DNA from: a virus | IMG/VR virus record: IMGVR_UViG_3300045988_092551 | Location: 25,210-89,209 of that record | Strand: one strand, 5' to 3' | DNA length: 64,000 nt | Shown here: positions 1 to 64,000 of the stretch, in pieces | Layout: the number at the start of each line of letters is the position of its first letter | Numbering within the stretch: position 1 is the stretch's first letter | Made by a program: the position numbers and the translations under genes | The notes under the pieces: model-generated | What the model saw: the letters and a program-made list of their open reading frames with translations, nothing else | Databases searched by the model: none | Told to the model about the DNA's origin: nothing

Positions 1-41
1 CGTAGATGAATTGTTAGACTTGATTACGAAAGGAGGCAATC

Positions 42-278
42 ATGATTAAGGAAGTAAAAATGTACTCTGTTGTATGTGATAGATGTGGAAAGACATTCAT
101 AGATGAGTTTAATGGCATTATGGCTTGGCTAGACGAAGGAACTGCAAAAGAGCAAGCAATGGAAAGTGAATGGGCAGAGATAGGCGATAAGCACTACTGC
201 CCAGACTGCTATGAGTTTGACGATGAGTTAGATGAGTATGTTCCTAAAAAGAAAGGAGGAAGCAATGAAAGAACTTAA
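42..278 (+). CDS. small zinc-ribbon-like protein
   Basis: 78-aa ORF with two CxxC pairs (CDRCGK ... CPDCYE). AAAGGAGG lies 6 nt upstream of the ATG. Confidence 0.55.
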   Translation: MIKEVKMYSVVCDRCGKTFIDEFNGIMAWLDEGTAKEQAMESEWAEIGDKHYCPDCYEFDDELDEYVPKKKGGSNERT

Positions 279-594
279 AGATTTGGTTGCTGGTGACAAG
301 GTTGTTGTTTTCGACAGATACGACAACAGAAGAATTGCTATTGTTGAAAGAATAACAAAAACTTTGGTCGTTGTAAACAATATTAAATATCGGAAGTCTA
401 ACGGATTTCAATTTGGAGTATCATCTTATATCCTCTCTCGTAGAATTGAAATACCTAAAGATGAGGAGCAGATTAAGGCAATAGAATTAGAATACCGTAA
501 GCGAATTATCATTCATAGAATACATAATCTCAATCTGAATGATTATCCGTTAGAAGTGTTGGAAAAAGTCTATATTGAATTAGGAGGAAATTAA
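265..594 (+). CDS. hypothetical protein
   Basis: ORF 232-594. Start moved to ATG 265, which is preceded by AGGAGGA and overlaps the upstream gene by only 14 nt. Confidence 0.5.
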   Translation: MKELKDLVAGDKVVVFDRYDNRRIAIVERITKTLVVVNNIKYRKSNGFQFGVSSYILSRRIEIPKDEEQIKAIELEYRKRIIIHRIHNLNLNDYPLEVLEKVYIELGGN

Positions 595-596
595 AT

Positions 597-800
597 ATGG
601 CAGAATTTAAAGTTGGAGAAAGATTTATTCTTCCAGATGGCGATGATGGACATTTGATTGAAGTTCAAGAACGAGACCGTCATTCTTTATGTGATGGATG
701 TTTTTTTAATGATTTCACCTGTATGAATAGAGGATTTGGATATTGTGATTTTGAGAGACGCTCAGACCATAAAAGTGTAATCTTTAAAGAAGTAAAGTAA
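597..800 (+). CDS. small Cys/His-rich protein
   Basis: 67-aa ORF with AGGAGGAAATTAAAT directly upstream. Contains CDGC and CxxxxxGYC. Confidence 0.5.
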   Translation: MAEFKVGERFILPDGDDGHLIEVQERDRHSLCDGCFFNDFTCMNRGFGYCDFERRSDHKSVIFKEVK

Positions 801-805
801 AGCGT

Positions 806-1333
806 ATGGATAAGTTAGAATATATTCCAGGAGATTTGGTGATGACAAACGGAGTACCGCTAGGTACTGCCAAAGATGTTGTTTACCGAGTAACATCATC
901 AGACCCAACAAAGACTTTGGAGTTGGATGATGGAACAGTGCTGAAAGGTGTTGTATGCTTAGAGAACATCGAAGGTGCGGAATTTGGAGATAAAGGCTAT
1001 CTCTCAGGTGACTGCTGTGCTTGGGTTAAGGATATTGTTCCTATTAATCTTGTTCCCGCAATTTTGGAGAAGAATGGATGGGATAAATCCACAGCATGGT
1101 CTTACGTTGGCAGTGGAAAGCGTGGCTATCAGTTTTCCAAGGAACTAGATGATAAATGGGTTGAACTTGATAGAATGACTTATGGTGACTTACAAATCTG
1201 TCAATGTGAAAATCTTAGAGATTGGAGCTATATAAATGAATGCAATCACTATTTTCATTTTGAATTTACCTATGTTCACGAACTCCAACATTTATTATAT
1301 GCCTTGCATATAGATAGTAACTTAAAAATATAA
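806..1333 (+). CDS. hypothetical protein
   Basis: 175-aa ORF tightly packed after the previous gene. Confidence 0.55.
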   Translation: MDKLEYIPGDLVMTNGVPLGTAKDVVYRVTSSDPTKTLELDDGTVLKGVVCLENIEGAEFGDKGYLSGDCCAWVKDIVPINLVPAILEKNGWDKSTAWSYVGSGKRGYQFSKELDDKWVELDRMTYGDLQICQCENLRDWSYINECNHYFHFEFTYVHELQHLLYALHIDSNLKI

Positions 1334-1337
1334 TGAT

Positions 1338-1460
1338 ATGACAGAAGAAGAGGCAAGAAGAAGAGACGAAGAAGCTGGGCTAGGATGCGCTATATGGGGA
1401 ATTATAATAATATTTTCTATCATTGGTAGTGCTATCTTAACATATATTATTAATAACTAA
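1338..1460 (+). CDS. 40-aa single-pass membrane peptide (below ORF-track cutoff)
   Basis: Hand translation gives MTEEEARRRDEEAGLGCAIWGIIIIFSIIGSAILTYIINN. It has a charged N-terminus and one hydrophobic helix, and fills the gap between neighbouring genes. Confidence 0.3.
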   Translation: MTEEEARRRDEEAGLGCAIWGIIIIFSIIGSAILTYIINN

Positions 1461-1485
1461 CGCCTTCGGGTATAATTTTAAAGAT

Positions 1486-1722
1486 ATGACAAAAGAAGAA
1501 TTAAAAGTAAAGGTTGCCAAGCAACAAAGTATTATCAATGATGCTAACAATCAGATTTGTTCTGATGTGAAGGAGTACATCGAAACTCTACCATACAAGG
1601 TTGGTGATAAAATCGTGCAATTCCACCTTGAAACAAGTGACAACATCATGCTTATAAAGACGGATGAATTAAACAAAACAGAGCGCGGCGACAATGGCTA
1701 CGGCTCTTCTGACAAAAAGTAA
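1486..1722 (+). CDS. hypothetical protein
   Basis: 78-aa ORF in the same-strand gene run. Confidence 0.5.
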   Translation: MTKEELKVKVAKQQSIINDANNQICSDVKEYIETLPYKVGDKIVQFHLETSDNIMLIKTDELNKTERGDNGYGSSDKK

Positions 1723-1723
1723 T

Positions 1724-2356
1724 ATGAACGTACTCACAGACGAACAGAAAAATTACATAAAGGAGCATCCGGATGAATCTCCATACGCAATGTCTAGGAA
1801 ATTCGGATGCGCTGTGCAGACCGTATACTGGTGGCTGCATAAGTTACACGGAGACTCGTTTAAGGATGCGCGGGAAAGACGCAGGAACGAAATCCATGAG
1901 TCTGTCCGCAATATGTATCCAGAAATGTCTTCGTCTGAGATCTCAAAGGTGCTCGGAATAACGAAGTCCTGCGTTGCTAATATAGCAAAATCACTCGGTG
2001 TCACACATACCAGGGAAACTGAAGAAAGGCTTAGGCTGAAATGCGCTCAGGCAATAGTAAGACCTGAGATAATAGCTAAACGTTCAGAATCTCTAAAAAA
2101 GACGCTGAGGCTTGATAGATACAGAGCAGCGAACGGAATTAAACAGAAGACACGACGCAAGTTCAAGACGATTCCGAGCAGATGCCTATGCGCTAGGAAC
2201 TACCTGTGCAACAAGTACAACTACTTCTACGACAAGGACTACGGAGAGCTGCTGACTATATTCTACGACAGTGAAACGAGAATGCTGACCGAAGATCAGC
2301 AGAAACATTATGAGAAGAAGTATGGTATCAAGTTCCTCCAGGGAGCTGAAGAATAA
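1724..2356 (+). CDS. DNA-binding protein with two helix-turn-helix-like segments
   Basis: ORF 1694-2356. ATG 1724 begins 2 nt after the upstream stop. HTH-like stretches: YAMSRKFGCAVQTVYWWL and SSSEISKVLGITKSCVANIAKSL. Confidence 0.45.
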   Translation: MNVLTDEQKNYIKEHPDESPYAMSRKFGCAVQTVYWWLHKLHGDSFKDARERRRNEIHESVRNMYPEMSSSEISKVLGITKSCVANIAKSLGVTHTRETEERLRLKCAQAIVRPEIIAKRSESLKKTLRLDRYRAANGIKQKTRRKFKTIPSRCLCARNYLCNKYNYFYDKDYGELLTIFYDSETRMLTEDQQKHYEKKYGIKFLQGAEE

Positions 2357-2383
2357 TTTCTGTGCATTATTATCTATATGTTT

Positions 2384-2420
2384 AGAGGCGGCTATCCATC
2401 ACGGACGGTCGCCTCTTTTC
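2384..2420 (+). terminator. rho-independent terminator between convergent modules
   Basis: AGAGGCG...CGCCTCT stem followed by TTTT, placed between the + gene ending at 2356 and the - gene ending at 2473. Confidence 0.6.
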
Positions 2421-2472
2421 ATTTAAACTAATAAATAAACATTAACTAAACCAAATGTTATGAAAAGAAAAC

Positions 2473-3069
2473 TTAAGAATGTTTATGTAATTTTACCTTG
2501 CGGTATATCCAACCAATAAATGCGAGAATACCCATGAAAAGACAAACTGATGCTATCTTACCTATTTTCAAGAAAGCTCTGTCGGTCTTTGATAGTTGCT
2601 TCTCGACATATACTTTATCTTTCGATATTTCGTTTATCACCGACATCAAGGAGTCACACTTACTGTGATATATCGACGTGCTATCCTTGTATTCTTTGAG
2701 GATCGAAATACTGTCTCTCAGTATCTGTACGTCTTCATGTGATATTTCGTGATATTCGTAGTGAAATCTGTCTTCTCCAACTTTGTTACCATTGGCATCA
2801 TACTTGGATGCTGTGCTATCTTTGACGTGCGTCTTTTCCTTTGTGGTTGACTTCACGGATTCCTTGTGAGATGCTTTATATAACTCCAACTCTTTAATAA
2901 GCCTTGCGTTAAAGAGTGAATCCCACTTGGCATCATTGCGCTTGTCAGTGATGTACGTCTGTTTCTCTACCAGTCGTTCTTTAGCCTTGCATCTACAGAA
3001 CATTGATAGAATCAGCATCGCTACTGCAATGGTAATTACAACCTTTGTTATCTTACCTATCAGTTTCAT
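2473..3069 (-). CDS. membrane-anchored coiled-coil protein (spanin-like, lysis region)
   Basis: 198 aa with an N-terminal hydrophobic segment, a charged central region and a C-terminal hydrophobic segment. Lies directly downstream of the hydrolase-like gene. Confidence 0.35.
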   Translation of the reverse strand: MKLIGKITKVVITIAVAMLILSMFCRCKAKERLVEKQTYITDKRNDAKWDSLFNARLIKELELYKASHKESVKSTTKEKTHVKDSTASKYDANGNKVGEDRFHYEYHEISHEDVQILRDSISILKEYKDSTSIYHSKCDSLMSVINEISKDKVYVEKQLSKTDRAFLKIGKIASVCLFMGILAFIGWIYRKVKLHKHS

Positions 3070-3072
3070 AAG

Positions 3073-3534
3073 CTACTGAATTACAATCGTTACTTTTTCC
3101 TTTTTATCCCAAGCCGTTTTCATTGCCTGAATGAGCTTGTTTGTCCAGAATCGAGAATCGCTAACCCAACCTTTCTTGTTATTTTTCCCCACTAAGATAC
3201 AGCCCAGTGTGTCTTTTGCAGAGTTACCGGAATGAATACGGATGCCATCGAACCCTGGCACATCCTTTAATAATGGGAGCATCTTCTTGAATCTGTTAGA
3301 GTAGGTATATACGCATTCATAGCTGCCGCTTGGTATTGCAGTCTGCCCATAAACCTTTTTCTTCTTGATTTCGCACAAATCCATTCTTTGGTTCAATCCT
3401 CTGTCTGTATCTTCAAGGGTATTGCAGCCAAACAAATTGCCATTCACGAACAGACGACTAATAGTATAGCCATCCTTTTTCCAAGCCCTATCAATTAGTA
3501 CTTCCATTTTTGTTTTCCTCCTCTTTTTTATCAA
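3073..3534 (-). CDS. probable cell-wall hydrolase / endolysin-like protein
   Basis: Contains the IRIHSGNSAKDTLGCILVG motif (His ... Gly-Cys), as in L,D-transpeptidase-fold or DUF5675-type proteins as I recall them. Alternative start at 3507 (MEVLIDR). Confidence 0.4.
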   Translation of the reverse strand: MIKKRRKTKMEVLIDRAWKKDGYTISRLFVNGNLFGCNTLEDTDRGLNQRMDLCEIKKKKVYGQTAIPSGSYECVYTYSNRFKKMLPLLKDVPGFDGIRIHSGNSAKDTLGCILVGKNNKKGWVSDSRFWTNKLIQAMKTAWDKKEKVTIVIQ

Positions 3535-4006
3535 ACTCCTGATTCAATCTCTCCAATATCGGTCTCCAATAACTCGGCAATGCCTTCGCAAACTCAAACC
3601 TGAGAATGTAATAAATAACTCTGAATGCGACATTCTTAGGGTATGCCTTAATGAGATTTTTGAACGCATTGCATATATACACATAGCAGAATATGTACGT
3701 AAGCATCTTAATTGCAAATAAAGCTTCCGTGCCATCATTACAACCTAACATGATGCCGTATATCACATAGACGATAGCTACATAGAGCAACATTTCCAAA
3801 ATTGCGTTCTTGAACTTCGATACAGAAAAGTTCTTGCATCGTACAACACTCACGCCGTCAGCTCTCATACCACAGAAGATATTGAAGCCAAAGGCAATAA
3901 TCAACGCCAAGACAAAACCTTCTGTTGGCGTCGCAAAGGCAAGTATAGCGGAGAAAATAGTAACCCCTATCTGCCGAATCTGTGAAGAATCTAATAAATC
4001 TGTCAT
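3491..4006 (-). CDS. multi-pass membrane protein, holin-like
   Basis: 171 aa with about 4 hydrophobic helices. Lies immediately upstream of and overlaps the hydrolase-like gene. Confidence 0.45.
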   Translation of the reverse strand: MTDLLDSSQIRQIGVTIFSAILAFATPTEGFVLALIIAFGFNIFCGMRADGVSVVRCKNFSVSKFKNAILEMLLYVAIVYVIYGIMLGCNDGTEALFAIKMLTYIFCYVYICNAFKNLIKAYPKNVAFRVIYYILRFEFAKALPSYWRPILERLNQEFDKKEEENKNGSTN

Positions 4007-4056
4007 AATCTGTTATCCTGAATAATTAATAAAAATAAAGTTTCGGTCTCTTTCTG

Positions 4057-4064
4057 CAAAGATA
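4057..4064 (-). promoter_or_regulatory. Bacteroidota-type -7 box TATCTTTG
   Basis: + strand reads CAAAGATA, so the - strand reads TAtcTTTG (TAnnTTTG consensus). About 50 nt upstream of ATG 4006. Confidence 0.5.
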
Positions 4065-4103
4065 GCAAAAAAAACCGAAACTTCATTCAGAATAACGAAA
4101 AAA

Positions 4104-4532
4104 TCATATATTCAGATCATAATATGGCATTCCTCCGTTTTCCAGGAAAGAAACGCATTCGTCGAAAATCTTACGTTCGTAGTCGAGCGCATTGATTTTC
4201 GGAAACCATTTCTTAATCTTTGCGTCATTGCGTTTAACCATTTCGCCCCAAAGAACGCACCAGTCTTCGAGATTGATGTTGTCATTCTTGACTTCGTGCC
4301 AGTAGTCTTTTGCAACATCTTTTGTGTGGAGCTGGTTAATGAGGCAAAGATGCATATCTGCCATTTCTTCGTCATAATGACATGCGCCAATTTCTCCCTT
4401 GACCTGCTTCATCATATCAAGCATTACGCTGTCATTCATTCCCACTTCGCAACAATCTGCCATTATTGTGACACAGTTCTTGATAGCCTGTATGTCATTG
4501 CTAGCTATAATGTCTTCGAATACCTTTTTCAT
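4104..4532 (-). CDS. hypothetical protein
   Basis: 142-aa ORF in a - strand operon. The overlapping + and alternative-frame ORFs look like shadow ORFs. Confidence 0.55.
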   Translation of the reverse strand: MKKVFEDIIASNDIQAIKNCVTIMADCCEVGMNDSVMLDMMKQVKGEIGACHYDEEMADMHLCLINQLHTKDVAKDYWHEVKNDNINLEDWCVLWGEMVKRNDAKIKKWFPKINALDYERKIFDECVSFLENGGMPYYDLNI

Positions 4533-4550
4533 AACCGTATATTTTTGATG

Positions 4551-5057
4551 CTACTTCAGAAAATACTCTCTGATATCGTACACGCCATCCTTATCTTTCA
4601 ACAAGTCGAGTGCAAGGCTGTGGGCGTACTTAACCAGATGCTCAGTACCAATGTCCTTCACGTCTTCCTTGCCGAGTATCTTTGCGATGGTGCATCCGTG
4701 ATCGCTTACGACCTGGTTCATGGCAACGTACAAAGCGTAGTCGTTGTAATAAGGTTTCTCCTCTGTTGCAAGTCCGAGACCGGTCATAGCATTGAGCCAT
4801 GTCTGCATATCCCAGGTTACAGGTGGATTCATACCGTTTACAATCTCAGAAGCCTCCTTCTTGGTGAGATAGTTCTTCCACTTGATAGCGCACAGCTTAT
4901 CAAGATATTCTTGCGCCAACTCAGGGTGCTTCGATGCCATATCCTTCATCATGCAGCGCATCGTGTTACCGAATACGTGCATATACTTTACGTTTGCTGA
5001 TGATGCCATCATTCCATACAGCTCATCAAATTTACTCATAATCTCTTTTGCTTCCAT
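4551..5057 (-). CDS. hypothetical protein
   Basis: 168-aa ORF, tightly spaced in the operon. Confidence 0.55.
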   Translation of the reverse strand: MEAKEIMSKFDELYGMMASSANVKYMHVFGNTMRCMMKDMASKHPELAQEYLDKLCAIKWKNYLTKKEASEIVNGMNPPVTWDMQTWLNAMTGLGLATEEKPYYNDYALYVAMNQVVSDHGCTIAKILGKEDVKDIGTEHLVKYAHSLALDLLKDKDGVYDIREYFLK

Positions 5058-5070
5058 ATCTTATATATTT

Positions 5071-5502
5071 TTAAGCTATTATCAAATCTTTCAACTCTAC
5101 AAAGTCCTCCTCTGTGAAGTTGATGCTTCGCTTGCTTCCAAAGAGGATAGCAGTAGCAATTCCATCTGGCAGGTCAATAGACACAACTCCTTTGTCGATA
5201 TGTCCGTGAATTAAACCTACATCGAATTTGTAATCTTCCACGGATTTTAGCATCTGCATCATATCTTCAAATATCGTGTTGGCATCTATGTTGCCGTCTT
5301 CATCAGCAATGAATAGGGTAGCGTTGTCAATACTCTTTCCCCAACTATCCTTGTGCTTTGCGATGATGTTATGTGAAGCTCGCTTCATATACACGGAAGG
5401 GATAGCTAGCGCAGGGTTCTCCTTCACCATATCACTTATTCTAGCATCTGCCCACAAATCAAGCGATGTAAGCAGTTTCTCTTTAAGTTCTGTTACGTTC
5501 AT
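5071..5502 (-). CDS. hypothetical protein
   Basis: 143-aa ORF with a 4-nt overlap with the upstream gene. Confidence 0.55.
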   Translation of the reverse strand: MNVTELKEKLLTSLDLWADARISDMVKENPALAIPSVYMKRASHNIIAKHKDSWGKSIDNATLFIADEDGNIDANTIFEDMMQMLKSVEDYKFDVGLIHGHIDKGVVSIDLPDGIATAILFGSKRSINFTEEDFVELKDLIIA

Positions 5503-5999
5503 TTCTTAGTTTCTCCTTTCTTTGTCTTATTGTACCAAACAAGATATTCTTGCCAAGTTTTATCGCTATGATTAGTCATATAATCGTTGAGCATAGCAGA
5601 TTTCTGTTCTTCTGCTTGCGCTACTTCTTTTCTCAGTCGTTGCATCAGAGATAGGTGCTTCTTCAATGCTTCCTGTCCTTGCTGAGTGCTTTCAATACGA
5701 GGGCGTATGATGCGCAATTCCTCATCTTGTACTAGCTTAGAGACATATTGCAAGCTATTAACGTATTCCTGATTCTGCATCAAGTACTGACGTTGCGCCC
5801 CTGTAAGATTGTCTTCAATCTTGTCGATTTCATCCCATAAAGGGGTGGAAGACTGCTGTGCTTGCATGTTGATAGATGCTCGCTTCTGTTGTATTGCTTC
5901 GTACATCTTCTGTAGCTCGGCATCCATCATCTGCGGCTGCTGCTGATTTGTACCCATATCCAATAATGGGCTGTTACCAAAATTCATCATAACAATCAA
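5499..5999 (-). CDS. hypothetical Gln-rich coiled-coil protein
   Basis: 166-aa ORF with Q-rich, heptad-like content. Confidence 0.5.
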   Translation of the reverse strand: MIVMMNFGNSPLLDMGTNQQQPQMMDAELQKMYEAIQQKRASINMQAQQSSTPLWDEIDKIEDNLTGAQRQYLMQNQEYVNSLQYVSKLVQDEELRIIRPRIESTQQGQEALKKHLSLMQRLRKEVAQAEEQKSAMLNDYMTNHSDKTWQEYLVWYNKTKKGETKK

Positions 6000-6115
6000 A
6001 TATCTTTAAAGTTGGTGATATATTATAGAGAGGTGAGAGGGCATCCACCAACGAGGGCAAACGCCCCTCACCAACTCATTTTTTCTTAGTCTTTTTTACG
6101 GACTTTCTTGCTCTG

Positions 6116-6733
6116 TTACGCTCCTGTAGTGGGAGTGGAAGGAGCAGTACCGTTACAGCAATAGCTGCCGTAGCCCGAAATTACTGGCGTAGATGGGAGT
6201 ATCAACTGACCACGCAAGCAATTGCATGTCTTTTCGTTAACGTAAGCCATCATCAGCTTCTCCTTGTAAGGAGTAAGAGCCTCCATCACGGCTACCTTCT
6301 TGTCAAGGTCGCTATACTTAGCCTGTAGTGCGTCATACTGGTCTCTCTGATTCTTGTACAAACCAAAGTCAGCATCAATCTGAGACTTATACAAACCGAA
6401 CTCAGCCTGCATTGCACGGCGGTTCTCAGCGTTGATAGCATCTACCTGCGACTTGTAAAGACCGAATTTCTCGGCAACATCTGTCTCACGCATAGCATAG
6501 AACTTGTTAGCGGTGTCGAGCTTCAAACCGAACATGTCGGTAAGCAACTTCACCTCGTCAGCACATTCCTTCTCCATTACCTGTAAGGCGGTTGGCTGAT
6601 TGGAACTTGAATTAGCTCCGTAGGTATTGATGTTCACGTTCTCAGGCATATTGCTGCCGAGTGAACCGAATACGCTGCGGTTATTACCGCCAAGCAACCA
6701 AGCACCAGCACCGAGTGCTGTGCCAATAATCAC
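6116..6733 (-). CDS. hypothetical protein with glycine-zipper N-terminus and internal FGLYK repeats
   Basis: 205 aa. N-terminus reads IIGTALGAGAWLLGG. FGLYKSQ(V/I)DA occurs three times. Confidence 0.5.
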   Translation of the reverse strand: MIIGTALGAGAWLLGGNNRSVFGSLGSNMPENVNINTYGANSSSNQPTALQVMEKECADEVKLLTDMFGLKLDTANKFYAMRETDVAEKFGLYKSQVDAINAENRRAMQAEFGLYKSQIDADFGLYKNQRDQYDALQAKYSDLDKKVAVMEALTPYKEKLMMAYVNEKTCNCLRGQLILPSTPVISGYGSYCCNGTAPSTPTTGA

Positions 6734-6884
6734 TAACTTTCGATAAGGTACGCAACCACCTTACCCGTTCTCTAATGAACTGCTGTATGTTACCATACAG
6801 ATAAGACTATATCTTTATCTCTCACGAGATACTCTCCATTTCCACTCGCTTGAGTGTACTCCCTTTCGGGATAGTCGTTGAACC

Positions 6885-7679
6885 TTATTGTGCATATTTC
6901 CATTTGTAACCTTTGCATGTAATGTAATGCCTACCAGATGGAGATACATAACCTCTACATACCTTTACAATTTCGGAGTTTAATTTTGAATTACCTAGAC
7001 TTTCTCCAGCTTCTAAAGCGGAATTAAACCTTTTCAAAACTTCTCCACTTGCCGCATCTATCTGCAAAACAGGCTTACTATTTGCTGTAGATATAGCATT
7101 TTTAGCTTTATTCGTATGCTTTTTGTTGAAAAAAGGATTTTTGCTTCCTTTTCTTTCTTTGGCACACTTACTCAGTATAGCTTTTTGCTTATCGGATAGA
7201 TGTTTACCATACATAGGTGCTCTCTCTCCAGTTCTATTCTTGGCTAACTCACTAAGGTAAGCCCTCATGTCTTCTGAATGCTTTTTTCCTTTAAAAGGAT
7301 TGCTATGACTTTTATAGTAATCTTTGAGGTGATTTATCATATTTTCTTTAGATTTTCCTTATAATGTATGACCCCTAACACCTTCTCCGCCTAAAGTCAT
7401 ATTATACCCATTTCTGTAAGAATCATACTTCTCTATGAAATACGATTCTTTTTCATTAAGAACGGGAATAGCATCCTCTTTAGAATCAAAATCATCCGAG
7501 AAAAGCACTTCGTACTTAAAATTATGTACTCCATATTTGCGTATAGCATTATCAAAGCGAGTTCCGCTGTAGCAACAGTTATTGAAAAAACATCTTCTTC
7601 TATGTTTCTCATCTGTTGTCTGACCTACATAGGACTTTCTCGATGGGGATTCGTACCTATAAATTATACCTTTTACCAT
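6885..7679 (-). pseudogene. GIY-YIG homing endonuclease split by one in-frame TAA
   Basis: ORF 7359-7679 carries GIIYRY...YVGQT...N-M-LGG (GIY-YIG core). ORF 6885-7340 carries three NUMOD3-like KKHSE/GKHLS/KKHTN repeats. The two are in the same frame, separated by TAA (7359-7361) plus 6 codons. Confidence 0.65.
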
Positions 7680-7782
7680 ACTGCAAAGTTACAAAAAATA
7701 TTTCAAAGAACGCACAATCTTGGCTGCTGATTGTCCTGTTTTTTAAGGAGTTCCCAGCAATTAAGAGAGTTTATACTGAGCA

Positions 7783-7902
7783 TTATTTTTGTTTACCCAG
7801 TGTCAAGCCAGCATTACCTGTTGCCTTAGAAGCATAATCATCGTGCTTCTTTCCCTCTTCGTAGATTTTCTTCTCTACGACCTTTGCATCTGTCATTTCC
7901 AT
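7783..7902 (-). CDS. 39-aa small protein (below ORF-track cutoff)
   Basis: Hand translation gives MEMTDAKVVEKKIYEEGKKHDDYASKATGNAGLTLGKQK. A TAccTTTG box lies about 60 nt upstream. Confidence 0.25.
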   Translation of the reverse strand: MEMTDAKVVEKKIYEEGKKHDDYASKATGNAGLTLGKQK

Positions 7903-7960
7903 GATACAATCTTTTTAAGTTATTCTTATATTAACTAACACTATTGTAACGTTACGGATG

Positions 7961-7968
7961 CAAAGGTA
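7961..7968 (-). promoter_or_regulatory. -7 box TACCTTTG
   Basis: + strand reads CAAAGGTA, matching TAnnTTTG on the - strand. Confidence 0.4.
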
Positions 7969-8065
7969 CGAAGAAAAGGGGAGAGCAAATATAACTCTAT
8001 CACACTTTCTTTTATTGCTTGATTATCAGTGATTTAAGGTGATAGGAGGTAGTATCATAAATAAC

Positions 8066-8096
8066 AAAAAAAAGAGAGGCAATCACTTACCTCTCT
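8066..8096 (-). terminator. rho-independent terminator
   Basis: On the - strand: AGAGAGG-loop-CCTCTCT followed by T7. The stop codon of gene 8083-8427 lies in the loop. Confidence 0.6.
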
Positions 8097-8427
8097 TACT
8101 CTTAATGAAGTGCAGAATATCCCACTTCTTCCAATACCTAGTGTGCCCACGCTTCTTGCACTCGCCGTTCGGAATATCACCCCTAGCCACCATCCTGTTA
8201 AGGGTAGCATCAGAAACTCGCAATTTTTCCTTGACCTCCTCGGTGCTCAACATAGGGTTGAGAGCATACGGCAGATAGTTCTCACAAAGGTCTTCTATCT
8301 CATCGCTACTCATTCCGCAAGCAGTTACCTTCTCCCCTCTCTTCTCTTGCTCGTCTGCTCGAAAACAAGAATCCGATAACGATTTTAATAACACTCCCAA
8401 GGTGTGATAACCAAATAACTTTCCCAT
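8083..8427 (-). CDS. helix-turn-helix DNA-binding protein (excisionase/MerR-like)
   Basis: The C-terminal LRVSDATLNRMVARGDIP...YWKKWDILHF resembles Xis/AlpA-type HTH domains. Confidence 0.45.
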   Translation of the reverse strand: MGKLFGYHTLGVLLKSLSDSCFRADEQEKRGEKVTACGMSSDEIEDLCENYLPYALNPMLSTEEVKEKLRVSDATLNRMVARGDIPNGECKKRGHTRYWKKWDILHFIKSKRGK

Positions 8428-8431
8428 ATCA

Positions 8432-8983
8432 TTATAATCTAGAGATTAAACTTTGACAGCCCTTGCCTGAGAAATACTTATCGGCAAAACCATATACATA
8501 AAATATAATGGTCATTACAAGTATTACAACATTAGCTTCCACCATTTCGTTGGTGGTAAAAACATTCCAGTATACGATATGAATAGCATTTATCCCAAAT
8601 AGGTAGATTATCATCGGAATACGCCATCTGTAGCAGAGCCAAAAGAATCTGCTCGCAAGTATAAGCACAAGCGGATGGATGTAAACAGAGAAATAGATAA
8701 ATGCTGCCGATACCCAATTCTCCCTAAACCATACGCACATTTCTTTTTCATGAGACGCAAATGTTACCATGCATGCAATATGAAAAAGCATGATAAACAG
8801 AGGCATCACTTCACAATAATACTTAAACCAAGTGAGTAGCTTTATGCTGTAGCCTCTACCTGCAAGGATAATGACGTTTATAATTTCGCTAACGTCCATG
8901 TCCTTAAACATTACTCTTGACAACTGTACAACACCGACTGATTGAACTAACCGATGGACTTCGTCTTTTTGTTCTTCTGTCAT
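8432..8983 (-). CDS. multi-pass membrane protein
   Basis: 183 aa with 4-5 hydrophobic helices. Confidence 0.5.
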   Translation of the reverse strand: MTEEQKDEVHRLVQSVGVVQLSRVMFKDMDVSEIINVIILAGRGYSIKLLTWFKYYCEVMPLFIMLFHIACMVTFASHEKEMCVWFRENWVSAAFIYFSVYIHPLVLILASRFFWLCYRWRIPMIIYLFGINAIHIVYWNVFTTNEMVEANVVILVMTIIFYVYGFADKYFSGKGCQSLISRL

Positions 8984-9048
8984 TGAAATACCTCCTTTTG
9001 TCTATAGTTAATTGTTCATAATTCGTTGATTTAAATTAAATGATGGTG

Positions 9049-9056
9049 CAAAGATA
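9049..9056 (-). promoter_or_regulatory. -7 box TATCTTTG
   Basis: + strand reads CAAAGATA, about 66 nt upstream of ATG 8983. Confidence 0.5.
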
Positions 9057-9181
9057 CCCTTTTCCGCACAAAATTAACGAAAATGAGAATATTTTTGTGT
9101 TAAACTTTACAAAAAGTAACAATCTGAAAGTTTTTGCTAGCAAAAAGAAAGGCGGCTACATGTTGTAAACCGCCTTAACAT

Positions 9182-9508
9182 TTAAAATACATACGAAAGC
9201 CAATGGTAACGCTTTCTTCCCTCACGGTACGTAAGGTTGGTTTGATTATCATAAGCCTCCTGCTCAAAGGAAATGGCACGGTAAGCTTTATGACTGTCTC
9301 TGAGGATGATAAGCCTGGCAAGCCATTCGATGAGATACCACAGATAGAAGAACACATAAAGCATTTCCTTCATTTGCTCGGTATGTATCTGTTCATGATT
9401 GAGCGATACATCACTGATTGGCTTGTCTCTTCTTGTGAAGAGAACCCCGAATAGGTTCACGTAACTGAAACCTCTAGGGGGAATGAATCTGTTCTTTACT
9501 ATCTTCAT
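9182..9508 (-). CDS. HExxH metallopeptidase-like protein
   Basis: ORF 9182-9589. Start moved to MKIVKNRF (9508) to avoid overlap. Contains the LNHEQIHTEQ (HExxH) motif. Confidence 0.45.
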   Translation of the reverse strand: MKIVKNRFIPPRGFSYVNLFGVLFTRRDKPISDVSLNHEQIHTEQMKEMLYVFFYLWYLIEWLARLIILRDSHKAYRAISFEQEAYDNQTNLTYREGRKRYHWLSYVF

Positions 9509-9519
9509 ATCTTCATCTT

Positions 9520-10080
9520 TTAAATAATTGACATTAATAAATACGTGAGGAACACGTCTGCAAACCCTGCTATCTCCAGCCAATACCAAGGGTGGAACTT
9601 GATGCTGCCGATATACCAGAAGCTACTGGTCACCTTGAAGAAATCAGTGGCAACAAGGTAGATGGTATATAGGAGGGCTATCACGAACGTTATCCACCAG
9701 CATACCGACAAACACCAGCCTACACAACCTGCCGCTGCCACGATAGCTGCTGTCTTATGCACGGAATAGGCATCACGGTCGCAGTAATTCGGGGCAAAGC
9801 CTACGAAGCACAATCCTGCACAACCAAGGAAGGCAAGAAACTGAATGCCCATGCCTGTATCGAGCAGGCAGATAAGCATGAGGAAAGCTACCGCAACCAT
9901 GATTAGCGAGAAGAGCCAACCCATGTTGCGAGGCTGCTTGAAAGGAGCGATTTCGCTGCCCGTAGTAGGCTGCAACTGATAGTATGTATCGCTCACCATA
10001 TTAGGGATGCCGAAGCGCAAAGCCATCAACAGTAGATACCCTCCAAGAAGGAGGAATGAGATAAATGCAAGATACCACAT
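9520..10080 (-). CDS. multi-pass membrane protein
   Basis: 186 aa with 5-6 hydrophobic helices. Confidence 0.5.
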   Translation of the reverse strand: MWYLAFISFLLLGGYLLLMALRFGIPNMVSDTYYQLQPTTGSEIAPFKQPRNMGWLFSLIMVAVAFLMLICLLDTGMGIQFLAFLGCAGLCFVGFAPNYCDRDAYSVHKTAAIVAAAGCVGWCLSVCWWITFVIALLYTIYLVATDFFKVTSSFWYIGSIKFHPWYWLEIAGFADVFLTYLLMSII

Positions 10081-10084
10081 AAGC

Positions 10085-10723
10085 CTACACCTCCATCTTT
10101 AACTTGTCAGGATAGCCTGCACGATAATCATAGGTCAGGACACCTTCGATATTATCCAACTCGCTCACTGCCTTCTTGTGCGCTGCCGTCACATTGAAGC
10201 ACTCCAGGGCATACATTTCGAGGGCTGAGAGCAACTGTATAGCCTTGTCGCAGTCTACTTCGAGCTGATAGCTTCCCAGCCAGAGCGTAGTCTTCTGCTG
10301 TCCCATGCTCTTGGCAATGCTGGTAGAGTTCATCAGTCCTACTCTGGTAGCCTTGTCGAGCCATACCTCCATGCCGTTCAGCAGGAAGGAATTGACGGAC
10401 GAAGAAGCATCGTACTTTTCAATGTAGGCAAGCATCGCCTTCTTCATGTATTCCAATGGCTCTGCGCCAAGACCCTCACTAATCTCTTTAATCTCTTCCA
10501 TGCTTGCCTGTTCTCCACTCGACAAGATGTCGTTCAAGACAAATTCCATACTAGGCTTGTAGTCATACCGCTCAAGCATATAATCACACAGGGAGGATTC
10601 CTTTTCCTGCCCATCCTCTGTTTTTTCAACCTGCATGGTCTTAGCCCATGCCACTCTGTAGATGTCACCATCTATCACCCTAAAAGCCGCAAAATCGGCT
10701 GATTCACCAAATGTTTTAACCAT
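10085..10723 (-). CDS. tail-fibre accessory/assembly-like protein
   Basis: 212 aa directly downstream of the fibre gene. The C-terminal half resembles the DUF4376-type domain (from memory), seen next to phage fibres. Confidence 0.35.
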   Translation of the reverse strand: MVKTFGESADFAAFRVIDGDIYRVAWAKTMQVEKTEDGQEKESSLCDYMLERYDYKPSMEFVLNDILSSGEQASMEEIKEISEGLGAEPLEYMKKAMLAYIEKYDASSSVNSFLLNGMEVWLDKATRVGLMNSTSIAKSMGQQKTTLWLGSYQLEVDCDKAIQLLSALEMYALECFNVTAAHKKAVSELDNIEGVLTYDYRAGYPDKLKMEV

Positions 10724-10815
10724 ATTATTACAATATAATTTCGTTTTTAAATATATTCTCCATTACTACCTTTTTCTTGCTTAAAGAAATGTGGTAAAAT
10801 AACAAAGTCTAAGTG

Positions 10816-13800
10816 TTAAACAGAGCACACGGGACGGACACGATATACAGCTACCTTATCGTAATAATCAAAACGATTATTTAATACATTTAATGCCCAT
10901 GCGTTGTCTATGTCTCCCTGAGTAGAAGTCCAATATAACCCACCATCAAATGTAGTAGAGCCAATAATATCAAATGCCTCATTAATTTTAGAAATATTAT
11001 TACTAGCATCCTTTGCTTCGCCTAGCGACCACAGATAACCTATATTACCATTCTTGAATATATAATTGCGACAATACGCAGCAGCAGCAGCTTCTGTACC
11101 GAATCGTGCAATAATCTTTTCTGTATTCAATTTTCCTGCATAGTCTTTTATTGCATTTTCTTTATTAGTAGATGTTACAATTCCAGATACTTGAACAGAA
11201 TCTCCCCAATAGTATGTCTCGTCAGAACGTGTTAAAGCAATTATAAACTTACTATTCTCTGTACCTACATATACACCTACAACCTTGCTATTGTTGGCAG
11301 TATCCCAATTCTCAGAGAGCGTAAAGTGTCCATCTGTATCGTATATATATATACCAAGCGGTAATTTAGAATAAGTCATTATTACATTTCTACTTGTACT
11401 AATACCTGCTGTGTAAGACTGACTTACAGGTGTAGCATATTCACTTATTCTACTTACACTTACTGTATACGTATTAACCGAAGGAATCTTGAACACAAGC
11501 GGTGTTCCCTTCCAGGTCTGCGTCTGTGTCTCTCCATTCATCGTGTTCTTGACGGTCACAACAGCACCGTTCAGCTTGCTATCTGACGATGATACTGTAC
11601 TTTTGAGCGTCACCGTCACGGTCTCATAGTAACCACCTCCACTAATCTCTCCCCACGTAGCCTTGCCGTTCGCTATGTTGTAGAGCTGATAGAATTTATA
11701 TCCATGCTCGGCAGAGCTGTCCGCTACTCGGCACATATATCCTACCTTGAATGAGCGTGTCGTTCCGTTATCACTGAAGGTCAGCGTGCTTGATGTAGGA
11801 GCAGATGAGAGCGTAGGAATCACATATTCCGTATCAGTGAATTTGGCATTCGCTGGCACATTTGCATAGACGGTATGACCATTAACTTTGGAAGCATTAT
11901 CCGCAATTGATGCGCTCGCTGCTTTTGCTGTTTTCTCAAGATATTTACTGTCTGCATCAGCAGTTTTAAGATATGCTGCCAAACTTTGATGAGAGGTAAG
12001 GAATCCGCTATCGTTAGTGAGTTGTGATACCTTAGTTGGTATTTGCGAAGTCTTGGCGTAGCCTGCGAGAGACTGATGTGAGGTAAGATAGTTACCCAAA
12101 TCCACAGGTGTGCCACCAGTGGCAGAAATCGTCTTAGTCACACCATTAATCTTAACACTGTGAGTGTGAGTTTTATCACTCTTTCCGCTAATATCTTGAT
12201 GTGAGGTAAGATAATTACCCTTAGGCTGATACTTGGCTGCTGCGTCAGCATCTGTGATATACTTCAACCCCTTGACCCAGCTCTCAGTTGCATATCCTGC
12301 GAGAGACTGATGTGAGGTAAGATAGTTACCCAAATCCACAGGTGTGCCACCAGTGGCAGGAATCGTCTTAATTACACCATTAATCTTAACACTGTGAGTG
12401 TGAGTTTTATCACTCTTTCCGCTAATATCTTGATGTGAGGTAAGATAGTTACCTCTAGGCTGATACTTGGCGGCTGCGTCAGCATCGGTGATATACTTCA
12501 ACCCCTTGACCCAGCTCTCAGTTGCATATCCTGCGAGACTCTGATGTGAGGTGAGGAATGTTGCACCTTTTACAATAGCTAACGTCTTTCCGCTCTTTGT
12601 GATTGCTGTCACCGCATTGCCCGAACCGCTTACGTTTATAGCATTCACGTATCCGTCTAGCGACTGATGGGAGGTCAGATAATTGCCTATCGGCTGATAG
12701 GTCTGTCTTGCAACCTCAGTGGTAAGATACGCTGCGAGGATAGTTGCAACCTCCTTCTTGGTATAGGTATCGGTTATTCCGTATCCTCCGAGCGTAGTTG
12801 ACTTATCAGCCTTCTTAGCAATAGCTTCCTCGATTGCCTTGTGAAGATTATCATCCTTTGCTAACTTGTCTGCAATCTCTTTCAGTGTATCAAGTGATTC
12901 AGGCGCTCCACCGACAAGATCAGCTATAGCCTTGCGGAATGAACCCTCAACTGTTGATGCACCGTTGATGATGTCAATGATGGCTTGCAAAGATGCCTCC
13001 TTTGCGGTCGCACGCTGCATTTCTTCCGTAAGCGATGTTCCCAGCGCATACTTGCTGTGAGTGTGTGACGTGATGTCACCAGTAAGCACTTTTTCTACCT
13101 TCTCCTTTGTAAGCTGATAGGAAGAAGAGACGGACACACCGCTGTCAATAAACTCACCCTGTGCGTCATCATATATCCACCAGTTGCCGTTTTGCACGTA
13201 AGGGGATTTTCCGTTTTCGCCCTTATCGCCCTTTACACCTTGCTCACCTTGAATACCCTGCTCACCTTGGATACCTTGTTCGCCTTGAATACCCTGTTCA
13301 CCTTGGATACCCTGCTCTCCCTTATCGCCTTTGTCACCTTTTTCGCCCTTTACATAGATATTGCTCTTTACGTAAGATTTCGAGTCCTTATCCCATGCGT
13401 ATACATAGTTGTCTTCCCCGATATATGTAGGATGGTTGGCAGTATCATTAGCATTATCAGCGGCATCAAGAGCTGCCTGCTTAGATGTAGCAAAATCAGT
13501 CTCTCGCTTTGATTCCGCAGCGACACGACCTTCCTCTGCCTTAACCCTCAATGCCTCGGCATTGGTGATGGAAGTGTTTACCTCGTTGGCTTTTCTTGCT
13601 TCACTGTTAGCGTTATCGGCAGCTGCGTTCGCTCTGTTTGCGGCATCAATGGCTGCTTGCTTCTGCTCTGTAATGTCCGTGATAGAAGCATCTACTCTGT
13701 CAGCAGCTTCGTTTGCTTTTTGCGCTGCAACCTCCGCAGACTTCGCCTTTGCATCGGCATTGGCGGCAGATTTATTAGCCTTATCAGCCGCATTGTTGGC

Positions 13801-14835
13801 ATTTGTCGTTGCGGTGTTCGCATTCTCGGTCGCAGTATTCGCATTCTCAGTTGCGGCATTGGCGTTATCGGTTGCGGTCTTACATGCTTCGGTCTGTGTC
13901 CTGGATTCCGCAGCGGCATCGGTAGCAGGCTTCATCAGCTCTGCCTTGTCACTTTCCGTGAGGTCGGCAAAGCGGAGACGGATTCCCTTTGGAATACCGA
14001 GGTTCAGCTTGTAGACAGGGTTTCCGTCGGTATCTGTGCCCGAAGCTGATACGGAAGCCGTAGCTTCTGCGTCCTCGGCTAGGGTAGTCACATTGCCGAT
14101 GAGAAACTGAGGGGTCTTGCCCGTAAAGCCACGGAAACCGCTCATATCTACAAGATAGGAGTAGAACTTCCGTCCTTGCTCATTAAGAGCAACAACATAA
14201 AGTTTGGCGTTATCCTCGTCCTCCACATTAGCGGTATTGATGAGAATGAAATCATTCTCTGCAAAGGTGTTTACGTCCGTAGCATTCATCGCTGAAACGG
14301 AAGCGAATACCTTCTTAATCTGAAAAGCCTTACCAGTAAGGTTCACGTCCGTCTTGTCATAGCTATCAGTTGTCACATTCCATTTGTAATAGTAACCATC
14401 TGCGTCTACATAAGGAGGATGCGAGTAGGTAGACAATGCCTTTCTCGTTGCATCGTCCGCACTAGTTTTTGACTGTTTGAAGTCAATCTCACGCTTCTTC
14501 TCAGCTTCCACACGGTTAGCCTCGGCAGCGCGACGCATCTTCTCAGCAGATTCACGTGACTTCTCTGCCTCCGTCACCTTATCGGAAAGCACCTGCGCCT
14601 TGCTGATAGCCATCTGTGCTTTGTCGATAGCCTCAGACAAATCTACACCCTTATCCCACCAGTCGGTATCCGTAAGAGGATGACCGACACTTGTCATAGT
14701 GTTTGGGTCTACCCGTTTACAGATATATACAGTTACACTATCAATAACGATGTAGTCGAGCAACTGATACGCATAAGTAGGACTATAGGCTGTACCCACC
14801 TTAGTTGGGATAATTTTAATTACTTTCTTAGCCAT
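10816..14835 (-). CDS. tail fibre with Ala-rich coiled coil, collagen-like G-X-Y run, YLTSHQ repeats and lectin-like C-terminus
   Basis: 1339 aa. Contains GEKGDKGDKGEQGIQG x4 and 8 or more (N)YLTSHQ(S/D) repeats. The C-terminus (YWTSTQ...NAWALNV...YRVRPV) resembles DUF1566/C-type-lectin-fold receptor-binding domains. Confidence 0.8.
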   Translation of the reverse strand: MAKKVIKIIPTKVGTAYSPTYAYQLLDYIVIDSVTVYICKRVDPNTMTSVGHPLTDTDWWDKGVDLSEAIDKAQMAISKAQVLSDKVTEAEKSRESAEKMRRAAEANRVEAEKKREIDFKQSKTSADDATRKALSTYSHPPYVDADGYYYKWNVTTDSYDKTDVNLTGKAFQIKKVFASVSAMNATDVNTFAENDFILINTANVEDEDNAKLYVVALNEQGRKFYSYLVDMSGFRGFTGKTPQFLIGNVTTLAEDAEATASVSASGTDTDGNPVYKLNLGIPKGIRLRFADLTESDKAELMKPATDAAAESRTQTEACKTATDNANAATENANTATENANTATTNANNAADKANKSAANADAKAKSAEVAAQKANEAADRVDASITDITEQKQAAIDAANRANAAADNANSEARKANEVNTSITNAEALRVKAEEGRVAAESKRETDFATSKQAALDAADNANDTANHPTYIGEDNYVYAWDKDSKSYVKSNIYVKGEKGDKGDKGEQGIQGEQGIQGEQGIQGEQGIQGEQGVKGDKGENGKSPYVQNGNWWIYDDAQGEFIDSGVSVSSSYQLTKEKVEKVLTGDITSHTHSKYALGTSLTEEMQRATAKEASLQAIIDIINGASTVEGSFRKAIADLVGGAPESLDTLKEIADKLAKDDNLHKAIEEAIAKKADKSTTLGGYGITDTYTKKEVATILAAYLTTEVARQTYQPIGNYLTSHQSLDGYVNAINVSGSGNAVTAITKSGKTLAIVKGATFLTSHQSLAGYATESWVKGLKYITDADAAAKYQPRGNYLTSHQDISGKSDKTHTHSVKINGVIKTIPATGGTPVDLGNYLTSHQSLAGYATESWVKGLKYITDADAAAKYQPKGNYLTSHQDISGKSDKTHTHSVKINGVTKTISATGGTPVDLGNYLTSHQSLAGYAKTSQIPTKVSQLTNDSGFLTSHQSLAAYLKTADADSKYLEKTAKAASASIADNASKVNGHTVYANVPANAKFTDTEYVIPTLSSAPTSSTLTFSDNGTTRSFKVGYMCRVADSSAEHGYKFYQLYNIANGKATWGEISGGGYYETVTVTLKSTVSSSDSKLNGAVVTVKNTMNGETQTQTWKGTPLVFKIPSVNTYTVSVSRISEYATPVSQSYTAGISTSRNVIMTYSKLPLGIYIYDTDGHFTLSENWDTANNSKVVGVYVGTENSKFIIALTRSDETYYWGDSVQVSGIVTSTNKENAIKDYAGKLNTEKIIARFGTEAAAAAYCRNYIFKNGNIGYLWSLGEAKDASNNISKINEAFDIIGSTTFDGGLYWTSTQGDIDNAWALNVLNNRFDYYDKVAVYRVRPVCSV
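12063..12555. repeat. 234-nt tandem duplication inside the fibre gene
   Basis: CTGCGAGAGACTGATGTGAGG restarts at 12063, 12297 and 12531 (third copy diverged). Copies 1 and 2 are near-identical (78-aa unit). Confidence 0.85.
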
Positions 14836-14888
14836 AATATTTTACTTTTACATATTATATACATATATGATTCTTGTAATACTGATAT

Positions 14889-15161
14889 TTAACTGTCTAT
14901 AGACAGACATCCAGACTTCGGGTCAAACGAAACCGTAAATTTAGAAATGGTTTTAACCTGCTCTTGCCACTCCACGAAAGTACCTTCATATCCTGCATCC
15001 CTAGCAACCTCGTATGCCGATTTTCCACGAAAATCAGAACCTGCTATTCTGTAGCACTTTTGTGATTCACCTTCTTTACGTATAAGAAGTAAGGTGTCTG
15101 TATCATTGAGCTTGTCTACTGCGGACAGCTCAGTTACATTAATTGTTCCTGTTATTTCCAT
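14889..15161 (-). CDS. small tail-associated protein
   Basis: 90-aa ORF between the two giant tail genes. Confidence 0.5.
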   Translation of the reverse strand: MEITGTINVTELSAVDKLNDTDTLLLIRKEGESQKCYRIAGSDFRGKSAYEVARDAGYEGTFVEWQEQVKTISKFTVSFDPKSGCLSIDS

Positions 15162-15186
15162 AAGCTTATTTATATTTTATAATTAT

Positions 15187-18100
15187 TTACGCATTTCTAT
15201 GCGAACCGTTGAAGTAAGCATAACACCAATTCTCTCCATCAAAAATGAAATAGGTAAAAGTACCTGCTCTACCTATCTCTATTTTAGTCTGCAAACTGCC
15301 ATCTGAATACATCTTCCCTGTACCGTAACCACCAGAACTGTCATACTCGATATACACGTTTGACGACACTTTAGAGTAAATCAGCAAAGTCTGACCTACA
15401 ACAGGACCAGCAGGCAATTTTAGTGTAATACCACCTTTCGTAACTATCACTATACAATCAGAGCTACTTATTTGCCCGCTATAATTCATAATTCTCAGAT
15501 TAGGAGCAATAACTCCTTGTATAGCACCGTTTGTCTGCAAAGCCGTTGGTGTACCTGTAAAACCCTTGGCAATAACATTTATAGCCAACGCAGGCGAATC
15601 TTTCTTACTCTGTTCAGAATAAATATACTGCACTGGTTCGTATTGGGTATTATAAGCATAATTTGTTGGAAGATTCATGTTGTTATTCGAACCTTTACAG
15701 ACAGTTCTTGCAGCCATTCCAAACCACACGGCATTAAAATGATCCGCAGATGACTGATATGAAAACTCCGTACAGGACGTACCTACGCGAAAATAATCAG
15801 TATAAAGTGAACCACCTCGGATAAATAACGGGCAATACTGAATACCAGATACAACAGTTGCACCATTATATTCTGTACCCTTCGCTTGCATAATATCCCC
15901 CCAATTATCATCCTTTTTAATGCTCCATATTCCGATTTTGCTATCTCCTGTGACATTAAGCTTAGTAGCTGTAATCTCCTGAGCATTGATACCTTTAGCT
16001 ACGACGTCTCCTGCATTAATGAATTTCGCATTGAGCTTTCCATTTTGGAACATAGCAGCTTCGTCATAGCCCTCAGAAGGATTGGCTTTCGGGGTTTTTA
16101 CCTGTACTTTGTTTCCGTACAAGGTGACTTGTTCGCTCGTAATCTCTATACCAGCCTTCTTCAAGCTCGCCTTGTCAACCAAATCAGTTTTTCGCTCGGT
16201 GTACTCGGTCATGGTTGCACCTACCTCCAACTTAGGTTGGCAGACATATACATCATTACCGTTATTGCATCGTATAAGCAGATTCTCGGGAAGAGGGTGT
16301 TCGCTTGATGTATTAAGATGATAGTGTACCCAATAGCGTTTCCATTCGTTTGTTAGCTTGAAATCAACATTGCCATCTGTCGATACGGCATCATGTTTAT
16401 TGTTAGAACTCTCTACAAAGAAACGAGGTGTTCCATCCTTCCAAAGATAAGTACTAACCACACCCGTGCCCTTAGCGAGGAAAGAGAACATATAGTCTTG
16501 CCCATCATTGATGCGCCCGACCATATTCCATTGTAGCATTTCAATATACGTACTTGTTGTGTTGTTAGAATGAGCAACGGCATAAGCGTATTCGTAACCT
16601 TCATTGATAATTTCGCTACTCTCTATTTTAAGATTACCACTCTTTTCCAATGACCTTGTATTATCAAGGATGTTGCCGCCAACATAATCGTAATCGTTAT
16701 CCGATAACGTCCAACCGCCATACGTATCGCCCTCTTCCATCATAGGCTTACAGATATAAGCGTGGCATGTAGGATAATCAGTCGCACCAGTTGCGTCAGT
16801 TACCTTTGGAACGTTCTTATTATTGCTCCAGAAGTTCACGGCTAAGAATTCGGTTGCTTTTGCGTTGTTGGTATCAAGCACACAACTAATTTTCTCCCAC
16901 TTATTCTTTTCGTGAACCTTGAAAGCAACACTTATCGCACTATCCACATTGTCTCTGCTCTGCTGATTGATGCTCTTCATGTAGAGGCATTCGATGTTAA
17001 ACGTCAAGTCTAAGTTGTCGCTCTTTATCCAACATGAAAATACATACTTCTTACCCTTGACGATAGGAATGTTTGTAACAACACTATTTCCCTGTGTCGA
17101 ATCCCAAAAAGCACCGATGTAGTTGCCCTCTCCTGTTCCCGAATACTTATCCGAGCTGTAAATGCAGTTTACGCCATCAACGCCTGTATTCTTCTCGATG
17201 CGAGCTACTGAATTTATAAACACGCTGTCCTGATTGCGGAATGCGCTATTCACCAAGAGATTGCGCCTTCCAATAGACTTTTCGCTTACAGAGAGGGAGA
17301 TTTCTCTTGCCGTCTGTATGATAGAGCTTTTCCACTCCTTTAGTTCATTGCCTGTCGGCAAACCATCCAGCTTACCCGACATATCATTCACCTTACCCGA
17401 TATTTCAGAATACTGAGAAGTCAAAGTCTTATTATTGCTATACACATGGGCTACAAACTTGGTGATATTAACCTGGAATTTTACATAAGCGTAGTGTAAT
17501 CCACCATGTTCGTCTGTAATCTGAACCTGAGCATATCCATTCTGAGCGGGCATTGTAATCCCGTCTACAGTAACATTAGTTATATTCTGGATAATAACCA
17601 TGTTCTTTTTTTGACCAGGACCAGGAGTGCAATTTAAATGATGGTTGTTGGTAAGCGAAAAACCACAATTGTTCGTTACATCCTGACCGTTACGATAACA
17701 TTTAATCTCAGCCGACTGCTTGGGAGTGAGAAGTTTCCCTTCATCGTTAGTATCAAATATAACCACCTCTGGAATTATCTGATATTCGAACTCACTGCCG
17801 ATAGTATAATTACCTATAGCTAATTGCTCGTCACCGTCTTTCTGCTTCAGAATAATATCAATAGTCTTAGCTGACGGGAAAGCCAAAAGGTCAATATAGC
17901 TATCACTCATCACGTCACTGTCCTTATACGCAAGATATTCTCCGTTAATGTATACATTACACGTCAGCGTATTATTCCACTTGCTAATAAGGTGTGTTAT
18001 ATTAGTTTTCTCCTGTATCTTATGAACATAGATATAGACTTTTTTCTCCTGCAACAAGAAATCTACAGTATAAGTGACTGGGGAAACTCCAGCAACGCCA

Positions 18101-21100
18101 GGGTCGCCTTTTTCACCCTTGTCGCCTTGCTCACCCTTAATCTTGCTCCAAGTGTACTTGGTAACGTTCGTAGAGTCTTTCTGTTCATAGTCGGTGTACT
18201 GACCTATCCAGCTGCCAGGTGTCTCGCCGTCGTTGACAGTCAGTGTCTGACCACCATCATTTGAGTATTTGATATGCAGGTAACTGGTACGTCCATCTGC
18301 ACCATTCTTGCCTGGTATGCCGTTCGTGCCGTCCTTACCCTGCAAACCCTCAAATCTGCTCCAAGTGTAAACGTTAGGGTCTGTAGAGTCGTTAGGAAGG
18401 AAGTCCACATACGTACCGATATACGTATTTGGAGTTTCAGTCATCTGTGCCGCTGTAGTAGGGTTGGCTTCAGAAGAATACTTGATATGGAAATAAGTAG
18501 TCTTGCCGTCCTTGCCTGGAGTACCAGGAATACCCTGCTCACCAGTCTCACCTTGCAGACCACGCAAGCCCTGCTCACCTTGCTCGCCTTTATCTCCTTT
18601 GTCACCTTTTTCTCCTTTATCGCCATCTTTGAGTACAGGAATATCCATAGTTGCAAGAAGCACGTCCCCACGATGTTTAGTTCCATCAGCTGTTACTGAA
18701 AGCGTATAACAATCCAGTGTAAAATAGGCAGGGAGATTCTGAGCGGCAGCATCATTCGTTTGCAAATCTGTTCTACCTGTATATGGAGAATCTATCTTAA
18801 TATCCTGACAAGACGATTCCCACCAGCATTCATCAAGCACATCTTTCGTATCTCCCATCACCTTGTAGCAGCAAACAGACACTTTTGCAGTGCCGTTTTC
18901 TACATTATCACCATACAACCTACCACTAGAGCCAACACGGAACATACCGTTAGTTTCGATATTATAAAACACCGTGATAGGAGAGAAAGGTTTTTCAGGG
19001 TCTTCTGTAAACCACATGAAATTATTAGCATTGAACTTCACCTGCTCTGGCGATATAACACACGTGCAGGTCTTCCATTGATATGGACTGATAATTTCCA
19101 TACCAGCAGAATCCTTTTTTCCCGTAGAATACAGTGCTCCTAAGTTATGATACATAGTGATTGCCGGAGCATTATCGGTAGCATTGTCCTCGGTCGATGT
19201 AGAGATTTTAATGAGATTACCGCGGCTCTTCCAGCATATCTGGTCACCAACTTGTACAATGACATCACCTTCCGCTGGAGCATCTTGAGCAATACCACTC
19301 TCATAGCCGTAGAAATAGCGGTTAGCTATTAAGTTCCCACCTTCATCTGTCTCCTTATCTTCAAGTTTCATAAGTATACCAGCCATGCTACCCATGCTTT
19401 CAGCAGCAGACACCTCTATGCCATAATCTCCGAATACAAGCATATTAGTTCCATCTGCCGTTACCAATTTATTTGCATAAGTCGGCACGATAGACTCAGA
19501 ACCAAGAAACTTTTCCTTATTAGATAGCACCACGTAGTCATAGAGCTTACCATCATCCAGTATCTCCTGACCTACGCCAACGACAAGTCGCCAATAATAT
19601 CTATTTTGCAATTTTTCATTTTTGCCAGCTTTAACATTAAAGGTCTGACAAAGTGCCATCATGCCTATACGCCACCAGTTCATGGTCCTGGTAGTACCAT
19701 CATCGGCACACGCATAGCACTTATATCCTATACAATTACCATCAGCATCGAAAATTACTGACACCTTAGCAAGCGTACTACCTGCATTCGAGAATATCGT
19801 AGTTCCACCCGAATAACTTATCTTTCGTATCTCTGCGGAAGAGGCGAAAAACTTCTGTCGAACGACAATATTATCGAGGTACATATGTGACTTTCCGTCA
19901 TCGCCCATATAGAGGTCGAAACCTTGAGCACCAATAATAACTCTATCTGAAGGCGTAGAGGCAGCATCATGAATGCGGTCAACAACAACGTCGGAGAGAC
20001 TTGCGCCACCATTCTTATCAATATAATGCTTTCCAGACTCACCTATAGCAAGCCCTTGCAAGAACTTCTGCACCTTCTCCCAAGTTACTGTACCCTTTGC
20101 GGTGTCGTCGGTTATCTTTGAGACGAAGTACTTACTTCCCTCTGCCGCAACCTGGTTCTTGACCTGTGTAGTTGTCAAGCCTGCACCAGTTCCTCCATTT
20201 CCGCTTTGAAGCGACGAAATCTGCTGCTGAATCTTTTGGATAGTTCCAACCTCCTTATCCTCGCGAAGAGTTATATCGTAGGTAGGAATCTTACCGTCAT
20301 CTTCCTTGATTATAAGCTGATCGATAGAAATGGTCCCACCGATTCTAAGGTCAGTATCCTCAAACTCCATCAGATCGCCAGCTTTGAGCGTATCATGAAG
20401 GCTCTTAATGACTCCTGTATCATCTGCCTGTGCTTGGTCATGCTGCCTTGCCATGAAAAGCTCATCAACCTTTGGCTGGTATACATATCTTGTATAGTCG
20501 TTCTTATCAAGATACGCTATTGCGTACTTAAGGAGCTTCAGAGACGCAGCATTGACATACGAATCAGGAAGTGTGATGCCGGTAAGAACGAAATGGTCAC
20601 CTTTCCTGATAGGATAGTCCTTGTATGGGAACCAAAGCTCAAGAGCATCGTCCTTGATTCGCTCGATAGTGAGCCTCCATCTCCCATCAACCTTGGTTGC
20701 GGATGCTACCTTGAACGTTCGGCCACCGCACATACCATCTTTCATGGAGATTGAGAAATCATCGTCCTTCAAGTCGTTAATATCGAAATCGACAGCCTTA
20801 CTGAGGTAGATATCAACGTTCTTGACATTTTCGTTATCATTGAATCTGCCATCATCATCCGGAGATACACCCTCATCAATCTCATCAACACGCACGCCAC
20901 CGATAACCATTTCTTCGATTGTAGGGTAGATTTCGATGATTCCATTTGTTTTATCGTCTGTATCAAAGAACTGCGATGCCGAACGGAGCCCAATCTGGTC
21001 GATATTAACAGAGTCGATATATGGCCTATGTGGATCTGTAGAGAATTTGTGTTGCTTCCCGGTAGGATTCACATACTTTTTATTTGTTTCCGTGAGCGAA

Positions 21101-22383
21101 TTATAGAAGTCGCTCAGAGACACATGTGGAAAACCTGGCAACATAAGTCTGTTGATGGACATATTGTTCGGGAGATTCTCTGCATACTCCTTCATGGATG
21201 ACGGAATGACCTTCTTGTTGAGACCAGACGTGATATACAGCTTTGTATTTCCGGCCTTGACCTGCGCAATAAACGCATCAAGCTTCTCCTTTGATTCCTC
21301 ATCTCCGGTGTCAGTCTGTGTTCCCTTCAGCTCAGAATAGAATCTACATTTTTTAGAGTCGTATGCCTGTGTTACATAACCGGTGATGACAGTCTGAAAA
21401 TCGAACGTTACCTGAAGAACCCAACCAAAAGACTGCTCCTGTGACTCGCCGGAAACAACGTACTTTCTCTTATTCTTAAAATATGTCTCGATATAATCGA
21501 TATCCAGTTCAAGCTCAACATTTGTGCTAGCTGTAACCACTTTCGTGATATTCGCCACGTACTTGACACCGAGGTCCGCATAGTAATGAGAAGGAAGATT
21601 CTTCTCCGAACCATAAGCTCTCAGTCTCGTAACGACACTCTGGTCGGAATCAGCGTTCTGAACAATCTCATATAACCCATTACCGAGGCCATACTTGAAG
21701 ATATGCTTTGCCTGTATTCCGGTAGTACCGACATATACGTTTCTTCCTCTGACGATGAAGTTTATGTCCCACTTCTCGTTCACAAGCGCAAGGGCCTGCC
21801 AACAGGTCTGTGAATCCACTGTGATAGACATCGATTCGATGACGTTATCGCTTGTTCCTTCGCCGTACATTGACATCCACTCGCTTTCCAGGGCACCACG
21901 CTGCAAGGAACGCTCCATGTTCCTGGAGTAAATCTTCCAAAGACCCTTACCAATCTGCTCGTCGAGGTTCGCCTGAATCCTGTCGAGTAAATCATCCAGA
22001 GTCTGTACGTAGAATGGGAATTTCGGTAGGGCGGTGTAGTGGAGTTCGTTGTCATTCAATACCACATCGAGGAACTCAGCCCTAGAAAGCTCATCCTGCA
22101 ATGCGTTGAACTTTACACTGTCATAAACGAAGCCCTCACCGTAGGTGTCAGGTCTTGCCTGCTTATCTTTGCCCGGCTCGTAGTTGAGTTCAAACCGCTC
22201 GTCACGATAGACAATATAGTCGCCTATCTGAAAGTTGATAGGCTCTTCATGCTTGAAGCTGATAGTCAAAAAACACTCACCCATCCAGGAATCAGAGTAT
22301 TCCAATCCATGAACGGTTATCTGCTCTCCGTTAACGTCTGTCAGCTTCGAGCCATCCTTATGATAAATATTCCAAGTGCTCAT
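15187..22383 (-). CDS. giant tail tip / receptor-binding protein with collagen-like segments and CBM-like modules
   Basis: 2398 aa, placed after the tape measure and a small tail gene. Has three G-X-Y runs (e.g. GDKGEKGDKGDKGEQGEQGLRGLQGETGEQGIPGTPGKDG). A (T/S)Y(F/L)HIKYS...Y(T)WS module is duplicated. Two jelly-roll/CBM-like regions lie toward the C-terminus. Confidence 0.75.
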   Translation of the reverse strand: MSTWNIYHKDGSKLTDVNGEQITVHGLEYSDSWMGECFLTISFKHEEPINFQIGDYIVYRDERFELNYEPGKDKQARPDTYGEGFVYDSVKFNALQDELSRAEFLDVVLNDNELHYTALPKFPFYVQTLDDLLDRIQANLDEQIGKGLWKIYSRNMERSLQRGALESEWMSMYGEGTSDNVIESMSITVDSQTCWQALALVNEKWDINFIVRGRNVYVGTTGIQAKHIFKYGLGNGLYEIVQNADSDQSVVTRLRAYGSEKNLPSHYYADLGVKYVANITKVVTASTNVELELDIDYIETYFKNKRKYVVSGESQEQSFGWVLQVTFDFQTVITGYVTQAYDSKKCRFYSELKGTQTDTGDEESKEKLDAFIAQVKAGNTKLYITSGLNKKVIPSSMKEYAENLPNNMSINRLMLPGFPHVSLSDFYNSLTETNKKYVNPTGKQHKFSTDPHRPYIDSVNIDQIGLRSASQFFDTDDKTNGIIEIYPTIEEMVIGGVRVDEIDEGVSPDDDGRFNDNENVKNVDIYLSKAVDFDINDLKDDDFSISMKDGMCGGRTFKVASATKVDGRWRLTIERIKDDALELWFPYKDYPIRKGDHFVLTGITLPDSYVNAASLKLLKYAIAYLDKNDYTRYVYQPKVDELFMARQHDQAQADDTGVIKSLHDTLKAGDLMEFEDTDLRIGGTISIDQLIIKEDDGKIPTYDITLREDKEVGTIQKIQQQISSLQSGNGGTGAGLTTTQVKNQVAAEGSKYFVSKITDDTAKGTVTWEKVQKFLQGLAIGESGKHYIDKNGGASLSDVVVDRIHDAASTPSDRVIIGAQGFDLYMGDDGKSHMYLDNIVVRQKFFASSAEIRKISYSGGTTIFSNAGSTLAKVSVIFDADGNCIGYKCYACADDGTTRTMNWWRIGMMALCQTFNVKAGKNEKLQNRYYWRLVVGVGQEILDDGKLYDYVVLSNKEKFLGSESIVPTYANKLVTADGTNMLVFGDYGIEVSAAESMGSMAGILMKLEDKETDEGGNLIANRYFYGYESGIAQDAPAEGDVIVQVGDQICWKSRGNLIKISTSTEDNATDNAPAITMYHNLGALYSTGKKDSAGMEIISPYQWKTCTCVISPEQVKFNANNFMWFTEDPEKPFSPITVFYNIETNGMFRVGSSGRLYGDNVENGTAKVSVCCYKVMGDTKDVLDECWWESSCQDIKIDSPYTGRTDLQTNDAAAQNLPAYFTLDCYTLSVTADGTKHRGDVLLATMDIPVLKDGDKGEKGDKGDKGEQGEQGLRGLQGETGEQGIPGTPGKDGKTTYFHIKYSSEANPTTAAQMTETPNTYIGTYVDFLPNDSTDPNVYTWSRFEGLQGKDGTNGIPGKNGADGRTSYLHIKYSNDGGQTLTVNDGETPGSWIGQYTDYEQKDSTNVTKYTWSKIKGEQGDKGEKGDPGVAGVSPVTYTVDFLLQEKKVYIYVHKIQEKTNITHLISKWNNTLTCNVYINGEYLAYKDSDVMSDSYIDLLAFPSAKTIDIILKQKDGDEQLAIGNYTIGSEFEYQIIPEVVIFDTNDEGKLLTPKQSAEIKCYRNGQDVTNNCGFSLTNNHHLNCTPGPGQKKNMVIIQNITNVTVDGITMPAQNGYAQVQITDEHGGLHYAYVKFQVNITKFVAHVYSNNKTLTSQYSEISGKVNDMSGKLDGLPTGNELKEWKSSIIQTAREISLSVSEKSIGRRNLLVNSAFRNQDSVFINSVARIEKNTGVDGVNCIYSSDKYSGTGEGNYIGAFWDSTQGNSVVTNIPIVKGKKYVFSCWIKSDNLDLTFNIECLYMKSINQQSRDNVDSAISVAFKVHEKNKWEKISCVLDTNNAKATEFLAVNFWSNNKNVPKVTDATGATDYPTCHAYICKPMMEEGDTYGGWTLSDNDYDYVGGNILDNTRSLEKSGNLKIESSEIINEGYEYAYAVAHSNNTTSTYIEMLQWNMVGRINDGQDYMFSFLAKGTGVVSTYLWKDGTPRFFVESSNNKHDAVSTDGNVDFKLTNEWKRYWVHYHLNTSSEHPLPENLLIRCNNGNDVYVCQPKLEVGATMTEYTERKTDLVDKASLKKAGIEITSEQVTLYGNKVQVKTPKANPSEGYDEAAMFQNGKLNAKFINAGDVVAKGINAQEITATKLNVTGDSKIGIWSIKKDDNWGDIMQAKGTEYNGATVVSGIQYCPLFIRGGSLYTDYFRVGTSCTEFSYQSSADHFNAVWFGMAARTVCKGSNNNMNLPTNYAYNTQYEPVQYIYSEQSKKDSPALAINVIAKGFTGTPTALQTNGAIQGVIAPNLRIMNYSGQISSSDCIVIVTKGGITLKLPAGPVVGQTLLIYSKVSSNVYIEYDSSGGYGTGKMYSDGSLQTKIEIGRAGTFTYFIFDGENWCYAYFNGSHRNA

Positions 22384-22392
22384 GTGTCAGTA

Positions 22393-22881
22393 TTATCCTA
22401 AATTTGAAATTCCGCCCTGTGCATCCATGATTGGCTTGATGTCAGTAACAGGGTCGTTAAACTTGAAAGTTATAGAGAGAATAAGCAAGTCCTCGCTGCC
22501 CGGATATCTGTATAGGTCCGGATCAATGCCCTTCAGTCTTACATGTTGCCTTCCGATCTTATTGAAGTCACAGTACATTTTCATCATGCCGGACTTACGG
22601 AGATAGCCAATGAAAGCCTTACACTTCTCATTTGCGCCGAAGGCATCACCTTTAAACAGAAACTTGACCTTGTTCTCGTATGCTGCCATATAAAGTCCAT
22701 CCTTTCCGATATATTCGTCATCACCATGTTCATCGTGCCACTCCCTTTTTATAGGCTCCTTGACGGCATCGCATGGTTTGAACGGATTCTCGCTAACATA
22801 CATGCCGAAGTCGGCGATGGAGTCCTTCACCTCGTTCCCATCGCCTTCCTTCTGCATGTATATCCTGAAATAATCTTTCAT
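22393..22881 (-). CDS. distal tail protein-like component
   Basis: 162 aa. The call rests on its position between the tape measure and the tail tip gene. Confidence 0.35.
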   Translation of the reverse strand: MKDYFRIYMQKEGDGNEVKDSIADFGMYVSENPFKPCDAVKEPIKREWHDEHGDDEYIGKDGLYMAAYENKVKFLFKGDAFGANEKCKAFIGYLRKSGMMKMYCDFNKIGRQHVRLKGIDPDLYRYPGSEDLLILSITFKFNDPVTDIKPIMDAQGGISNLG

Positions 22882-22906
22882 ACCTTAAATCAACTTTTTA
22901 TAATTG

Positions 22907-22914
22907 CAAATATA
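22907..22914 (-). promoter_or_regulatory. -7 box TATATTTG
   Basis: + strand reads CAAATATA, 26 nt upstream of ATG 22881. The surrounding sequence is homologous to 35412-35460. Confidence 0.5.
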
Positions 22915-22956
22915 CGAAATAATACATAAATATGCAAGAAATATCCGATTAAAAAT

Positions 22957-22968
22957 GTATAAATATAC
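22957..22968 (+). promoter_or_regulatory. GTATAAATATAC 12-mer (copy 1 of 4)
   Basis: Exact 12-mer just outside the -7 box of the tail operon. Confidence 0.5.
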
Positions 22969-23005
22969 CAAAGAGGGCACAGATATACATCCGCGCCCCC
23001 GATTA

Positions 23006-26000
23006 TTACTTCATCTTCAATGATTTTGTTCCGTTAAGAACTCTATTGAAGTTGTCGTTATACTCAACGAATATACTTTCAATCCTCTCGGCCGCATCCG
23101 CATTGCGTAACGTATTTCGAGAAATTGCATCGAGTTGTGTCAGCTGAGACTTGGCAATCTCGCTCATCTCTGGATAATACTTAGCTTGTTCTGCTCTCAT
23201 GACAGAGCAATCGAGCCTAATTGCGTTGAGGTATGAGGCAATCAAGTCTCCTGTTTCCTCCGTAATGCTCTTGACGGAGTTCCTTGATGACGAACTACTG
23301 TTGTCGGACCATCCATATACTTTCTTAAGATAGTCACGAGTAGCTTCTATCTGCTTTGAGAGCTCATCTGTGCTGTTCTTTACGTCGGCATACTCGGCTC
23401 CTGTGTATTCTGAAATAACATTTCCGTTGGAATCCTTAATCTTGTCACCATTCTCAGCGTACCCCTGAGTCTTCTTCAAAAGAGCCTTAATCTTGTCTCC
23501 ATATATATTCTCAATCATGGAGTTCAAGATGGTCTTCTTCAGGTTGTCCTCAAAGTGCTCAACGAGATTATCTGACGAATTCGCCATCGTTGCCATTGCG
23601 TCACCCCAGGAAGACACCAGGTCAGAGAACTTGTTACCGGTCAGCTTTTCAGTCACCGCCTCAATCATGTCATCAGCCTTCTCGCCATACTGGATGAGTT
23701 TTTCCAGGTAATCCCTGAACTCTGAGTCCATGTTAGCCCAAAGACCAGTGTAATCCTTCTTAATCTTTGACAATGTATCAGCGTTCATGTTGAGCATGTC
23801 TTCCATGCCGTTGAACTGGACTCCGTACTTCGAAGAGATTTCTCCGGCAACATCACGCCAGTTCTGGCCATTGTATTTGTACGAACCTTTCCACATTCGA
23901 TACCAGATGGAGTGGGAGCCAGCTGACGAACCAGAGTTGAGCCTCTTCTGGGCTATAACCTTAGTCTGTTCAATCTCGGCTTTGAGCATTTCCTGAGCTT
24001 CCTTGTATGCCTCTGTAGCCTCAGTACCCCAATGGATATTCATATACTCAGTCTTCTTGGAAATGAGGGAATCCCAAATGGATGTAAGGTTGTCGTACTC
24101 AGCCTTCGCCTTTTCGTAACTGCTGTAGTCTGCGCCGAATGCCTTGATAAGAGAACCACCAATACTCAACGCTGCGGAAGCGGCTGCCGCGTATGGACCA
24201 GCCCCCTCAAGGAATCCAAGACCCTTCATTTTACTTAGGGTGTCAAAGGCTCCAGCTGTACTTGCTGCCGAAGAGAATGCGCCTGATGCTCCACCAACAA
24301 TTTGACCAAGGATTGAATCCTCTTCGCCCATAGCCTTAAACAGATTGATTACCGGGTCAAGAACCGTATTGAGTGCCTGCATCTTCGTCGCAAGTTCAGA
24401 GATTGCTTTAGACGAGTCGGCGTACGCTGACTGCTGATCGTTCTTCAGACTCGCCTTGGTTCTTACGCCGCCTGCGATTCCAAGTCTCGAAGCCTCCTCC
24501 TTACTAACGAATATCTTCGCAGTATCGTCCTTACCGCCAAGACGCTCATTTATGAACTTCCCGATAGCCTTACCGCGATTAACTCCTCCGAAGATGAAGC
24601 CGAACGGATTCCTGCTAATCTGCTCATTTCTGAGCTTATCCAATGCATCCCTCAACTGCTTGATTGATTCTACAGACAGACCGGTAGTCATGGAGAACTG
24701 GTCAATCTTTTCAATCATCGAGTTGATTGTTGCCGAGGACACCCTATCGAGGTCATCGAAGATAGCAACCCAATCAGATTCCTGCTTGAACTGCTCGAAC
24801 TGAAGCTTTGCCACGTTCTCGCTGTGAGTCTTTGTGGCTCCGGCCTTGGCTCTGTCTCTCATCTGCGGGTCTTCTATACCATTGATGAGTTCAAGCTGTC
24901 TCTCATATTTTCGGTTTTCATCCTCAATTTGCTGGGCGATGGTTGCATTCTTTTCAATCAGACTAGCCATCAGGTCGATGGTCTCCTTCTTGATCTTGTT
25001 ATTCTCATCTTCCAGCTTCTTGCGGATATCGTAAACACGAGTCTCCTCGCCATACTTATCCTTAACATTTTCAAGACTCATTCCCTTAACCTCGTCCATG
25101 GTCAAGTTAAGGCCGGACTGAACGTTGTCGTGCTTTACCGCAATATCGAGCTGCGCCTCCAGGAACCTCTTGTATGTATCAAACTGAACAGTTCCTCCGA
25201 AAGCTATGTTTTCTGAACCCTTCTTGTTTCCTGTCAGCTCATATATCTTCTTGTATGTCTCATACTGCTCGGATATAACATCAAGCTGCTTGTTGAGCAC
25301 ATTCAGCTCATCTCTTCGCTGGTCTTCAAGAAGCTTTCGGTTTTCAGTCTGAATACCGGCCTTCTCGTTTGCAGCGTAGTCCAATCTGTCCTTCGTTGAC
25401 GCAGGGAGAGTCTTCAAGAGCTCCTTGATGGAAGTCTCGTAGTTGGTATAATCAGAGATAGGGAATCTCTTCTTGTCACCAAAGATAGCCTCAAACTCTC
25501 CGTCGTTGGCAAGTTGACCGAGAGCACCCTCACCGTAAAGTTCCTTGAACTTCTTGATTTCAGCGTACATTTTCTTATACAAGTCGATGCGATCACGGAG
25601 ATCCTTCAACTGTTTATCTTCTTTGCGACCTGAATTTCTATTTTTCCCTTTCGGAACCTTATTGGACTTCTTTCCGCTTCCGTCATAGTCGTAATAAAGC
25701 AAATCTTTTGCGGCCTGCTTTACCGTCTGCCAAGCCGTATAGAGCTCATCGGATTTTTTTGCTTTAGAAGCCTTAGCAGAAAGATACTCGTTCTTGGCTT
25801 TATCAATATCAGACTGCGCTGAATTTCTAGCGGAATACCAGCTATCCTCTTTGCCCCACTTTTCTGCAAACGCTTTGTACTTTCCTGATGTCTCGCTCAT
25901 AATGAGACCGCTATATCTGCTTGGTATTCTTTTCACAAGCTCACTCTGCAAGTTATTCAGCTTTTCGCCACCGTCAAGAACGAGCCTGATAACAGCCTGG

Positions 26001-29000
26001 AAGTTTGATGCAGCAAGCATATTCTGAAGAGTACGTTCCAGTTCCGGATATTGTCTGATGAGACCGTTCTTGGCATCATTCATCAGCTCTTTCACCTTCG
26101 CCTTCTCCGCGTCGTTAAGTGGAATACTTGCCTTTATCTTCTCGCCAATCATCGGGAAAGACTTATCAATCAAAGCAATCATACTATTAGATACCTCTGC
26201 CTGTAGCCATGCACTCTTGTCCCCACACCCGAATGCCTGTAAGATAGATGTTCTGATAATATCAGCCTTATCCTCTGGAATACCCATTGAGGAGAATATA
26301 CCACTCATAGCCTGCATCGCGGCCTCACGCATTTTTTCATCTTTCCCGATATCGCCGAACCTCTTTGCAAGCTCCTTCTTTAGTGATTCTATATAGTTGT
26401 CGTATGCAGTTTCATTAGCATACAACTCCTTATCTCCCGTGGAAGCGTCAGAGGCCATAGCTGCTACACGCATCTCTTCTCTCTTCTTGAAGGCATCAAT
26501 AACATCTTCCGTTGCATCACTCAAATCCGAATAATAACCTCTGTTGCTGAGCTTTGTGCTCGCAATATCATTGGCTTCTTTTAGCAGCTTAATCTCTTGC
26601 TCAAGATACTTAAGACGATCAGCGTGACTTTTCTTTTCTTCTGCCGTCATCAGCATATTCTTGTAACTATAAGGGGCAAGTTCTTTCAACTTTTCCTTGT
26701 AGCTATCAATCATATTATCAATCTCCTTTGTGTCGCCACCGGATATTGCAATGTTCACGTTGTTATCACGGAGAAAATCTCTTATCTGCTTGTTTTTATC
26801 GGCTATTTCGTCTTGCGTCTGCTTTATCTTTTGACTGAGCTCCTGATACTCACTAATAGCGTATGTGATGCCAAAAGTAACAGCTGTAATGATAAGGCCA
26901 GGTAAACCTCCTATAGCTGACCAGATTCCAGCTGCAAGAGTCTTAGCTCCTGTACCTATAACTCTAAATGCAGCCAAAGCCGATGCCTGGAATCCTGTCC
27001 ACACATTCTTTACAGAAGACAAAGTGGTAGTAAGAGACATAGAGCGCATTGTCGCCAATGTGCGCAGCATTTCCATCCTAATAGTCTTCTCGCCGGTCTG
27101 TCTCAGCACAATACCTCTATATATGCTATATTGCTCGGCGGTGATTTTGCCAGATAATCGCAACTGATTGAGCTTCTCGGTCGTCAATGCTCTAGCGTTA
27201 GCCAGTGCTCTCAGGTCTGCTCCTGTAATCTGATTCTTCGTTGCGAGAATCCTTTGCTCTATCTGTGTTAGGGCCTGGCCCTGCAACACCTTATTCTGAA
27301 TATTAGATGCGAGATTTGCCTTATTCGAAAGAAAGCCGGAAGCCACATTGCCAGCCGCCATCTTCTTGAATGCGTAGCCGGCGAATATTGCGCCCATAGG
27401 CATCGCAAGAGTGTGCAGGGACTGAACCAGAGCAGTTGCTCCATCAATTGCGGTCTTGAAGAACTTACCAACGAGCGCATCACCACTCGCAAACTCGGCA
27501 AGCATGATTTCCCAGGCATCTTTCAACTTGTTATATCGTCCGAGCAAAGTCTCACTCAGAACCTGCTGCATATTATAGAACTGACCGCCTGCATCTGTCA
27601 TCTGCCAAAAGATAGACTTCACATCATCGAAGCTAACCTCTCTGTTTGAAATTCGGGTCTTAATCTCTGATGTTGAAACATTTCGACCCTCTTGCTTAGA
27701 GTAAAACTTTGACAACTTATCAAGCAAAGGAATGCCGGCGTATGCAATCTGACGAAGTTCCTTGCCATCGAGCCAACCGCGAGCCTGTACCTGGCCAAAC
27801 GCCAATGCGATACGGTCAAAGCTAACACCAAGACCGGAAGACATATCCGCAAGCCTCTTGGTTGTGTCATAGAGCTGGTCGTACTCAACTCCATACGCAG
27901 CCAACTGCTTAACATCTCGGTTCAACTCAGAGAACGTAAATGGCGAATTAAGAGCGAGTTCCTTAATCTGATTGAACATTGTATTCGCATTCTGCATATC
28001 ACCAAGGATTGACTGGAGAGCAATATGCTGCTTCTCCATCTCACCACCAGTAGTGATGATGCTCATAGCGAACTGCTGTGCGCCGAACACAAGACCTCCC
28101 TGCAAGAAAAGTGACTTCAAATCCTGTACGGTTGAATTCAGCTTTCCTGCATGACTGTTGGCTCTCTCGAAGCCGCGGACCAAATCAGACTGAACCTTTG
28201 CAGCCGTCTGAGCAATCTCCTGCTGACGCTTCTGCTCCAGCTCAATGCCTCTTTGAACCTCTCGGTTTACTGCTTTCTGGTCTTGAAGAACCCTTGATGC
28301 CAATGTGGTATCGTGACCGCTACCGATGTTGCCAAGCTGGCCAAGATAACCCTTCCATCCTATAGGAGACGAAAGGCTGTCTTTTATATTTTGCAGCTGT
28401 CTCATTATAGAAATGAGTCTATGTATTTCAGCCTCCGTCTTGCTTACATCTGCACCGATAGAGATACCCCTGCTGTATTCCGAACGAAGCTGACGAACCT
28501 TGTTGCCGAGAGAATCGTATCGGCGTTCGGTGTTCTTCAACTCGTTCTGACGCTGCTTCTCATTTGCTTTTGCCTCGCGTGCTGCGTCTGCCTCGTCTTT
28601 CTTTCGCTTTTTCTCAGCATCTTGTTCTGTCTTGTATCTTTCTAAGATAGCATTCTTTACAACTTTAGCATAAGTCTTTGCTTCATCTATAGCATTGAGA
28701 TATCCGGCACTCTTTACGACATCAGATGCTGTGAGTCCGGTAATAGGATGAATACCTCCGTTATTCCTAATCTGTTCTAACTCAGTCCTGTATTTAGACA
28801 GCTCTGACAACGACTGACGTATGTTGCTCGTTGAATCGACGCCAAACATCTGTATTCCTTCACCATGGCGTTTGTTGATTTCGTCAATAATAGAAGATAA
28901 CTTATGAAGTTCTCTCTCTGCCTTGTTTGCCTCAGTGGAAACACTGTTAGGGAATATGTTGAATCCAGCACCTTCCTTAGACACCTCTCCGAGTATGCGG

Positions 29001-29311
29001 CCTATTTTGTACAACCCGTCCTGGACAGACTCCAACTGCTGGAGTTTTTTTGGACTAAAGAAATCTTCGCTTGAAAATACACCAATGTTACGATGTAATT
29101 CTTTAACGAAGTTGTTTAGCTTTTCAAAACTACGACCTCCCTTATCTCCAATACCTTTTGTTGCTTCGGATATTGCTTCCAAAGCATTCTGTGCCTGCTT
29201 ACCAGTAGCATCAATCTTGTTTAATTCTTTGGTAATCTTTTTGGTTTCCTCTTCAATTCTCGATTTGAGAGTGAGCGAGAAACTGAGGTCTCCCATATTT
29301 CCACCTGCCAT
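23006..29311 (-). CDS. tail tape measure protein
   Basis: 2101 aa, highly helical and charged, with Gly/Ala-rich hydrophobic segments. Lies directly downstream of the frameshifting chaperone pair. Confidence 0.85.
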   Translation of the reverse strand: MAGGNMGDLSFSLTLKSRIEEETKKITKELNKIDATGKQAQNALEAISEATKGIGDKGGRSFEKLNNFVKELHRNIGVFSSEDFFSPKKLQQLESVQDGLYKIGRILGEVSKEGAGFNIFPNSVSTEANKAERELHKLSSIIDEINKRHGEGIQMFGVDSTSNIRQSLSELSKYRTELEQIRNNGGIHPITGLTASDVVKSAGYLNAIDEAKTYAKVVKNAILERYKTEQDAEKKRKKDEADAAREAKANEKQRQNELKNTERRYDSLGNKVRQLRSEYSRGISIGADVSKTEAEIHRLISIMRQLQNIKDSLSSPIGWKGYLGQLGNIGSGHDTTLASRVLQDQKAVNREVQRGIELEQKRQQEIAQTAAKVQSDLVRGFERANSHAGKLNSTVQDLKSLFLQGGLVFGAQQFAMSIITTGGEMEKQHIALQSILGDMQNANTMFNQIKELALNSPFTFSELNRDVKQLAAYGVEYDQLYDTTKRLADMSSGLGVSFDRIALAFGQVQARGWLDGKELRQIAYAGIPLLDKLSKFYSKQEGRNVSTSEIKTRISNREVSFDDVKSIFWQMTDAGGQFYNMQQVLSETLLGRYNKLKDAWEIMLAEFASGDALVGKFFKTAIDGATALVQSLHTLAMPMGAIFAGYAFKKMAAGNVASGFLSNKANLASNIQNKVLQGQALTQIEQRILATKNQITGADLRALANARALTTEKLNQLRLSGKITAEQYSIYRGIVLRQTGEKTIRMEMLRTLATMRSMSLTTTLSSVKNVWTGFQASALAAFRVIGTGAKTLAAGIWSAIGGLPGLIITAVTFGITYAISEYQELSQKIKQTQDEIADKNKQIRDFLRDNNVNIAISGGDTKEIDNMIDSYKEKLKELAPYSYKNMLMTAEEKKSHADRLKYLEQEIKLLKEANDIASTKLSNRGYYSDLSDATEDVIDAFKKREEMRVAAMASDASTGDKELYANETAYDNYIESLKKELAKRFGDIGKDEKMREAAMQAMSGIFSSMGIPEDKADIIRTSILQAFGCGDKSAWLQAEVSNSMIALIDKSFPMIGEKIKASIPLNDAEKAKVKELMNDAKNGLIRQYPELERTLQNMLAASNFQAVIRLVLDGGEKLNNLQSELVKRIPSRYSGLIMSETSGKYKAFAEKWGKEDSWYSARNSAQSDIDKAKNEYLSAKASKAKKSDELYTAWQTVKQAAKDLLYYDYDGSGKKSNKVPKGKNRNSGRKEDKQLKDLRDRIDLYKKMYAEIKKFKELYGEGALGQLANDGEFEAIFGDKKRFPISDYTNYETSIKELLKTLPASTKDRLDYAANEKAGIQTENRKLLEDQRRDELNVLNKQLDVISEQYETYKKIYELTGNKKGSENIAFGGTVQFDTYKRFLEAQLDIAVKHDNVQSGLNLTMDEVKGMSLENVKDKYGEETRVYDIRKKLEDENNKIKKETIDLMASLIEKNATIAQQIEDENRKYERQLELINGIEDPQMRDRAKAGATKTHSENVAKLQFEQFKQESDWVAIFDDLDRVSSATINSMIEKIDQFSMTTGLSVESIKQLRDALDKLRNEQISRNPFGFIFGGVNRGKAIGKFINERLGGKDDTAKIFVSKEEASRLGIAGGVRTKASLKNDQQSAYADSSKAISELATKMQALNTVLDPVINLFKAMGEEDSILGQIVGGASGAFSSAASTAGAFDTLSKMKGLGFLEGAGPYAAAASAALSIGGSLIKAFGADYSSYEKAKAEYDNLTSIWDSLISKKTEYMNIHWGTEATEAYKEAQEMLKAEIEQTKVIAQKRLNSGSSAGSHSIWYRMWKGSYKYNGQNWRDVAGEISSKYGVQFNGMEDMLNMNADTLSKIKKDYTGLWANMDSEFRDYLEKLIQYGEKADDMIEAVTEKLTGNKFSDLVSSWGDAMATMANSSDNLVEHFEDNLKKTILNSMIENIYGDKIKALLKKTQGYAENGDKIKDSNGNVISEYTGAEYADVKNSTDELSKQIEATRDYLKKVYGWSDNSSSSSRNSVKSITEETGDLIASYLNAIRLDCSVMRAEQAKYYPEMSEIAKSQLTQLDAISRNTLRNADAAERIESIFVEYNDNFNRVLNGTKSLKMK

Positions 29312-29329
29312 ATCCTGAATATTTTAAAA

Positions 29330-30057
29330 TTAGAGTTTATTGTTTAAGTAATCAGCAAGATTTATCTTCTTGCCAACAAGACTTCCTTCTTTCTTCTTTT
29401 TCTCCATCCATCTGTCGTAGAGATCATCCATCTCCTTCTTGGTGTGCTTCTTTGGACCGCCTTCCTTTTTTGTCTTTGGATAGACGACAAGAGGCTGGTC
29501 TGCAACCATGAGGTCAATCTGTGCCGATGAATAGCCCCACCAGTAGTCGTAGGCTGCAATGAAGTACTTGCGCTGAAAGAGGAAACCGAACTTCTCCGCT
29601 AGAGAGAAGGCTGCTCCCCAGCTGGTTCTGCTTGGATAGCTTTTGCTTCGCTCCTCGTCATCGTCATCATCACGTCCGTCATCCCGGTCGCTAATATGGT
29701 AGCCAGTGAGAATGCGTTCGATGGAATTTTTTTTTTAGAAACATCGAGGACTCTCAGAACCTCGGCAACATCCACATCCTTGATGTAGTAGAGCCAGCGC
29801 CAGTAGATCCAATACAGGAATCTAATCTTCCAGATGTTGTTGAGGAGAATGCAGACGCAAATCTTGACGTTGCGTTTCCATTCGTTCTTCTCCTTCGCCC
29901 TGATATGAGAACACCTGCTCATGGTTCCCTTGCGAAGCCAGCCGAGCTTGTGCTTCTTTCCACGGAACACGAACTCGGTAGGCTCGTCGTGCAGTACGCT
30001 GTCGAGTAACTCCTGTAAGTCCACCGAAGGCTGCTCAATTTTCTTTTCTTCTGCCAT
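29330..30057 (-). CDS. tail assembly chaperone -1 frameshift product (GT-like)
   Basis: By hand translation the -1 frame is open from the A10 run to TAA at 29330-29332 (NSIERILTGYH...AEKFGFLFQRKYFIAAYDYWWGY...LADYLNNKL). It ends 19 nt before the tape measure ATG. Confidence 0.55.
29599..30057 (-). CDS. tail assembly chaperone (G-like, zero-frame product)
   Basis: 152 aa between the tail tube and the tape measure. Contains an A10 run. Confidence 0.65.
   Translation of the reverse strand: MAEEKKIEQPSVDLQELLDSVLHDEPTEFVFRGKKHKLGWLRKGTMSRCSHIRAKEKNEWKRNVKICVCILLNNIWKIRFLYWIYWRWLYYIKDVDVAEVLRVLDVSKKKIPSNAFSLATILATGMTDVMMTMTRSEAKAIQAEPAGEQPSL
29727..29736 (-). promoter_or_regulatory. A10 slippery sequence for -1 programmed frameshift
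   Basis: T10 on the + strand, which reads TCT AAA AAA AAA ATT on the coding strand. Confidence 0.55.
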
Positions 30058-30081
30058 GATTGTATGCTATTAAATGAAGAA

Positions 30082-30113
30082 GGGCGGCACGGCTGTTGAT
30101 TAGCCTGCCGCCC
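30082..30113 (-). terminator. hairpin after the major tail gene (attenuator/terminator)
   Basis: GGGCGGCA...TGCCGCCC 8-bp stem between genes 30162 and 30057. Confidence 0.45.
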
Positions 30114-30161
30114 AACGGTTTGTTATCCTGAATCTAATTACCTAAAGAAGCCTTTACTTGA

Positions 30162-30773
30162 TTAACCGCCAATGCCTGGTTCACCAGCAGCTGGAGCCTT
30201 AGTAAGCCAAGCGATACTGCGCTTACCTGCACCCTCGATAGAACCAGAGAACTTGAATGCAACCGGCTCTGTACCTGAGTTGTCCCACTGCAAGGTAGCG
30301 TAGAGAGCGATATTGGTGATAACCATGAGGTTCTCCTTCTCGTCGTCAACGATAACGATAGTGCCCTTGATCTTGAACTTCTTAGGCTCTACAGCGATAC
30401 CTGTAAAGCCGGTAGTAGCGTCGAGAGTAGCGTCACCTGTACCCTTAAGGGTAACCTTGGTCAGCTCGGTGATAGCATCCTCGCCGAACATAATTGTCAG
30501 CAAGTCCTTTGCCTTTGAAGGAACAACGAACTCTACGTTGAAGTCGCCGAGCTCTGCGGTAGTTGCCCAGTCGCCTGCAAGACCGATAACCTTGTAGTGG
30601 TTGATGGTTGGGTCATCCATAGTCGCCTTCAGCGAGTCAACGGTAACCGGAAGTTCAACCTCTGGGGTGATGTCAACTGTAGCCTTGCTCAAATCGGTAA
30701 TAGCCTTTGAGTAGAGTAGAGTTTTAGGACCATTGAAAATGTCCTTCATCTTGTCAATAGTTGTCATAGCCAT
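30162..30773 (-). CDS. major tail (tube) protein
   Basis: 203 aa immediately upstream of the chaperone pair and followed by a hairpin. Composition suggests a beta-rich protein. Confidence 0.55.
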   Translation of the reverse strand: MAMTTIDKMKDIFNGPKTLLYSKAITDLSKATVDITPEVELPVTVDSLKATMDDPTINHYKVIGLAGDWATTAELGDFNVEFVVPSKAKDLLTIMFGEDAITELTKVTLKGTGDATLDATTGFTGIAVEPKKFKIKGTIVIVDDEKENLMVITNIALYATLQWDNSGTEPVAFKFSGSIEGAGKRSIAWLTKAPAAGEPGIGG

Positions 30774-30808
30774 AATCTAAAATATTTTAAATTGTTATAC
30801 CTGAATAC

Positions 30809-31216
30809 TTATCTAGTACGTAACCTTCCCTGTATGATCGTCACGGAAAAACCTGCGCCGTCGTCAGCCTGGATAGCAACGTTCGGTCTAGTAACGATGA
30901 TGTTTTCTGTAGAAATCGGGAATCTTTCGAGGACCGCCTTGACTTTCTTATCCATTTCCGCAGGACTGAAACCATTAGGATTCGCCGAGGAGGCCTTATC
31001 TCTTACATACACCTCTATCTGGATAGTGGTAGTATAGTCGTTGTAGGAGCCATCGTAGTTCATCTCGTTGTTCCTGATAGTGTACGGAGCACTTACGACG
31101 ATGTAGCTACCTATTTTGGTATCCACAGCCTTAGGACGATTCCTGGGGTACACCTTGTCGCATATACCCTTTACGGCGTTTCCTAAGTCGAAATATATCT
31201 GCTTGATATCTACCAT
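30809..31216 (-). CDS. head-tail joining / tail terminator-like protein
   Basis: 135 aa. Call is by position between the capsid and tail tube genes. Confidence 0.4.
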   Translation of the reverse strand: MVDIKQIYFDLGNAVKGICDKVYPRNRPKAVDTKIGSYIVVSAPYTIRNNEMNYDGSYNDYTTTIQIEVYVRDKASSANPNGFSPAEMDKKVKAVLERFPISTENIIVTRPNVAIQADDGAGFSVTIIQGRLRTR

Positions 31217-31219
31217 AGC

Positions 31220-31792
31220 TTACAGTTTGTTAAAAGTTGAACTATTGGCGTACACTACGCAGGCATCGAACATATCCGGAAGAGACTCGTATGTGTTGTA
31301 AACTGTCTCGAAAATGCGGTTCTCCTTGTCGAATACCGCATATTCAACAGGACATATCGCAACGAGTGCCCAGTCTTTCCCGGTAGATTTCACCTTTCCG
31401 ATACGTCCGTAGATAAGGTTAGGACCCCATTGGTGACCACCACCGACTTTACCGGTATAGCCTTTGTTTTCACCTCCGTCGTAGTAGAACGGGAGATTAT
31501 ATTTTTCTCCCTCCGCCAGGGTTACTCGCGTTGGTGCTTTTTCACCTTTTGAGGCACGCACCATGTAAATGAGCTTGCCTTTGTAATACACTGCTGCATA
31601 GAACGAAGTATATGCGTTACCAGTGATATTGTAGAACGTCCTGTTCTCTTTGAAATAGTTGACGGTTCTGTGAGCAAGTTCCTGCATAATCGCAAGCATC
31701 TTGTCATACGCCAGCTTTTCGACCCTTGGCTTAATCTGATGTTCGAACTGCGCTCCAAGAGACAGACGCTTTCCGCTAAAGTATTTTGCCAT
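31220..31792 (-). CDS. head-tail joining protein
   Basis: 190 aa. Call is by position only. Confidence 0.4.
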   Translation of the reverse strand: MAKYFSGKRLSLGAQFEHQIKPRVEKLAYDKMLAIMQELAHRTVNYFKENRTFYNITGNAYTSFYAAVYYKGKLIYMVRASKGEKAPTRVTLAEGEKYNLPFYYDGGENKGYTGKVGGGHQWGPNLIYGRIGKVKSTGKDWALVAICPVEYAVFDKENRIFETVYNTYESLPDMFDACVVYANSSTFNKL

Positions 31793-31795
31793 AAC

Positions 31796-32173
31796 CTAAA
31801 CCCTAGTGAGATTCCAGTAAACGACAGTCCTGTTATTATCCGGTTCGCAGTCCTTGACCATACCTACCTCGGTATTGTTGCCGACAGTGGAGTAGATGGT
31901 GTCGCCGTCAAGAGGACATCTGTCAGCTTCCCATTCGTCATATCTGACCGGAATCGATGCCTTCCTCTTGTTCTGGTCGACATTCTTGTCTCCCTCTGTA
32001 GTAGTATCGGTGTAGCTGCGGCCTTCGCCATAGTAGAGAATGATTTCCTTGTCCTCACCAACTGGAGCATCATCATCGGCAAACGGGTCATCAGGGTCGG
32101 CTTTTCCGACGACCTTCCTCACGATCTTGATGATGTGAGGGTATCTTGGGTTTCTGATGTTTTCCTTTTCCAT
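31796..32173 (-). CDS. head-tail joining protein
   Basis: 125 aa. Call is by position only. Confidence 0.4.
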   Translation of the reverse strand: MEKENIRNPRYPHIIKIVRKVVGKADPDDPFADDDAPVGEDKEIILYYGEGRSYTDTTTEGDKNVDQNKRKASIPVRYDEWEADRCPLDGDTIYSTVGNNTEVGMVKDCEPDNNRTVVYWNLTRV

Positions 32174-32178
32174 ACGCC

Positions 32179-32613
32179 TTATTTGATGATGTGAGGGAGA
32201 GGTTCTCCCCAGGGAGAATAATTCGCCCTCTTTACTCCGTGGGAGGTCACCCGGAAGGTGGACTTCTTCTTGAGCATCGAATCAGGCTCCAGCTCCGCAT
32301 ATATAGCGTTAGCCTCTGCCTTCATCTCGCTCCTGTCGTTGTCCGACATATCATATCCACCTCCCGAATGAGTCCATCCGTTATCGGAATCGGAGGTGTT
32401 GTTCACCTTACTCGGACCAAGAACAAACCATTTCAGCATGTCGGCATAGGCAAGTCTTACCTTGTCCTTGTCGCAGGCTTCGAGGTCGATGCCATTTTCA
32501 AGCTCCCTGTCGTGCATGATGCCCAACAGAGCCTTCATCGGCATCTCGAACTTCACCTTATTAATAAGGTAGTCGTTCACAGTGTAAATGTTCATCTCCG
32601 AATCCATAGTCAT
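32179..32613 (-). CDS. head-tail connector/adaptor protein
   Basis: 144 aa directly after the capsid gene. Confidence 0.4.
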   Translation of the reverse strand: MTMDSEMNIYTVNDYLINKVKFEMPMKALLGIMHDRELENGIDLEACDKDKVRLAYADMLKWFVLGPSKVNNTSDSDNGWTHSGGGYDMSDNDRSEMKAEANAIYAELEPDSMLKKKSTFRVTSHGVKRANYSPWGEPLPHIIK

Positions 32614-32635
32614 ACAATCTTGTTACGTTAAAGAA

Positions 32636-33817
32636 TTAACCCTTCTTGGTAATGTCGATAATCCAACGGTAAGGAGAATCGAGCATGGCAGGAACAGAAG
32701 CGAGGAACAAGTCTGTCTTGAACTCCTGGAACATACCGTTCGCTGTGACCATGTTACGAAGCAAACCGAGGCGGTTGTTGGTCTGTGCCCAAGCAACATC
32801 CACGAGCTTGTTACCGAGAGTGTCGAAAATTCGCTTATCGAGAATTTCCTTGCGCATGAAACGCAAAGGCTTGCCAGCAGGGCGAAGAACGACTGTTCCG
32901 TCTGCCCAACCACGAATCTCTGTAACTGTGCCATCGAAGCGCTTGTTGTGCTCAACCTCATCGACAATCTCGATAGGAGAAAGACCGTTGAGGTCAACAA
33001 CAGACTTCAAGAACATTGCGTTGTTTGGACCGTAGTTCTGCAAAACTGCCACAAAGTTAGCGTTCGCCCAGCTCTTGTACAACTCAGCAATCTGCTTGTT
33101 CTTCAAGAATACGTTATTGTAGTCGTTCTTAGTCATCTGCCATACGAGAGGTACACTGCGGTACTCGATGTTCTCCTTGCGCCAATCCTCCTCAAACTTG
33201 CGCATCTGCTCAAGCAAGTCGCAGTTTGGATCGTTCCAGGCAAGTGTACCCGCCTTTTTGAAGTTCTTCTTTGGAACCTTTGCGTCATACAGAGGCTCCT
33301 GGATACCACGACCAATCTTGTCGTAGTCGATGAAACCGGTCGAACTCAACTGGGCTGACATGTAGGTCATAGTCATGTCGAGTGAGTCGTACAATACCTG
33401 TACCTTGTCGAGGTAAGCATCAACCAGGTCAGCGTCGTTGCCGAACTCATCCTGGAGAAGCTTCATCTTGTGGTAACGCTCTGTCGCAGTCTCACGGAAG
33501 CCGTCAGCAGCGAAGTCTGGAATTGAAGCGGTGTACCACTCAATACCCTCATGGTCGTTCTGATAGCCCTCGCCGAGAGGAGCACGGAGGTTCATCAAGG
33601 TTGCAGGGTTCAATGTACGTGTGCGAACCTTGAAGGTTGCATCACCATTGTTAGATGTAGGGGTGAGATTTGGATCAATGTCACCCTGTGTCAGATACCA
33701 GCCGTTGTTACAGCGAAGTACGCCGTCACGATTGACGAACTTCTGAAGGTAAGTGTTGTTACCCTTACCAGTGAAGAACTTCGCAAGCTGCTCGACACCA
33801 ATATCAATTTTTGCCAT
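32636..33817 (-). CDS. major capsid protein (lambda E-like by size and position)
   Basis: 393 aa, downstream of the scaffold and a smaller capsid-associated gene. The long antisense ORFs here are shadow ORFs. Confidence 0.65.
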   Translation of the reverse strand: MAKIDIGVEQLAKFFTGKGNNTYLQKFVNRDGVLRCNNGWYLTQGDIDPNLTPTSNNGDATFKVRTRTLNPATLMNLRAPLGEGYQNDHEGIEWYTASIPDFAADGFRETATERYHKMKLLQDEFGNDADLVDAYLDKVQVLYDSLDMTMTYMSAQLSSTGFIDYDKIGRGIQEPLYDAKVPKKNFKKAGTLAWNDPNCDLLEQMRKFEEDWRKENIEYRSVPLVWQMTKNDYNNVFLKNKQIAELYKSWANANFVAVLQNYGPNNAMFLKSVVDLNGLSPIEIVDEVEHNKRFDGTVTEIRGWADGTVVLRPAGKPLRFMRKEILDKRIFDTLGNKLVDVAWAQTNNRLGLLRNMVTANGMFQEFKTDLFLASVPAMLDSPYRWIIDITKKG

Positions 33818-33852
33818 AATCCTGAATCAATCTTTTTACGTTATACAATAGG

Positions 33853-34626
33853 TTAAATATGCCAGAACTCTGGGTAGAGTGACTTGTTCATCGCCTTGAC
33901 AGCAGGAGGAACAGGACCCATACGGTCAAGCCACATAACGCAGTCTGGATTCAACATACAGAAGTTGATGTTTGTACGAGGCTTGTGGTACTTGTCGCCG
34001 CCGGCATCGAAATAAGGGAAGTCGTTGTCGCTCGGAGCAAAGCAGTTAGGGTTGGTAACCATAGGCAATACGGATTCGCCTGCACTTGCAGCCTCAACCA
34101 ATACGTCACCTACCTTCAATGCGCCGAGAGCAGCAGAAAGAGTAACCTTCCAAACATCACCTGCGGTGTCGTCAGTCGTAGCCTCAACGGCAGAGACAGT
34201 CACGCCCTTTGCTTTTGTCTTAAAGTCCTTCTGACCGACCATGATGGTGTCGCCAGGGAACGGGATGTGAACAAAGCCGTTACGAACGATGTAGATGTCT
34301 GTGTCTGTAGCCGCAGCGGTAGCCTTTGCCACGCCGTAAGCCTTCAGAATCTTGATGGTAGCACCAGGACCATCGTTGCCTGCTGTAAAGCCAAGGTCGT
34401 GCTCGATCAAGTCACCGGCATAAATCTTAGCCTGGCCCTTGAATGGGTTGACAAGCTTACCACCAATAGGTGGGTGAACGAAGGCATTCTTGATGAGTGC
34501 CTCAAGGCCAGCAAACACGTATCGGGTTCCACCGACCTTACCTTCTGTCTGAACAATGGTTGCGCCGTGGTTCAGCATACCACGAGTACCCATCTGTTCC
34601 ATGTAGGAAATAGAAGTGTTGTCCAT
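33853..34626 (-). CDS. capsid decoration / auxiliary head protein
   Basis: 257 aa between the scaffold and the capsid gene, as gpD sits before gpE in lambda. Confidence 0.35.
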   Translation of the reverse strand: MDNTSISYMEQMGTRGMLNHGATIVQTEGKVGGTRYVFAGLEALIKNAFVHPPIGGKLVNPFKGQAKIYAGDLIEHDLGFTAGNDGPGATIKILKAYGVAKATAAATDTDIYIVRNGFVHIPFPGDTIMVGQKDFKTKAKGVTVSAVEATTDDTAGDVWKVTLSAALGALKVGDVLVEAASAGESVLPMVTNPNCFAPSDNDFPYFDAGGDKYHKPRTNINFCMLNPDCVMWLDRMGPVPPAVKAMNKSLYPEFWHI

Positions 34627-34661
34627 AATCTTTTTACCTTTTTAAAATTGTTATCCTGAAA

Positions 34662-35357
34662 TTACTTCTTGTCTCCACCGCCGAATCTCTTCTTTCGACG
34701 CTCGGCCACTTCTTCCATAAACTTGTCATCATCTGTGGACGTGCCTCCGCTAGACGTGCGACTGCCTTTTGCAGGAATACCGTTTTCACCGGTAGCCTCC
34801 TTGTACTCTGCGGTGTAGATATTCTCAGCCTTAGAAACCAGGTCGTCGATGTTGGCATCTTCGTCCGGAATCTCCAGCTTTGCGATTGCAGCATTGAGGA
34901 AGTAGTTCTTCATTTCAAGGTTTGCCTTGTCGAACTTATCCTTCAAACCTGCCTTTACAGACTCGATGGTCGCCTTCCTTGCAGCCTTCTTGTCTCTTTC
35001 TGCGTTAGCTTCCTTGAGGGCTTTGATTTCTTTGAGAAGCTCGTTGTATTTGTCGGCAGGATCGCCATTCTTGGCGGCCTCCTTACGCTTGCGCTCCTCT
35101 TCCTCTTCCTTCTTCTTGCGTTCAGCCTCCTCCTTGCTCTTCTTTACCTCGTCAGAGATATTCTTGCGCAAGTTGCCGTTGATACGCTTCAGACGGTTTG
35201 CTAACTTGGTAACCAACTTGGAATTTGCTTCCTCGTCATCACCGAAATCTTCCAAAACATCATCAAGTTCCTCATCGATGGTCTTTTGGCTAAGTTCTTT
35301 GAACTTGGTGGTATCAACCTCCTTGTTCACTAATGCTAAGAGTTCCTCTCTTGTCAT
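34662..35357 (-). CDS. scaffolding protein
   Basis: 231 aa, very acidic and basic, helical (KKKEEEEERKRKE). First gene of the head operon. Confidence 0.6.
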   Translation of the reverse strand: MTREELLALVNKEVDTTKFKELSQKTIDEELDDVLEDFGDDEEANSKLVTKLANRLKRINGNLRKNISDEVKKSKEEAERKKKEEEEERKRKEAAKNGDPADKYNELLKEIKALKEANAERDKKAARKATIESVKAGLKDKFDKANLEMKNYFLNAAIAKLEIPDEDANIDDLVSKAENIYTAEYKEATGENGIPAKGSRTSSGGTSTDDDKFMEEVAERRKKRFGGGDKK

Positions 35358-35411
35358 GTTGTTTTTTGATTAAAAATGTTATCCCGAAAGTGGTCCCTCC
35401 ACCTCGAAAAC

Positions 35412-35423
35412 GTATAAATATAC
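35412..35423 (+). promoter_or_regulatory. GTATAAATATAC 12-mer (copy 2 of 4)
   Basis: Exact 12-mer next to the head operon promoter. The flank TTGCAAATATA(Y)GAA...AAATATGCAA is shared with 22903-22940. Confidence 0.5.
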
Positions 35424-35434
35424 CTTTTATTTTG

Positions 35435-35442
35435 CAAATATA
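35435..35442 (-). promoter_or_regulatory. -7 box TATATTTG for the head/tail operon
   Basis: + strand reads CAAATATA, about 78 nt upstream of ATG 35357. Confidence 0.5.
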
Positions 35443-35476
35443 TGAATAAATATGCAATTATCAAAGAAAAATTGTA

Positions 35477-35484
35477 TATTTTTG
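35477..35484 (+). promoter_or_regulatory. -7 box TATTTTTG for the packaging operon
   Basis: Matches TAnnTTTG, 20 nt upstream of the TerL ATG. Confidence 0.5.
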
Positions 35485-35503
35485 CAGTATTAAATGTATA
35501 TTT

Positions 35504-37147
35504 ATGCAGAAAGATGTATTTTCAGGATTAAAATTGGATAACGGAGAGCCTATTTACACTCAAGAGTATATCCAATCATTAAGAGACGCCGACAAGAAGC
35601 ATCCCGACAAGCTGAAGATTATAGCTCAGCGTGGCGGTCAGGAACGCATGCTGTCTATAGACGCTGATATTAAGATAGTTGGCGGTTCGCGAGGCGGCTC
35701 AAAATCGTTCTCTTCCCTAATGGAAGTTCTGAAGGATATTAAAAATCCAGATTTTCATGCAACAATTCTTCGTAACGAAAAAGACGACTTACAGTCCTTA
35801 GTGACAGACTCTTATAAATTGTTCTCCCAATTTGGAACTTACAATAAGTCACAAAATGATATGACCTGGAACTTCGATAACGGAGGATGGCTCAAATTCT
35901 CGTACTATGCTGGAGCCTATCAGGACTTCAAGACACGATTCCAGGGTCGCCAGTATGCCTATGTCTGCATCGATGAGGGTACTCAGTGTCCATACAAGAA
36001 GTTCAAGTATCTCTTGACCAACAACCGAAATGCAGCGCATATCCGAAACCGCTTCTGGATTACCTGTAACCCGGACCCGGAATCTTGGGTGAGAAAGTTT
36101 ATCGACTGGTGGGTTGACGAGAACGGATACATCATACCGGAACGTGACGGAGTTATACGATACTGCTTCATGGACGGCGATACGCCTGACTCAATATACT
36201 GGGGTAACACGAGAGAAGAGGTGTACGAGCTGTGCAAGGGCATCATCGATAGCCTCTGGAAGGACAGCTACGAGGAACTTGGATACACAAAGCTCGAAAT
36301 GTTCATCAAGTCGGCAACATTCATCCGTGCAGATGTATCTGAGAACATCAAGCTTATCTCTACAGATGCGTCATATCTCGCCAACCTTGCCCAGCAGGAC
36401 GAGGAACAGCGCATGCGAGACCTGGAAGCTAACTGGAACTGGAAAGCTGCCGGAGATGACATGATCAAGATGGAAGACCTTGATGAAATCTACGACAACT
36501 CAGAACAAACAGGAGACGGAAAGCGCAGAGCTTCTGCCGATATCGCATTCACCGGCGGCGATAACTTCGTGATGTGGCTCTGGGAAGGATGGCACTGCAA
36601 AGACTTGGTTGTTCTGAGGCTGGACCCAAAGACTCTTGTTTCGGTAGTTGAGGCTAAGCTGAGAGAGTGGGGTGTAGAAGAATGCAACTTCACTTACGAT
36701 ATGCAGGGTATCGGTCAGTACTTCAAGGGATTTTTCAAGGATGCCGTCCCATTCAACAACCAGGCAGCACCTATCGCTCAGAGCCATCAGGAAGAGGAAG
36801 GAATCAAATACCTTTACAAGGACTTGAAATCCCAGTGTGCATTCCTGTTCTATAAGATGATAAAAGAGAAGCAGATTTCCATCGACTCAGCCCTGCTTGA
36901 AAGAAAGTATTCCGGAAACGGATTCGACAAGGTTCCTCTCAGACAGATTCTTCAGAAGGAGCGTAAGATGCTCAGACGTGACGAGAATAGCGATGATAGG
37001 GGATTCAAGCTATTACCTAAGAAGATTGCCAAGAAATATGTCGGGCACTCGCCTGACTTCTTTGAATCTTGGTTCTATGTAATGATATTCAGTTTAACAA
37101 AAAAGAAAAATAAAAAGGTAAAAGGATTATGGATGCTATCAAGGTAA
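35504..37147 (+). CDS. terL: terminase large subunit
   Basis: 547 aa. Walker A-like VGGSRGGSKS and Walker B YVCIDEGTQ. Followed by the portal gene with a 19-nt overlap. Confidence 0.85.
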   Translation: MQKDVFSGLKLDNGEPIYTQEYIQSLRDADKKHPDKLKIIAQRGGQERMLSIDADIKIVGGSRGGSKSFSSLMEVLKDIKNPDFHATILRNEKDDLQSLVTDSYKLFSQFGTYNKSQNDMTWNFDNGGWLKFSYYAGAYQDFKTRFQGRQYAYVCIDEGTQCPYKKFKYLLTNNRNAAHIRNRFWITCNPDPESWVRKFIDWWVDENGYIIPERDGVIRYCFMDGDTPDSIYWGNTREEVYELCKGIIDSLWKDSYEELGYTKLEMFIKSATFIRADVSENIKLISTDASYLANLAQQDEEQRMRDLEANWNWKAAGDDMIKMEDLDEIYDNSEQTGDGKRRASADIAFTGGDNFVMWLWEGWHCKDLVVLRLDPKTLVSVVEAKLREWGVEECNFTYDMQGIGQYFKGFFKDAVPFNNQAAPIAQSHQEEEGIKYLYKDLKSQCAFLFYKMIKEKQISIDSALLERKYSGNGFDKVPLRQILQKERKMLRRDENSDDRGFKLLPKKIAKKYVGHSPDFFESWFYVMIFSLTKKKNKKVKGLWMLSR

Positions 37148-38835
37148 CAAATTTCAGAAAGATTCTGGTAAAGAAGCCTTTCTTTGAACTCACGCCAAAG
37201 GGGTACATGAACCACGATGGCTATTGCGGGAACGAGGTGTCCGATAATGAAGACCCTCAGATGCCGCAAGATACATTGTACAGAGTGATTAAGACTCAGA
37301 AGGACTTCCTTCGTGAGTTCTATCCTACGTCCCACAAAATCTTCGACAAGGTTCTCTACCCTGACATCTGGAGAAAGAACCCGGAAGACGGGAAATGGTA
37401 TGTCCAGGAGATTCAAAGAACGGCATTTGCTTTTCAGCAGGTTATTCATACGAAGCACGTTCTCCACATGACAGGTAACGATATTCAGTTTGAGCTTGCC
37501 GGTGATCCTGAGATGAAGAAACAGGAAGAGTATATTAATCTCCTTGCCAAGTTCAAGAAGGGATGGTATATGCACGATATGGAGATTCGTCACTATGAGG
37601 CTGTAAGTTCGTACATGAAGGTTGCTGAGGCTGCTGTAGTCGGATTCTTCGATAAAAACAAGAAATTCGGTACTCGCACATTGGCTTTCGATAGAGGAGA
37701 CACATTGTATCCTCAGTTCGACCCTCTTACTGGTGAACTCGTTGTGTTTGCTCGCAAGTATTACGACTTCGACGAGGAAGGTAATGAAAAGATTGAATGG
37801 GTAGAGGTGTGGGATGACAAGACATTCTACCGCTTCAAGAAGCAAGTTAACGAAGGCAGGGTCAAGGAGACTATCAAGAGAATTGCCAAGATATTCGGAA
37901 TCGACGACTACACTTGCGTTGAAGAGAAAGCTCACGGCTTCCCATTTCTCCCTGTTGCATACGTAAGAAACGATGACGGACCATGCTGGTCTGTTGTACA
38001 GAAGAACATCGAGGACTACGAGGAAGCTTTCTCTTATCTCTGCGAGAACAACAAGGCTTACGCCTTCCCTATAATGAAGTTGAAGGGCGATGGTGACGAC
38101 ATTACCGTTGTTGGAGATACAGACGGAGCGGCTAAGATGATTCAGATTACCGATACGAATGGTGATGCTGACTTCATTAACGGAACAGACGCTTCCAATG
38201 CATTTGCGACACAGCTCAACAAGTCGTATGACCTCATCTATGAGCTTTCGTTCACAGTGAAGCCGCCGGAGCTTAAGTCGGGTGACCTTCCGGGCGTTGC
38301 CATTAAGCTGCTCTATTCTCCTGCCATCGAGGTTGCAGAGAACGATGCTAAGAAGATGCATCCGTTCCTGGATCAACTTGTTCGTATCTCAAAGTATGGT
38401 ATCGGAGTTGAAGAAAACTGCATGGCCACTATGACCGGTCTTCCTATTCACGCTTGGGTGGAAATCTATGTGCATCAGAATAAATCTGAAATAATTACGA
38501 ACTTAGCGACAGCTGTTCAGAACAACTTCCTCTCAAAGCAGACTGCATCTGAGCGTTGTCCAGACTTCCCAGTTAACGATGAATACGACCGCATTATGCG
38601 AGAGAAGAAGGAGGAAGACCAGCAGGACCTCCTCATGGATATGCAACGTGCGGATAACGAAACTCAAAATGCAATCGAGGAGCAGAAAGCTACTTTGAAT
38701 ATTCAGAATGGAGGTAGTGGAAACGTACGTACGGGTCGCGGAGCTGGACGCCCAAATAAGTCAGGAACCAAATGGGACGAGAATCGGAACGCCCCGAATG
38801 AGAACAACTGGCAGCACTACAACCAAACCCATTAA
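37129..38835 (+). CDS. portal protein
   Basis: 568 aa directly after TerL, with an acidic C-terminal tail. The 433-aa antisense ORF is rejected. Confidence 0.7.
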   Translation: MDAIKVTNFRKILVKKPFFELTPKGYMNHDGYCGNEVSDNEDPQMPQDTLYRVIKTQKDFLREFYPTSHKIFDKVLYPDIWRKNPEDGKWYVQEIQRTAFAFQQVIHTKHVLHMTGNDIQFELAGDPEMKKQEEYINLLAKFKKGWYMHDMEIRHYEAVSSYMKVAEAAVVGFFDKNKKFGTRTLAFDRGDTLYPQFDPLTGELVVFARKYYDFDEEGNEKIEWVEVWDDKTFYRFKKQVNEGRVKETIKRIAKIFGIDDYTCVEEKAHGFPFLPVAYVRNDDGPCWSVVQKNIEDYEEAFSYLCENNKAYAFPIMKLKGDGDDITVVGDTDGAAKMIQITDTNGDADFINGTDASNAFATQLNKSYDLIYELSFTVKPPELKSGDLPGVAIKLLYSPAIEVAENDAKKMHPFLDQLVRISKYGIGVEENCMATMTGLPIHAWVEIYVHQNKSEIITNLATAVQNNFLSKQTASERCPDFPVNDEYDRIMREKKEEDQQDLLMDMQRADNETQNAIEEQKATLNIQNGGSGNVRTGRGAGRPNKSGTKWDENRNAPNENNWQHYNQTH

Positions 38836-38841
38836 TAGCCT

Positions 38842-39618
38842 ATGGATGAATTAAAACGTTCTGTCGATTACAGCAGAAAGCGCTTGCAGGCAATCCGAAA
38901 CTGCGAGGACCATGTTGCTGATATCCTCTGGAAATCGACACAGAAAATAATTGCCGCAAGTAAGCGATACAGAGGTGCGGGCAGGCTCACAAACGAGTCA
39001 GCCCTGCTCTCTTATGCCAAGAATGTTACTGCTGAGGCAGAGGAGAGCATCAACAGTTACATCTCTGCTTACTCCAAGGCTTCATGCAAGATTCTAGGGA
39101 TTGACAGCGAGAACATCGAATCGTTTCTCGTCAGCGACATCTACGGAAAGACGACATCCGAAAGAAACGCCGTCTATCTCGGAAACTTTGCGGAAGACAT
39201 CGTGAGAATGATCAAGGCAGGTACTCTTATGGGATATTCAGACCAGCAGCTCCTGTCTTCCATCCGAACCGGCTACAAGGACCCATATCACACATCAGTC
39301 ATTACCAAGGCGAAGAGAAAGGACATCAACATCGATGTTCCTTCTTACGGAAAAGGATATTACAGAAATGCCTATCAGAATATCGTAAGAAACGCTTCTC
39401 AAGTGATTGCTTTAGCGTGGGGACAGGCAGAGCAGGAGTATGGACAGGAGAACAAGGCTATCGGATTCTATGTCAAGAGAGGAAGCGACTTCCCGTGCTT
39501 GATTTGTCAAAACGAAGCCGATGCCGGACTCCATTCTTTCAAAGATCCATACCCACCATTCCATGTTTCGTGTCAATGTTTTACGGTATTTGCATTCAAG
39601 GATAATAAAAAGAAATGA
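38842..39618 (+). CDS. Mu F / SPP1 gp7-like minor head protein
   Basis: 258 aa after the portal. The C-terminal PPFHVSCQC resembles the HPNCRC signature of this family. Confidence 0.55.
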   Translation: MDELKRSVDYSRKRLQAIRNCEDHVADILWKSTQKIIAASKRYRGAGRLTNESALLSYAKNVTAEAEESINSYISAYSKASCKILGIDSENIESFLVSDIYGKTTSERNAVYLGNFAEDIVRMIKAGTLMGYSDQQLLSSIRTGYKDPYHTSVITKAKRKDINIDVPSYGKGYYRNAYQNIVRNASQVIALAWGQAEQEYGQENKAIGFYVKRGSDFPCLICQNEADAGLHSFKDPYPPFHVSCQCFTVFAFKDNKKK

Positions 39619-39619
39619 T

Positions 39620-40588
39620 ATGATAAATTCTGAATTAAATTTTACTTTAGAAGAGATTCTTCCGAAGTTCCAGAAAGACTTCCAGGAGAAGATAAAGCAC
39701 TCTGTAGAGCTGCTGAGAAAGGCGGAGAAGCTTGCACTGGCATACTCACCTAACGAAGGCTTCTATCTATCGTTCAGCTCAGGCAAGGATAGTCAGTGTC
39801 TTTATCACATTGCCAAGATTGCAGGCGTGAAGTTCAAGGCTCACATGGGGCTTACGACCGTAGATCCACCAGAAGTAATCAAGTTCTGCCGCAAGAACTA
39901 TCCTGACGTAGATATGATAAAGCCGAAAATCAGCATCTACAACCAGGCTCGAAAGGAAGGTATGCTCCCAACAAGGCTGATAAGATGGTGTTGCAGGGTC
40001 TATAAAGAGGGCATCGGTGCAGGGAATGTTGTTCTCATCGGAATCCGTCACGCAGAAAGCAGACAGCGTTCGGGTAGGAGCGAGGTCGAGATTACCAACC
40101 ATAAGTACAGCGGCTCTCTTGAAGGCCTTGACGAGTTCCGTGATAAAAGGAACGGTCAGAAGCGTGGCCGTCCAACCCGGTGGGGTATCCACGAGATTAA
40201 CATCACCAATGCCAGCGATGAGCGTACCATCGGCTGTATCCGAGGCTACGAATCGCTTCTCATCTCTCCAATCATAGAGTGGACCGATGATGAGGTATGG
40301 CTATTCTTGAATACACTCGGTATTAAGCATTGTAAGCTGTACGACGAGGGCTATTATAGGATTGGCTGTCTGTGCTGCCCTATGCACAACTATAAGCAGA
40401 AACTCGCCGACTGCAAACGCTATCCGCATATCTATAATAGTTGGATTAAGGCCATCAAGGATATCCAGGCTAGCGGAAGGATGATAGACGAAGGATTGTC
40501 GCCGGAAGAGGTGTTCGACTATTGGATATACGGCAAGTCTATCAATGTATGGAGAGAACACCACAGGCAGCAAACGTTGAATCTTTAA
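39620..40588 (+). CDS. PAPS reductase / PP-loop ATPase family protein
   Basis: Start ATG 39620 lies 1 nt after the upstream stop. PP-loop SFSSGKDS and a C-terminal Cys cluster RIGCLCCPM. Confidence 0.7.
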   Translation: MINSELNFTLEEILPKFQKDFQEKIKHSVELLRKAEKLALAYSPNEGFYLSFSSGKDSQCLYHIAKIAGVKFKAHMGLTTVDPPEVIKFCRKNYPDVDMIKPKISIYNQARKEGMLPTRLIRWCCRVYKEGIGAGNVVLIGIRHAESRQRSGRSEVEITNHKYSGSLEGLDEFRDKRNGQKRGRPTRWGIHEINITNASDERTIGCIRGYESLLISPIIEWTDDEVWLFLNTLGIKHCKLYDEGYYRIGCLCCPMHNYKQKLADCKRYPHIYNSWIKAIKDIQASGRMIDEGLSPEEVFDYWIYGKSINVWREHHRQQTLNL

Positions 40589-40599
40589 ATATCAAGATT

Positions 40600-41148
40600 A
40601 TGATTGAAGAAACAAAAGGATACACGTTATCCGTCGATACGTACAAGAAGGCGAAGGCTCTCAAGATGAAGGACCCTCGCTATTACATCTACGCCAGCCT
40701 CCGTGGTTCAGGTATGTCTGTTCGTGACAGCTGGGCCATCGCATTCCAAGGAGAAGGAATAGGTGTGTGGGAGAAATCCTTCCTCGAAAACGAGATGAAC
40801 TTGCTTGAAGCCCAAGAGTCCGTTCAGAAGAGAATCGCAGAGGTGCAGGGCAAGAAAGTGAAGAATGAGAATAGCGACGAACTCACCCAGGAGGAGCTTA
40901 TTAAGGCTACCTCAAAGGAAGAGATTCTTAGAAACCTCGTTATCGCTCAGCGAGAGCAGAAATTTGGCTCTCCAGAGTGGCAAAAGACGACAGCCATGAT
41001 AGCCGACTACTCTAAGATTAAGCAGGACGAGATTGATACAGAAAATAATGTGGTCCACTACTACATTCCTTTATCAATGCCTCGATGCTGCGAGGATTGC
41101 ATTATCTTCAAAAATGGTCAAGCAGACTTCCAAAAGAGGAAGAAATAG
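40600..41148 (+). CDS. hypothetical protein (possible HTH/small-terminase-like)
   Basis: ORF 40522-41148, trimmed to MIEETKG at 40600. The SGMSVRDSWAIAF segment is HTH-like. Confidence 0.4.
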   Translation: MIEETKGYTLSVDTYKKAKALKMKDPRYYIYASLRGSGMSVRDSWAIAFQGEGIGVWEKSFLENEMNLLEAQESVQKRIAEVQGKKVKNENSDELTQEELIKATSKEEILRNLVIAQREQKFGSPEWQKTTAMIADYSKIKQDEIDTENNVVHYYIPLSMPRCCEDCIIFKNGQADFQKRKK

Positions 41149-41267
41149 TTAAATTCGTGTTAAAGTAACTTTGTTTTACTCGAAATTCAGTAAAACCAAG
41201 TACCTTTGCAATCAGATTATGTGACAGATTCTTTCTGTTGATCGTAATTCTAAAAATTGGTTAACAA

Positions 41268-41304
41268 AGGGCGGTGTCTTCACAGATGCCGCCCTTACTT
41301 TTTT
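41268..41304. terminator. bidirectional terminator between convergent genes
   Basis: AGGGCGG...CCGCCCT stem followed by TACTTTTTT on the + strand. The - strand copy is followed by the leader-like motif. Confidence 0.6.
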
Positions 41305-41339
41305 ATATATAATGAAGTAGAAGAAAAATATAAATTCAA

Positions 41340-41528
41340 TCAGGGATACTTCTCTCCAGTGATGAGCTCAAGCGCAATTCGCACCTGATCTTCAATCATA
41401 TCGTCATTAAACGTAGGAAGAATGCCGTATGATGGCAGTTTCTTCGTCTCTGCGGCCTCCAAAATGAACTGGAGTGCCTGTACTAGGGAGGTATGGTCTT
41501 GAACGACCTCAAGCAATTTATCGCTCAT
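41340..41528 (-). CDS. hypothetical protein
   Basis: ORF 41340-41657 trimmed to MSDKLLEV. It overlaps the upstream stop by 11 nt. Confidence 0.45.
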   Translation of the reverse strand: MSDKLLEVVQDHTSLVQALQFILEAAETKKLPSYGILPTFNDDMIEDQVRIALELITGEKYP

Positions 41529-42072
41529 CCTTGCCTCCTTCCTTCTTAATCTGCTCTGCCATCTCAAGAAGAGTCTCGGCGTGCTTATCGCGGTCGATGA
41601 CTTCCTGTACGGCCTCATCGCTCTCCTTGCGAAGCTGCTCTTCTGTCTTACCCTCATCGGCAGTAGCGTTCATCCTCGCAGCCTCACGAGCAAGGTATTC
41701 GTCACGGAGCTTCAGCTTACCTGCCGTGTATTCTGCATCGCCAGGCAACGATGTATCCGCATACATAAGCTGGGCAAATGCCTCGATAATGTTTCCATCA
41801 TCCTTGGAGAACTCATAATGGTCTCCTACAGCCACAGGAACACATTCATCGAGTGCAGCGTACATTGATGTGCCGATAGAGTATTCAATACCCCATGTAC
41901 CGGCAATGTTCGCAATCTTGATGAAAGGCAGCGAGCCTCTCTGTAAATGCTTCTTGATCTCAGCAGGGATATCCTCTCTGAGTGAAGCAACTTCTTTCTT
42001 AGACAAGCTCTTGCTGAACTTCAGCACGGTGAAGTGTCTTGTCTTGATAGTCTTTCCAAATGGTAATGCCAT
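41518..42072 (-). CDS. hypothetical protein
   Basis: 184-aa ORF with an acidic, helical C-terminus. Confidence 0.55.
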   Translation of the reverse strand: MALPFGKTIKTRHFTVLKFSKSLSKKEVASLREDIPAEIKKHLQRGSLPFIKIANIAGTWGIEYSIGTSMYAALDECVPVAVGDHYEFSKDDGNIIEAFAQLMYADTSLPGDAEYTAGKLKLRDEYLAREAARMNATADEGKTEEQLRKESDEAVQEVIDRDKHAETLLEMAEQIKKEGGKDER

Positions 42073-42084
42073 GATAACAATATT

Positions 42085-42228
42085 TTAAAGTTCAACTTTT
42101 ATTTCCTTATACTCGAAATCTGTGCAAGATGGATTCTCTTCTGAAGCGAACTTCTTCTCGGTAGGGTGGCAACACTTGCCATCCTTAAAGAAGAAACAAT
42201 CCTTGCAAGTGTAATCAGTCTGTCCCAT
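42085..42228 (-). CDS. 47-aa Cys-rich small protein (below ORF-track cutoff)
   Basis: Hand translation gives MGQTDYTCKDCFFFKDGKCCHPTEKKFASEENPSCTDFEYKEIKVEL. It fills the intergenic gap and overlaps the upstream stop by 14 nt. Confidence 0.35.
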   Translation of the reverse strand: MGQTDYTCKDCFFFKDGKCCHPTEKKFASEENPSCTDFEYKEIKVEL

Positions 42229-42991
42229 GTTCCTTACGTTTTTGATATTCCATCAATGTCAAGATACAATAGTTAGCGCAATCCAATAGAGCATCTTCCA
42301 ACGGCTCGTTAGCAACTTGCGCTTCATTATCCTTCAACGTCTTGATACGATTCAATTTCTCTCGTATCTTTCCGTAGCCGTAGTTGATACCAAGCTCATC
42401 ATACATTTCGGAAAAAGCATTCCCATAATCGTGATTCTTACGCTTGTAGGTATCGCTCATCTTGTCGGTGATAGCTTTGAAAGCTTTGCAATCTTCATTT
42501 GACAGCTCATCGTTATTCTTGTATTGTGGAATATTAAACTTGCCAAGATAACGACTCATAAAGTTTCTTTTGTTTCCACCACGACTACCACCAACAAAAG
42601 CATAATTTGCTATCCAATCATTTTTGGGTACTACTGTACTTATAACACCAACAGGAAGTTCCAATCCTCTGGTTGCATGCTTATTTTTATTTTCGCTTGC
42701 AATTACAGAATCTTTCCATTCATCCATCAGCTTTTCTGCGTATTCGGGATATAAGCCATTCTTCTGCAAAATATCTAAATCTACGCGTACATTAGTAATG
42801 TCACGAACTTCACAATAAACACGGTCATCTTTAACAAACTTTACACGAAAAACATCTGTAGGTCTAATCAGTGACATGCAGCATCCTTTCCTTGTATTGA
42901 CATAATAGAGAAATCCTCCTCTGGTGCGTTCTATACTCTCGCACGGAAGTAAAAACTCCAGCCCAACCTTAATATCTTCTTTCTTAATCAT
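42215..42991 (-). CDS. protein with C-terminal DUF1599/MazG-like helical domain
   Basis: 258 aa. C-terminus reads KRKNHDYGNAF...GYGKIREKLNRIKTL...PLEDALLDCANYCIL, as I recall the DUF1599 nucleotide-pyrophosphohydrolase-like family. Confidence 0.4.
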   Translation of the reverse strand: MIKKEDIKVGLEFLLPCESIERTRGGFLYYVNTRKGCCMSLIRPTDVFRVKFVKDDRVYCEVRDITNVRVDLDILQKNGLYPEYAEKLMDEWKDSVIASENKNKHATRGLELPVGVISTVVPKNDWIANYAFVGGSRGGNKRNFMSRYLGKFNIPQYKNNDELSNEDCKAFKAITDKMSDTYKRKNHDYGNAFSEMYDELGINYGYGKIREKLNRIKTLKDNEAQVANEPLEDALLDCANYCILTLMEYQKRKEHGTD

Positions 42992-42994
42992 AAG

Positions 42995-43399
42995 CTATTT
43001 CTCCTTATCTTTTAGTTCAACGAAATCTCCAATACCCAAACGAGCCTTGTTGATGCAAGACGCAATCCACCCAATCAAGTAGGCTGAAGGCTCGCCGCCG
43101 TGCTACATACCAATATCATCCTCGATGTTATCGCAGGCATGAGAAGCTTCATGGCAACAAACCCCCATCTTCATAGAATCCTTGCTTGCAAAATTAATAA
43201 ATGAACAAAGCTTCTTATCCGCCTTTTCTCTAACGATATCGTAGGTTATTGCGTCATAATTAGAAAAATCAACTTTCAAAACCTCGCCATTTCTACCTTC
43301 AAAACACTTATTAGCATCTTCTTGGTTCATGCCAATAGCGACACATAACATTCTTGGATAGATAACAGGGTCGTATTCGTAATATCCTTTTTTCTTCAT
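42995..43399 (-). pseudogene. HExxH protein with in-frame TAG (readthrough candidate or nonsense allele)
   Basis: ORF 43103-43399 ends ...CCHEASHACDNIEDDIGM-TAG. The same frame stays open for 35 more codons (HGGEPSAYLIGWIASCINKARLGIGDFVELKDKEK) to TAG 42995-42997, exactly filling the gap to the next gene. Confidence 0.45.
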
Positions 43400-43407
43400 A
43401 TTCTCAA

Positions 43408-43632
43408 CTATTTCTTGTTATACTTGTGCCCGCAGTGGAACATATTGCAGACATTGCATCTATAGACGGTCATTCCCTGCTCAATGAGCTTCGGATGCGT
43501 CTTAAGAAACTCCCAGGCATCATCCTCGGTCTCATAAGCAACCTTCGCCTTCCAGGAATGAACCTTCTTGGTCCAATGCTCAGGGTCCGGCTTAAACGGA
43601 GGAACCTTGTTCGGATTGGGATGTCTTCTCAT
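43408..43632 (-). CDS. small Cys/His protein
   Basis: 74 aa with YRCNVCNMFHCGH. Confidence 0.5.
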   Translation of the reverse strand: MRRHPNPNKVPPFKPDPEHWTKKVHSWKAKVAYETEDDAWEFLKTHPKLIEQGMTVYRCNVCNMFHCGHKYNKK

Positions 43633-43634
43633 AA

Positions 43635-44090
43635 TTAAAAAGCTGTATATCTCGTTCTACGTATATCTTCTAGCCTTTCACGAGCAGAAAGCCGTCTTTC
43701 AAGCGAAGAATCGAACTTTTTGGCTATCTGCTCGAATTTGAAAACCATTAGGTCATCCTCAGAAACCTTCCACATCTTCTTTAGCCACTCGTTATTGAGG
43801 CGCTCTGTGGTTTTTCTGATTCTGCCGCCGTAGAGGATTTCGAGCAGCAGCTCGTTTAAGCCTTCTCTGCATTCAGAATCAATAGTGAATTCGACACTGA
43901 TATTTCCATACCTGCAAGAAGACATCCTTTCGCCTGATTCAGCAGCCTTATCTACATACTTCTTAATAGAGCCAGATACCTCCTCTTCGTTGGTGTCCGC
44001 AGGTAGCAGCCATATTGTTGACTCTGGCGAAACAACAGCAGGAAACTGACAGTCGCCTATAAAAAACTCAAAATTACGTTCTTCTCCCAT
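43635..44090 (-). CDS. hypothetical protein
   Basis: 151-aa ORF in the operon. Confidence 0.5.
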   Translation of the reverse strand: MGEERNFEFFIGDCQFPAVVSPESTIWLLPADTNEEEVSGSIKKYVDKAAESGERMSSCRYGNISVEFTIDSECREGLNELLLEILYGGRIRKTTERLNNEWLKKMWKVSEDDLMVFKFEQIAKKFDSSLERRLSARERLEDIRRTRYTAF

Positions 44091-44093
44091 AAG

Positions 44094-44300
44094 CTACAAA
44101 CATTTGAATGAAACACTGTTCAACGTTCTGTTCACCGCAATCTCACTCTCGTTACACATGGTCCTCATGCACTCCAGGGCATCCTCGCGAACAGCAGTCA
44201 TAATCTCGCTCATCGAAGCGGTGGCCGGAACAATATTCCCGTCAGCCTTCTTCTTCGTGATACTGGAGATAATCTCCTTGATATATTCCTTGTCTATCAT
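44094..44300 (-). CDS. hypothetical protein
   Basis: 68-aa ORF in the operon. Confidence 0.45.
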   Translation of the reverse strand: MIDKEYIKEIISSITKKKADGNIVPATASMSEIMTAVREDALECMRTMCNESEIAVNRTLNSVSFKCL

Positions 44301-44320
44301 AGAAATCTGTTTTATAACCG

Positions 44321-45883
44321 TTAATCATCAGGCTGAATGAAGCTCTCGGGCTGCTTGATGTCCTCCTCACCACGCAATTTATTCTTCACGTCATTGATGA
44401 GAAGCTCCTGCTTCAGGTCAATCATCTGCGCTCCGTACACCTGATACGTCATTCCGCCCTGTGACCTCTTCTTGAAGAAGCCGTACTTGTCACTCATATC
44501 ACGCCCGAACTTCTGAATCGTAGGGATATCCTTCTCCTCGACATCGTTGGCCTTGCAGAACTCGACGAACCTCTCGTACATCTCCTTGGCAAGCATGCAC
44601 TCCGAAATCTCGCCCCTCGCCTCCCGACTGCACCTCATATTATACGCCCTTATCCAGGCATAGATAGGATTGCTTCCTAGAAGAGAGATGAGCAGCTGCC
44701 TTCTGCTGCCCTCAGCTGCCGGGAACCTGTACTTCCTGCTCCTCAGCTCCATCGCGCCACGGAATATCCAGTTGAACACTCCGCTCAGCTCCTCACGAAT
44801 GATCTTGCTCGCCAGCTCCGGGTCCTGCCTCTCCTTTGGAATGGTCACATCGAAGCTCACGTACTGCAAGCGTCTGATGAATCCGAGCGAAGCATCGTCA
44901 GGGAACGGAAGCTCATTGAGGTTGAAGATGAGGTAGGGGATTGAGTTCCCCTCCAGGATATCCCTGCCGAGTTTTCTCATCGGGACTGGCTCGCCGCTCA
45001 CGAGCCTCTTGAACATACCGGTGTTCTTCCTTCCGAACTTCTTCGGGTCGGAATCGGAAGACCAGTTGAAGATGGCATTCCTTATAGGATACCTTCCCCT
45101 CATTCCCTCGTCGCCGTCAGCAGTGAGGTCGGCGTAGTCCATCTTGCTTATCCTGTCCTTGCCGAATATGTTGCAGGCAACGTCGAAGATGACACTCTTT
45201 CCATTGGCTCCAGTACCGATGAGTAGGAGGCACAGCTCAATCTTCGAAGATTCCTTCCCCTCGTACGGATTGTATGCAGTACCTCTCTGTATGAGACCGA
45301 GGCCGAGGAACATCTGGAGGATCATCCTCGATGTCCTGTCCGGAAGGACCTCCTTGATGAAGTTCATCCACCTGTCACACTTCGCCTTCGGATTGTAGTC
45401 GTATGGATGATAGTATGTGACATGATACTCGGGAGAGAACGGCATCACGTTCGGATACTTCAGCCCGCTTCCGAAGTCAACAACTCCGTTGGCGAATGCA
45501 ACGATATCGAAGGTAGGTCTCAGTATGTTGTAGCACTCTATCACCTCCATGAACGACTTGTTCATCACCGTACTTATGCCTAGCATCGGAGCCATGGCCA
45601 GGTCGAGGAGCAACAGCTGGTAAGCCTGCTCAAGGACTATCTTCGGAACAACTTCGTATATCTTGCCGTTGAACATGTAGTACGAACCACCATAGTACTT
45701 CACGGGAGCCTTCTTCGCCAGACGTCTCATTGACCTGATGAAATTAGACTTCAGCTTGTTGTACTTCTCAGAGTTCGCCTTACCCCAGTCCTGACAACGG
45801 AGCTCTTCGAAACCGTACTCGTCATGTCTAGAAAGGTCAAGCAGCTGAGCGTGCAATGTGTCTATAGCAATACCATTTTCCAT
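44321..45883 (-). CDS. D5/P4-family primase-helicase (SF3 NTPase)
   Basis: 520 aa. Walker A LLIGTGANGKS, Walker B-like IFNWSSD. First gene of the - strand replication operon. Confidence 0.7.
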   Translation of the reverse strand: MENGIAIDTLHAQLLDLSRHDEYGFEELRCQDWGKANSEKYNKLKSNFIRSMRRLAKKAPVKYYGGSYYMFNGKIYEVVPKIVLEQAYQLLLLDLAMAPMLGISTVMNKSFMEVIECYNILRPTFDIVAFANGVVDFGSGLKYPNVMPFSPEYHVTYYHPYDYNPKAKCDRWMNFIKEVLPDRTSRMILQMFLGLGLIQRGTAYNPYEGKESSKIELCLLLIGTGANGKSVIFDVACNIFGKDRISKMDYADLTADGDEGMRGRYPIRNAIFNWSSDSDPKKFGRKNTGMFKRLVSGEPVPMRKLGRDILEGNSIPYLIFNLNELPFPDDASLGFIRRLQYVSFDVTIPKERQDPELASKIIREELSGVFNWIFRGAMELRSRKYRFPAAEGSRRQLLISLLGSNPIYAWIRAYNMRCSREARGEISECMLAKEMYERFVEFCKANDVEEKDIPTIQKFGRDMSDKYGFFKKRSQGGMTYQVYGAQMIDLKQELLINDVKNKLRGEEDIKQPESFIQPDD

Positions 45884-46010
45884 TTATGTACAATAATAAT
45901 ATTAATTTTCCGTTATTGTGTAGGATTACCCCCGATAAACAGGGACTTTCTGACGGATAACACGTGTCAGCTCGTCCTTACAACATGTCGACTATAAAAT
46001 ATCGACAATA

Positions 46011-46018
46011 CAAAGATA
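46011..46018 (-). promoter_or_regulatory. -7 box TATCTTTG for the replication operon
   Basis: + strand reads CAAAGATA, upstream of ATG 45883. Confidence 0.45.
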
Positions 46019-46062
46019 AGGAAAATATCCTGAATATACGCTAAAACACTAGTATATAAAGG

Positions 46063-46074
46063 GTATAAATATAC
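46063..46074 (+). promoter_or_regulatory. GTATAAATATAC 12-mer (copy 3 of 4)
   Basis: Exact 12-mer in the AT-rich control region. Confidence 0.5.
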
Positions 46075-46392
46075 ATTTTGGATATACATGAAATGAATAT
46101 TAGATATACATTTATGGTTTTGCTCACCAATATAGAAGTTGATGTTGTCAAATGTTAAAAATAGGTAGATGAATGAATATGCATAAATATGTTTTCGGTA
46201 GCAAAAGTAATTAAACCTTACAAGTAGGCTAAAAAATCGGAAGAAAAAATTTTTAGATGAGGTGACTACCGCGCTGATTTATAACCATATAAGGGGGTAT
46301 GGGGTCTATAATAAAAATATTGTACAAATTATGTTAGTTTACACTATATAAACCACCGTGAAACAGTCATTTTTACACTTTTTAACATTGTT

Positions 46393-46408
46393 GGTTTATA
46401 TTATAAAC
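46393..46408. promoter_or_regulatory. palindrome GGTTTATATTATAAAC (operator-like, copy 1)
   Basis: Identical 16-mer at 62664-62679. The match extends to TG-TGGTTTATATTATAAACT. Confidence 0.5.
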
Positions 46409-46467
46409 TAACTTTTGTAACCACTTAAATATCAACCACTTATAAAGTATTTTAATTCATTCTTTTT

Positions 46468-46479
46468 GTATAAATATAC
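46468..46479 (+). promoter_or_regulatory. GTATAAATATAC 12-mer (copy 4 of 4)
   Basis: Exact 12-mer in the AT-rich control region. Confidence 0.5.
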
Positions 46480-46727
46480 GTCGTGAAACATTTCTGTTTG
46501 ATATAGTGTACCTAAGTAAAAGAATATTACACGATTTTCTAACTGGTTAAATGTTAAAACGTTAACATTTACTGTCTATTTAAGTGCGTATATGTAGTTA
46601 TATAGCTTATTTCCTTTATTTAGGCGTAAAGTGTTAAAACTCATAAGGTGTTATATATCAGATTGTTACGTATCTTTCGTATATTAATATTTAACATAAA
46701 ATATTTGGTTATGTCGAAAAAAAGTAG

Positions 46728-46735
46728 TATCTTTG
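46728..46735 (+). promoter_or_regulatory. -7 box TATCTTTG with TTTG at 46704-46707
   Basis: TAnnTTTG with a -33-like TTTG 20 nt upstream. About 60 nt before ATG 46795. Confidence 0.55.
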
Positions 46736-46794
46736 CAGTAGAAATAAAGAGATAGAAAGACTATCTTATAAGAACCATTTAAACAAATAAGTAT

Positions 46795-47319
46795 ATGAAA
46801 GAAGATTTAACCGTAAAAAGCGCTCAAGGTTACGAGCATACCAACACAAAGGTAGCTAGTTATGTAAGCGAGTGCAAGAGTAGTGTTACACTCTCTCAGT
46901 GTTTGGACGTACTTAACAGTTATCGTAAAAAACTGTTAAGTGAGTGCACCGACAAAGAAGTAGTAGAGGCTAAAAAAAACCTTGATGCTGCACGTGCTAA
47001 CTACAATAAGTTAGCCACAAAGTTTGTGCTTTCTGATACAGACTACTGCAATTTACAGACAGAAGTTGTAAGAAGTGCAGTGAGTGAGTATTCAAAAAAG
47101 CATAAATTGTCTAGCTTCTTTACTTGGTTTGACGCAAACGGAAAAGACGTGCAAACGACAATTATAGACAGTTTGCAGCGCTTAGGCTCTAAGTTGTGTG
47201 CATTACACCAAGCATTTGCAAGCGGAAACAAGGTTGCAAAGAAGAAGTCTGAGACTATCACGGATTTGCAGAAGCAAATTGCAGATTTGCAAGCTAAACT
47301 TGCAGCAGCGCAAAAGTAA
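46795..47319 (+). CDS. hypothetical protein, first gene of the rightward array
   Basis: 174 aa. Leader AACCATTTAAAC...GTATATG. C-terminal coiled coil. Confidence 0.6.
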   Translation: MKEDLTVKSAQGYEHTNTKVASYVSECKSSVTLSQCLDVLNSYRKKLLSECTDKEVVEAKKNLDAARANYNKLATKFVLSDTDYCNLQTEVVRSAVSEYSKKHKLSSFFTWFDANGKDVQTTIIDSLQRLGSKLCALHQAFASGNKVAKKKSETITDLQKQIADLQAKLAAAQK

Positions 47320-47326
47320 TCAAACT

Positions 47327-47356
47327 AGATAGGTAGCTGAAAACTACCTATCTTTT
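47327..47356 (+). terminator. rho-independent terminator-like hairpin
   Basis: AGATAGGTAG-CTGAAAA-CTACCTATCT followed by TTTT. Confidence 0.6.
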
Positions 47357-47359
47357 CCC

Positions 47360-48030
47360 CTACATTTTCCCCACTGACTATCTAGCAGTTAGCCAGTGGG
47401 AAATTTACACCGTACAAATTATGTGCGGTGCGGGTCGTCGTACCCTTATTTTTCCTATCACGTTTAGGCGTACAATTGTGGGTCAGTGCCGCATAAGGGA
47501 ACAAAACAGAGATTTTGGTATTATTCCAGAGAGAGAATTTATTCTCCCTCAGGGGATTTATTGCCAAAATTTCAGAGAGCTATCCGGCAAACGAATCTGT
47601 AGTGATACAGAAAGGCGGGCGAGAAATCCCGTCGTGGGTAGCGAGAGAGCACAGAGCCACCACGATACCGAATGAGATGAGGCACGTGGAAAGAGCGAGA
47701 GCCGTAGCTGTGCAGTTATCGAGCGAGATGACGGACGGATAAATCATAATTCATATTCTACCGGTTTGGAATTGTCCGGTCGGGCTGGTTACCCGAGAAT
47801 CAATTGTGTGTGCAATCACGATTTGCAGCGTATCAAGGCGCACACTATCCACGCTGACTGAAAGCGGTTGCTTGTCATCCGTGCGAGATTTATCTCCTCA
47901 GAAATAAACAAGCTGCTGGCAGAAGCATAAAATCTGTAGGGTGTGAGCCACGTAGTTAAGACGATAAAGATAAAACGTGGTGCAAAGATGCACATCCTGG
48001 CTAATGGGGCGGGGAGAAATCTCCGCTCTA
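47360..48030 (+). ncRNA. candidate large structured noncoding RNA (~670 nt, family unknown)
   Basis: Only short, implausible ORFs. More G+C rich by eye than the flanks. Many local helices: CCCACTG/CAGTGGG, CACCG/CGGTG, CTGTA-GTGA-TACAG, TCGGG/CCCGA, GTGTGC/GCACAC enclosing TGCAA/TTGCA, CCACGT/ACGTGG, GTGCA-AAGA-TGCAC, GCGGGGA-GAAA-TCTCCGC. Confidence 0.5.
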
Positions 48031-48060
48031 CAATTACAAACCATTTAAATATTTTAGATT

Positions 48061-48246
48061 ATGAAAGAACAGATTTTGAAGAAGATAGGAAAGACGCTTG
48101 TGCGTATTAATGTCACAAATCAGAGTGCAGAGGATGCCTACGATGAACTCGTTAACAGCAGTCCTCGCCTGTTTGGTATGCTTTCCAGTATCTACAGACT
48201 GAATGATGAAGAAGAAAGATTCGCTTGGTCTGCCGGAATCGCCTAA
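48061..48246 (+). CDS. cassette protein, hypothetical
   Basis: 61 aa. Leader AAACCATTTAAAT..AGATTATG. The stop lies in GCCTAAAAT, followed by the hairpin TCCCTACA/TGTAGGGA. Confidence 0.5.
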   Translation: MKEQILKKIGKTLVRINVTNQSAEDAYDELVNSSPRLFGMLSSIYRLNDEEERFAWSAGIA

Positions 48247-48295
48247 AATCTCCCTACACTTGTAGGGAACAATAACCAAAATTATTAGAATTATG

Positions 48296-48774
48296 AGTAC
48301 GATATCATTAGATTGCAGACTTACAGACAATATACAGCCACGTAGAATTCATGAGCTACAACGGAAAAAGACTTACCGTTGCAGTTCTAGCCTAAAAATC
48401 TGTAGCCAGTACGATAATTGTCGTGTGTGGCTACGGAACAATTACCAATAAAATTAGGATTATGACAGCGAGGCAAATCATTTATTCAAGTACGATAATT
48501 GTGCTTGGATTTATTCAGAGCGTGCCGGCATTTATCATGCTGGCGAGTACGAATATTATCGTAATTCTGCTTGGAATATTTTGGGGTATTCTGCTTGGAA
48601 TATTCTGGAGAAGTACGATAATTGGCAGATGGTTCTTCAGGGAGCTGTGGAGATCTACGCTCCGCTTGGAGAATTTCATCCTGCCTGGAGTGTGAGGAAT
48701 CTAGAAAGTACGATAATTGTGCTTGGAAACATTTAGCTAAATTCTGCTTGGAGAGATCCAGGCAGTACGATAAT
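48296..48774. repeat. cluster of AGTACGATAAT(T) and (T)CTGCTTGGA repeats
   Basis: AGTACGATA-type copies at 48296, 48408, 48489, 48546 (variant), 48612, 48707 and 48764. The 21-mer AGTACGATAATTGTGCTTGGA is exact at 48489 and 48707. TTCTGCTTGGAATATT occurs at 48566 and 48589. Extra copies at 50298 and 51429. Confidence 0.8.
48462..48695 (+). CDS. possible 77-aa hydrophobic protein (doubtful, built from DNA repeats)
   Basis: Has a leader-supported ATG. However its STII(V)LG / LLGIFW repeats are translations of DNA repeats that continue past the stop. Confidence 0.3.
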   Translation: MTARQIIYSSTIIVLGFIQSVPAFIMLASTNIIVILLGIFWGILLGIFWRSTIIGRWFFRELWRSTLRLENFILPGV

Positions 48775-48797
48775 ATAACCAACTAAATTACAGAATT

Positions 48798-48995
48798 ATG
48801 AAGAAGAATATTTTCGTGGCATTGTTTGCCGTAGTGTGTGTTGCATTAGTAGTTGTTTCAGTTACTCTGTACAATTGTCACAGAGCAAACGTGATGCTAA
48901 GAAAGACTGTTATTGCTCAAGCGAACGAGATTTCAGAGCTTAACGGCAGTTACACAGCAGAGGGAGCTACAACGTTCGTAGGTCTCAGAAAGTAG
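48798..48995 (+). CDS. cassette protein with N-terminal transmembrane helix
   Basis: 65 aa. N-terminus MKKNIFVALFAVVCVALVVVSV. Stop lies in TAGCCAAAA, followed by a 9-bp hairpin. Confidence 0.55.
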   Translation: MKKNIFVALFAVVCVALVVVSVTLYNCHRANVMLRKTVIAQANEISELNGSYTAEGATTFVGLRK

Positions 48996-49052
48996 CCAAA
49001 ACAGAGAGGAGTTTCCGCTCCTCTCTTCTATTAACCAAATTATTAGAGAAAT

Positions 49053-49382
49053 ATGGATAGAATATTAAAGCAAGATTTGAGCAAGAATGAGGTTATAGAC
49101 CTCTTGCGTGGAATGGACGCACAGGAAGTTGAGGGAAATTTCTCTGTACGTCGTGTCCTGATCAATACACAGGCGTGTGACGTATTCGGTGGAGAACCTG
49201 AGGACTCTTATCCTCTCATCCCCGGTACGTACATGGCATTGTATTACAAGAGTATTGCCGGAGACCCGTATCCGCTCTTTGAGAGAATATGTGAAAACAT
49301 AATAAATGACGAGAACAAGAGCCAGACTCTCCTGAATGGCGATGGCATTATTCTGATTTTCCTGCTCAACAAGTACGAGTAG
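49053..49382 (+). CDS. cassette protein, hypothetical
   Basis: 109 aa, bounded by the junction motifs. Confidence 0.6.
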   Translation: MDRILKQDLSKNEVIDLLRGMDAQEVEGNFSVRRVLINTQACDVFGGEPEDSYPLIPGTYMALYYKSIAGDPYPLFERICENIINDENKSQTLLNGDGIILIFLLNKYE

Positions 49383-49444
49383 CCAAAAATGTGCTCAGGC
49401 ATTTCCCTGGGCATACTATGTTAAACCATTTAAACGGAAGAATT

Positions 49445-49621
49445 ATGTTAGACAGAAAATCACAAAAGAACTTCGAACGTGCATTGCTCCACGAGATGGA
49501 GAAAATTAAAATTGCTGCACGCCAGTGGCACAACAACAATACTAAGGGCTACAGAGATTTCCGTAGCAAGGAGGCTATCTCAAAGAGTTTCTCTGAGATT
49601 GCAGTATTGTGCATGAGCTGA
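49445..49621 (+). CDS. cassette protein, hypothetical
   Basis: ORF 49391-49621 trimmed to the leader-supported ATG (GGAAGAATTATG). 58 aa. Confidence 0.5.
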   Translation: MLDRKSQKNFERALLHEMEKIKIAARQWHNNNTKGYRDFRSKEAISKSFSEIAVLCMS

Positions 49622-49670
49622 AATGTGCGTGGCGGTTGTCACGCATACTATTCACCAAAAATTATAGATT

Positions 49671-49964
49671 ATGATAGATGAAGAATACAAGAAGAATGTA
49701 GAGTACATGAACTCTGTCATCCTGCCACGATTGCAGGAGACTCAGAGAGAAGTATTGAAAAATCCATCAAGGCTCACTCTTGACATCAGCGTGAGAAACG
49801 ACAACGGCGAAGGGTATATCAGTTCTTTTGCCTGTGTCAGAAATAGCATGGGAGGAGAAATAACGGATACCTGTTATCCACGTTTCATCTGCGCAGACAG
49901 CAAAGAGGAGATGGACGAGCTCTTCAACGAGCTTAAAGAGTTCATCAAGAAGTACTCAGCCTGA
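49671..49964 (+). CDS. cassette protein, hypothetical
   Basis: 97 aa, bounded by the junction motifs. Confidence 0.6.
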   Translation: MIDEEYKKNVEYMNSVILPRLQETQREVLKNPSRLTLDISVRNDNGEGYISSFACVRNSMGGEITDTCYPRFICADSKEEMDELFNELKEFIKKYSA

Positions 49965-50014
49965 AAATTGAGGGAGTTTTATCTCCCTCTCCCACAAACC
50001 AAAAATGTAGAATT

Positions 50015-50284
50015 ATGAGTAAATGGGTACAATTCTATCACAAGATTAATAAGTTTGACCTTGTGAACATGAGATTTACAGAGGATTTCAGTATCGTGGA
50101 AATGACTGGTATGGATTCTATCTTGCCAGTTGACGGCAGATTTAACCTGTCATCCATACGAGCAGAGATACAGAAGAAAATCGAGAGCATGAAGAAAATC
50201 GAGAGTTTCGACCCTTGTGCGTTCTCCATCCTCACCGGCAGTTCTATTCTGTGTGCTTCAGAAAGTCCGGTGTACAATCTCTGA
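50015..50284 (+). CDS. cassette protein, hypothetical
   Basis: 89 aa, bounded by the junction motifs. Confidence 0.55.
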   Translation: MSKWVQFYHKINKFDLVNMRFTEDFSIVEMTGMDSILPVDGRFNLSSIRAEIQKKIESMKKIESFDPCAFSILTGSSILCASESPVYNL

Positions 50285-50342
50285 GCCAGAACTGGGCAGT
50301 ACGATAATGTGCTGCCTGCTATTAACCAAAACAGAATATATT

Positions 50343-50888
50343 ATGAGTAAGAAAAAAGTTGCAGGTCTTGAGAGACCTTACTCTCCTCGCAAATTAGGAG
50401 AGTTATTGTGTGAATACATCGTGCAGGGTGGATTTGAGGAGAGCGCAAAGCTTGATTATTTCTCCCCAAGCGATGATGATGTGACCGAAATTAAGAAAGA
50501 GACTTTTGACGTACTCTCTATTACTGAGTTCGGTTCAAATGAGGGCATTTACACGTCTTTCTACATTGATTATCCTGGAGAAAAGCGCATACGTCTGATG
50601 TGCGCCAAAACTTTGGGCGAGTCAAAGGAAGATTATGTAAATATGCATATAATGGGAGCTAACATTTGCTACTCTTTTATCAAATTCGTAAATAGAAATC
50701 GGGACAGCTTTATATGGTACGGTTACTTTGTCTATTATGCAATAGATAAAGGAGAGAAAAAATATTGCTGGTGTCATTCTATCGAGAGCGTTTATAATAA
50801 CGCTGACGACATTCTACAGAAGCATCCTAATGCGAGAGTATACTACATTGATTGTCAAACTCGGAAGAAGTATGGGTACAACTTCTAG
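50343..50888 (+). CDS. cassette protein, hypothetical
   Basis: ORF 50217-50888 trimmed to the leader-supported ATG. 181 aa. Confidence 0.6.
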   Translation: MSKKKVAGLERPYSPRKLGELLCEYIVQGGFEESAKLDYFSPSDDDVTEIKKETFDVLSITEFGSNEGIYTSFYIDYPGEKRIRLMCAKTLGESKEDYVNMHIMGANICYSFIKFVNRNRDSFIWYGYFVYYAIDKGEKKYCWCHSIESVYNNADDILQKHPNARVYYIDCQTRKKYGYNF

Positions 50889-50947
50889 CCAAAATGCGGG
50901 GCACATCCTGTGTCCTGCTTCTATTATTAACCAATCAAATTAGAATT

Positions 50948-51124
50948 ATGACAGACGGAGACAGAAGGTTCCTTGCCAGGCTCGTAGCGAGCCACAAGGC
51001 AGTTATCAGCGAGGAGTGCGCGAGAAAGAAGCTCGACAAGAGCGAGTATTTCAGACGTACGGCACGAGTGGACAGAAAAGCTCAGGAAATCGAGCGTGCC
51101 TGTATGCGTCCTCGCAAATTCTAG
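50948..51124 (+). CDS. cassette protein, hypothetical
   Basis: Trimmed to the leader-supported ATG. 58 aa, basic and helical. Confidence 0.5.
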   Translation: MTDGDRRFLARLVASHKAVISEECARKKLDKSEYFRRTARVDRKAQEIERACMRPRKF

Positions 51125-51186
51125 CCAACATTCTGTGCGGTCTATCTGCACAGAAACCATGTTTAACCATTTTAATTAGTAGAATT

Positions 51187-51402
51187 ATGGAACGATATTC
51201 ATGTAAGCAGCTGAAATCGCTTGTAGCAAGCGGTGTGGCAAAGGATGTAACCTACGCAGACAGTAGAAGTGAGATTCCTGAGAGTTATACTCAGATCGGG
51301 TATGCAGCAGGAATCTACGGTTGTAACGGAATGTTATTGAAGGGCAAGAGCGGACAGCTATACGCCGTGACAGGCAGAACATCTGCCATCTACATTTTTT
51401 AG
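51187..51402 (+). CDS. cassette protein, hypothetical
   Basis: Trimmed to the leader-supported ATG. 71 aa (MERYSCKQLKSLV...). Confidence 0.55.
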   Translation: MERYSCKQLKSLVASGVAKDVTYADSRSEIPESYTQIGYAAGIYGCNGMLLKGKSGQLYAVTGRTSAIYIF

Positions 51403-51457
51403 CCTAAAATCTCTCCATTCGCTTGGAGAGTACGATTATTAACTAAATATTAGAATT

Positions 51458-51805
51458 ATGACAACGGATTACTACACAGCCGTACACTGGCTAAAAAGTG
51501 CGTTCATCCTCTGTAACGAGATTGTAGAGAATGACGAATCAGTAATTGAAAACATCGAGTATCCAGAGTGGGCAAATGGCGATGAAGAAGAAAGGGACAG
51601 AATCGAGATATTTCAGTGGTTCCTCACTAACATGAGCGAAGAGGATAAGGAATGGATGCAGAAGAATTTCCCTGATCTTATCTTCTCTTACTCTGACAAG
51701 CTTGACTTGTGGATTCTTTGCGTAGATCATTTCGGAACGATGTGGAAGGGAGTCTCAACGACTACCAACTGCGAAAATGCGGCAAAGGCTAGCCAGCTGC
51801 CGTAG
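51458..51805 (+). CDS. cassette protein, hypothetical (acidic)
   Basis: 115 aa, bounded by the junction motifs. Confidence 0.6.
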   Translation: MTTDYYTAVHWLKSAFILCNEIVENDESVIENIEYPEWANGDEEERDRIEIFQWFLTNMSEEDKEWMQKNFPDLIFSYSDKLDLWILCVDHFGTMWKGVSTTTNCENAAKASQLP

Positions 51806-51862
51806 CCAAACCAATCCTCACTCTCACGGGTGGGGATTTCTATTAACCAATACAGATTGAAT

Positions 51863-52018
51863 ATGATTAAAATTGAGATTACTAGAGCCGGTATGGGTGA
51901 GAAATGCCCATATCCGAAGTTCAGCAAATTGCTGGCAAAAGGCTACATAATGTGCCATCGCTGCAAGTATTGTGATGAAATTATCAGCGAGACAGAAATA
52001 ATGTGTAATTATAATTAA
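51863..52018 (+). CDS. small Cys-rich cassette protein
   Basis: Trimmed to the leader-supported ATG. 51 aa with CHRCKYC. Confidence 0.45.
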   Translation: MIKIEITRAGMGEKCPYPKFSKLLAKGYIMCHRCKYCDEIISETEIMCNYN

Positions 52019-52026
52019 TTCGCCTT

Positions 52027-52251
52027 ATGAAAGAGATCTATATTTTATACAAATGTGACAGCTGGCACTCCTCAAATAGTATGGATGTGGTATTTGTAGG
52101 AAGTTCTGTAGAAAAATGCTGTTGGGCGGCGCATTGGAAAGGCGCGACTAACGAGCAGGTAAGACAGCTGAGAGATATTAGGCAGTCGCAGTGTACGAGC
52201 AATCGAGACTACGAGTTTCAGATAGATCACTGGAATATCGACAAGCTCTAA
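52027..52251 (+). CDS. cassette protein, hypothetical
   Basis: 74 aa. Shares a cassette with the previous gene, with no junction between them. Confidence 0.5.
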   Translation: MKEIYILYKCDSWHSSNSMDVVFVGSSVEKCCWAAHWKGATNEQVRQLRDIRQSQCTSNRDYEFQIDHWNIDKL

Positions 52252-52314
52252 GCCAAACATTTCCCAATTCTGTAGCAGGAATTGGGATTTCTATTAACCA
52301 AAGATTACAGAATT

Positions 52315-52554
52315 ATGAGTGACTTAGAGAAAATTTTGAATGACGATTTGCTGAAGTGTGAAATCGTAGAGTCTGTAGAGAATGCAGCAAGACGTGTGGA
52401 TCTTATCAAGTGGACGCACGACGGTTTATTTTCCGTTGCCGACTTACGCAAGGACACCGGAAAGCTTGAAATATCAGAAGTTCCAGAGACGGACGAGCTT
52501 GAAGCGTACAAGTATTTCTACAAAACCTATTGGAGTTTTGTTGTTTCTTCCTAA
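52315..52554 (+). CDS. cassette protein, hypothetical
   Basis: Trimmed to the leader-supported ATG. 79 aa. Confidence 0.55.
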   Translation: MSDLEKILNDDLLKCEIVESVENAARRVDLIKWTHDGLFSVADLRKDTGKLEISEVPETDELEAYKYFYKTYWSFVVSS

Positions 52555-52606
52555 AACTCCCCACGATAATGTGGGGAACCATTATAAACCATTTAAAAAT
52601 AGAATT

Positions 52607-53134
52607 ATGGAAAAGAATATTGTAGGAGAAGTTCTTAATTGCAAGGGTGAGGTTTTGGAGAAGATTGCTGATTATATCGGCACAAAAAGCTTTGCCACGG
52701 TAATCGAGAATCTCTATCGTGAGTGTCTTGAGAAGTTTGATGACGCAGAAGATTTGGAGGAATTTATATCTGATTTTGATGGAAGAAATATCCAGTCCAT
52801 GGCATGGGATTTCACTCTTGAAGTGAACAAGGAGATGAAGAAATATCTCCATATGGATTCTCAGAACATGAATGGTAATTTCGCCAATCTGCGCAACGAT
52901 TACCCTAGACATGTCACCGGTGTATTTTGGGCATCAGACTACGACGGCGACGATTACTATGACTTGTTTCCTCAGACGGTTGCCAGACTCGATGCCGCAG
53001 AAGACAGCGAGCAGGCGAACAAGGACAGAGCGTACCTCGAAGAATGGTATTTCAAAGCCTTCGGTACGTACAACATCAAGTACAATTTCTCGAACGAACT
53101 TGAAGAGATTCACTCTATGATGAAGGAAGCCTAA
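52607..53134 (+). CDS. cassette protein, hypothetical (acidic)
   Basis: ORF 52382-53134 trimmed to the leader-supported ATG. 175 aa. Confidence 0.6.
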   Translation: MEKNIVGEVLNCKGEVLEKIADYIGTKSFATVIENLYRECLEKFDDAEDLEEFISDFDGRNIQSMAWDFTLEVNKEMKKYLHMDSQNMNGNFANLRNDYPRHVTGVFWASDYDGDDYYDLFPQTVARLDAAEDSEQANKDRAYLEEWYFKAFGTYNIKYNFSNELEEIHSMMKEA

Positions 53135-53189
53135 CAATATCCCCTAGCATGGGGATATTCTATGTTAAACCATTTAAATGATATTAGAT

Positions 53190-54011
53190 ATGAGTTACGA
53201 ATTTGCAAAGAAGGAAATCGGTGATTACAGAATCACCATTTACCAGGATGAGGATGCCGAATGCCCTTGCAAAGGATGGGATTTGGTGGGAGTTTACTTC
53301 TGGGACTATTCCGACAACGGATACAATAGAGGTCTGTCTCGTGGTTGCAGCAGCGAAGTTGACGCTAAAAATGCAGAGGATGCTTTGAAAGAGCTTGTCT
53401 GCAAATATGTGTCACAAAAGAAGATTATCGACTACATCAATAGCGAAAATGTCGATAGCTTCCGTATGCGCTATGACAAGAGCGAGCACATGTGGCATCT
53501 TGAGAATCTGTACAATGGCGAGTGGTACTACCACGAAGAGTTCTGTCCGAGCGACTTGAAGAGATTCGACTATAGAGAAGAACTTTGCGATATCCTCGAA
53601 GAGGACGATTTCACGTATCTTCTGCATGACTGCAAGAATATTGCATTCTACGAGTGGTCCTCTACGGGCTACTGCCAGGGAGATTATGTTAGTGGATATG
53701 CCTACTGCGACAAGAAGCGCTTCTCCAAGTATTGTGACACGAACACAAAGAACTGGAGAAAGCGAGCCTTGGACTTATTTGAGGATGAGACTAAGTGCAT
53801 AGGTCTTTGGATGTGGGGCGATGTCAAGGGATTCGTCTTGGAAAAGAAAGTCCACTACAAGAAAGTCTTCACGGAAATCGGTAGAGAGCCGGAGGACGAC
53901 TATGAGTGGGAGCAGATTGATTCCCGCTGGGGAGAGTACTACGAGGACTCTGACGAGCTGATTAAAGACGCTCTCGAAGAGAATGGAATCAAACTAAAAG
54001 AAACAGCCTAA
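53190..54011 (+). CDS. cassette protein, hypothetical
   Basis: 273 aa, rich in Cys, Trp and Tyr. Leader ..TTAGATATG. Confidence 0.6.
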   Translation: MSYEFAKKEIGDYRITIYQDEDAECPCKGWDLVGVYFWDYSDNGYNRGLSRGCSSEVDAKNAEDALKELVCKYVSQKKIIDYINSENVDSFRMRYDKSEHMWHLENLYNGEWYYHEEFCPSDLKRFDYREELCDILEEDDFTYLLHDCKNIAFYEWSSTGYCQGDYVSGYAYCDKKRFSKYCDTNTKNWRKRALDLFEDETKCIGLWMWGDVKGFVLEKKVHYKKVFTEIGREPEDDYEWEQIDSRWGEYYEDSDELIKDALEENGIKLKETA

Positions 54012-54060
54012 CAAGGGGAGCTTGCATGCTCCTCTTCTATTAACCAAATTACAAAGAATT

Positions 54061-54402
54061 ATGAAAGCAAGACTTTATCACGACACAAGAAAGAAGTTCC
54101 GTGACTATATTGACGCCTGGAGTATATACTTTCCTTATCCTAAGTGGATGAGAAAGGAGAATCCTGGAGTGTACGGATGCTTTATCAGCTGCAAGCCGAC
54201 AGAAAGCGGTATGATAAGGTGTATCGTTGACTATGATGAGTTTATTCCGGGTCTTTGCAGCAGACCTTATCTCGGCAAGAGGGTAGACGTGAAGACAACC
54301 CCAAAAGCATTTCAGAAGATTTTCCGTCATCAGGAGAGGTTGTGGAACAACGCAATCACCAAGAATACGGACGAGGCGTGGGAAGCATGGAACAGAGCCT
54401 AA
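54061..54402 (+). CDS. cassette protein, hypothetical
   Basis: Trimmed to the leader-supported ATG. 113 aa. Confidence 0.55.
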   Translation: MKARLYHDTRKKFRDYIDAWSIYFPYPKWMRKENPGVYGCFISCKPTESGMIRCIVDYDEFIPGLCSRPYLGKRVDVKTTPKAFQKIFRHQERLWNNAITKNTDEAWEAWNRA

Positions 54403-54449
54403 AATTGGTAGCCAGTTGGCTACCTACCATTAACTAAATAAATAGAATT

Positions 54450-54710
54450 ATGAAAAAGGGTATAACAATTTCAGAGAGGGGTAACAAAGTTATCTACAGA
54501 CTGGGCAGGCGTATTGTGTGCTACCGAGTGGGCTACAGGGTTTATTTCGGAAAGCCCTCTGACGCTACACATGATACGTTTGATGCCTTGTCCGAGAATA
54601 TTGCACACGAGAGATGCATTGAGATTTGTGAGCGCAGAATATCGGCAGAGACGAAATACAGCAATCCTGTCGCATACAACGCTCACAGAGTGCTGAATGC
54701 ATTAGCCTAA
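54450..54710 (+). CDS. cassette protein, hypothetical
   Basis: 86 aa, bounded by the junction motifs. Confidence 0.55.
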   Translation: MKKGITISERGNKVIYRLGRRIVCYRVGYRVYFGKPSDATHDTFDALSENIAHERCIEICERRISAETKYSNPVAYNAHRVLNALA

Positions 54711-54756
54711 AGATAGCCTCCGGGCTATCACTATAACCAATTAAACAAAGAGAATT

Positions 54757-55017
54757 ATGACACAAGTTAATTTAGGAACTCGCACGGCAAATTTACGTGC
54801 AGCTTATAGCGATTTGAAAGATGGATATACCATTATCGTTGGAAAACTAAAGATGTGGATATACACTTGTAAAAGATGCGGTCCGTCGTATGGCAAGGAT
54901 TATATAGCCTGCGATCATTATGGTGGGCAGTGGGCAATAGGAGTAAATTTCAAGGATTTTACAGACCAAATGCGTAAATTTGGCGAAGGAAAACTTGCTT
55001 ACAACAAAGAGTGGTAG
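54757..55017 (+). CDS. cassette protein, hypothetical
   Basis: 86 aa, bounded by the junction motifs. Confidence 0.55.
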   Translation: MTQVNLGTRTANLRAAYSDLKDGYTIIVGKLKMWIYTCKRCGPSYGKDYIACDHYGGQWAIGVNFKDFTDQMRKFGEGKLAYNKEW

Positions 55018-55075
55018 CCTAAAAACGGAGGGAGTAATCCCTCTGACATTATTAACCAATAAATTATTAAGAATT

Positions 55076-55483
55076 ATGGATAAAAAAGAAATGTGGAAAG
55101 TACTTGGACGTGACGATTACGCACACAAGTCTCAAGAACTGAAAAAAAAGTGCGAGGAACTGGCGAAAGCTATATGCGATAAGCTCATTGAGCTTGACAT
55201 GACAGAAATCTTCATCCCTCGCTGTGGTATTACCTTCAGCGTTATTACCGTGCAAATAAGTTGTGTTAAACGCATTCTTCTTGCGCTAAAGAGTGGCACC
55301 ATTTACTATTTGTTGCAAGAGTTTGGTATATGCGACATACATGCTGGTGACCTTAATGTGAAGGTTGGTCGAGTAGTAGATGCACTTAGTTTTGTTACTC
55401 ACTTGGACGAGATATTACAAGAAATATCGAAGATTGAGGACAAAGAAGTCGCAGGCATCGAAGCTGCTCTCAAGAGACTCTAA
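55076..55483 (+). CDS. cassette protein, hypothetical
   Basis: Trimmed to the leader-supported ATG. 135 aa. Confidence 0.55.
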   Translation: MDKKEMWKVLGRDDYAHKSQELKKKCEELAKAICDKLIELDMTEIFIPRCGITFSVITVQISCVKRILLALKSGTIYYLLQEFGICDIHAGDLNVKVGRVVDALSFVTHLDEILQEISKIEDKEVAGIEAALKRL

Positions 55484-55493
55484 CATCTATCAT

Positions 55494-55535
55494 CCGTGAG
55501 CGACAGGCGCACATCGGGTTCGAGACCCGACACGG
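55494..55535 (+). other. tRNA T-arm/acceptor-like minihelix (not a tRNA)
   Basis: Reads CCGTG-15 nt-TCGGG-TTCGAGA-CCCGA-CACGG. The inner hairpin matches a T-arm (5-bp stem, 7-nt TTCGAGA loop, closing G-C pair). No D or anticodon arms. Confidence 0.4.
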
Positions 55536-55563
55536 AACAATATTAACCAAAATTACAAGAATT

Positions 55564-55794
55564 ATGAAGAGATATTATGTATCAGTCACAGAGACTTTAA
55601 ACAAGATTGTCAGCGTCGATGCCAAGAGTGAGAAAGATGCGCTTGAACAAGTACAAACAGCCTACAATGATTCTGTCATCGTTCTCGATTCCAGCAATTT
55701 TGTAAACGAAGAAATAGAGCTTGACTCTAATCAGGAGTTATATGCTGACAACGAAAAAGAGCAGGGAGGAGATGTTTATCAGCACATCGACTAG
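55564..55794 (+). CDS. small DpnD/PcfM-like protein (paralog A), upstream of the RT
   Basis: 76 aa. MKRYYVSVTETLNKIVSVDAKSEKDALEQV aligns with MRRKYRVGIVETSNGFVDVEASSEEEARKKA of ORF 58442-58612. Confidence 0.55.
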   Translation: MKRYYVSVTETLNKIVSVDAKSEKDALEQVQTAYNDSVIVLDSSNFVNEEIELDSNQELYADNEKEQGGDVYQHID

Positions 55795-55842
55795 CCAAAT
55801 GGGGAGAGCAATCTCCCTACCAATAACCAAAACACAAGAATT

Positions 55843-57108
55843 ATGAATGAAGACAGAATCCTAGAGATGTTCTTCGAGAAAGCCAGATGGCAGTATGCCA
55901 TTGAAAAAGGCTTGTTCAAGGACATGAACAAAGCAGTAATGTATCAGCTTACAACGCCGGAGGCTCGTCTGGCTATGTATCAGAGGATCAAGAGCGGCAA
56001 TTACAAGATAATGCCGCCACACACAGCGAAGATTCCGAAAGACAACGGAGATTTCCGTACGGTCTATGTGAATGAACCTGTAGACAGAATCCTACTGAGC
56101 ATAGCAAACGACCTCTTGTTTGAGCTGATGCCAGAGATGGTGCATCCGCGCTGTACGTCATACCAGAAAGGTATCGGCTGCGGTCGTGTGGTGCAAGATG
56201 TGTCTCGGATAATATACTCAGCAGAGGGAAAAATCATCGGATGGAAAGGTGACTTCTCCAAGTACTTCGATTCCGTGCCTATTCGGTTCATCGACTGGGC
56301 ATTTGACAAGGTAGAGGAGAAGTACGGAAAGTCTGCGCTGATAGACGTCATTCGTGACTACTATCACACGGATATCTATTTCGATGAAGACAACAACCTC
56401 TGTGAGAAGTATCAGTCCCTCAAGCAGGGATGCTCTGTTGCTGCATGGCTGGCTGATGTCATTCTCTATCATCTTGACGACAAGCTATCTAAGCTTAACG
56501 GATATTACGTCCGCTATTCAGATGATACGCTGTTTGTCGGTGAAGACTATGAGAAAGCCATGGATATCATGAAGAGCGAGCTGGAGATGATGCAGATGAA
56601 GCTCAATCCGAAGAAGGTTGAGTATCTTGACGCTAATCACTGGTTCAAGTTCCTCGGATATTCCATCAAGGGTCACAATATCTCTCTGTCGTCCACTCGT
56701 ATCAAGACTTTCCAAAAGGAGATTGAGAAGAGGACGATAAAGAAACGTGACACCACGATGACGAAAGCCATCAATGCAGTAAACAGGTATCTCTACAAGG
56801 GGTACTGCGATTATTCCTGGGCTACTCAGGTTCTTCCGGTCATAAACGTGAAAGAGGACATCGACAAGCTCAACGCATTTGTCATGGACTGCATCCGTGC
56901 GGTCAAGACAGGCAAGAGAAAGGTCGGTGGTCTCGGATACGTGAAGACTCAGGCTGTAGGTTGCATAGACCGAGGTCGTGGCAGGAACGTGAAAGCCAAC
57001 AGGGGTAAGACAGAGAGCGAAATCAAGGGGTATCTATCAATCGGTTGCGCACAGAATGCCTTGCGAACGAGCAGGGCAGCGTACAACACATTGGTGAATA
57101 CTCTGTAG
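55843..57108 (+). CDS. reverse transcriptase (prokaryotic, unclassified lineage)
   Basis: 421 aa. RT motifs: AKIPKDNGDFRTVYV, DRILLSIAN, SYQKGIG, GDFSKYFDSVP, LKQGCSVAAWLADVIL, YVRYSDDTLFVG (YSDD at 56515-56526), KLNPKKV, FKFLGYSI. Confidence 0.85.
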   Translation: MNEDRILEMFFEKARWQYAIEKGLFKDMNKAVMYQLTTPEARLAMYQRIKSGNYKIMPPHTAKIPKDNGDFRTVYVNEPVDRILLSIANDLLFELMPEMVHPRCTSYQKGIGCGRVVQDVSRIIYSAEGKIIGWKGDFSKYFDSVPIRFIDWAFDKVEEKYGKSALIDVIRDYYHTDIYFDEDNNLCEKYQSLKQGCSVAAWLADVILYHLDDKLSKLNGYYVRYSDDTLFVGEDYEKAMDIMKSELEMMQMKLNPKKVEYLDANHWFKFLGYSIKGHNISLSSTRIKTFQKEIEKRTIKKRDTTMTKAINAVNRYLYKGYCDYSWATQVLPVINVKEDIDKLNAFVMDCIRAVKTGKRKVGGLGYVKTQAVGCIDRGRGRNVKANRGKTESEIKGYLSIGCAQNALRTSRAAYNTLVNTL

Positions 57109-58415
57109 ATGAGCATCCTAGCGCAATGATTTGCCGGAATGAAGACACAAGGTTTTAAATATCCCGGTTGCGGAGTGCATGGACCTATCTCTTAATAAGA
57201 GATGGTCCTACGCTCGTCCTAAACCGGACATTATCGAACTTATAAAGCCATGCGCAGTATCTTCTGACCGGCATACTCTGTAACCGAGCACACGGACGTG
57301 GGAGAAGGACGGGCGAAGATTCAGGCGATGCCTCGTATAACATCATCTGAACATCCGACAATGCATGGATGTTCGTATGACGAACAAGGCGTAGCTCATC
57401 AACGAAGTACAGAAATGTGCCAGTCCGTATGACTTCCACTGGTGGCGCACACTACCAATCCCTGACGGATGGCTGAAGTTTATGCAACAGGTCTCTTAAC
57501 CAGAGTAGTTGATCCTGAGCGTCTTCGTATACTACTACGACCTCTGGATCATCTATTCTGGCGAATCCTGTGTCAAATCAGAAACATAAAGTATTGTGCC
57601 GAGCCATCGGTCAGTGAATTACCTTAGCACGAGGGTAGTCTTCAGAGGAGAGTTAATTCACGAGTGATGTTGTGCTCGCCGGCTAATGCTGGGAATCCCC
57701 AGCGTCATCCGGCGGGTTAACATCCCTCGAATCAAGCTGTTATAGCTACGTGTCACGCTCTCAGATAAAGACAACGTTATTGCCAAACGAGGTACACGAG
57801 GAGGTATCGGTTTATTCAACCCGCCTAGTATCAACGCGATATGTCTGGTAATACCAGCAATCTCGCGTATCGGCAAGCGGGTTAAATCATCAGCCTATAG
57901 TAAGGCAACAGACCTATGAGTGTACCTACAACAACCAAAGTGAATTGCATCACGACTTATCAAGAGTATGAGGTTTAATGTCACGTGAGTGGAATACCTG
58001 CGACGGCCGATATCTCCGCCGTCGCAGGTATCCAATCCACGGGACCTAATCGTGAACATATATCCATGCAACATAATACATGAGATAAGTCATGCGCATT
58101 GCAGCGATGTCTGGCAAGTTCTGAGTGTTCATCGAGCGTTTCATTGATTCTGAAGCCAAGGATGTGGAAGCATTCGCTTCCTGGAGGTTGGCTTCATAAC
58201 AATGCCACGCCCTTAATCGAAAACTTAAAGCAATGCAACGTATCAGGTTGAGTCAGACTAGGTTATTGCGAGCCGAAATGGTGTGCAAGGAGAATAGATT
58301 GTACAATACGGTATCAATCATCCTGAAGATCCAGGTGGTTACCTGGATCTGTCAGGACTTAGATACAGTATTTATCAAGACCTTATAGTTACGCAACAGA
58401 TTCTCTGAGCGCACT
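57109..58415 (+). ncRNA. candidate RT-associated structured noncoding RNA (~1.3 kb)
   Basis: No junction separates the RT stop from this region. There is no credible ORF: stops of all three kinds occur in every frame I read. It is G+C-richer by eye. Nested helices lie at 57181-57208, 57349-57374, 57677-57714, 57818-57883, 57991-58033, 58151-58196 and 58321-58357. Confidence 0.55.
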
Positions 58416-58441
58416 CCTATTAACCAATACTTTTTAGAATT

Positions 58442-58612
58442 ATGAGAAGAAAATATCGTGTAGGAATTGTAGAAACGTCGAACGGATTTGTGGACGTTGA
58501 GGCAAGTAGCGAAGAGGAAGCTAGAAAAAAGGCGTATGATGCATGGGCAAATGGTTATGCGGTTATGTGCGGAGATATAGATTGCAAGACCGCAGAAGTA
58601 TGTCCAGGCTAA
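58442..58612 (+). CDS. small DpnD/PcfM-like protein (paralog B; below ORF-track cutoff)
   Basis: Hand translation gives MRRKYRVGIVETSNGFVDVEASSEEEARKKAYDAWANGYAVMCGDIDCKTAEVCPG. Leader-supported ATG. The stop lies in GGCTAAAAA, followed by a hairpin. Confidence 0.5.
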   Translation: MRRKYRVGIVETSNGFVDVEASSEEEARKKAYDAWANGYAVMCGDIDCKTAEVCPG

Positions 58613-58660
58613 AAAATCCCACGCAATAGTGGGATTCTTATTAACCAATATTTTGAGAAT

Positions 58661-59113
58661 ATGACATACGACGAGATTATCAATGAAGTTGAGAATGGTG
58701 CTAAGTTCACCATCAACTTCCAGAAGAGAACATGCAGAGTGAACGGCAAGGTAGTAATGTCCGAGGAGGACAAGCCGAAGGACACGCCTTACCTTACACC
58801 TGAGGTAGTGTTTGTAGGCATCGAGCAGAGATATGCAGCGTACAAGCACTCTGTGCCGTCTGAGCGCTCCGAATCACATCGCCACTACTACTTCAAGGCT
58901 TTACCTGAGAAAGAACTCTCAGACGAAGATATGATGTACGGAGAGCGACGTGAAGTGGCGAGGTGCAAGCTGGAGCTGTACGTTCTTATGCAGCTACTCA
59001 GAGGCAACCTCTGGTGGGACAACTCATGGGGAACATGGTTCTGGTGTTCCAAGAACGACAAGGACCTGATTATCCTCAGAGACTGGATTGAGCCAAACAA
59101 GGGTGGGGCGTAA
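58661..59113 (+). CDS. cassette protein, hypothetical
   Basis: 150 aa with leader ..GAGAATATG. Confidence 0.6.
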   Translation: MTYDEIINEVENGAKFTINFQKRTCRVNGKVVMSEEDKPKDTPYLTPEVVFVGIEQRYAAYKHSVPSERSESHRHYYFKALPEKELSDEDMMYGERREVARCKLELYVLMQLLRGNLWWDNSWGTWFWCSKNDKDLIILRDWIEPNKGGA

Positions 59114-59170
59114 GCCTCATCCACTAGAGTTAAATAAATTTTTAGTAACCAATTTAAAATAATTAGAATT

Positions 59171-60208
59171 ATGAAGCAGATTGTAACAATCACTGGCGAG
59201 AACTTGAACATCGTAACTAACAATGTAGAGGCTACAGCAGCTACCAGTAAGAAGACCAAGGCGCAGATGCGTCTCGAAGCTCTGAAGGCAGCAGGCGTTG
59301 ACGTTAGCAAGTACTTCCCTCTCGGTGATGACCAGCTTATCAAGATCGAGAATGGTGCAGCTGTTCCTGTTGATATGGACGATTCGACCATCGATGCGGT
59401 AGGCAAGAAGATTGTCGAGGGTGGATACGTAAGTAACTGGAAGCTGTTCCGTCGTTGGGTTATGTCTCAAATGTTTCACATGTTGCGTAACATGAAGGAG
59501 GACGGCAAGTCATTCAACGAGGTTTTACAGAAGAAGGGCTACGAGTACCAGTGGCGCATGTTGGAGAACGAGCTGTATGCTCAGATGAAGATGTGTGACC
59601 ACAAGGACTACGAGAATCTCAAGGCGAGAAATCGCTGGTTCAACGGCTGCGTAGCACACGATATGACTATTGACTATATTAACAAGCTTCGCAGCTACAT
59701 TGACGACAAGTGCATCTACACTACCAAGAAAGATAAGGATGGAAACAAGAAGAAGACATACAAGCATACCTGCAAGGGTAATCCTTATATCCGTCTTCAG
59801 AACGAGGACATTTTTGTCGCAGACTTGGAGAGAAAGGTCTATACTCCTCTCCGTAACCTTGCCAACAAAATGGGTGCTGCAACGACCTACAAGGAGCTCT
59901 ACGATGCCGTTCGCGAGTTCAACAAGAACCGTAAGCATCTCGCTTGGGAGACTAAGATGTCTGATGCATTCATCAATGCCTATAAGGGTTCTGGTTCCTA
60001 CTATACGATGAGAAACCTCATTATGTTCCACGGAGCAAGATTCATGAAGGGCGGACGAAAGATGTCAGAAGCCAACTCGTTGAAGGAGCTTGAGTCCAAA
60101 GCCAAACTCTACGATGAAGAGGGTTGGAGAATGCTTGGTGTTCTCAAGCAGCTCATCAGCGAGTCAAACATTGACATCCAGGGCAAGATTAACGAGTGGA
60201 AGAAGTAA
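59171..60208 (+). CDS. cassette protein, hypothetical (largest non-enzymatic cassette)
   Basis: 345 aa with a leader-supported ATG. Confidence 0.65.
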   Translation: MKQIVTITGENLNIVTNNVEATAATSKKTKAQMRLEALKAAGVDVSKYFPLGDDQLIKIENGAAVPVDMDDSTIDAVGKKIVEGGYVSNWKLFRRWVMSQMFHMLRNMKEDGKSFNEVLQKKGYEYQWRMLENELYAQMKMCDHKDYENLKARNRWFNGCVAHDMTIDYINKLRSYIDDKCIYTTKKDKDGNKKKTYKHTCKGNPYIRLQNEDIFVADLERKVYTPLRNLANKMGAATTYKELYDAVREFNKNRKHLAWETKMSDAFINAYKGSGSYYTMRNLIMFHGARFMKGGRKMSEANSLKELESKAKLYDEEGWRMLGVLKQLISESNIDIQGKINEWKK

Positions 60209-60214
60209 TCTCTA

Positions 60215-60375
60215 GCAAGATGTAAGGTTCGCCGCCTGAAGAATGGTGGCTCGGCAGCAATTCACAAGAGCTTCTGCAACGAGAGGATCTCCTCCAGTTA
60301 CTACTGGAGATAGTCCTTCGAGCTAAAGCTCTCCAGATCAAACTACTAAAGTAAGGCGCAAGCCGGGAGCCATTC
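60215..60375 (+). ncRNA. candidate small structured RNA (~160 nt) occupying a cassette slot
   Basis: No ORF. Closing helix GAATGG..CTC..GGC (60241-60255) pairs with GCC..GAG..CCATTC (60362-60375). Inner hairpins are CTCCAG-TTACTA-CTGGAG (60292-60309) and GAGC-TAAA-GCTC (60320-60331). TAGCCAAAA plus a junction hairpin follow. Confidence 0.45.
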
Positions 60376-60438
60376 TAGCCAAAAGTCGGTTACTGATTCG
60401 GTAACCGATTCAATGTCTAACCAATAAAATGAAGAATT

Positions 60439-60831
60439 ATGAAAGAGATTAATGTAGACACAAGAAAGTATATTAAGGCTCCTGTTGACGGAAAGAATGT
60501 TGTTGAAGAATCACTTCTAGACGCCATCTTTGACGATTCGCAATATCTTAGCAATAAGTTCTCCATGGGATTTATCGGTGGTGTACCTACAATGATTGAG
60601 TATAACGGGAACTATTTATCTATCAAGAAGTTACGTCCGTGTAGTACATCAGAGTGGGGCAGAGAGATTGTTAAACGACTAACAGGCGAGTCCAAAAATA
60701 ACATATATTGTTACGAGACAAAGCAGTATCTCGACGAACGCCAGGCAGAGCCTTTAATCTATACATTCTCTCTGAGTACAGATTACCTTACAGTAAGATT
60801 TCACTACAATGTAAAAGTAGATGAAGATTAG
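60439..60831 (+). CDS. cassette protein, hypothetical
   Basis: 130 aa, bounded by the junction motifs. Confidence 0.6.
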   Translation: MKEINVDTRKYIKAPVDGKNVVEESLLDAIFDDSQYLSNKFSMGFIGGVPTMIEYNGNYLSIKKLRPCSTSEWGREIVKRLTGESKNNIYCYETKQYLDERQAEPLIYTFSLSTDYLTVRFHYNVKVDED

Positions 60832-60896
60832 CCAAACATGTCAGTCGTTAACAGCGGCTGACTCCTTATCATAACTAGATTTTGTTTAAATGGTTC

Positions 60897-60929
60897 AAAC
60901 CGGTCTGTCGTGAGACACGCCGGTTTTTT
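60897..60929 (+). terminator. terminator-like hairpin with T6
   Basis: AAACCGG...CCGGTTT with TTTTTT. It is the only junction in the array with a long U tract. Confidence 0.45.
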
Positions 60930-60963
60930 GTTCCCAAAGTTTAACCAATTAAAATTTTGAATT

Positions 60964-61398
60964 ATGGTAACAGCAAGAAGAGGTACAAAAATGCTCAAAG
61001 CTTCTGACATTATGAAGAGAAAGGGCATTGTCCAGAAACAGATGGACATGAACAAGTTCAATGAGGTTATAGAGAATTTCTTTATGACCCACGAGCCTAA
61101 GGATACGATTCTCCTTACGCCGAAGAGATTCATCGAGATGGATAACCCGCCAGAGGGTGACTTCATAGACTATCTCGATATCAGCGTGTGGGAGAAGAAA
61201 TGCGATGATCCTGATGACCCGTTCGACTTCATCGACTATCAGTTTATGAAGAAAAACGGGATGCTCCGACCTATCCTTATGGTGAACGAGCCTTTCATCG
61301 GCAATGCTGCCGGGTGGCTGAGAGATTTTTGTGGATTCACTGTGAAGAGCAGAACACGAAAGAAGAAGAAGGAATATATCGTGTCTCTGCCGGTGTAA
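60964..61398 (+). CDS. cassette protein, hypothetical
   Basis: 144 aa with a leader-supported ATG. Confidence 0.6.
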   Translation: MVTARRGTKMLKASDIMKRKGIVQKQMDMNKFNEVIENFFMTHEPKDTILLTPKRFIEMDNPPEGDFIDYLDISVWEKKCDDPDDPFDFIDYQFMKKNGMLRPILMVNEPFIGNAAGWLRDFCGFTVKSRTRKKKKEYIVSLPV

Positions 61399-61464
61399 AG
61401 CCGAACAAGGCGTGGAACATTATTGTTTCACGCTCCCAGTATTAACCAATTAAAATTTATGAAT

Positions 61465-62058
61465 ATGACTGATATTGAAAGAGTAAAGAGATTCGCATCC
61501 GAGAATGATTACCCAGGTGAGACATTGGACACAATAAACTGCTTCCGCAGACACAGTAAGACTCCAAAGGAAGACCTCGACAGCCTGGACAAGGCAACCG
61601 ATGAGGACTGGCTAGGTCTTATCGATGAGTACGAGGGCAATGGAATCAACTGGAAGGGAGAGTTCTCGGACGTTAAAGGAAACAGCGTAACACTTGGCGA
61701 CAAGGTTATGTGGAACAATCCAGATCCTGATGATTTCGATAAGTGGTACGAGAATTTCAAGATATGCACCGTAGATGATATATCAGGAGACCGAATATCA
61801 CTCAAGGACGAGGACGGAGATACGTTCGATGTAACCGATGATGAATGTACTTTAGCTCGAAAGCTTGATTACAAGCTCTATGAGGACGAGAAGTATCACT
61901 ATGGAGTGTGTGGGATGCTCCAGGATATCGAGAATGCCCGCACAATGACGAGCTATATCCACGATGACGACCTCAGATGGAAGCTTGATGCTGCGTGCAG
62001 ATGGTTCAAGGAACACATTGAGGCTGAGATTGCCAATCACATCGTAGAGAACCAGTAA
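61465..62058 (+). CDS. cassette protein, hypothetical (acidic)
   Basis: ORF 61423-62058 trimmed to the GAATATG start (61459 is also possible). 197 aa. Confidence 0.55.
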   Translation: MTDIERVKRFASENDYPGETLDTINCFRRHSKTPKEDLDSLDKATDEDWLGLIDEYEGNGINWKGEFSDVKGNSVTLGDKVMWNNPDPDDFDKWYENFKICTVDDISGDRISLKDEDGDTFDVTDDECTLARKLDYKLYEDEKYHYGVCGMLQDIENARTMTSYIHDDDLRWKLDAACRWFKEHIEAEIANHIVENQ

Positions 62059-62114
62059 GCCAAACAAGCCTGCCGGGAACGGTGGGCATCAAGTCAAACC
62101 AAAATATTAAGATT

Positions 62115-62636
62115 ATGGATAGAAAAGTATTGAAAGACAAGATTGATGAGTTGCGTTCAACAGCAAAGATGGAACTTGCATGCACCATCCGTGAGATAAT
62201 GAGAGAGCACAATGTGCAGAAGAAAGAACTTGGCAGGCCTGTAGTTGTCAACAATAGCAGTCTTGTAGATATCGTAGAGGTAGGTAGTGGTGATACCGAC
62301 ATCCCGGTTTTCGTCATAAATGTCGGTGTTGGCTACTACAAAGAGCCTCACAAGGTAAGTGCATTGGACGATAGCGTATCGGTCGAGCTACTCGCTGATA
62401 TTGCGACCGGGTTGAACAACGAACTGAGTGGCTACGTCAGCACTTATGTGGCAAAGTACAGATTCCTCTATGAAGACGGAACTACTGCTGACATGGATGA
62501 GCCTTATGTATTCCTTGCAGAATCAGAAAGAGATGCCAAAGATAAGGCAGATGACTATGCAGAGGTATGGAATGACTGGAATGAAGATACGATAGAACTC
62601 GTATCAGTCGAGAAACAGACTTCTTCGGAAAGTTAA
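62115..62636 (+). CDS. cassette protein, hypothetical
   Basis: Trimmed to the leader-supported ATG. 173 aa. Confidence 0.55.
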   Translation: MDRKVLKDKIDELRSTAKMELACTIREIMREHNVQKKELGRPVVVNNSSLVDIVEVGSGDTDIPVFVINVGVGYYKEPHKVSALDDSVSVELLADIATGLNNELSGYVSTYVAKYRFLYEDGTTADMDEPYVFLAESERDAKDKADDYAEVWNDWNEDTIELVSVEKQTSSES

Positions 62637-62663
62637 TTTAGCGTTAAAAACGGCAAAGGTGAT

Positions 62664-62679
62664 GGTTTATATTATAAAC
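62664..62679. promoter_or_regulatory. palindrome GGTTTATATTATAAAC (operator-like, copy 2)
   Basis: Identical to 46393-46408. Sits 7 nt upstream of the integrase -7 box. Confidence 0.5.
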
Positions 62680-62685
62680 TTTTAG

Positions 62686-62693
62686 TATCTTTG
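62686..62693 (+). promoter_or_regulatory. -7 box TATCTTTG for the integrase
   Basis: TAnnTTTG, 27 nt before ATG 62720. Same TAGTATCTTTGC string as at 46725. Confidence 0.5.
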
Positions 62694-62719
62694 CCACTAG
62701 TAACCAAAATATTAGAATT

Positions 62720-63763
62720 ATGACAGAAGAATTAAGAATCAAGACAAGAGACTGGGAACGCCTGCTGAGTCCTGTTCAGCAGGAGAAGTATAAGCTCGCT
62801 ATCAAGCAGGGCTGGTTCGCCAACTATCACGACAACGCATGGAGGCATAACACCTTCTATGGAGCTTATATCTGGAAGAATCCGAAGTTCATAAAGGTAG
62901 TAAGGATGTTCGAGGAGCTGTTGGGGCACAAGCCATTGTGGGAAGACATCACTGACGACAACCTCCGTGACCTCTTTGAGAAGATCAAGGAGAACTATGC
63001 TCCCAATTCCGCAAAGACCGTATGCGCCACCATCAAGGCTGTGATACGTGAGAACGATGCTACGAAGGAGATTAACAGCCCTACGTTCGGAAAGATACTC
63101 AGAACGAAGGCAGTTCCAGTACAGTCCGTCTATCTCTCGGATGAGGAGATAGATAGAATCATCAATTACAATCCGAGGGGACAGACTAGGAGATATGTCC
63201 AGCGCATGTTCCTCATGGAATGCCTCTGTGGAGCACGCTACAGCGATTGTCAGAGAATAACTCCTGAGAACATCGATGATACCGGGCATTTCCTTGTGTA
63301 TGTGGCACAGAAGACAAAGACGGAGGTAAGGGTTCCTCTCCACAAGAAGCTCCGTCCGTTCCTTGTATGCGGCACTGGAGTCGAGCCTCTTCCTGGTGAA
63401 ATCAGCGAGATGACCTTCAACCGAACTCTTCGTGACATCTGCCGTGATTGTGGAATAGACGAGAACACGAAGGTGTTCCATGCAGGTAAGGAAGAGACCG
63501 GAAAGAAGTACCTCTTCATCTCTTCACACACCGGCAGACGTTCGTTCGCCACGAATCTCTCCAAGAAAGGCGTACCGTTGGAGCAGATTGCCGTTATGAT
63601 GGGGCATACTAGTAACGGTAAGCCTAATATCCAGATGACGCAACGGTACATCGTTGGTAAGACCGAGATTGACAGCAATACCCTGAGACTGTTCGGTGTA
63701 TACGATAAGGATCTGTATGATGGTTTAGATGAGGACCAAGCTAAAACTGGAGATGGCCATTAG
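62720..63763 (+). CDS. int: tyrosine recombinase / phage integrase
   Basis: 347 aa. GARYSD (Arg box), SSHTGRRSFAT (HxxR), MMGH and QRY (catalytic Tyr). Confidence 0.8.
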   Translation: MTEELRIKTRDWERLLSPVQQEKYKLAIKQGWFANYHDNAWRHNTFYGAYIWKNPKFIKVVRMFEELLGHKPLWEDITDDNLRDLFEKIKENYAPNSAKTVCATIKAVIRENDATKEINSPTFGKILRTKAVPVQSVYLSDEEIDRIINYNPRGQTRRYVQRMFLMECLCGARYSDCQRITPENIDDTGHFLVYVAQKTKTEVRVPLHKKLRPFLVCGTGVEPLPGEISEMTFNRTLRDICRDCGIDENTKVFHAGKEETGKKYLFISSHTGRRSFATNLSKKGVPLEQIAVMMGHTSNGKPNIQMTQRYIVGKTEIDSNTLRLFGVYDKDLYDGLDEDQAKTGDGH

Positions 63764-63802
63764 CTATCTCCTGCTATTGTTTAACCAATTTAAATAACGA
63801 AT

Positions 63803-64000
63803 ATGGCAGAAGATAATAAAAAAGAACTCATCAATGAGTGCCAGGAAAAGTATGCCGAGCTTATAAAGCAGACGGTCATAAAGGCACTCACAGGCGAGAT
63901 TTCTACGAACTCCGCTATGGTAAATGAATTGGAGTCACTTAACTTCCAATACCACGAGGAGATGGACGAGTACGACGATACGGCGCCTGACCTTAACCCG
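63803..64000 (+). CDS. cassette protein, 5' partial at window edge
   Basis: Leader GTTTAACCAATTTAAATAACGAATATG. The frame is open to the window end (MAEDNKKELINECQEKY...). Confidence 0.5.
   Translation, partial: MAEDNKKELINECQEKYAELIKQTVIKALTGEISTNSAMVNELESLNFQYHEEMDEYDDTAPDLNP

Follow-up and report, generated by a model that had tools for sequence, protein, structure and literature searches.

The gene junctions of the ~88-kb gut phages described here are of the same kind as the promoter-early stem-loop (PeSL) units of phage T4 and the SAS/ESAS elements of mycobacteriophages, in a new form. For translation in Bacteroidetes, adenines at -3, -6 and -11 to -14 stimulate initiation experimentally in Flavobacterium johnsoniae (PMC6847099). 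The window analysed is a stretch of 64,000 nucleotides (positions 25,210 to 89,209 of IMG/VR record IMGVR_UViG_3300045988_092551), and carries an array of ~30 small accessory genes in one direction over roughly 16 kb, which belongs to an ~88-kb family of uncultured human-gut Bacteroidales siphophages. The array comprises 32 co-oriented genes on the + strand, from 48005 to the window end, with 31 junctions counted, and ends one or two genes past the window end.

Junction architecture

About 28 junctions share one order: a stop codon that overlaps or adjoins (A)GCC(A/T)AAA, a hairpin of variable sequence, NCNATT-AACCAA, 11-17 nt almost free of G, and AGAATT-ATG. Seen as a cassette, each unit runs from AACCAA through an A/T spacer, AGAAUU-AUG, the ORF and the stop within or beside (A)GCC(A/U)AAA to a GC-rich hairpin, often capped by a GNRA or UNCG tetraloop. 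In ~180 non-redundant junctions, the A-tract lies 0-2 nt 5' of the stem, the stem ends 5-10 nt before AACCAA, and AACCAA precedes the ATG by 11-17 nt with nearly no G.

TTAACCAA has 14 matches in the window, 13 on the + strand at 49031-63788 and one on the - strand at 41257, a number reached in 0 of 100 shuffles (expectation 1.8 +/- 1.3). AGAATTATG has 20 matches, 19 of these on the + strand within 48287-62722 (shuffles 0.86), and AGCCWAAA has 13 (5.0 expected), nine on the + strand inside the array. The composite leader, defined as [AT]AACCA-N6-18-A[AT]T[AT]TG, occurs 26 times on the + strand of 47900-64000 and 0 times on the - strand, with two matches in the remaining 47.9 kb of the window; Bacteroidales DNA (725 kb) gives a background of 0.11 per strand for every 16 kb. 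The motifs are thus strand- and array-specific, at >200-fold over background. Together with the folding z-scores given below, these counts bear out the original prediction of about 30 cassettes with a conserved stop motif, hairpin and leader, and confirm that the three-part pattern is real and far above chance.

The stop codon was said to be used in two registers; the set of 198 non-redundant junctions shows three or more (TAG-CC 42, GCC-TAA 29, TAA-GCC 17). In half of the junctions the 5' motif is only degenerate, the constant part being the A-tract.

Exchange between related phages

The architecture was found again in at least 139 IMG/VR loci of ~85-91-kb gut phages; neither the replication and structural modules of these phages nor LoVEphage nor Bacteroidales chromosomal DNA has it. 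Cassette content and order among relatives place breakpoints in the junctions, with 510 of 684 homology-block ends inside junction sequence, which makes up 25% of the total, and 151 cassette families swapping within a colinear frame. The proposal of recombination boundaries is therefore strongly supported, since both the homology breakpoints and the cassette combinations of relatives fall at AACCAA and, less frequently, at the stop motif.

More than one downstream gene is found for 51 of 100 hairpin clusters, and more than one upstream gene for 41. The spacer goes with the downstream gene (similarity 0.885, versus 0.733 when the hairpin is common instead), and the hairpin is tied rather to the upstream gene (0.87 versus 1.25 bits). 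For example, the hairpin module of junction 13 (51803-51865; TAG-CCAAAC, hairpin 51813-51838, CTATTAACCAA, ATG 51863) stands after seven different gene tails in relatives, and that of junction 21 (55015-55078; TAG-CCTAAAAA, hairpin 55026-55045 with a GUAA loop, TTATTAACCAA, AGAATTATG) between many different gene pairs. Junction 23 (55792-55845; TAG-CCAAAT, hairpin 55800-55819 with a GCAA loop, CAATAACCAA, AGAATTATG) lies 5' of a UG27 reverse transcriptase (RT), and three other hairpins occur 5' of this gene in relatives. By genome comparison, the junction is clearly the site of gene swapping between related phages. Since each gene stands between identical short blocks, recombination during co-infection by relatives joins cassettes exactly at AACCAA and, less frequently, at the stop motif, and leaves the array colinear yet highly replaceable.

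RNA hairpins

Folding is more stable than in dinucleotide shuffles for 25 of the 29 junction segments (z < -2; mean z -2.9), whereas coding-region controls have a mean of +0.09. Internal wobbles in hairpin cluster representatives are G.U in 40 cases and A.C in nine (p = 9e-6), and across all distinct hairpins 219 and 23; of the 29 loops with four nucleotides, 14 belong to the GNRA or UNCG types, versus one antisense equivalent. The sense fold is the stabler in 376 junctions and the antisense fold in 166, and orthologous hairpins show compensatory changes. These data support the earlier proposal that the hairpins act as sense-strand RNA, and it is as such that they are selected. The hairpins with G.U pairs named as examples are present, at junctions 10 (50886-50950; TAG-CCAAAA, hairpin 50896-50918, TTATTAACCAA, AGAATTATG), 29 (61396-61467; TAA-AGCCGAAC, hairpin 61409-61434, GTATTAACCAA, ATG 61465 or 61459) and 30 (62056-62117; TAA-GCCAAAC, hairpin 62068-62087, TCAAACCAA, AAGATTATG). 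So is the helix base common to junctions 6 (49380-49447; TAG-CCAAAA, hairpin 49390-49415, TTAAACCAT, AGAATTATG) and 7 (49619-49673; TGAAA, hairpin 49624-49647, TTCACCAAA, TAGATTATG), the tops of which differ. The hairpins may instead be top-strand DNA, a formal possibility because single-stranded DNA likewise tolerates G.T wobbles and GNA-type loops.

Junction hairpins are probably not terminators: there is no U-tract 3' of them, with U making up only about one-third of the 8 nt after the stem, few pass a terminator scan, and canonical T-run terminators occur elsewhere in the same phage (60900-60929, 41269-41304).

Promoters and the leader

The first rightward gene (46795-47319) has a host-type promoter and 5'UTR at 46728-46797 (+ strand), with the -7 box TAtcTTTG at 46728-46735 (its G numbered -5) and a predicted +1 near 46740. 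The 5'UTR contains the hairpin AGATAG/CTATCT (46750-46766), 6 nt, AACCA (46773-46777) and ATG 46795, a repeat with 81% identity to the leader at 48039-48069; judged from the predicted +1, the hairpin-AACCA-ATG unit is inside the primary 5'UTR. Junction 31 (62634-62722), 5' of a tyrosine recombinase, has a long hairpin whose 3' arm contains TAtcTTTG (62686-62693; predicted +1 near 62698), followed by TAACCAA (62701-62707) and AGAATTATG. Here, as in four or more other junction types in relatives, a TAnnTTTG box stands 7-10 nt 5' of the core; since its G is at -5, the predicted +1 lies 2-5 nt 5' of AACCAA, and the leader would thus be transcribed from host promoters. Inside the array, TAnnTTTG had been reported only before this integrase; five + strand copies exist (50050, 54575, 54975, 55387, 62686), of which four are intragenic, about the chance level, so that the claim stands for intergenic copies alone.

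In the family logo, A has a frequency of 0.87 at -3, 0.75 at -6 and 0.65-0.75 at -11 to -14, coinciding with the Bacteroidetes determinants of Shine-Dalgarno-independent initiation (PMC6847099), and by this analogy we infer that the AACCAA...AGAATT leader is a translation-initiation region. These rules account for the adenines, but not for the invariant CC of AACCAA, G of AGAAUU or GCC of the stop motif.

Competing explanations

RNA stability or processing, or a shared translational leader or operator, is the best-supported class of those originally put forward; it fits all findings, including the match to the initiation determinants and the placement of the leader inside predicted transcripts from host-type promoters at two places. 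Tentatively, we favour an RNA-level intercistronic module, in which a 3' stabiliser or insulator hairpin is combined with a standard translation-initiation leader and the conserved blocks double as crossover points. Most likely, the junction standardises the expression of each gene. The array would be transcribed by host RNA polymerase as long transcripts from few ordinary host-type promoters (46728, 62686). The hairpin, beginning 2-10 nt 3' of the stop codon without a U-tract, would not terminate transcription but mark the 3' edge of the cistron as a barrier to 3' exonucleases, and would keep upstream structure away from the next start region. The G-free, A-rich leader of 20-25 nt would serve as a standardised, strong, Shine-Dalgarno-independent initiation region (A at -3, -6 and -11 to -14). 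AACCAA and AGAAUU, both invariant, may in addition offer a shared point of attack to a single regulator or RNase, which could switch the whole array at once or cut the NCNAUU linker to give monocistronic units; no candidate for this factor was identified.

A PeSL-like unit, comprising a terminator and a phage-specific promoter, is a serious rival, but fits only by half: the junctions share with it a stem-loop, a hyperplastic region and an association with indels. It is also favoured by the hairpin 3' of gene 46795 (47327-47359, + strand; 12-bp stem, then TTTCCCC), which is terminator- or attenuator-like, and by compound junction 28 (60829-60966; TAG-CCAAAC, hairpin 60840-60862, TTTAACCAA 60940-60948, TGAATTATG), where the canonical terminator at 60900-60929 lies 15 nt 5' of the leader of gene 60964; AACCAA as a promoter mark is here the easier account, because long transcripts would need to read through both structures. 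In relatives, a TAaaTTTG -7 box stands just 5' of the canonical terminator. Primary 5' ends may also lie at AACCAA. Against a PeSL-like unit, there is no U-tract at the junction hairpins, and the conserved block is unlike the host promoter consensus (TTTG/TAnnTTTG), which was not found in ordinary junctions. Scans of the larger proteins of the window, of the cassette proteins and of the larger ORFs in the flanking 20 kb of relatives gave no RNA polymerase or sigma factor.

Remaining junctions of the array

The remaining junctions, all on the + strand, are given here by stop motif. TAG is found at junctions 5 (48993-49055; TAG-CCAAAA, hairpin 49003-49026 with z -4.5, CTATTAACCAA, ATG 49053), 11 (51122-51189; TAG-CCAACA, hairpin 51131-51155, AACCAT twice, AGAATTATG), 12 (51400-51460; TAG-CCTAAAA, hairpin 51411-51430, TTATTAACTAA, AGAATTATG) and 32 (63761-63806; TAG-CTATC, weak hairpin, GTTTAACCAA 63779-63788, CGAATATG), the gene of which runs off the window end. 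TAA follows GCC or GGC at junctions 2 (48240-48295; GCC-TAA-AA, hairpin 48251-48268 with z -3.96, TAACCAA 48273-48279, AGAATTATG), 17 (53128-53192; AGCC-TAA-CAA, hairpin 53137-53158, TTAAACCAT, ATG 53190, with a further in-frame ATG at 53178), 18 (54005-54063; AGCC-TAA-CAA, hairpin 54013-54036, CTATTAACCAA, AGAATTATG), 19 (54396-54452; AGCC-TAA-AA, hairpin 54407-54424, CATTAACTAA, AGAATTATG), 20 (54704-54759; AGCC-TAA-AG, hairpin 54712-54729, CTATAACCAA, AGAATTATG) and 25 (58610-58663; GGC-TAA-AAAA, hairpin 58615-58636 with z -4.5, TTATTAACCAA, GAGAATATG). Other TAA junctions are 15 (52249-52317; TAA-GCCAAAC, hairpin 52262-52287, CTATTAACCAA, AGAATTATG), 16 (52552-52609; TAAAAC, hairpin 52558-52577, AACCAT twice, AGAATTATG), 22 (55481-55566; TAA, compound hairpin 55493-55536, ATATTAACCAA, AGAATTATG) and 26 (59111-59173; TAA-GCCTCA, no convincing hairpin at z -0.3, GTAACCAA, AGAATTATG), and TGA is used at junctions 8 (49962-50017; GCC-TGA-AAA, hairpin 49970-49989, CAAACCAA, AGAATTATG) and 9 (50282-50345; TGA-GCCAGAA, hairpin 50293-50318 with GTACGATAAT in the loop, CTATTAACCAA, ATG 50343).

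Junction 1, the first of the array (48005-48063), has a hairpin at 48005-48030, the core AAACCA at 48039-48044 and the leader TTTTAGATT before ATG 48061. At junction 3 (48389-48464; AGCCTAAA 48389, hairpin 48402-48434 with loop GTACGATAAT, core ACCAAT 48444, ATG 48462), the preceding ORF continues through the motif and hairpin to a stop at 48449-48451. Junction 4 (48693-48800) is without the 5' motif and has two hairpins (48697-48715 and 48744-48765), ATAACCAA (48775-48782) and AGAATTATG. The coupled genes 51863-52018 and 52027-52251 are an exception (52016-52029), with a gap of 8 nt and no junction. Junction 24 (58410-58444) consists of the leader only (CTATTAACCAA 58417-58427, AGAATTATG) and lies 3' of a 1.33-kb structured non-coding stretch downstream of the RT. 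Junction 27 (60375-60441) has TAG-CCAAAAG with no ORF 5' of it, as had been noted near 60376, a 12-bp hairpin (60384-60410), TCTAACCAA and AGAATTATG; a structured non-coding stretch (60209-60374) lies directly 5'.

Anatomy and distribution of the gene junctions

From ~48005 to the end of the window, 32 genes of 51-421 codons stand in the same orientation on the + strand, and ~28 of the 31 spaces within this array share one layout. In the common junction, the upstream stop codon lies inside or adjoins the motif (A)GCC(A/T)AAA (the 5' motif), a hairpin (stem of 6-12 bp) begins 2-10 nt past the stop, the core AACCAA follows 5-10 nt 3' of the stem (mostly with (C)TATT in front), and an A/T-rich spacer of 11-17 nt, in which G is nearly absent, leads to AGAATT directly adjoining the ATG. 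The exceptions are the coupled gene pair 52018/52027 (gap 8 nt), the junction 59113/59171, where a convincing hairpin is absent, the leaders 3' of long non-coding stretches (58410-58444 and 60375-60441), the compound junction 60829-60966 with an additional canonical terminator, and the recombinase junction 62634-62722, which has a host-type promoter within it. The distance from 5' motif to core is variable (28 to 41 nt), and AGCCAAA and AACCAAA form near-identical direct repeats on both sides of each hairpin.

The regular array of gene junctions described in the original prediction was confirmed both by motif counts above shuffled and background sequence and by folds beyond those of shuffles. 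TTAACCAA has 14 matches in the window (1.8 expected), 13 of them on the + strand of the array; AGAATTATG has 20 (0.86 expected), 19 of them likewise; and AGCCWAAA was observed 13 times in the window against an expected 5.0. The composite leader occurs 26 times on the + strand of the array, never on its - strand and twice in the remaining 47.9 kb, and 725 kb of Bacteroidales DNA gave a background of 0.11 per strand and 16 kb. Fold z-scores relative to dinucleotide shuffles lie below -2 in 25 of 29 junction segments (mean -2.9), and coding segments of equal size give a mean z of +0.09. Two details needed amendment. The stop codon does occupy multiple registers, but there are at least three and not two (TAG-CC in 42, GCC-TAA in 29 and TAA-GCC in 17 of 198 non-redundant junctions), and the 5' motif, said to accompany nearly every gene, is degenerate in half of the junctions, the A-tract before the stem being the constant element. 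The junction is real, family-wide and unusually regular.

Related loci in IMG/VR were collected by a pattern scan (>119 loci) and by protein-seeded scans (80 loci each), and complete contigs of the family measure 85-91 kb. In three of these loci (L059, L070 and L114), the array has diverged so far that hardly any nucleotide homology with the window is left, and the junction is kept. In relatives, the array ends one or two genes past the recombinase, and the junction motif is absent from the modules on either side, namely a replication/recombination module that lies upstream of window position 1 and a downstream one with a second recombinase and an antirepressor. The window terminase and its counterpart in the Bacteroides LoVEphage group share 59% identity, and megablast found no nucleotide-level relative among GenBank phages. 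LoVEphage-type phages were rejected as close annotated relatives, only distant structural genes being common and the junction motif being absent from them. A literature search found no paper on the junction motif in Bacteroides phages, and the window contains no tRNAs and no Rfam hits at the gathering threshold, with nothing of note at E <= 1 in 46-64 kb. The family has two tyrosine recombinases. That of the array (62720-63763) has its own host-type promoter, and the precomputed Pfam annotation lists for it only the Phage_integrase catalytic family and not the SAM-like N-terminal domain; the second (16573-17739 in related locus L124), ~6 kb downstream on the opposite strand, has the SAM-like domain. 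The array recombinase protein was found only on metagenome contigs of <=200 kb, and no integrated copy was seen.

Hairpins as sense-strand RNA

Stems were scored symmetrically, with G.T and A.C tolerated alike. Internal mismatches in non-redundant hairpin clusters comprise 40 G.T and 9 A.C (p = 9e-6), and those in all distinct hairpins 219 and 23; 14 of the 29 four-nucleotide loops are GNRA or UNCG, compared with 1 for the antisense equivalent; and the fold is more stable in the sense than in the antisense direction in 376 junctions, with the reverse in 166. These counts support the proposal that the hairpins act as RNA in the sense strand. Crude alignment of orthologous hairpins gave changes on both sides at 20 stem positions, wobble changes at 17, and variable positions at 44% in loops versus 25% in stems. 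Across the 93-100 distinct hairpin clusters, structure is kept and sequence is not.

A U-tract is absent 3' of the stems, where the 8 following nt are about one-third U (consensus N-C-N-A-U-U-A-A), and only a handful of junctions passed a terminator scan using a 5-of-8-T rule. Canonical T-run terminators are found elsewhere in the same genome, at 60900-60929 and 41269-41304. Because of the G.U bias, the RNA loops, the sense-strand stability and the missing U-tract, the junction hairpins are read as mRNA structures and not as efficient intrinsic terminators. Terminators acting in the antisense direction, with an A-tract giving a U-run on the other strand, were ruled out by the same sense-RNA G.U bias and tetraloops, and MITE-like mobile hairpins by a stem sequence that differs at each junction.

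Leader and translation initiation

In the ATG-anchored logo of the family, A reaches 0.87 at -3, 0.71 at -4, 0.75 at -6 and 0.65-0.75 at -11 to -14, and G accounts for 1-12% across the positions of the leader spacer. Experiments in Flavobacterium johnsoniae showed that A at -3, -6, -12 and -13, together with an A-run from -14 to -11, stimulates Shine-Dalgarno (SD)-independent initiation (Baez 2019, PMC6847099). The leader has the features of SD-independent Bacteroidetes initiation regions given there, namely A at -3, -6 and -12/-13, low G+C and lack of structure, and because its adenine positions match the F. johnsoniae determinants it is, on this match, an idealised Bacteroidetes start region. 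These adenine rules leave the CC in AACCAA, the G in AGAATT and the GCC in the stop motif unaccounted for. No complement to AACCAA, AGAATTAT or AGCCAAA is conserved in 39 Bacteroidales 16S genes, which rules out a T7 epsilon-like enhancer pairing with 16S rRNA.

Other types of start region are present in the family. At window 30-1500 (+ strand), tightly packed genes lie behind GGAGG-type SD-like sequences (e.g. AAAGGAGGCAATCATG), which differ from the array leaders and are atypical of a Bacteroidales phage. Just past the array in L124 (12200-12650), two consecutive genes have another common leader, TAAGCCCTAYSGCATCACGGTYAAGCGSAAA..AATATG.

Promoters, terminators and phage transcription factors

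The host promoter consensus is TTTG / TAnnTTTG, with G at -5 (PMC6847099), and is recognisable in Bacteroidales rrn promoters. The original prediction that TAnnTTTG is absent from the array except before the integrase stands for the ordinary junctions, none of which contains the TTTG/TAnnTTTG box, but not for the array as a whole, which has 4 intragenic matches, at about chance level. A host-type promoter at 46728 (+ strand) stands before the first rightward gene (46795-47319) with a predicted +1 at ~46740, and the predicted 5'UTR of this gene contains a hairpin (46750-46766), 6 nt and AACCA before the ATG; given this predicted +1, the 3' two-thirds of a junction would lie inside a primary 5'UTR. 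Another, at 62686 (+ strand), stands before the recombinase gene with a predicted +1 ~3 nt 5' of TAACCAA, and in relatives at least 4 more junction types have TAnnTTTG 7-10 nt upstream of the core. From the box positions, the leader should therefore be transcribed at these promoter-bearing junctions, with AACCAA at or near the RNA 5' end.

A phage-encoded RNA polymerase or sigma factor was sought among the larger window proteins (tape measure, tail, terminase, portal, PAPS-reductase-like, primase), the cassette proteins, where Pfam hits are almost absent, and the ten largest ORFs of each 10-kb flank in relatives (RNase H, SPFH, second recombinase, antirepressor, helicase, DUF3127 and NinB, most ORFs being without a hit). 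Neither was detected among these larger window and flank proteins and cassette proteins, nor was a known appropriator, in a search that distant folds may escape. The promoter and protein evidence favours an RNA-level role of the junction.

Several other control elements were noted. At 60878-60931 (junction 28) there is a T-run terminator, and in relatives a TAaaTTTG -7 box lies ~15 nt upstream; box and terminator would give a ~45-nt transcript, possibly a tiny sRNA or attenuator. Identical 17-nt near-palindromes (GGTTTATATTATAAACT) are found at 46393-46409, in the AT-rich control region that precedes the first rightward promoter, and at 62664-62680, just upstream of the recombinase promoter, and are probably operators for a putative phage repressor. 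A lone reversed copy of the junction lies at 41257-41304 on the - strand, with a hairpin (41269-41294), TTAACCAA, a 5-nt spacer and TAGAATT followed by ACG, not ATG; read on the + strand, its hairpin is a T-run terminator. A Nus-factor boxB-boxA arrangement was considered for the junction, as YCTATTAACCAA resembles the E. coli boxA GCTCTTTAACAA, but was rejected, the junction motif being present in none of 104 Bacteroidales rrn leaders. A boxA-like core, TTCTTTGA, is present in 79 of these leaders (within GTTCTTTGAAAG in the examples read), and TATTAACC and TTAACCAA in none.

Exchange of cassettes between relatives

BLAST comparison of the window with related loci placed 510 of the 684 internal ends of homology blocks inside junctions, which account for 25% of the sequence, and the ends concentrate at the stop motif, the core and the ATG. 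The 1208 junction instances parsed fall into 156 gene-tail, 100 hairpin and 139 gene-head clusters, with more than one gene head behind 51 of the hairpin clusters and more than one tail before 41, and examples were found of a single hairpin module between many unrelated gene pairs, the stop codon register varying. Spacer similarity is 0.885 (39% identical) for the same downstream gene, 0.733 where the hairpin is shared instead and 0.677 in the background; the spacer moves with the downstream gene, and the usual crossover is therefore at or just 5' of AACCAA. The hairpin is linked more tightly to the upstream gene, its conditional entropy on protein families being 0.87 bits for the upstream versus 1.25 bits for the downstream gene. 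From these two linkages, the exchanged unit is therefore AACCAA-leader-ORF-stop motif-hairpin.

The 1915 cassette genes of 139 loci belong to 151 families (60 singletons). At least two different right-hand neighbours occur in 74 of 143 families. Gene order is colinear, both orders being found for only 25 of 1329 family pairs. Such a pattern is characteristic of homologous or short-homology recombination among aligned genomes and not of insertion at specific sites. The gene for a NinB-like recombination protein lies upstream. The suggestion that the junctions are recombination boundaries, for which a comparison of breakpoints among relatives had been proposed, is strongly supported, with breakpoints at junctions and cassettes swapped colinearly.

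Comparison with known systems

By analogy, the system closest in behaviour is the T4-type promoter-early stem-loop (PeSL) cassette (Arbiol 2010, PMC2839356; Comeau 2014, PMC4122927), and the closest in layout is the SAS/ESAS of Cluster K mycobacteriophages (Pope 2011, PMC3203893). PeSLs likewise repeat a stem-loop and a conserved expression signal before many small ORFs, are concentrated in hyperplastic regions with a tight link to indels and replacements among close relatives, and are proposed to mediate modular shuffling via recombination in the conserved motif. The array has its stem-loop just upstream of the conserved block (z < -2 in 25/29; 5-10 nt to AACCAA), and lies in a hyperplastic location with ORFs differing among relatives (151 families in the 139 loci, including 60 singletons). 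By contrast, the PeSL block is a near-consensus host sigma-70 early promoter, whereas the junction block is unlike the Bacteroidetes consensus and reaches the ATG as a translation leader, and ordinary junctions have no host primary-sigma two-box promoter at fixed spacing. The junction further differs in its hairpins without U-tract, its additional 5' motif overlapping the stop codon, its host phylum and its phage type (siphovirus-like here). The PeSL-like promoter/terminator units originally proposed are therefore matched in stem-loop, hyperplastic region and association with indels, but not in a host promoter, and the stems lack a U-tract. Intrinsic terminators combine a GC-rich hairpin with a U-tract, of which the junction has the hairpin only.

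The SAS is conserved and asymmetric and stands 3-7 bp before the start codons of many non-structural genes, in a single orientation and with a strong ATG preference; the upstream stop codon is sometimes within the motif, an inverted repeat lies just upstream of about half of the copies, and a role in translation is suspected. The junction shares this one-oriented placement before starts, with AGAATT adjoining the ATG and AACCAA 11-17 nt upstream, as an analogy of layout between unrelated sequences. The SAS, however, has an SD core (AGGAG) able to pair with the 16S 3' end, whereas the junction leader is almost G-free and has no SD; ESAS arms are conserved in sequence and lack RNA-type covariation, whereas the junction stems are all different, with G.U bias and RNA tetraloops; and cassette shuffling is not described for SAS.

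Intercistronic stabiliser hairpins, such as REP-type elements and the T7 early RNase III sites, lie after stop codons in polycistronic mRNA, where they set segment stability or processing and protect the 3' ends of cistrons. In general terms, the junction hairpin resembles them in its position directly after the stop codon. These hairpins form sequence families, unlike the junction hairpins, and junction stems of 6-12 bp are too short for classical RNase III.

Integrons also consist of co-oriented, mostly promoterless small genes with a tyrosine recombinase gene at the array, and have a variable structured element with conserved flanks after each stop, with crossover in the flank. The complementary R''(RYYYAAC) and R'(GTTRRRY) of attC have no counterpart in the junction, as (A)GCCWAAA and TTAACCAA are direct, not inverted, relatives; the recombinase is not IntI, having only weak generic Xer-like NCBIfam hits (23-39 bits versus cut-offs of 220-335); the variable order produced by site-specific insertion is not seen (25/1329 pairs in both orders); and the loops are of RNA type. 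Stoperators and P1 C1 operators are, like the junction motifs, many short asymmetric motif copies in one orientation relative to transcription, in short intergenic spaces overlapping starts and stops. They differ in being 13-17-bp repressor sites identical to the early-promoter operator; the junction motif comes together with an RNA hairpin, the 46728 promoter is free of overlapping junction motifs, and the palindromic promoter repeat GGTTTATATTATAAACT is a different sequence.

Proposed mechanism and its alternatives

Given the observed anatomy, hairpins under RNA-type selection, a leader that fits the initiation rules, the specificity for the array and the breakpoints at conserved blocks, the junction is tentatively interpreted as an RNA-level module, to which we give a little less than an even chance. 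Long array transcripts would arise from few host-type promoters, the hairpin behind each stop codon would stabilise the 3' end and insulate the cistron, and the leader would provide a standard start region, possibly also a common operator or processing site; gene exchange would be a by-product of the repeated conserved blocks. In an unlikely but far from negligible alternative, the junction is a PeSL-like unit in which the hairpin ends the upstream transcript and TATTAACCAA is a single-element promoter for host RNA polymerase modified by a putative phage factor (e.g. the product of gene 46795-47319, made from a host-type promoter), each cassette being its own transcription unit that starts at or just after AACCAA. 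Single-element phage promoters have precedent, as in T4 late TATAAATA, and the cassette defined by recombination (AACCAA to hairpin) is a plausible transcription unit. The predicted +1 at the motif in promoter-bearing junctions suggests that AACCAA may mark mRNA 5' ends generally, and the best argument for a factor-dependent promoter is the canonical terminator 15 nt upstream of the leader 60940-60948, the one directly following the other within 60900-60948. A stem-loop and conserved block in an indel-rich hyperplastic region also fit the PeSL pattern (PMC4122927). However, the hairpins lack U-tracts, the conserved block is unlike TTTG/TAnnTTTG, and a two-box promoter is impossible because the distance from 5' motif to core varies; moreover, a sigma factor, RNA polymerase or known appropriator was not found among the proteins scanned, conservation reaches the ATG and fits translation determinants, and ordinary promoters are already present upstream of two leader-bearing genes.

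Two further alternatives place the function of the junction in DNA or in exchange itself. AACCAA and/or (A)GCCWAAA could bind a phage regulator that silences or co-activates all accessory genes together, as asymmetric sites spread through the array like L5 'stoperators' or P1 C1 operators. This is improbable: the motifs are intergenic, in a single orientation and overlap start and stop codons as stoperators do (a contrast drawn in PMC3203893), the near-identical AGCCAAA/AACCAAA repeats flank each hairpin, temperate-type genes (recombinases and antirepressor) are present and TAACCA is mildly enriched in the 46.2-46.8-kb control region, but the sole clear operator-like promoter repeat (46393 and 62664) is a different sequence, the conserved blocks are short (6-8 bp), the RNA-type hairpin selection and tight spacing from hairpin to AACCAA suggest RNA, and the recombinase is confined to contigs of <=200 kb with no integrated copy seen. 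More improbable still are dedicated exchange sites, with the hairpin and its flanks serving as an attC-like substrate for the array tyrosine recombinase, or with cassette-mRNA ends copied back by the UG27 reverse transcriptase. Crossovers in 6-10-nt conserved cores beside a variable structured element after the stop are reminiscent of attC, the hairpins are strand-asymmetric, and both enzymes are encoded inside the array, the recombinase behind its own host-type promoter; against this, the flanks are not mutually complementary, the recombinase is generic and far under family cut-offs with no integron-integrase model among its hits, RNA-specific UNCG loops occur, and the colinear order fits homologous exchange and not site-specific or retro-insertion. 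The rest of the probability goes to mixtures or to none of these four readings. A more specific proposal, which we regard as doubtful though worth stating, is that a dedicated putative phage factor recognises AACCAA and its near-twin AGCCAAA on the two sides of a hairpin, whatever the sequence of the latter; this factor might be an RNA-binding regulator, an endoribonuclease or a protein redirecting RNA polymerase (giving a new Bacteroidetes promoter class), and would activate, cut or shut down ~30 accessory genes as one regulon.

The junction joins a known class in which composite expression signals also mediate modular shuffling, and offers a parallel to T4 PeSLs in another host phylum, with other, non-canonical transcription and translation signals. 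It allows the limits of at least 151 accessory gene families, nearly all of unassigned function, to be read exactly from the sequence, and among the cassettes are DpnD/PcfM-like proteins and a UG27 reverse-transcriptase module; this family of phages being abundant in the gut and uncultured, the array is therefore a catalogue of candidate host-takeover and anti-defence genes. Population-scale data also show mosaic evolution in a Bacteroidales phage being channelled by short conserved expression signals. The leader, used ~30 times in each genome, is an SD-free start region standardised by nature, and therefore a test bed for start-site choice in Bacteroidetes, as well as a candidate portable expression part for Bacteroides engineering. 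Should a factor bind at the invariant non-adenine positions, the array would constitute a new phage regulon, and the dedicated-factor proposal, if true, would make it the first gene-expression code of a phage's own to be described among SD-less Bacteroidales phages.

Reverse transcriptase module and non-coding stretches

The reverse transcriptase (RT, 55843-57108) is a full-length member of the UG27 class (PADLOC E = 1e-227), and two RT-associated models, RTas346 and RTas337, recognise the proteins encoded at 58661-59113 and 59171-60208. Between the RT gene and these two lie the small DpnD/PcfM-like gene 58442-58612 and, before it, 1.33 kb of non-coding sequence (57109-58441) for which a very stable fold is predicted (-467 kcal/mol, shuffle controls extending only to <=1 kb), with no Rfam match and no DGR-type repeat; a diversity-generating retroelement was ruled out, as the stretch has no repeat copy elsewhere in the window. 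The RT with a non-coding gap of ~1.2-1.3 kb was found again in relatives. The cassette genes 55564-55794 and 58442-58612 are DpnD/PcfM-like, a family otherwise known from conjugative elements, and these paralogues are the source of most cases in which the compared arrays seem to conflict in order.

Between the first rightward gene and the array, ~680 nt (47355-48035) directly 3' of a terminator-like hairpin (47327-47353) contain no convincing ORF and fold with a z of -4.6 relative to shuffles; this stretch may be a structured RNA, and a read-through or antitermination element is conceivable. Another non-coding stretch, of 200 nt (60209-60412), follows gene 59171-60208, folds very stably (-72 kcal/mol, z -3.9) and is kept in relatives; its last part consists of an orphan TAG-CCAAAAG motif with a 12-bp hairpin. 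The sequence GTACGATAAT has exactly 6 copies on the + strand, all in 48409-50308 (noted sites: 48409-48774, 50299, 51430). Some are in frame in a small hydrophobic ORF (48462-48695), where they encode a repeated S-T-I-I; others lie in or adjoin junction hairpin loops, and ACGAT-containing loops are also found in junctions of relatives.

Follow-up and report, generated by a model that had tools for sequence, protein, structure and literature searches.

Genomic setting of the structured region

The window analysed here is a 64,000-nt stretch of an IMG/VR virus record (IMGVR_UViG_3300045988_092551, positions 25,210-89,209), and the phages carrying the element described below are temperate, siphovirus-like phages of Segatella (Prevotella) copri, a bacterium of the human gut. 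The element occupies a region without a conserved ORF (47357-48030 of the window), flanked by a terminator-like hairpin on one side and a standard junction hairpin on the other. Its immediate surroundings comprise the following features.

46704-46735, plus strand: Bacteroidota-type promoter (TTTG-N20-TAtcTTTG), the sole plus-strand match to the motif in the right arm
46795-47319, plus strand: gene 1, encoding a 174-aa helical protein of unknown function, the constant upstream neighbour of the RNA
47327-47353 (element extending to 47357), plus strand: terminator-like hairpin AGATAGGTAG/CTACCTATCT of 10 bp, then TTTT, between gene 1 and the RNA
47996-48026, plus strand: CCUGGCUAA motif and junction hairpin GCGGGGA-GAAA-UCUCCGC (hairpin 48009-48026), a generic gene-junction module

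The promoter was identified by scanning the plus strand of the right arm of the window for TTTG-N17-23-TAnnTTTG, and it is the single host-type promoter upstream of 17 kb of plus-strand genes. Although its promoter role is inferred, it is likely to be the start of a transcription unit made up of gene 1 and the RNA. The gene 1 protein had no match in Pfam, NCBIfam or PDB, and PHROGs, PADLOC and a PDB sequence profile were also uninformative; its AlphaFold2 model was all-helical but poor (pLDDT 66), too poor for a structure search. No close relative was found among GenBank phages: the primase shares only 27% identity with its counterpart in Bacteroides LoVEphage, and gene 1 is unmatched. The region is located 1.4 kb from the primase gene, beside an AT-rich spacer.

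On the downstream side, the leader runs from the junction hairpin to the ATG at 48061. The same junction module, whose arrangement can be written as TATTAACCAA...AGAATTATG, stands before each gene of the array, with hairpin variants that include GCGGUGA/UCACCGC, GGGCGGAGA/UUUCCGCCC and others, and most of these hairpins lack U-tracts. The copy at 47996-48026 is the likely 3′ boundary of the RNA. The G+C content is 0.47-0.51 over 47450-47900; the spacer upstream has 0.24-0.29, and values of about 0.38-0.42 follow downstream. The original prediction, made from sequence alone, had described a gene at 46795-47319 followed by a terminator-like hairpin, an ORF-poor stretch richer in G+C than its flanks, and a junction hairpin with leader; all of these elements were found as placed, and the difference in G+C held.

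Distribution and allelic variation

A homologous ORF-poor slot of 690-954 nt was present in 52 of 52 loci found through gene 1, and an RNA slot followed the gene 1 homologue in all of the approximately 170 related loci examined, which cover three phage clades as well as Segatella copri genomes. That is, the region is conserved in each related phage examined, as the original prediction had asked. A search pattern spanning the invariant loop to the A4 block (see below) matched at least 119 IMG/VR contigs and gave five true matches in Segatella/Prevotella genomes, including the complete chromosome of S. copri HDD04, NZ_CP152484.1, where the copy lies in a prophage. In the two further clades the RNA lies in the same place even though gene 1 is only 20-22% identical. 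In one locus (L021) an extra ORF separates gene 1 from the RNA. When gene 1 of the divergent lineage L171 was used as query, only its own contig was retrieved from IMG/VR, along with two protein clusters, which yielded the third clade. Across loci the alleles form a mosaic indicative of frequent recombination; the peripheral modules come in several alleles, which are interchangeable and recombine from phage to phage.

The region does not encode a protein

The longest ORF in the approximately 670 nt is 84 aa, and the 52 homologous loci share no ORF on either strand. Close variants often differ by indels of 1-2 nt, and their substitutions lack a 3-nt periodicity (counts of variable columns at the three codon positions: 12, 15, 16 and 17, 12, 18). 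No protein homologue of the region was found. A minus-strand ORF of 55 aa, which starts inside A4, was considered and rejected, as it is not conserved in the majority allele, where it ends after 10 codons. Frame +2 contains only two stop codons, both TGA, over 594 nt; stop-codon recoding was nevertheless rejected, given that code 11 leaves the window's genes of 1,339-2,398 aa uninterrupted and that the 1-2 nt indels break this frame. Thus, the criteria for a protein-coding gene or pseudogene (conserved frame, codon bias, homologues) are not met, and the decayed pseudogene that the original prediction had allowed for finds no support in protein homology or in a conserved frame.

Architecture of the RNA

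Comparison of the alleles delineated an RNA gene of approximately 650 nt with several domains, whose helices are maintained by compensatory change. This is shown comparatively; neither end of the RNA has been mapped.

47370-47445, plus strand: 5′ domain, with hairpins H1 (47370-47400), H2 (47408-47430) and H3 (47432-47445), from alignment R1
47444-47455, plus strand: conserved block A1, CCUUAUUUUUCC, from sequence conservation
47451-47501, plus strand: helix P2 (47451-56/47496-501) around P2a (47460-71) and P2b (47477-81/47489-93)
47509-47573, plus strand: long interrupted hairpin made up of P3 (47509-20/47562-73), P4′ (47523-27/47553-57) and P4 (47529-37/47542-50)
47528-47556, plus strand: conserved block A2, within the P3/P4′/P4 hairpin
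47579-47642, plus strand: three-way junction closed by P5 (47579-85/47636-42), with P5a (47596-47611, GNRA loop) and P5b (47614-47633)
47649-47713, plus strand: P6 (47649-54/47708-13) enclosing P7 (47660-69/47681-89)
47670-47680, plus strand: A3, an invariant 11-nt loop, GAAUGAGAUGA, presented by P7
47715-47732, plus strand: P8 hairpin, GUUAUC-GAGCGA-GAUGAC (variants UCAUC/GAUGA, UCACA/UGUGA, CGGCAG/CUGCCG)
47741-47760, plus strand: A4, an invariant AU-rich block of 20 nt, AAAUCAUAAUUCAUAUUCUA
47750-47947, plus strand: 3′ domain, closed by the long-range helix P9 (47750-61/47936-47)
Within the 3′ domain, plus strand: P10 (47761-79), P11 (47781-95), P12 (47806-13/47838-45) and further helices
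47948-47993, plus strand: terminal hairpins P14 (47948-47980) and P15 (47980-47993), conserved among 61 unique sequences

The helices vary greatly in sequence while a few blocks hardly vary at all. H2 occurs as five unrelated sequences, each of which forms a helix of 8-9 bp. A1 is identical in 43 of 43 unique sequences from the first 52 main-clade loci; in the larger locus set four single-base variants were seen, and it is changed to UCUAUAUUUUCC in L181. At P2, most loci carry instead a shorter 'b' allele (CCCACAC/GUGUGGG), which in L181 becomes CCCACGU/ACGUGGG, and P2b itself takes the forms UGUGG/CCGCA, UGCGG/CUGCA, UGCAG/CUGCA and UGUAG/CUACA. P3 covaries across the three clades (UUUUGGUA/UGCCAAAA, UUUCUCAA/UUGGGAAA and UUUUCGCA/UGCGAAAA), and P4, which has an internal A·C mismatch, is wholly replaced in L171 and L181. 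P5 is found as GCUAUCC/GGGUAGC, GUAUCUC/GAGAUAC and GCUCCUC/GAGGAGC.

The A3 loop is the same in all alleles of all three clades, even where the neighbouring protein is about 20% identical, and the P7 stem differs around the fixed loop (CCACG..CC/GG..CGUGG, GUG..CGUC/GACG..CAC, CGUU/GACG). A4 was likewise invariant in each allele class inspected in all three clades, with the caveat that 11 of the 20 bases were prescribed by the search pattern. The 3′ domain is the most variable part, with at least eight alleles of 240-380 nt, and every one of these has its own segment complementary to part of A4; the closing helix P9 includes four G·U pairs. P14 and P15 showed a few one-sided changes among their 61 unique sequences. 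Two further interactions were evaluated and discarded: pairing of A1 with the A3 loop as a pseudoknot was no better than shuffles and is contradicted by L181, in which A1 has changed without compensation, and an A3-A4 duplex was also no better than shuffles. No complementary targets of A1 or A3 were found elsewhere in the window.

Comparative evidence for structure

Relative to shuffled sequences the region folds with z = -3.8 on the plus strand and z = -4.1 on the minus strand. As both strands fold better than shuffles, folding energy alone proves little, and the proof has to be comparative. When a simple MAFFT alignment was combined with a single fixed structure, hairpin H2 fell in two registers, and covariance-model alignments were therefore used instead. 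In the first of these (R1; 5′ domain, 80 distinct sequences) 88% of cells are paired and 17 of 25 pairs have changed on both sides, compared with 11.8±1.4 in shuffles (0/500), and controls in which the partner strand was slid gave 0-7 doubly changed pairs. This alignment mis-registers 22 sequences with type-1 H2, so that its count underestimates the pairing. In the second (R2), 99.2% of cells are paired, with 11 of 51 pairs doubly changed against 1.1±0.9 (0/500 shuffles) and 0-2 in the slid controls. The sequence of the window, which is of A type, aligns full-length to this B-type model at 47579-47731 (E 0.005).

Several points temper these numbers. Both alignments were fitted to the structure, the double changes in R2 come mostly from the single lineage L171, and the shuffle controls overstate significance because the sequences are related and recombining. 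A helix-by-helix comparison showed, though, that arms unrelated in sequence still pair and that whole helices have been swapped, and the long-range helices as well as the pseudoknot-forming pair (P3) covary. The ratio of G·U to A·C cells was 223:51 and 72:3 in the two covariance-model alignments, and this excess within helices points to an RNA of the plus strand. The generic criterion for a structured RNA, namely that compensatory substitutions keep base pairs beyond what controls give, is thus met, and the covariation for which the original prediction had called exceeds both shuffled and slid controls.

The individual helices it had proposed also held: CTGTA-GTGA-TACAG lies at 47597-47610 and appears as CCUGUA-GCGA-UACAGG in variants, GTGCA-AAGA-TGCAC lies at 47980-47993, the nested pairs correspond to GTGTGTGC/GCGCACAC (47806-13/47838-45), and both are kept, with UA/UG/CG covariation. 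Its broader claim of a large, ornate, functional non-coding RNA is supported, with transcription and stability remaining inferred. Overall, in the absence of expression data, the evidence leans towards, without securing, the view that the region is a genuine structured RNA of the plus strand, new and independent of the UG27 system discussed below.

Relation to known RNAs

Rfam 15 was searched with the window and 12-19 divergent alleles, covering GOLLD, ROOL, raiA, HEARO and 4,200 other families, among them OLE, group I/II introns, RNase P, tmRNA and ribozymes. At the gathering threshold there were no matches in the whole window and none in 12 loci with divergent alleles. At E<=10 the region gave scattered sub-threshold matches, the best being uup (22 bits, compared with the required 36.8), and none recurred in other alleles. 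ARAGORN detected no tRNA or tmRNA, and the literature searched describes no such RNA in phages of Bacteroidota, Prevotella or Segatella. We rate the RNA as a new class, undescribed in Rfam 15 or the literature searched.

The closest comparison in size and setting is with GOLLD and ROOL, which form nanocages in cryo-EM (PMC12286853). Like them, the RNA is several hundred nt long, multi-domain, heavily paired, encoded by phages or prophages, of unknown function and not bound to one downstream gene. It differs in that it matches neither model in sequence or structure, even at E<=10, is carried by phages of Bacteroidota rather than Bacillota, has no neighbouring tRNA genes and has its domains shuffled as alleles. 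The original prediction had been unable to match the region to GOLLD or ROOL; the Rfam search it had proposed, including raiA and HEARO, found nothing either, and any kinship is an analogy of size and setting only.

Two kinds of smaller regulatory RNA were also compared. C4 of phages P1 and P7 and CI of satellite P4 are antisense immunity RNAs of 70-80 nt, and, as in those systems, the present RNA stands at the head of an operon of a temperate phage and is complementary to start or leader sequences downstream. However, its conserved structured unit of about 650 nt is approximately 10 times larger, so that the small-RNA criterion is not met, and its complementary block is invariant and thus cannot set hetero-immunity; its role is unproven. 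HK022 put, lambda nut and Bacillus EAR are cis-acting antitermination RNAs of 60-120 nt. The RNA resembles them in lying just after the first gene of an early operon, upstream of many hairpins, whereas it is about 650 nt long, shares no similarity with them, and the junction hairpins here mostly lack U-runs.

A possible role of A4 in early-gene translation

A nonamer within A4, UCAUAAUUC (47744-52), is antisense to GAAUUAUGA, the start motif of the early genes. The right arm holds one plus-strand copy of UCAUAAUUC and 15 exact sense copies (GAAUUAUGA) at gene starts. Predicted duplexes of A4 with 30 start regions had a mean energy of -9.2 kcal/mol, compared with -3.9±1.1 for shuffled A4, and 28 of the 30 start regions reached <= -8 kcal/mol; of the whole RNA, A4 gives the best 20-mers for antisense to start regions. 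The complementarity criterion of an antisense RNA of the C4/CI type is thereby met, whereas processing is at most inferred.

The mechanism we favour, which is inferred and no more than a possibility, is control of early-gene translation through A4. In this model the RNA would be part of the first transcript from the host-type promoter (46704-46735), the flanking hairpins would delimit or stabilise it, and it would act via its invariant unpaired elements. A4 (UCAUAAUUC) would pair with the GAAUUAUGA translation-start motif, or compete for a factor there, and the RNA may in this way set the level or timing of translation of about 30 genes of the rightward early array that share the motif. C4 of P1 and CI of P4, both antisense immunity RNAs, would offer an analogy on a much smaller scale.

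Several observations speak against this mechanism. A terminator-like hairpin with a U-run stands between the promoter and the RNA, making co-transcription an assumption; the anti-start match was noticed post hoc and consists of 9 nt within AU-rich sequence, and 47750-52 of it lie inside helix P9. Antisense control needs no 650 nt of ornate structure, and no partner has been identified for the invariant loop A3. Nor does the model account for the extreme diversity among alleles in the peripheral domains. A bolder reading, also only possible, would be that of a large modular RNA 'machine' whose invariant core (A3 and A4) recognises the start signal or a host factor and whose peripheral domains are swapped between phages by diversifying selection, one conceivable driver being an arms race with RNA-targeting defences of the host.

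Alternative explanations

The alternative that survives best, and that remains possible, is that the RNA is a ribonucleoprotein scaffold formed with the gene 1 product or a host protein, in which the A3 loop and A4 would be protein-binding sites and the swappable domains would be spacers or under diversifying selection. In its favour, gene 1 and the RNA stay adjacent in three clades despite the divergence of gene 1 (20-22% identity), the invariant elements lack a pairing partner within the RNA itself, and the size and multi-domain design are typical of ribonucleoproteins or self-assembling RNAs. On the other hand, gene 1 has no recognisable RNA-binding domain or confident fold, another ORF intervenes in L021, and the adjacency may reflect only shared early expression.

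Less probable is a cis-acting element heading the rightward operon, either for processive antitermination in the manner of put and nut, so that host RNA polymerase starting from the single promoter reads through about 30 junction hairpins, or for processing or stability. The single host-type promoter for 17 kb of genes and the hairpin at each junction would fit, and the place just after the first early gene mirrors that of nutR and putR of lambda and HK022. However, the junction hairpins mostly lack U-tracts, put, nut and EAR elements described so far are a tenth of the size, the TATTAACCAA motif of the junctions may act as a promoter in its own right, and whole-domain allele shuffling would be odd for an element that binds RNA polymerase. 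We consider this reading unlikely.

A third explanation is that the region consists of divergent, non-canonical template RNAs of the UG27 reverse transcriptase (RT), whose non-coding RNA array has been described (Mestre et al. 2022, PMC9226505; Minerva preprint 10.64898/2026.09.22.753630). The same phage does encode a UG27 RT (55843-57108; RT_UG27, E 1e-227) and an RNA array of the published type (57109-58415, repeats spaced 163, 167 and 158 nt), and the RT lies 4.4-8.2 kb downstream in 31 of 31 main-clade loci with enough sequence. The preprint reports extra units outside the main array, in neighbouring intergenic regions, as well as units missed by its model, and such extra-array units would fit the region. 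The two also share a rightward array, structure, little-conserved stems and length polymorphism among close relatives. Moreover, the P3/P4′/P4 element resembles an interrupted 'main hairpin' of the UG27 unit layout tested (base hairpin, long main hairpin with internal loop, central stem), and a model built from local array units (R3) gave a weak match at 47435-47570 (8.4 bits, E 0.65).

There is also evidence against it. UG27 units of about 135, 149 or 167 nt (135-167 nt) next to the RT are absent from this RNA: the region has no periodicity of approximately 150 nt or repeated motif, only short two-copy matches, and lies 8 kb and about 20 genes upstream of the RT. An nhmmer search with a profile HMM of 11 local units gave no match at E<=10 in about 130 RNA alleles, compared with 67 in arrays. 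R3 recovers other array units (E 6e-8, 5e-4 and 0.17), but neither the RNA nor 12 diverse loci gave it a significant match; conversely, R2 matches nothing in the array, and the earlier remark of no obvious sequence similarity to 57109-58415 is confirmed. The slots of L186 and L187 are identical at 702 of 702 positions, yet only L187 has the RT, with none within 10 kb downstream in L186, and L188 has the RNA with only a 70-aa RT remnant. Finally, the RNA core has invariant, unique blocks whereas UG27 units are highly diverse. The criteria for a UG27 array (RT adjacency, tandem units, unit-model match, RT co-occurrence) are therefore not met, and this explanation is very unlikely, although very divergent units are not excluded.

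Lastly, DNA-level hairpins (a replication origin, recombination hot spot or packaging signal) or a decayed or recoded protein gene could be invoked from the nearby primase gene and AT-rich spacer, the equally good minus-strand folding, the two-stop frame +2 and the recombinant allele mosaic, but these are all but excluded by a G·U excess that fits plus-strand RNA only, by the covarying long-range helices and P3 pair, by the tolerated indels with neither codon periodicity nor a conserved ORF on either strand, and by the intact large genes, which show that recoding is not in use.

Significance

Among the non-coding RNAs of bacteria and phages, fewer than about a dozen known classes exceed 500 nt and have a complex conserved structure, and each of these has proved biochemically unusual (ribozymes, nanocages, membrane ribonucleoproteins). 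The separation of the present RNA from the UG27 array in the same genome prevents its mis-annotation, and the shuffling of alleles around a fixed core constitutes a natural mutational data set for the structure. The host, S. copri, is among the most abundant and medically discussed bacteria of the human gut, and the RNA occurs in hundreds of assembled phage genomes as well as in one or more strains that are in culture and fully sequenced (HDD04), which makes it directly testable. If the bolder reading of a modular RNA 'machine' is true, the RNA would be a master regulator or decoy RNA without counterpart among known phage RNAs.

Genomic setting and distribution

The gene at 46795-47319 (gene 1, encoding a 174-aa protein) terminates in TAA and is followed by a hairpin with TTTT, by about 670 nt in which the longest ORF is 84 aa, and by a closing hairpin and a leader that runs up to the ATG at 48061. 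The original prediction had described these elements, together with a G+C content above that of the flanking DNA, and had read the region (taken here as 47357-48030, plus strand) as a large, ornate and functional non-coding RNA. All the elements were found, and the G+C content is 0.47-0.51 within the region as against 0.24-0.29 in the spacer 5′ of gene 1 and ~0.4 downstream. Folding was better than that of shuffled sequences on the plus strand (z = -3.8), but since the minus strand also beats its shuffles (z = -4.1), folding energy alone does not decide the matter.

Conservation in related phages, on which the prediction also depended, is clear: all 52 loci collected from gene 1 homologues in IMG/VR carry an ORF-poor slot of 690-954 nt homologous to the region. 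A search pattern made of two conserved blocks and their spacer, AATGAGATGAG-N45-75-AATTCATATTC, matched at least 119 viral contigs and seven stretches in GTDB genomes. Five of the seven represent this phage, in assemblies of Segatella copri or Prevotella that include the complete S. copri HDD04 chromosome; the remaining two are chance matches. In two remoter clades (L171/L182-L187 and L180/L181/L188), whose gene 1 shares no more than 20-22% identity with that of the window, the RNA occupies the equivalent position immediately 3′ of the gene 1 homologue, and R2, a covariance model described below, recovers it in both (E 9e-30 and 3e-19). The gene 3′ of the RNA varies by locus, with at least four alternatives, and in one locus (L021, 4520-4740) an additional small ORF lies between gene 1 and the RNA.

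Since its genes include those for an integrase, a tape-measure protein (about 2,100 aa), a portal and a large terminase, the phage is temperate and siphovirus-like, with S. copri as its host. The right arm, which carries the rightward early-gene array, ends with a tyrosine integrase (62720-63763), and a phage copy (L173, NZ_CP152484.1) resides within the HDD04 chromosome, from which it follows that the phage is temperate and that a lysogen is in culture. No close relative was found among GenBank phages, the primase being 27% identical to that of a Bacteroides LoVEphage. On the minus strand, collagen triple-helix repeats occur in two giant structural proteins (10816-14835, ~1,338 aa; 15187-22383, ~2,397 aa). 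The window terminase (35504-37147, 547 aa) lacks a LAGLIDADG domain, which is present in the 923-aa terminases of distant relatives (first gene of the L186, L187 and L188 loci), where it resembles an intein-type insertion.

Modular architecture of the RNA

The slot is a mosaic, in which conserved blocks (A1-A4) are interleaved with modules that occur in a few highly dissimilar, freely combined alleles. There are at least four alleles of the 5′ domain, two of each of the segments S1 (72 or 43 nt), S2 (113 or 132 nt) and S3 (59 or 55 nt), and at least eight of the 3′ domain (240-380 nt). The window combination, 'aAA', is a minority type. Secondary structure was derived with RNAalifold within alleles and by comparison across alleles and clades.

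Features of the RNA and its surroundings (all plus strand)
46704-46735: Bacteroidota-type promoter TTTG-N20-TAtcTTTG, just 5′ of gene 1
47327-47353: 10-bp hairpin AGATAGGTAG/CTACCTATCT, 3′ of gene 1, followed by TTTT
47370-47445: helices H1, H2 and H3
47444-47455: conserved block A1, CCUUAUUUUUCC
P2: helix enclosing two small hairpins
47509-47573: P3/P4′/P4, long interrupted hairpin
47528-47556: conserved block A2
47579-47642: P5/P5a/P5b, three-way junction
P6/P7: helices displaying A3 as an 11-nt loop
47670-47680: conserved block A3, GAAUGAGAUGA
P8: helix 3′ of P6/P7 and 5′ of A4
47741-47760: invariant conserved block A4, AAAUCAUAAUUCAUAUUCUA
47750-47761/47936-47947: P9, long-range helix closing the 3′ domain, with four G·U pairs
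Two terminal hairpins after the 3′ domain, then the generic junction module
48009-48026: hairpin GCGGGGA-GAAA-TCTCCGC at the 3′ end of the region

The A3 loop reads, at 47672-47680, GA-AUG-AGA-UGA, that is, a start-Arg-stop mini-ORF containing two AUGA motifs. P8 (47717-47737) is 76% identical over 21 nt to the P7 loop region, of which it looks to be a local duplicate.

Evidence for conserved structure and for the strand

Comparison of alleles and clades showed that one and the same helix can be formed at one position by unrelated arm sequences.

Versions of helices at equivalent positions
H2: CACCGUACA/UGUGCGGUG; CUCCAGGUU/AACUUGGAG; CACCAGAU/AUUUGGUG; CCCAAAUU/AAUUUGGG
P3: UUUUGGUA/UGCCAAAA; UUUCUCAA/UUGGGAAA; UUUUCGCA/UGCGAAAA
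P5: GCUAUCC/GGGUAGC; GUAUCUC/GAGAUAC; GCUCCUC/GAGGAGC
P8: GUUAUC/GAUGAC; UCAUC/GAUGA; UCACA/UGUGA; CGGCAG/CUGCCG

Similarly, the A3 loop remains constant while the stem beneath it differs wholly among the A, B and L181 versions. Pair changes were counted on the alignments of two covariance models. With R1 (5′ domain, 80 distinct sequences), both sides had changed in 17 of 25 pairs, compared with 11.8±1.4 after column shuffling (0/500 as high) and 0-7 with slid partners; this count is an underestimate, as 22 sequences of one H2 type stay out of register. With R2 (P5-P8, B allele plus L171), 99.2% of cells were paired and 11 of 51 pairs were doubly changed, versus 1.1±0.9 in shuffles (0/500) and 0-2 with slid partners. 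Furthermore, the A-type sequence of the window aligns end-to-end to the B-type R2 model (47579-47731, E 0.005), a segment over which BLAST gave no alignment of A-type to B-type. The alignments were fitted to the models and the sequences are related and recombining; with these caveats, the excess over controls upholds the prediction of a structured region.

G·U cells in helices outnumber A·C cells by 223:51 in the R1 alignment and 72:3 in the R2 alignment, and the four G·U pairs of P9 would be mismatches if read on the minus strand. From this asymmetry we infer that the functional molecule is the plus-strand RNA, and neither DNA nor an antisense transcript.

Coding potential and known families

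No ORF on either strand is common to the 52 homologous loci, close variants of the region are separated by indels of 1 and 2 nt, and their variable columns are spread evenly across the three codon positions, so that the region is not a protein-coding gene, does not appear to be a decayed one, and its predicted non-coding nature held. A minus-strand 55-aa ORF starting within A4 was dismissed, the majority allele having a stop after ten codons. Two TGA codons are the sole stops in frame +2 over 47337-47930, which raised the idea of stop-codon recoding; this was rejected because the window's very long genes (about 1,339, 2,101 and 2,398 aa) read through unbroken with the standard code.

Rfam 15 gave no match at gathering thresholds over the whole window and only noise at E≤10 in the region, in keeping with the earlier failure to place it in GOLLD or ROOL, and ARAGORN found no tRNA or tmRNA. 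No description of such an RNA was found in the searchable literature.

Relationship to the UG27 reverse transcriptase

At 55843-57108 the phage encodes a full-length reverse transcriptase (RT) of the UG27 group (PADLOC RT_UG27, E 1e-227), a type known from gut phages (Mestre et al. 2022, PMC9226505). According to a September 2026 preprint (10.64898/2026.09.22.753630), the long intergenic region by the RT consists of structured units of ~135/149/167 nt in an array, the central hairpins of which are copied into short cDNAs, and at some loci further units occur in adjoining intergenic regions. Here the array spans 57109-58415, with a motif spacing of 163, 167 and 158 nt; among relatives its length ranges from 1,180 to 1,635 nt, which might reflect gain and loss of units. 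Units start at 57884, 58047, 58214 and 58372, and R3, a model built from one local unit, additionally detects 57729 and 57575. ORFs of 56, 150 and 345 aa 3′ of the array (58442-60208) are candidate accessory proteins, the 56-aa ORF matching DpnD/PcfM.

That the RNA is itself such an array was rejected on four results. The region has no periodic repeats; an HMM of 11 local units gave no match at E≤10 in ~130 RNA alleles, versus 67 in arrays; R3, which recovers other, divergent UG27 units (E 6e-8 and 5e-4), scored only weakly on the region (8.4 bits, E 0.65) and found nothing in 12 diverse RNA loci; and R2 had no match in the UG27 array. The lack of similarity to 57109-58415 noted originally was thus confirmed. 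The RT lies 4-8 kb 3′ of the RNA in all 31 main-clade loci with enough sequence. L186 and L187 have identical RNA slots (702/702), and only L187 has an RT, the 10 kb retrieved 3′ of the L186 slot containing none; in L188 the RT is reduced to what may be a 70-aa remnant. Together, the four negative tests and this co-occurrence pattern make it very likely that the RNA is separate from the UG27 array of the same genome; a distant evolutionary or functional link is very unlikely, albeit not excluded.

L186 and L187 (ENA contigs of 80.7 and 82.4 kb) are nearly identical and differ by the whole cassette of RT and array (15.8-19.6 kb of each locus), at the site of which L186 has other small genes and an integrase-like gene. 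The L188 protein (14472-15485, 337 aa) matches UG27 RT over its first 70 residues alone (66% identity), lacks an RVT domain and could be a remnant or a fusion.

A possible role in the early-gene array

The promoter at 46704-46735 is the only one of Bacteroidota type that the right arm carries on its plus strand. Over 45 nt, the stretch 46700-46744 shares 89-93% identity with two records of porcine Microvirus (MT135418, MT135341), conceivably through a shared Bacteroidota promoter. All later right-arm genes have a uniform 5′ module consisting of AGCC(U)AAAA, a hairpin, UAUUAACCAA, 8-12 nt and AGAAUUAUG. On DNA, ~30 plus-strand genes over 48027-63000 show AGCC(T)AAAA (often with a stop codon inside), a hairpin, TATTAACCAA (22 matches vs 4.9 expected), 8-12 nt and AGAATTATG; GAATTATGA has 15 plus-strand copies. 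The module could be a phage-specific promoter, processing site or translation signal, and also a recombination module.

A4 includes UCAUAAUUC, the exact antisense of the 9-mer GAAUUAUGA, which is present in sense in 15 copies at right-arm gene starts and in antisense there only once, within the RNA; the motif is retained in the distant clades. Duplexes predicted between A4 and 30 start regions had a mean of -9.2 kcal/mol; shuffled A4 gave -3.9±1.1 (0/300 as low) and gene starts of the minus strand gave -5.6, and the top-scoring 20-mers of the whole 674-nt RNA against start regions are those of A4. A post hoc idea that fits these results, inferred from sequence without functional data and held with low confidence, is that the RNA would be transcribed first, from the host promoter, and would tune translation across the early array, either through base-pairing with the start signal that its genes share or through competition for a factor recognising that signal. 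The antisense immunity RNAs of P1 and P4 act in this general manner. The model does not account for how large the RNA is, for the invariant A3 loop (to which no internal partner could be assigned) or for the allelic diversity of the peripheral domains.

Other roles remain possible. The RNA might form a ribonucleoprotein with the gene 1 product, in favour of which its position next to gene 1 is conserved, but no domain could be recognised in that product. It might also act in cis in antitermination or processing or, by analogy with GOLLD and ROOL, self-assemble.

Whichever role applies, a large, ornate and conserved non-coding RNA stands, its functionality being inferred. In the absence of expression data, we lean towards regarding it as a new class of RNA, of unknown function, in abundant human-gut phages; as a cultured lysogen exists, the RNA is open to testing.

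Follow-up and report, generated by a model that had tools for sequence, protein, structure and literature searches.

A UG27-type reverse transcriptase locus with nine predicted structured RNA units in a temperate tailed phage of Segatella/Prevotella

Introduction

UG27 reverse transcriptases (RTs) were described in 2022 in gut phages, where they occur with a putative noncoding RNA (ncRNA) (Mestre et al. 2022, PMC9226505), and they were found without enrichment in defence islands (PMC9226505). In September 2026 the UG27 ncRNA was shown to form arrays of ~150-nt units that are copied into short single-stranded DNA (ssDNA) hairpins (Minerva preprint, bioRxiv 10.64898/2026.09.22.753630). UG27 systems sit in phages or prophages of gut Bacteroidota or Bacillota, and their units measure ~135-170 nt. 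Hairpins of 50-100 nt, whose production depends on the RT and on two accessory proteins, sORF and bORF, were shown in five UG27 systems other than the one described here, that of Alistipes putredinis being among those tested, and a pseudoknot has been reported for the 149- and 167-nt classes of units (bioRxiv 10.64898/2026.09.22.753630).

Here a locus at 55.8-60.4 kb of the window, the 64-kb stretch of viral DNA that was analysed as a whole, is compared with these systems. It is very probably a complete UG27 system, with a class 2 UG/Abi RT, eight ncRNA units directly downstream, sORF, bORF, and a ninth unit after bORF. The carrier is a temperate tailed phage of Segatella/Prevotella. Phage genes in the window include those for a terminase, a portal, a major capsid protein, a tail fibre, a primase and an integrase, and close relatives of the locus are found on IMG/VR contigs and on a Segatella copri chromosome; a megablast of the locus against the GenBank phage collection gave no match.

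Results

The RT and its cassette

The genes of the locus, with the junction ahead of them, are the following.

55814..55842, + strand: promoter-like junction before the RT (CCAATAACCAA, N12, GAATTATG), from the motif census; putative promoter
55843..57108, + strand: RT assigned to UG27, 421 aa (PADLOC RT_UG27, Pfam RVT_1)
58442..58612, + strand: DpnD/PcfM-like passenger, 56 aa, between the array and sORF (PF14207), with its own junction and terminator hairpin
58661..59113, + strand: sORF, probable small UG27 accessory protein, 150 aa; neighbour of the RT in 22 of the 26 diverse loci
59171..60208, + strand: bORF, probable large UG27 accessory protein, 345 aa; follows sORF immediately in 22 of the 26 diverse loci

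Judged by its sequence, the RT can be assigned to UG27 among the class 2 UG/Abi RTs, an assignment that is a profile match and not a tree placement. Residues 3-421 align with positions 2-420 of the 420-position PADLOC profile RT_UG27 (E 1e-227, 754 bits); the second-best PADLOC profile is UG26 (9.5e-33), and weaker matches were obtained with the Drt9 (1e-28), UG17 and retron RT profiles, the best retron profile reaching 1e-11. The original prediction had called this ORF an RT with a YSDD motif, and both Pfam RVT_1 (E 3e-18) and the motif positions bear this out, YSDD being intact at residues 225-228 (nt 56515-56526). QGCSVAAW stands at residue 195. The placement among prokaryotic RT groups that had been proposed as a check leads, by profile search, to a group already known, and the closeness extends to the UG27 RT of A. 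putredinis (L028), with which the enzyme shares 68% identity.

The junction motif of this phage, TAACCAA followed 9-14 nt on by (A)GAATTATG, occurred at 22 sites on the + strand and two on the - strand in a census of the window. Twenty of the 22 lie in 48-64 kb, mostly behind AGCC(A/T)AAA plus a hairpin, and the gene upstream of the RT likewise ends in AGCCAAA and a hairpin, ahead of the junction at 55814..55842. As the census found no junction motif between 55824 and 58421, the RT and the noncoding stretch behind it belong to one cassette, as had been proposed; as no terminator-like site was found between them either, the RT and the eight units are probably transcribed together.

The noncoding RNA array

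The 1.3-kb noncoding stretch consists of eight tandem units of 134-159 nt with a periodicity of ~160 nt, each laid out as UUYA, a central hairpin, and AUC-N7-UANAG. These and the ninth unit are listed below, with the z-score of the minimum free energy (MFE) and the score in covariance model R2, which is introduced further on.

57132..57273, + strand: unit 1; UUUA at 57154; AUC-N7-UAAAG at 57233; predicted template 57154-57235 (82 nt); z -4.7; R2 90.5 bits
57297..57440, + strand: unit 2; UUCA at 57320; AUC-N7-UACAG at 57398; predicted template 81 nt; z -3.9; R2 34.5 bits (E 7e-7), outside the training set
57459..57617, + strand: unit 3; UUUA at 57479; AUC-N7-UAAAG at 57577; predicted template 101 nt; z -5.7; R2 23.9 bits (E 5.5e-4), outside the training set
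57638..57773, + strand: unit 4; UUCA at 57657; AUC-N7-UAUAG at 57731; predicted template 77 nt; z -6.2; R2 104 bits
57790..57927, + strand: unit 5; UUCA at 57815; AUC-N7-UAUAG at 57886; predicted template 74 nt; z -5.4; R2 95 bits
57951..58094, + strand: unit 6; UUUA at 57974; AUC-N7-UAUAU (one mismatch) at 58049; predicted template 78 nt; z -7.0
58109..58258, + strand: unit 7; UUCA at 58140; AUC-N7-UAAAG at 58216; predicted template 79 nt; z -3.2; R2 90 bits
58281..58414, + strand: unit 8; UUGUA variant at ~58299; AUC-N7-UAUAG at 58374; predicted template 78 nt; z -5.6; R2 111 bits
60240..60373, + strand: unit 9, solitary, after bORF; UUCA at 60261; AUC-N7-UAAAG at 60337; predicted template 79 nt; R2 24.7 bits (E 3.5e-4), outside the training set

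Within the 1.3 kb, AUC-N7-UANAG occurs seven times exactly and once with one mismatch, at a spacing of 154-180 nt, compared with only four occurrences in the other 62.7 kb (P ~5e-12 for the clustering in the array). Counting unit 9, the 3' motif is exact in eight of the nine units, the mismatch falling in unit 6, and UUYA lies ~20 nt into the unit in eight of nine, the exception being the UUGUA of unit 8. The end of unit 8 is 4 nt from the next junction motif. On the 3' side of unit 9 come AGCCAAAA and a terminator hairpin (60386-60408), then the next TAACCAA (60418); a unit is likewise placed after bORF in L028 (A. putredinis), L016, L024, L027 and L008.

Much of what had been read from this stretch holds. 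A credible ORF is indeed missing: stop-free stretches in 57109-58415 reach 88 aa at most, and none is conserved in the diverse loci beyond residual nucleotide similarity. The helices singled out at the time are real and correspond to the central hairpins of units 5, 6 and 7, the stem at 57818-57883 being that of unit 5 and the 16-bp stem lying in unit 6. The statement that the region is richer in G+C than everything around it was overstated, since the array (46.7%) is level with the RT (47.2%) and close to its flanks (42-46%; window 43.7%), and the idea of an RNA several-fold longer than retron or DRT ncRNAs gives way to eight tandem units of ordinary size. Overlooked at that stage were the ~160-nt periodicity, both of the probable accessory genes, the ninth unit, which lies outside 55564-58612, and the existing literature.

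Folding and covariation

Taken singly, units 1-8 have MFE z-scores between -3.2 and -7.0; a global MFE fold of the whole 1.3 kb is uninformative, as long-range pairs mask the units. Plain MAFFT of the eight units aligned the 3' motif only, and a model-guided alignment was therefore used. Covariance model R2 was built from six units of the window, and a scan of the whole 64-kb window without filters matched only the nine units and two palindromic minus-strand echoes. In 16 diverse UG27 loci (A. putredinis and 15 others) the model gave 80 matches, eight of them in A. putredinis. All are on the RT strand, in intergenic stretches beside the three UG27 genes: most come immediately after the RT (in the gap before sORF, where sORF is the next gene), some after bORF and one upstream of sORF (L007).

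Among 40 distinct orthologues of unit 6, 15 pairs show compensatory change and 97.8% of cells are paired, compared with 29-42% in slid controls. Family-wide, an alignment of 76 distinct rows (75 units and one minus-strand echo), which was fitted to the model and so leans towards structure, has 90.3% of cells paired, compared with 34-37% in slid controls, and compensatory change in all 31 of its 31 pairs. Covariation of the downstream region across homologous loci, which had been suggested as a check on the original prediction, is thus present; the unit fold is conserved, with strong covariation, and variation is concentrated in the templated hairpin. A column-pair covariation scan of the well-occupied columns, the loop insert columns lying outside the model, found no pairs beyond the nested helices. 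The Rfam search, a further suggested check, gave no match in 54000-60000 at E <= 1, the retron, DRT and group II intron families included; Rfam release 15 is without a UG27 model. A group II intron was rejected on this result.

These data bear on whether the locus is instead an abortive-infection defence of the retron or DRT2/DRT9 kind, in which the RT would make either a branched msDNA or, from a single template, long cDNA of concatemeric or homopolymeric form. UG27 does share its class 2 UG/Abi clade with DRT2 and DRT9, the RT has the weaker PADLOC matches to Drt9, UG17 and retron RTs given above, and the template would be a hairpin in an adjacent ncRNA, as in retrons. However, the competing profiles score some 200 orders of magnitude below UG27, the RNA is downstream of the RT in nine copies with UG27 motifs, and the retron and DRT ncRNA families of Rfam are silent. 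Moreover, the tested UG27 systems gave 50-100-nt products and not concatemers (bioRxiv 10.64898/2026.09.22.753630), and the lack of enrichment of UG27 in defence islands (PMC9226505) fits poorly with such a role. We consider this alternative very unlikely, and a retron as such was rejected on its RT profile, the absence of a retron RNA match in Rfam and the downstream, repeated RNA, in line with the early view that the locus was neither a retron nor a group II intron.

Evolution of the array among close relatives

About 85 close relatives, with RTs 97-99% identical, are available for comparison, and across them a fixed scaffold carries a hairpin that varies yet remains paired. The templated hairpins are ~2.5x more diverse than the scaffold (0.20 vs 0.08 per site) and stay paired via compensatory changes. 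Whole units have been swapped, fused or lost, the losses arising by recombination between the conserved motifs, and unit 7 is missing in ~20 of these relatives. Nucleotide identity is 85.7% for the array, 85.9% for sORF and 95.3% for the RT. A description of the array as hypervariable was accordingly tempered, since the array is no more divergent than sORF or several neighbouring genes and it is the RT that is unusually conserved.

The lower conservation of the array than of the RT, the loss of units in some relatives and the foreign gene inserted between array and sORF could also be taken as signs of a decaying, non-functional UG27 remnant with a drifting array. Against this, all three UG27 ORFs are intact in the window and YSDD is present. 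Because the unit scaffold and motifs are conserved and the hairpin changes are compensatory, as the pairing and the covarying pairs of unit 6 illustrate, the array is likely under selection and not drifting, and a remnant is highly improbable.

Accessory and passenger proteins

From gene order and sequence, the true partners of the RT appear to be sORF and bORF, both outside 55564-58612. They are 51% and 38% identical, respectively, to their A. putredinis counterparts. Neither has a match in Pfam or PHROGs, and Foldseek searches of the PDB with AlphaFold2 models returned no significant fold for sORF (pLDDT 68.3, best E 4.0) or bORF (pLDDT 78.8, best E 0.74). The bORF of the window's clade is without the N-terminal CPxCG motif present in the A. 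putredinis type.

The two small proteins on either side of the RT and its array had been proposed to be related to each other and to form part of the RT module. Their relatedness stands, as both match Pfam DpnD-PcfM PF14207 (E 1e-11 and 4e-7) and show weak similarity when aligned to one another (E 0.005). Their membership does not: the gene at 58442..58612 occurs in only 2 of the ~85 close relatives, L053 and L104, and the diverse loci lack it altogether, an extra gene between array and sORF being unusual for the UG27 family. Because the small proteins are absent from the diverse UG27 loci, both are passengers and not part of the UG27 system.

The original prediction had gone further and taken the locus for a new RT-ncRNA module that fits no known RT system, in which one long ~1.3-kb structured RNA would act with the two flanking small proteins. 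The absence of an Rfam family match and of a GenBank phage nucleotide match would be in keeping with such a module, as would the Pfam domain that the small ORFs share. Yet the RT is UG27 over its full length, the RNA resolves into repeated units of an architecture that, like its cDNA, is already published, and in other loci the RT is accompanied not by the small ORFs but by sORF and bORF, its conserved partners; the silence of Rfam follows from its having no UG27 model as yet. An unknown module is thus exceedingly improbable, and what survives is the recognition that this phage carries an RT and a structured noncoding RNA as a coupled pair within a single cassette. A diversity-generating retroelement (DGR) with the noncoding region as its template repeat has virtually no likelihood, even though no RT system is commoner in Bacteroidota phages than the DGR, as the RT is not DGR-type by profile, the window is without an accessory variability gene, and the predicted templates share no run of more than 12 nt with the rest of the 64-kb window and therefore have no TR/VR pair, in agreement with the first assessment.

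Discussion

Given the above, the UG27 locus is an ordinary member of a described system and no new kind, although a clean and complete one with nine units and three intact genes. A route from the array to its products can be proposed on the model of the systems already studied. The RT and the eight units would be made as one transcript, in which each unit, as energy and covariation show, folds into a basal stem (P1, P2), an asymmetric internal loop and a variable central hairpin. Of the two strands of the internal loop, the 5' one presents UUYA and the 3' one AUC-N7-UANAG. DNA synthesis by the RT in complex with sORF and bORF would then begin at AUC, continue through the central hairpin and stop after UUYA, a step that we infer from the experiments on five homologous systems, with A. 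putredinis compared directly. The predicted outcome is nine differing ssDNA hairpins of 74-101 nt, all starting with 5'-GAT and all but the one from unit 8 ending in GAA or AAA. Because those experiments concern other UG27 systems, cDNA production, cDNA boundaries and co-transcription are all transferred to the window locus by homology, and it is to this extent that cDNA synthesis, one of the roles originally offered, is borne out.

As the templated hairpin evolves fastest yet stays paired, the data suggest that selection acts on the sequence or shape of the cDNA. It is possible, if doubtful, that the array amounts to an evolving collection of structured ssDNA hairpins whose templated segment is under diversifying selection. 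If this were the case, the hairpins could be decoys or aptamers against variable host proteins, such as defence sensors; alternatively, they could provide the temperate phage with a specificity element that is programmable. We know of no RT system for which either role has been shown.

Comparison with known systems

The closest likeness is to the UG27 systems themselves. The locus shares with them the RT profile, sORF and bORF, and ~150-nt units in which UUYA and AUC-N7-UANAG surround a variable central hairpin. The order RT, array, sORF, bORF is the commonest in the sample, and an extra unit after bORF, carriage by temperate Bacteroidota phages, and gain and loss of units among relatives are also shared. 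The window locus differs in the DpnD/PcfM-like gene between array and sORF, in a bORF that departs from the A. putredinis type at its N-terminus, and in the one-base motif variants of units 6 and 8, and the pseudoknot of the 149- and 167-nt classes was not recovered in its units by the covariation scan.

The likeness to CRISPR arrays is one of layout only: a conserved scaffold alternates with fast-evolving segments, and close relatives differ by the gain and loss of units. There is no homology, however, the UG27 output is DNA and not guide RNA, and the variable part is a self-complementary hairpin without a detectable match to phage or host DNA (window search; discussion in bioRxiv 10.64898/2026.09.22.753630).

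Retrons, too, produce short, abundant ssDNA by reverse transcription of a hairpin-forming part of a structured ncRNA next to the RT, and scaffold sequences beside the template set the start and stop. A retron, however, has a single msr/msd ncRNA, flanked by inverted repeats, upstream of the RT, whereas the window locus has nine units downstream; retron priming from the 2'-OH of a conserved G yields a branched RNA-DNA molecule; and retrons carry toxin effectors and serve in chromosomal defence, whereas the window locus is carried by a phage and combines a UG-class RT with two unrelated accessory proteins.

DRT2 (UG2) and DRT9 (UG28) are of the same RT class, and each likewise needs a structured ncRNA of its own to act as both scaffold and template. 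Theirs is one ncRNA with long products, either concatemers made by rolling circle, which create a gene, or poly-dA (summarised in part in bioRxiv 10.64898/2026.09.22.753630). Both are host-encoded defence systems, whereas UG27 is phage-encoded, one of the few RT systems that belong to phages and not to their hosts, and its product is unusual in that one RNA array gives many short, discrete and differing ssDNA hairpins.

The reverse transcriptase is a member of UG27

The open reading frame at 55843-57108 (+) encodes a 421-aa reverse transcriptase (RT) with a Pfam RVT_1 match and, as the original prediction had it, a YSDD motif (residues 225-228). When the protein was searched against the PADLOC RT profiles, RT_UG27 was the best match (E 1e-227) and aligned over the whole length; the runners-up were UG26 (1e-32), Drt9 (1e-28) and the best retron profile (1e-11). 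The locus is, as had been proposed, an RT-ncRNA module, predicted to make cDNA, and is not a DGR, retron or intron.

The RT lies in a stretch (48000-64000, +) where nearly every small gene is a self-contained cassette with AGCC(A/T)AAA, a hairpin, (TAT)TAACCAA, 9-14 nt and (A)GAATTATG. The junction pattern noted earlier is real: the + strand has 22 copies of TAACCAA, then 9-14 nt, then (A)GAATTATG, and the - strand has two. In most cases AGCC(A/T)AAA and a hairpin come first, and the pattern looks like a putative phage-specific promoter or translation-start signal. Examples from the motif census are at 55824, 58421, 58642, 59146 and 60418 (+). As neither a junction copy nor a terminator-like site was found between 55824 and 58421, the RT and the noncoding stretch following it form one cassette, as had been thought.

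A noncoding array of structured units

The RT stop codon is followed by 1,307 bases before the next gene. No conserved reading frame was found in them, in line with the earlier reading; stop-free stretches reach 88 aa at most and have no protein-level counterparts across diverse related loci. The reported G+C excess is slight (array 46.7% vs RT 47.2% and window 43.7%). The region is not a single RNA of about 1.3 kb but an array of units of 134-159 nt, separated by spacers of 14-23 nt, each holding a copy of ATC-N7-TANAG (repeat family D1 in the repeat search):

57132-57273 (+), unit 1, exact motif at 57233
57297-57440 (+), unit 2, exact motif at 57398
57459-57617 (+), unit 3, exact motif at 57577
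57638-57773 (+), unit 4, exact motif at 57731
57790-57927 (+), unit 5, exact motif at 57886
57951-58094 (+), unit 6, motif with one mismatch at 58049
58109-58258 (+), unit 7, exact motif at 58216
58281-58414 (+), unit 8, exact motif at 58374
about 60240-60373 (+), unit 9, apart from the array and outside the interval originally reported, carrying the motifs of the array units, between the gene of the large UG27 accessory protein (bORF) and the next terminator hairpin

The copies in the array are 154-180 nt apart, and the remaining 62.7 kb of the + strand has only four exact copies (Poisson P about 5e-12). Going inwards, the basal stem (P1, P2) of each unit is followed by an asymmetric internal loop and then by a long central hairpin; the three helices singled out in the original prediction correspond to the central hairpins of units 5-7. 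Units 1-8 each fold far better than dinucleotide shuffles (z -3.2 to -7.0). Eight of the nine units have UUYA some 20 nt from their start, 5' of the central hairpin; unit 8 has UUGUA in its place. In most units of the window and the family, the 5' strand of the P1-P2 internal loop carries a conserved (C)AAG opposite UGAG on the 3' strand (in unit 6, 57961-57966 with 58083-58087), which from its sequence could be a candidate kink-turn-like or protein-binding loop.

The units are conserved and covary

Among 40 distinct orthologues of unit 6, 97.8% of cells are standard pairs vs 29-42% with partners slid by 1-3 columns. Fifteen pairs changed on both sides, nearly all in the central hairpin, while P1, P2 and the motifs are almost invariant. 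The other units, each in its own alignment, behave likewise, with 1-15 covarying pairs per unit and 0.5-2.9% non-canonical cells. The family-wide alignment draws on the window and 15 diverse loci and has 76 distinct rows, of which 75 are units and one is the minus-strand echo of a window hairpin; being model-fitted it leans towards structure. Paired cells make up 90.3% of it vs 34-37% with slid partners, and covariation is seen at all 31 pairs. When column pairs were scanned for further covariation, the pseudoknot described for certain unit classes was not recovered.

The first covariance model, built from the 40 unit 6 orthologues, already found units 8, 7, 5, 4 and 1. The second (R2) was trained on these five and unit 6, together with a minus-strand echo of the unit 6 hairpin that had entered with the alignment. 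Run unfiltered over the entire 64-kb window, R2 matched the six training units, units 2, 9 and 3 from outside the training (34.5, 24.7 and 23.9 bits), two minus-strand sites and nothing else. The latter (57976-58044 and 58302-58371) are reverse complements of the most palindromic central hairpins, those of units 6 and 8, and are not elements in their own right but echoes of the units on the + strand.

In 16 diverse UG27 loci, R2 gave 80 matches (E <= 0.01), all on the RT strand and all in intergenic regions beside the three UG27 genes. The majority directly follow the RT, others come after bORF, and a single one is upstream of the small accessory gene sORF (locus L007). Eight are in Alistipes putredinis DSM 17216 (L028), which was among the five systems put to experimental test in bioRxiv 10.64898/2026.09.22.753630. 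A plain motif scan of the diverse loci gave the same periodic pattern; in L028 it found seven sites between 9393 and 10405 and one after bORF.

Partner genes and passengers

Loci with RT relatives were collected from species-representative genomes (31) and IMG/VR (80). In 26 more distant loci (RT identity 58-84%), only two window reading frames recur beside the RT, both in 22 of the 26; short or truncated contigs are among the other four.

58661-59113, sORF, 150 aa
59171-60208, bORF, 345 aa

The order is RT, gap, sORF, bORF in 20 of the 22 loci, where the gap measures 0.06-1.5 kb and in most cases 0.9-1.5 kb, and sORF and bORF are ahead of the RT in the other two. Identity between the window and A. 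putredinis is 68% for RT, 51% for sORF and 38% for bORF. Neither accessory protein had a match in Pfam or PHROGs, and their AlphaFold2 models (pLDDT 78.8 for bORF, 68.3 for sORF) had no significant structural neighbour in the PDB. The NCBI name of the A. putredinis bORF, ubiquitin carboxyl-hydrolase, was backed by no domain search here. A. putredinis-type bORFs start with a CPxCG zinc-ribbon-like motif (L028:11181-12224); the window bORF is without it, and its N-terminal 26 residues are of low confidence in the model.

The partners originally proposed were two small flanking proteins:

55564-55794, DpnD/PcfM-like small ORF (Pfam DpnD-PcfM, PF14207)
58442-58612, DpnD/PcfM-like small ORF (PF14207)

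Both do belong to PF14207 and weakly resemble each other. They are not conserved with the RT: the upstream one is present in one diverse UG27 locus and the downstream one in none of these, and among about 85 close relatives only L053 and L104 have the downstream one. This gene, a rare insertion that separates the array from sORF, is a passenger and carries a junction and a terminator of its own.

The window is from a temperate tailed phage; its closest relatives are Segatella copri genomes, one a complete chromosome, and IMG/VR contigs 47-91 kb long.

10816-14835, tail fibre
32636-33817, major head protein
35504-37147, large terminase
37129-38835, portal
44321-45883, primase
62720-63763, integrase

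Two giant ORFs, 15187-22383 and 23006-29311 (-), of 2,398 and 2,101 aa adjoin the tail-fibre gene, and a phosphoadenosine phosphosulfate reductase-like gene (39521-40588, +; phrog_424, E 4e-31) comes shortly after the genes for terminase and portal.

Array evolution and predicted cDNAs

About 85 close relatives have RT proteins 97-99% identical to that of the window.

Median nucleotide identity of the close relatives to the window
RT, 95.3%
bORF, 88.5%
sORF, 85.9%
array, 85.7%

Given these values, the neighbourhood is a mosaic with the RT as its conserved core. The array does not stand out as hypervariable, its identity being close to that of sORF. Inside the units, the templated hairpin has a per-site diversity of 0.20 vs 0.08 for the scaffold with the 3' motif block, and this selection pattern is the most useful lead here on what the hairpin cDNAs do. 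Some close relatives are without units 6 and 7. One relative has a hybrid unit (L067:9288-9431) with the 5' scaffold of unit 1 and the hairpin of unit 6 joined at the conserved GGTTTAAT motif; compared with window 57132-58094, the units between the joined halves are gone, and units 1-5 are otherwise missing. The hybrid offers a route by which units are lost, and its sequence suggests that recombination between conserved motifs of different units deletes units.

In the UG27 systems tested in E. coli, cDNA synthesis starts at AUC and ends after UUYA (bioRxiv 10.64898/2026.09.22.753630). Taking UUYA to AUC as the template in each unit predicts nine cDNAs of 74-101 nt, all starting 5'-GAT and folding as imperfect DNA hairpins (-11 to -26 kcal/mol). 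The final three bases are GAA or AAA in eight of them and CAA in the unit 8 product, for which the UUGUA variant serves as template. The rest of the 64-kb window matches none of the nine over more than 12 nt.

Comparison with known UG27 systems

The original observation is confirmed and extended, and its interpretation was partly right; the claim of novelty does not hold, since UG27 has already been described, and the readings of the RNA as one long molecule and of the partner proteins were wrong as well. Its RTs belong to class 2 of the UG/Abi RTs and are carried mainly by human-gut phages of Bacteroidetes and Firmicutes, together with two domain-less gene clusters and a putative structured ncRNA in the intergenic region after the RT (Mestre et al. 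2022, PMC9226505). That region was subsequently described as an array built of ~150-nt units, with 82,314 of them in 14,118 loci; in each, a central hairpin lies between UUYA and a AUCNNNNNNNUANAG motif (bioRxiv 10.64898/2026.09.22.753630, 24 September 2026). Five systems expressed in E. coli gave RT-dependent ssDNA hairpins of 50-100 nt, and cDNA production needs RT, sORF and bORF (same preprint). The lack of a known domain in the window sORF and bORF agrees with both reports. Leaving aside the pseudoknot, the window locus has every defining feature of UG27 open to in silico test, and is a system of this already known kind.
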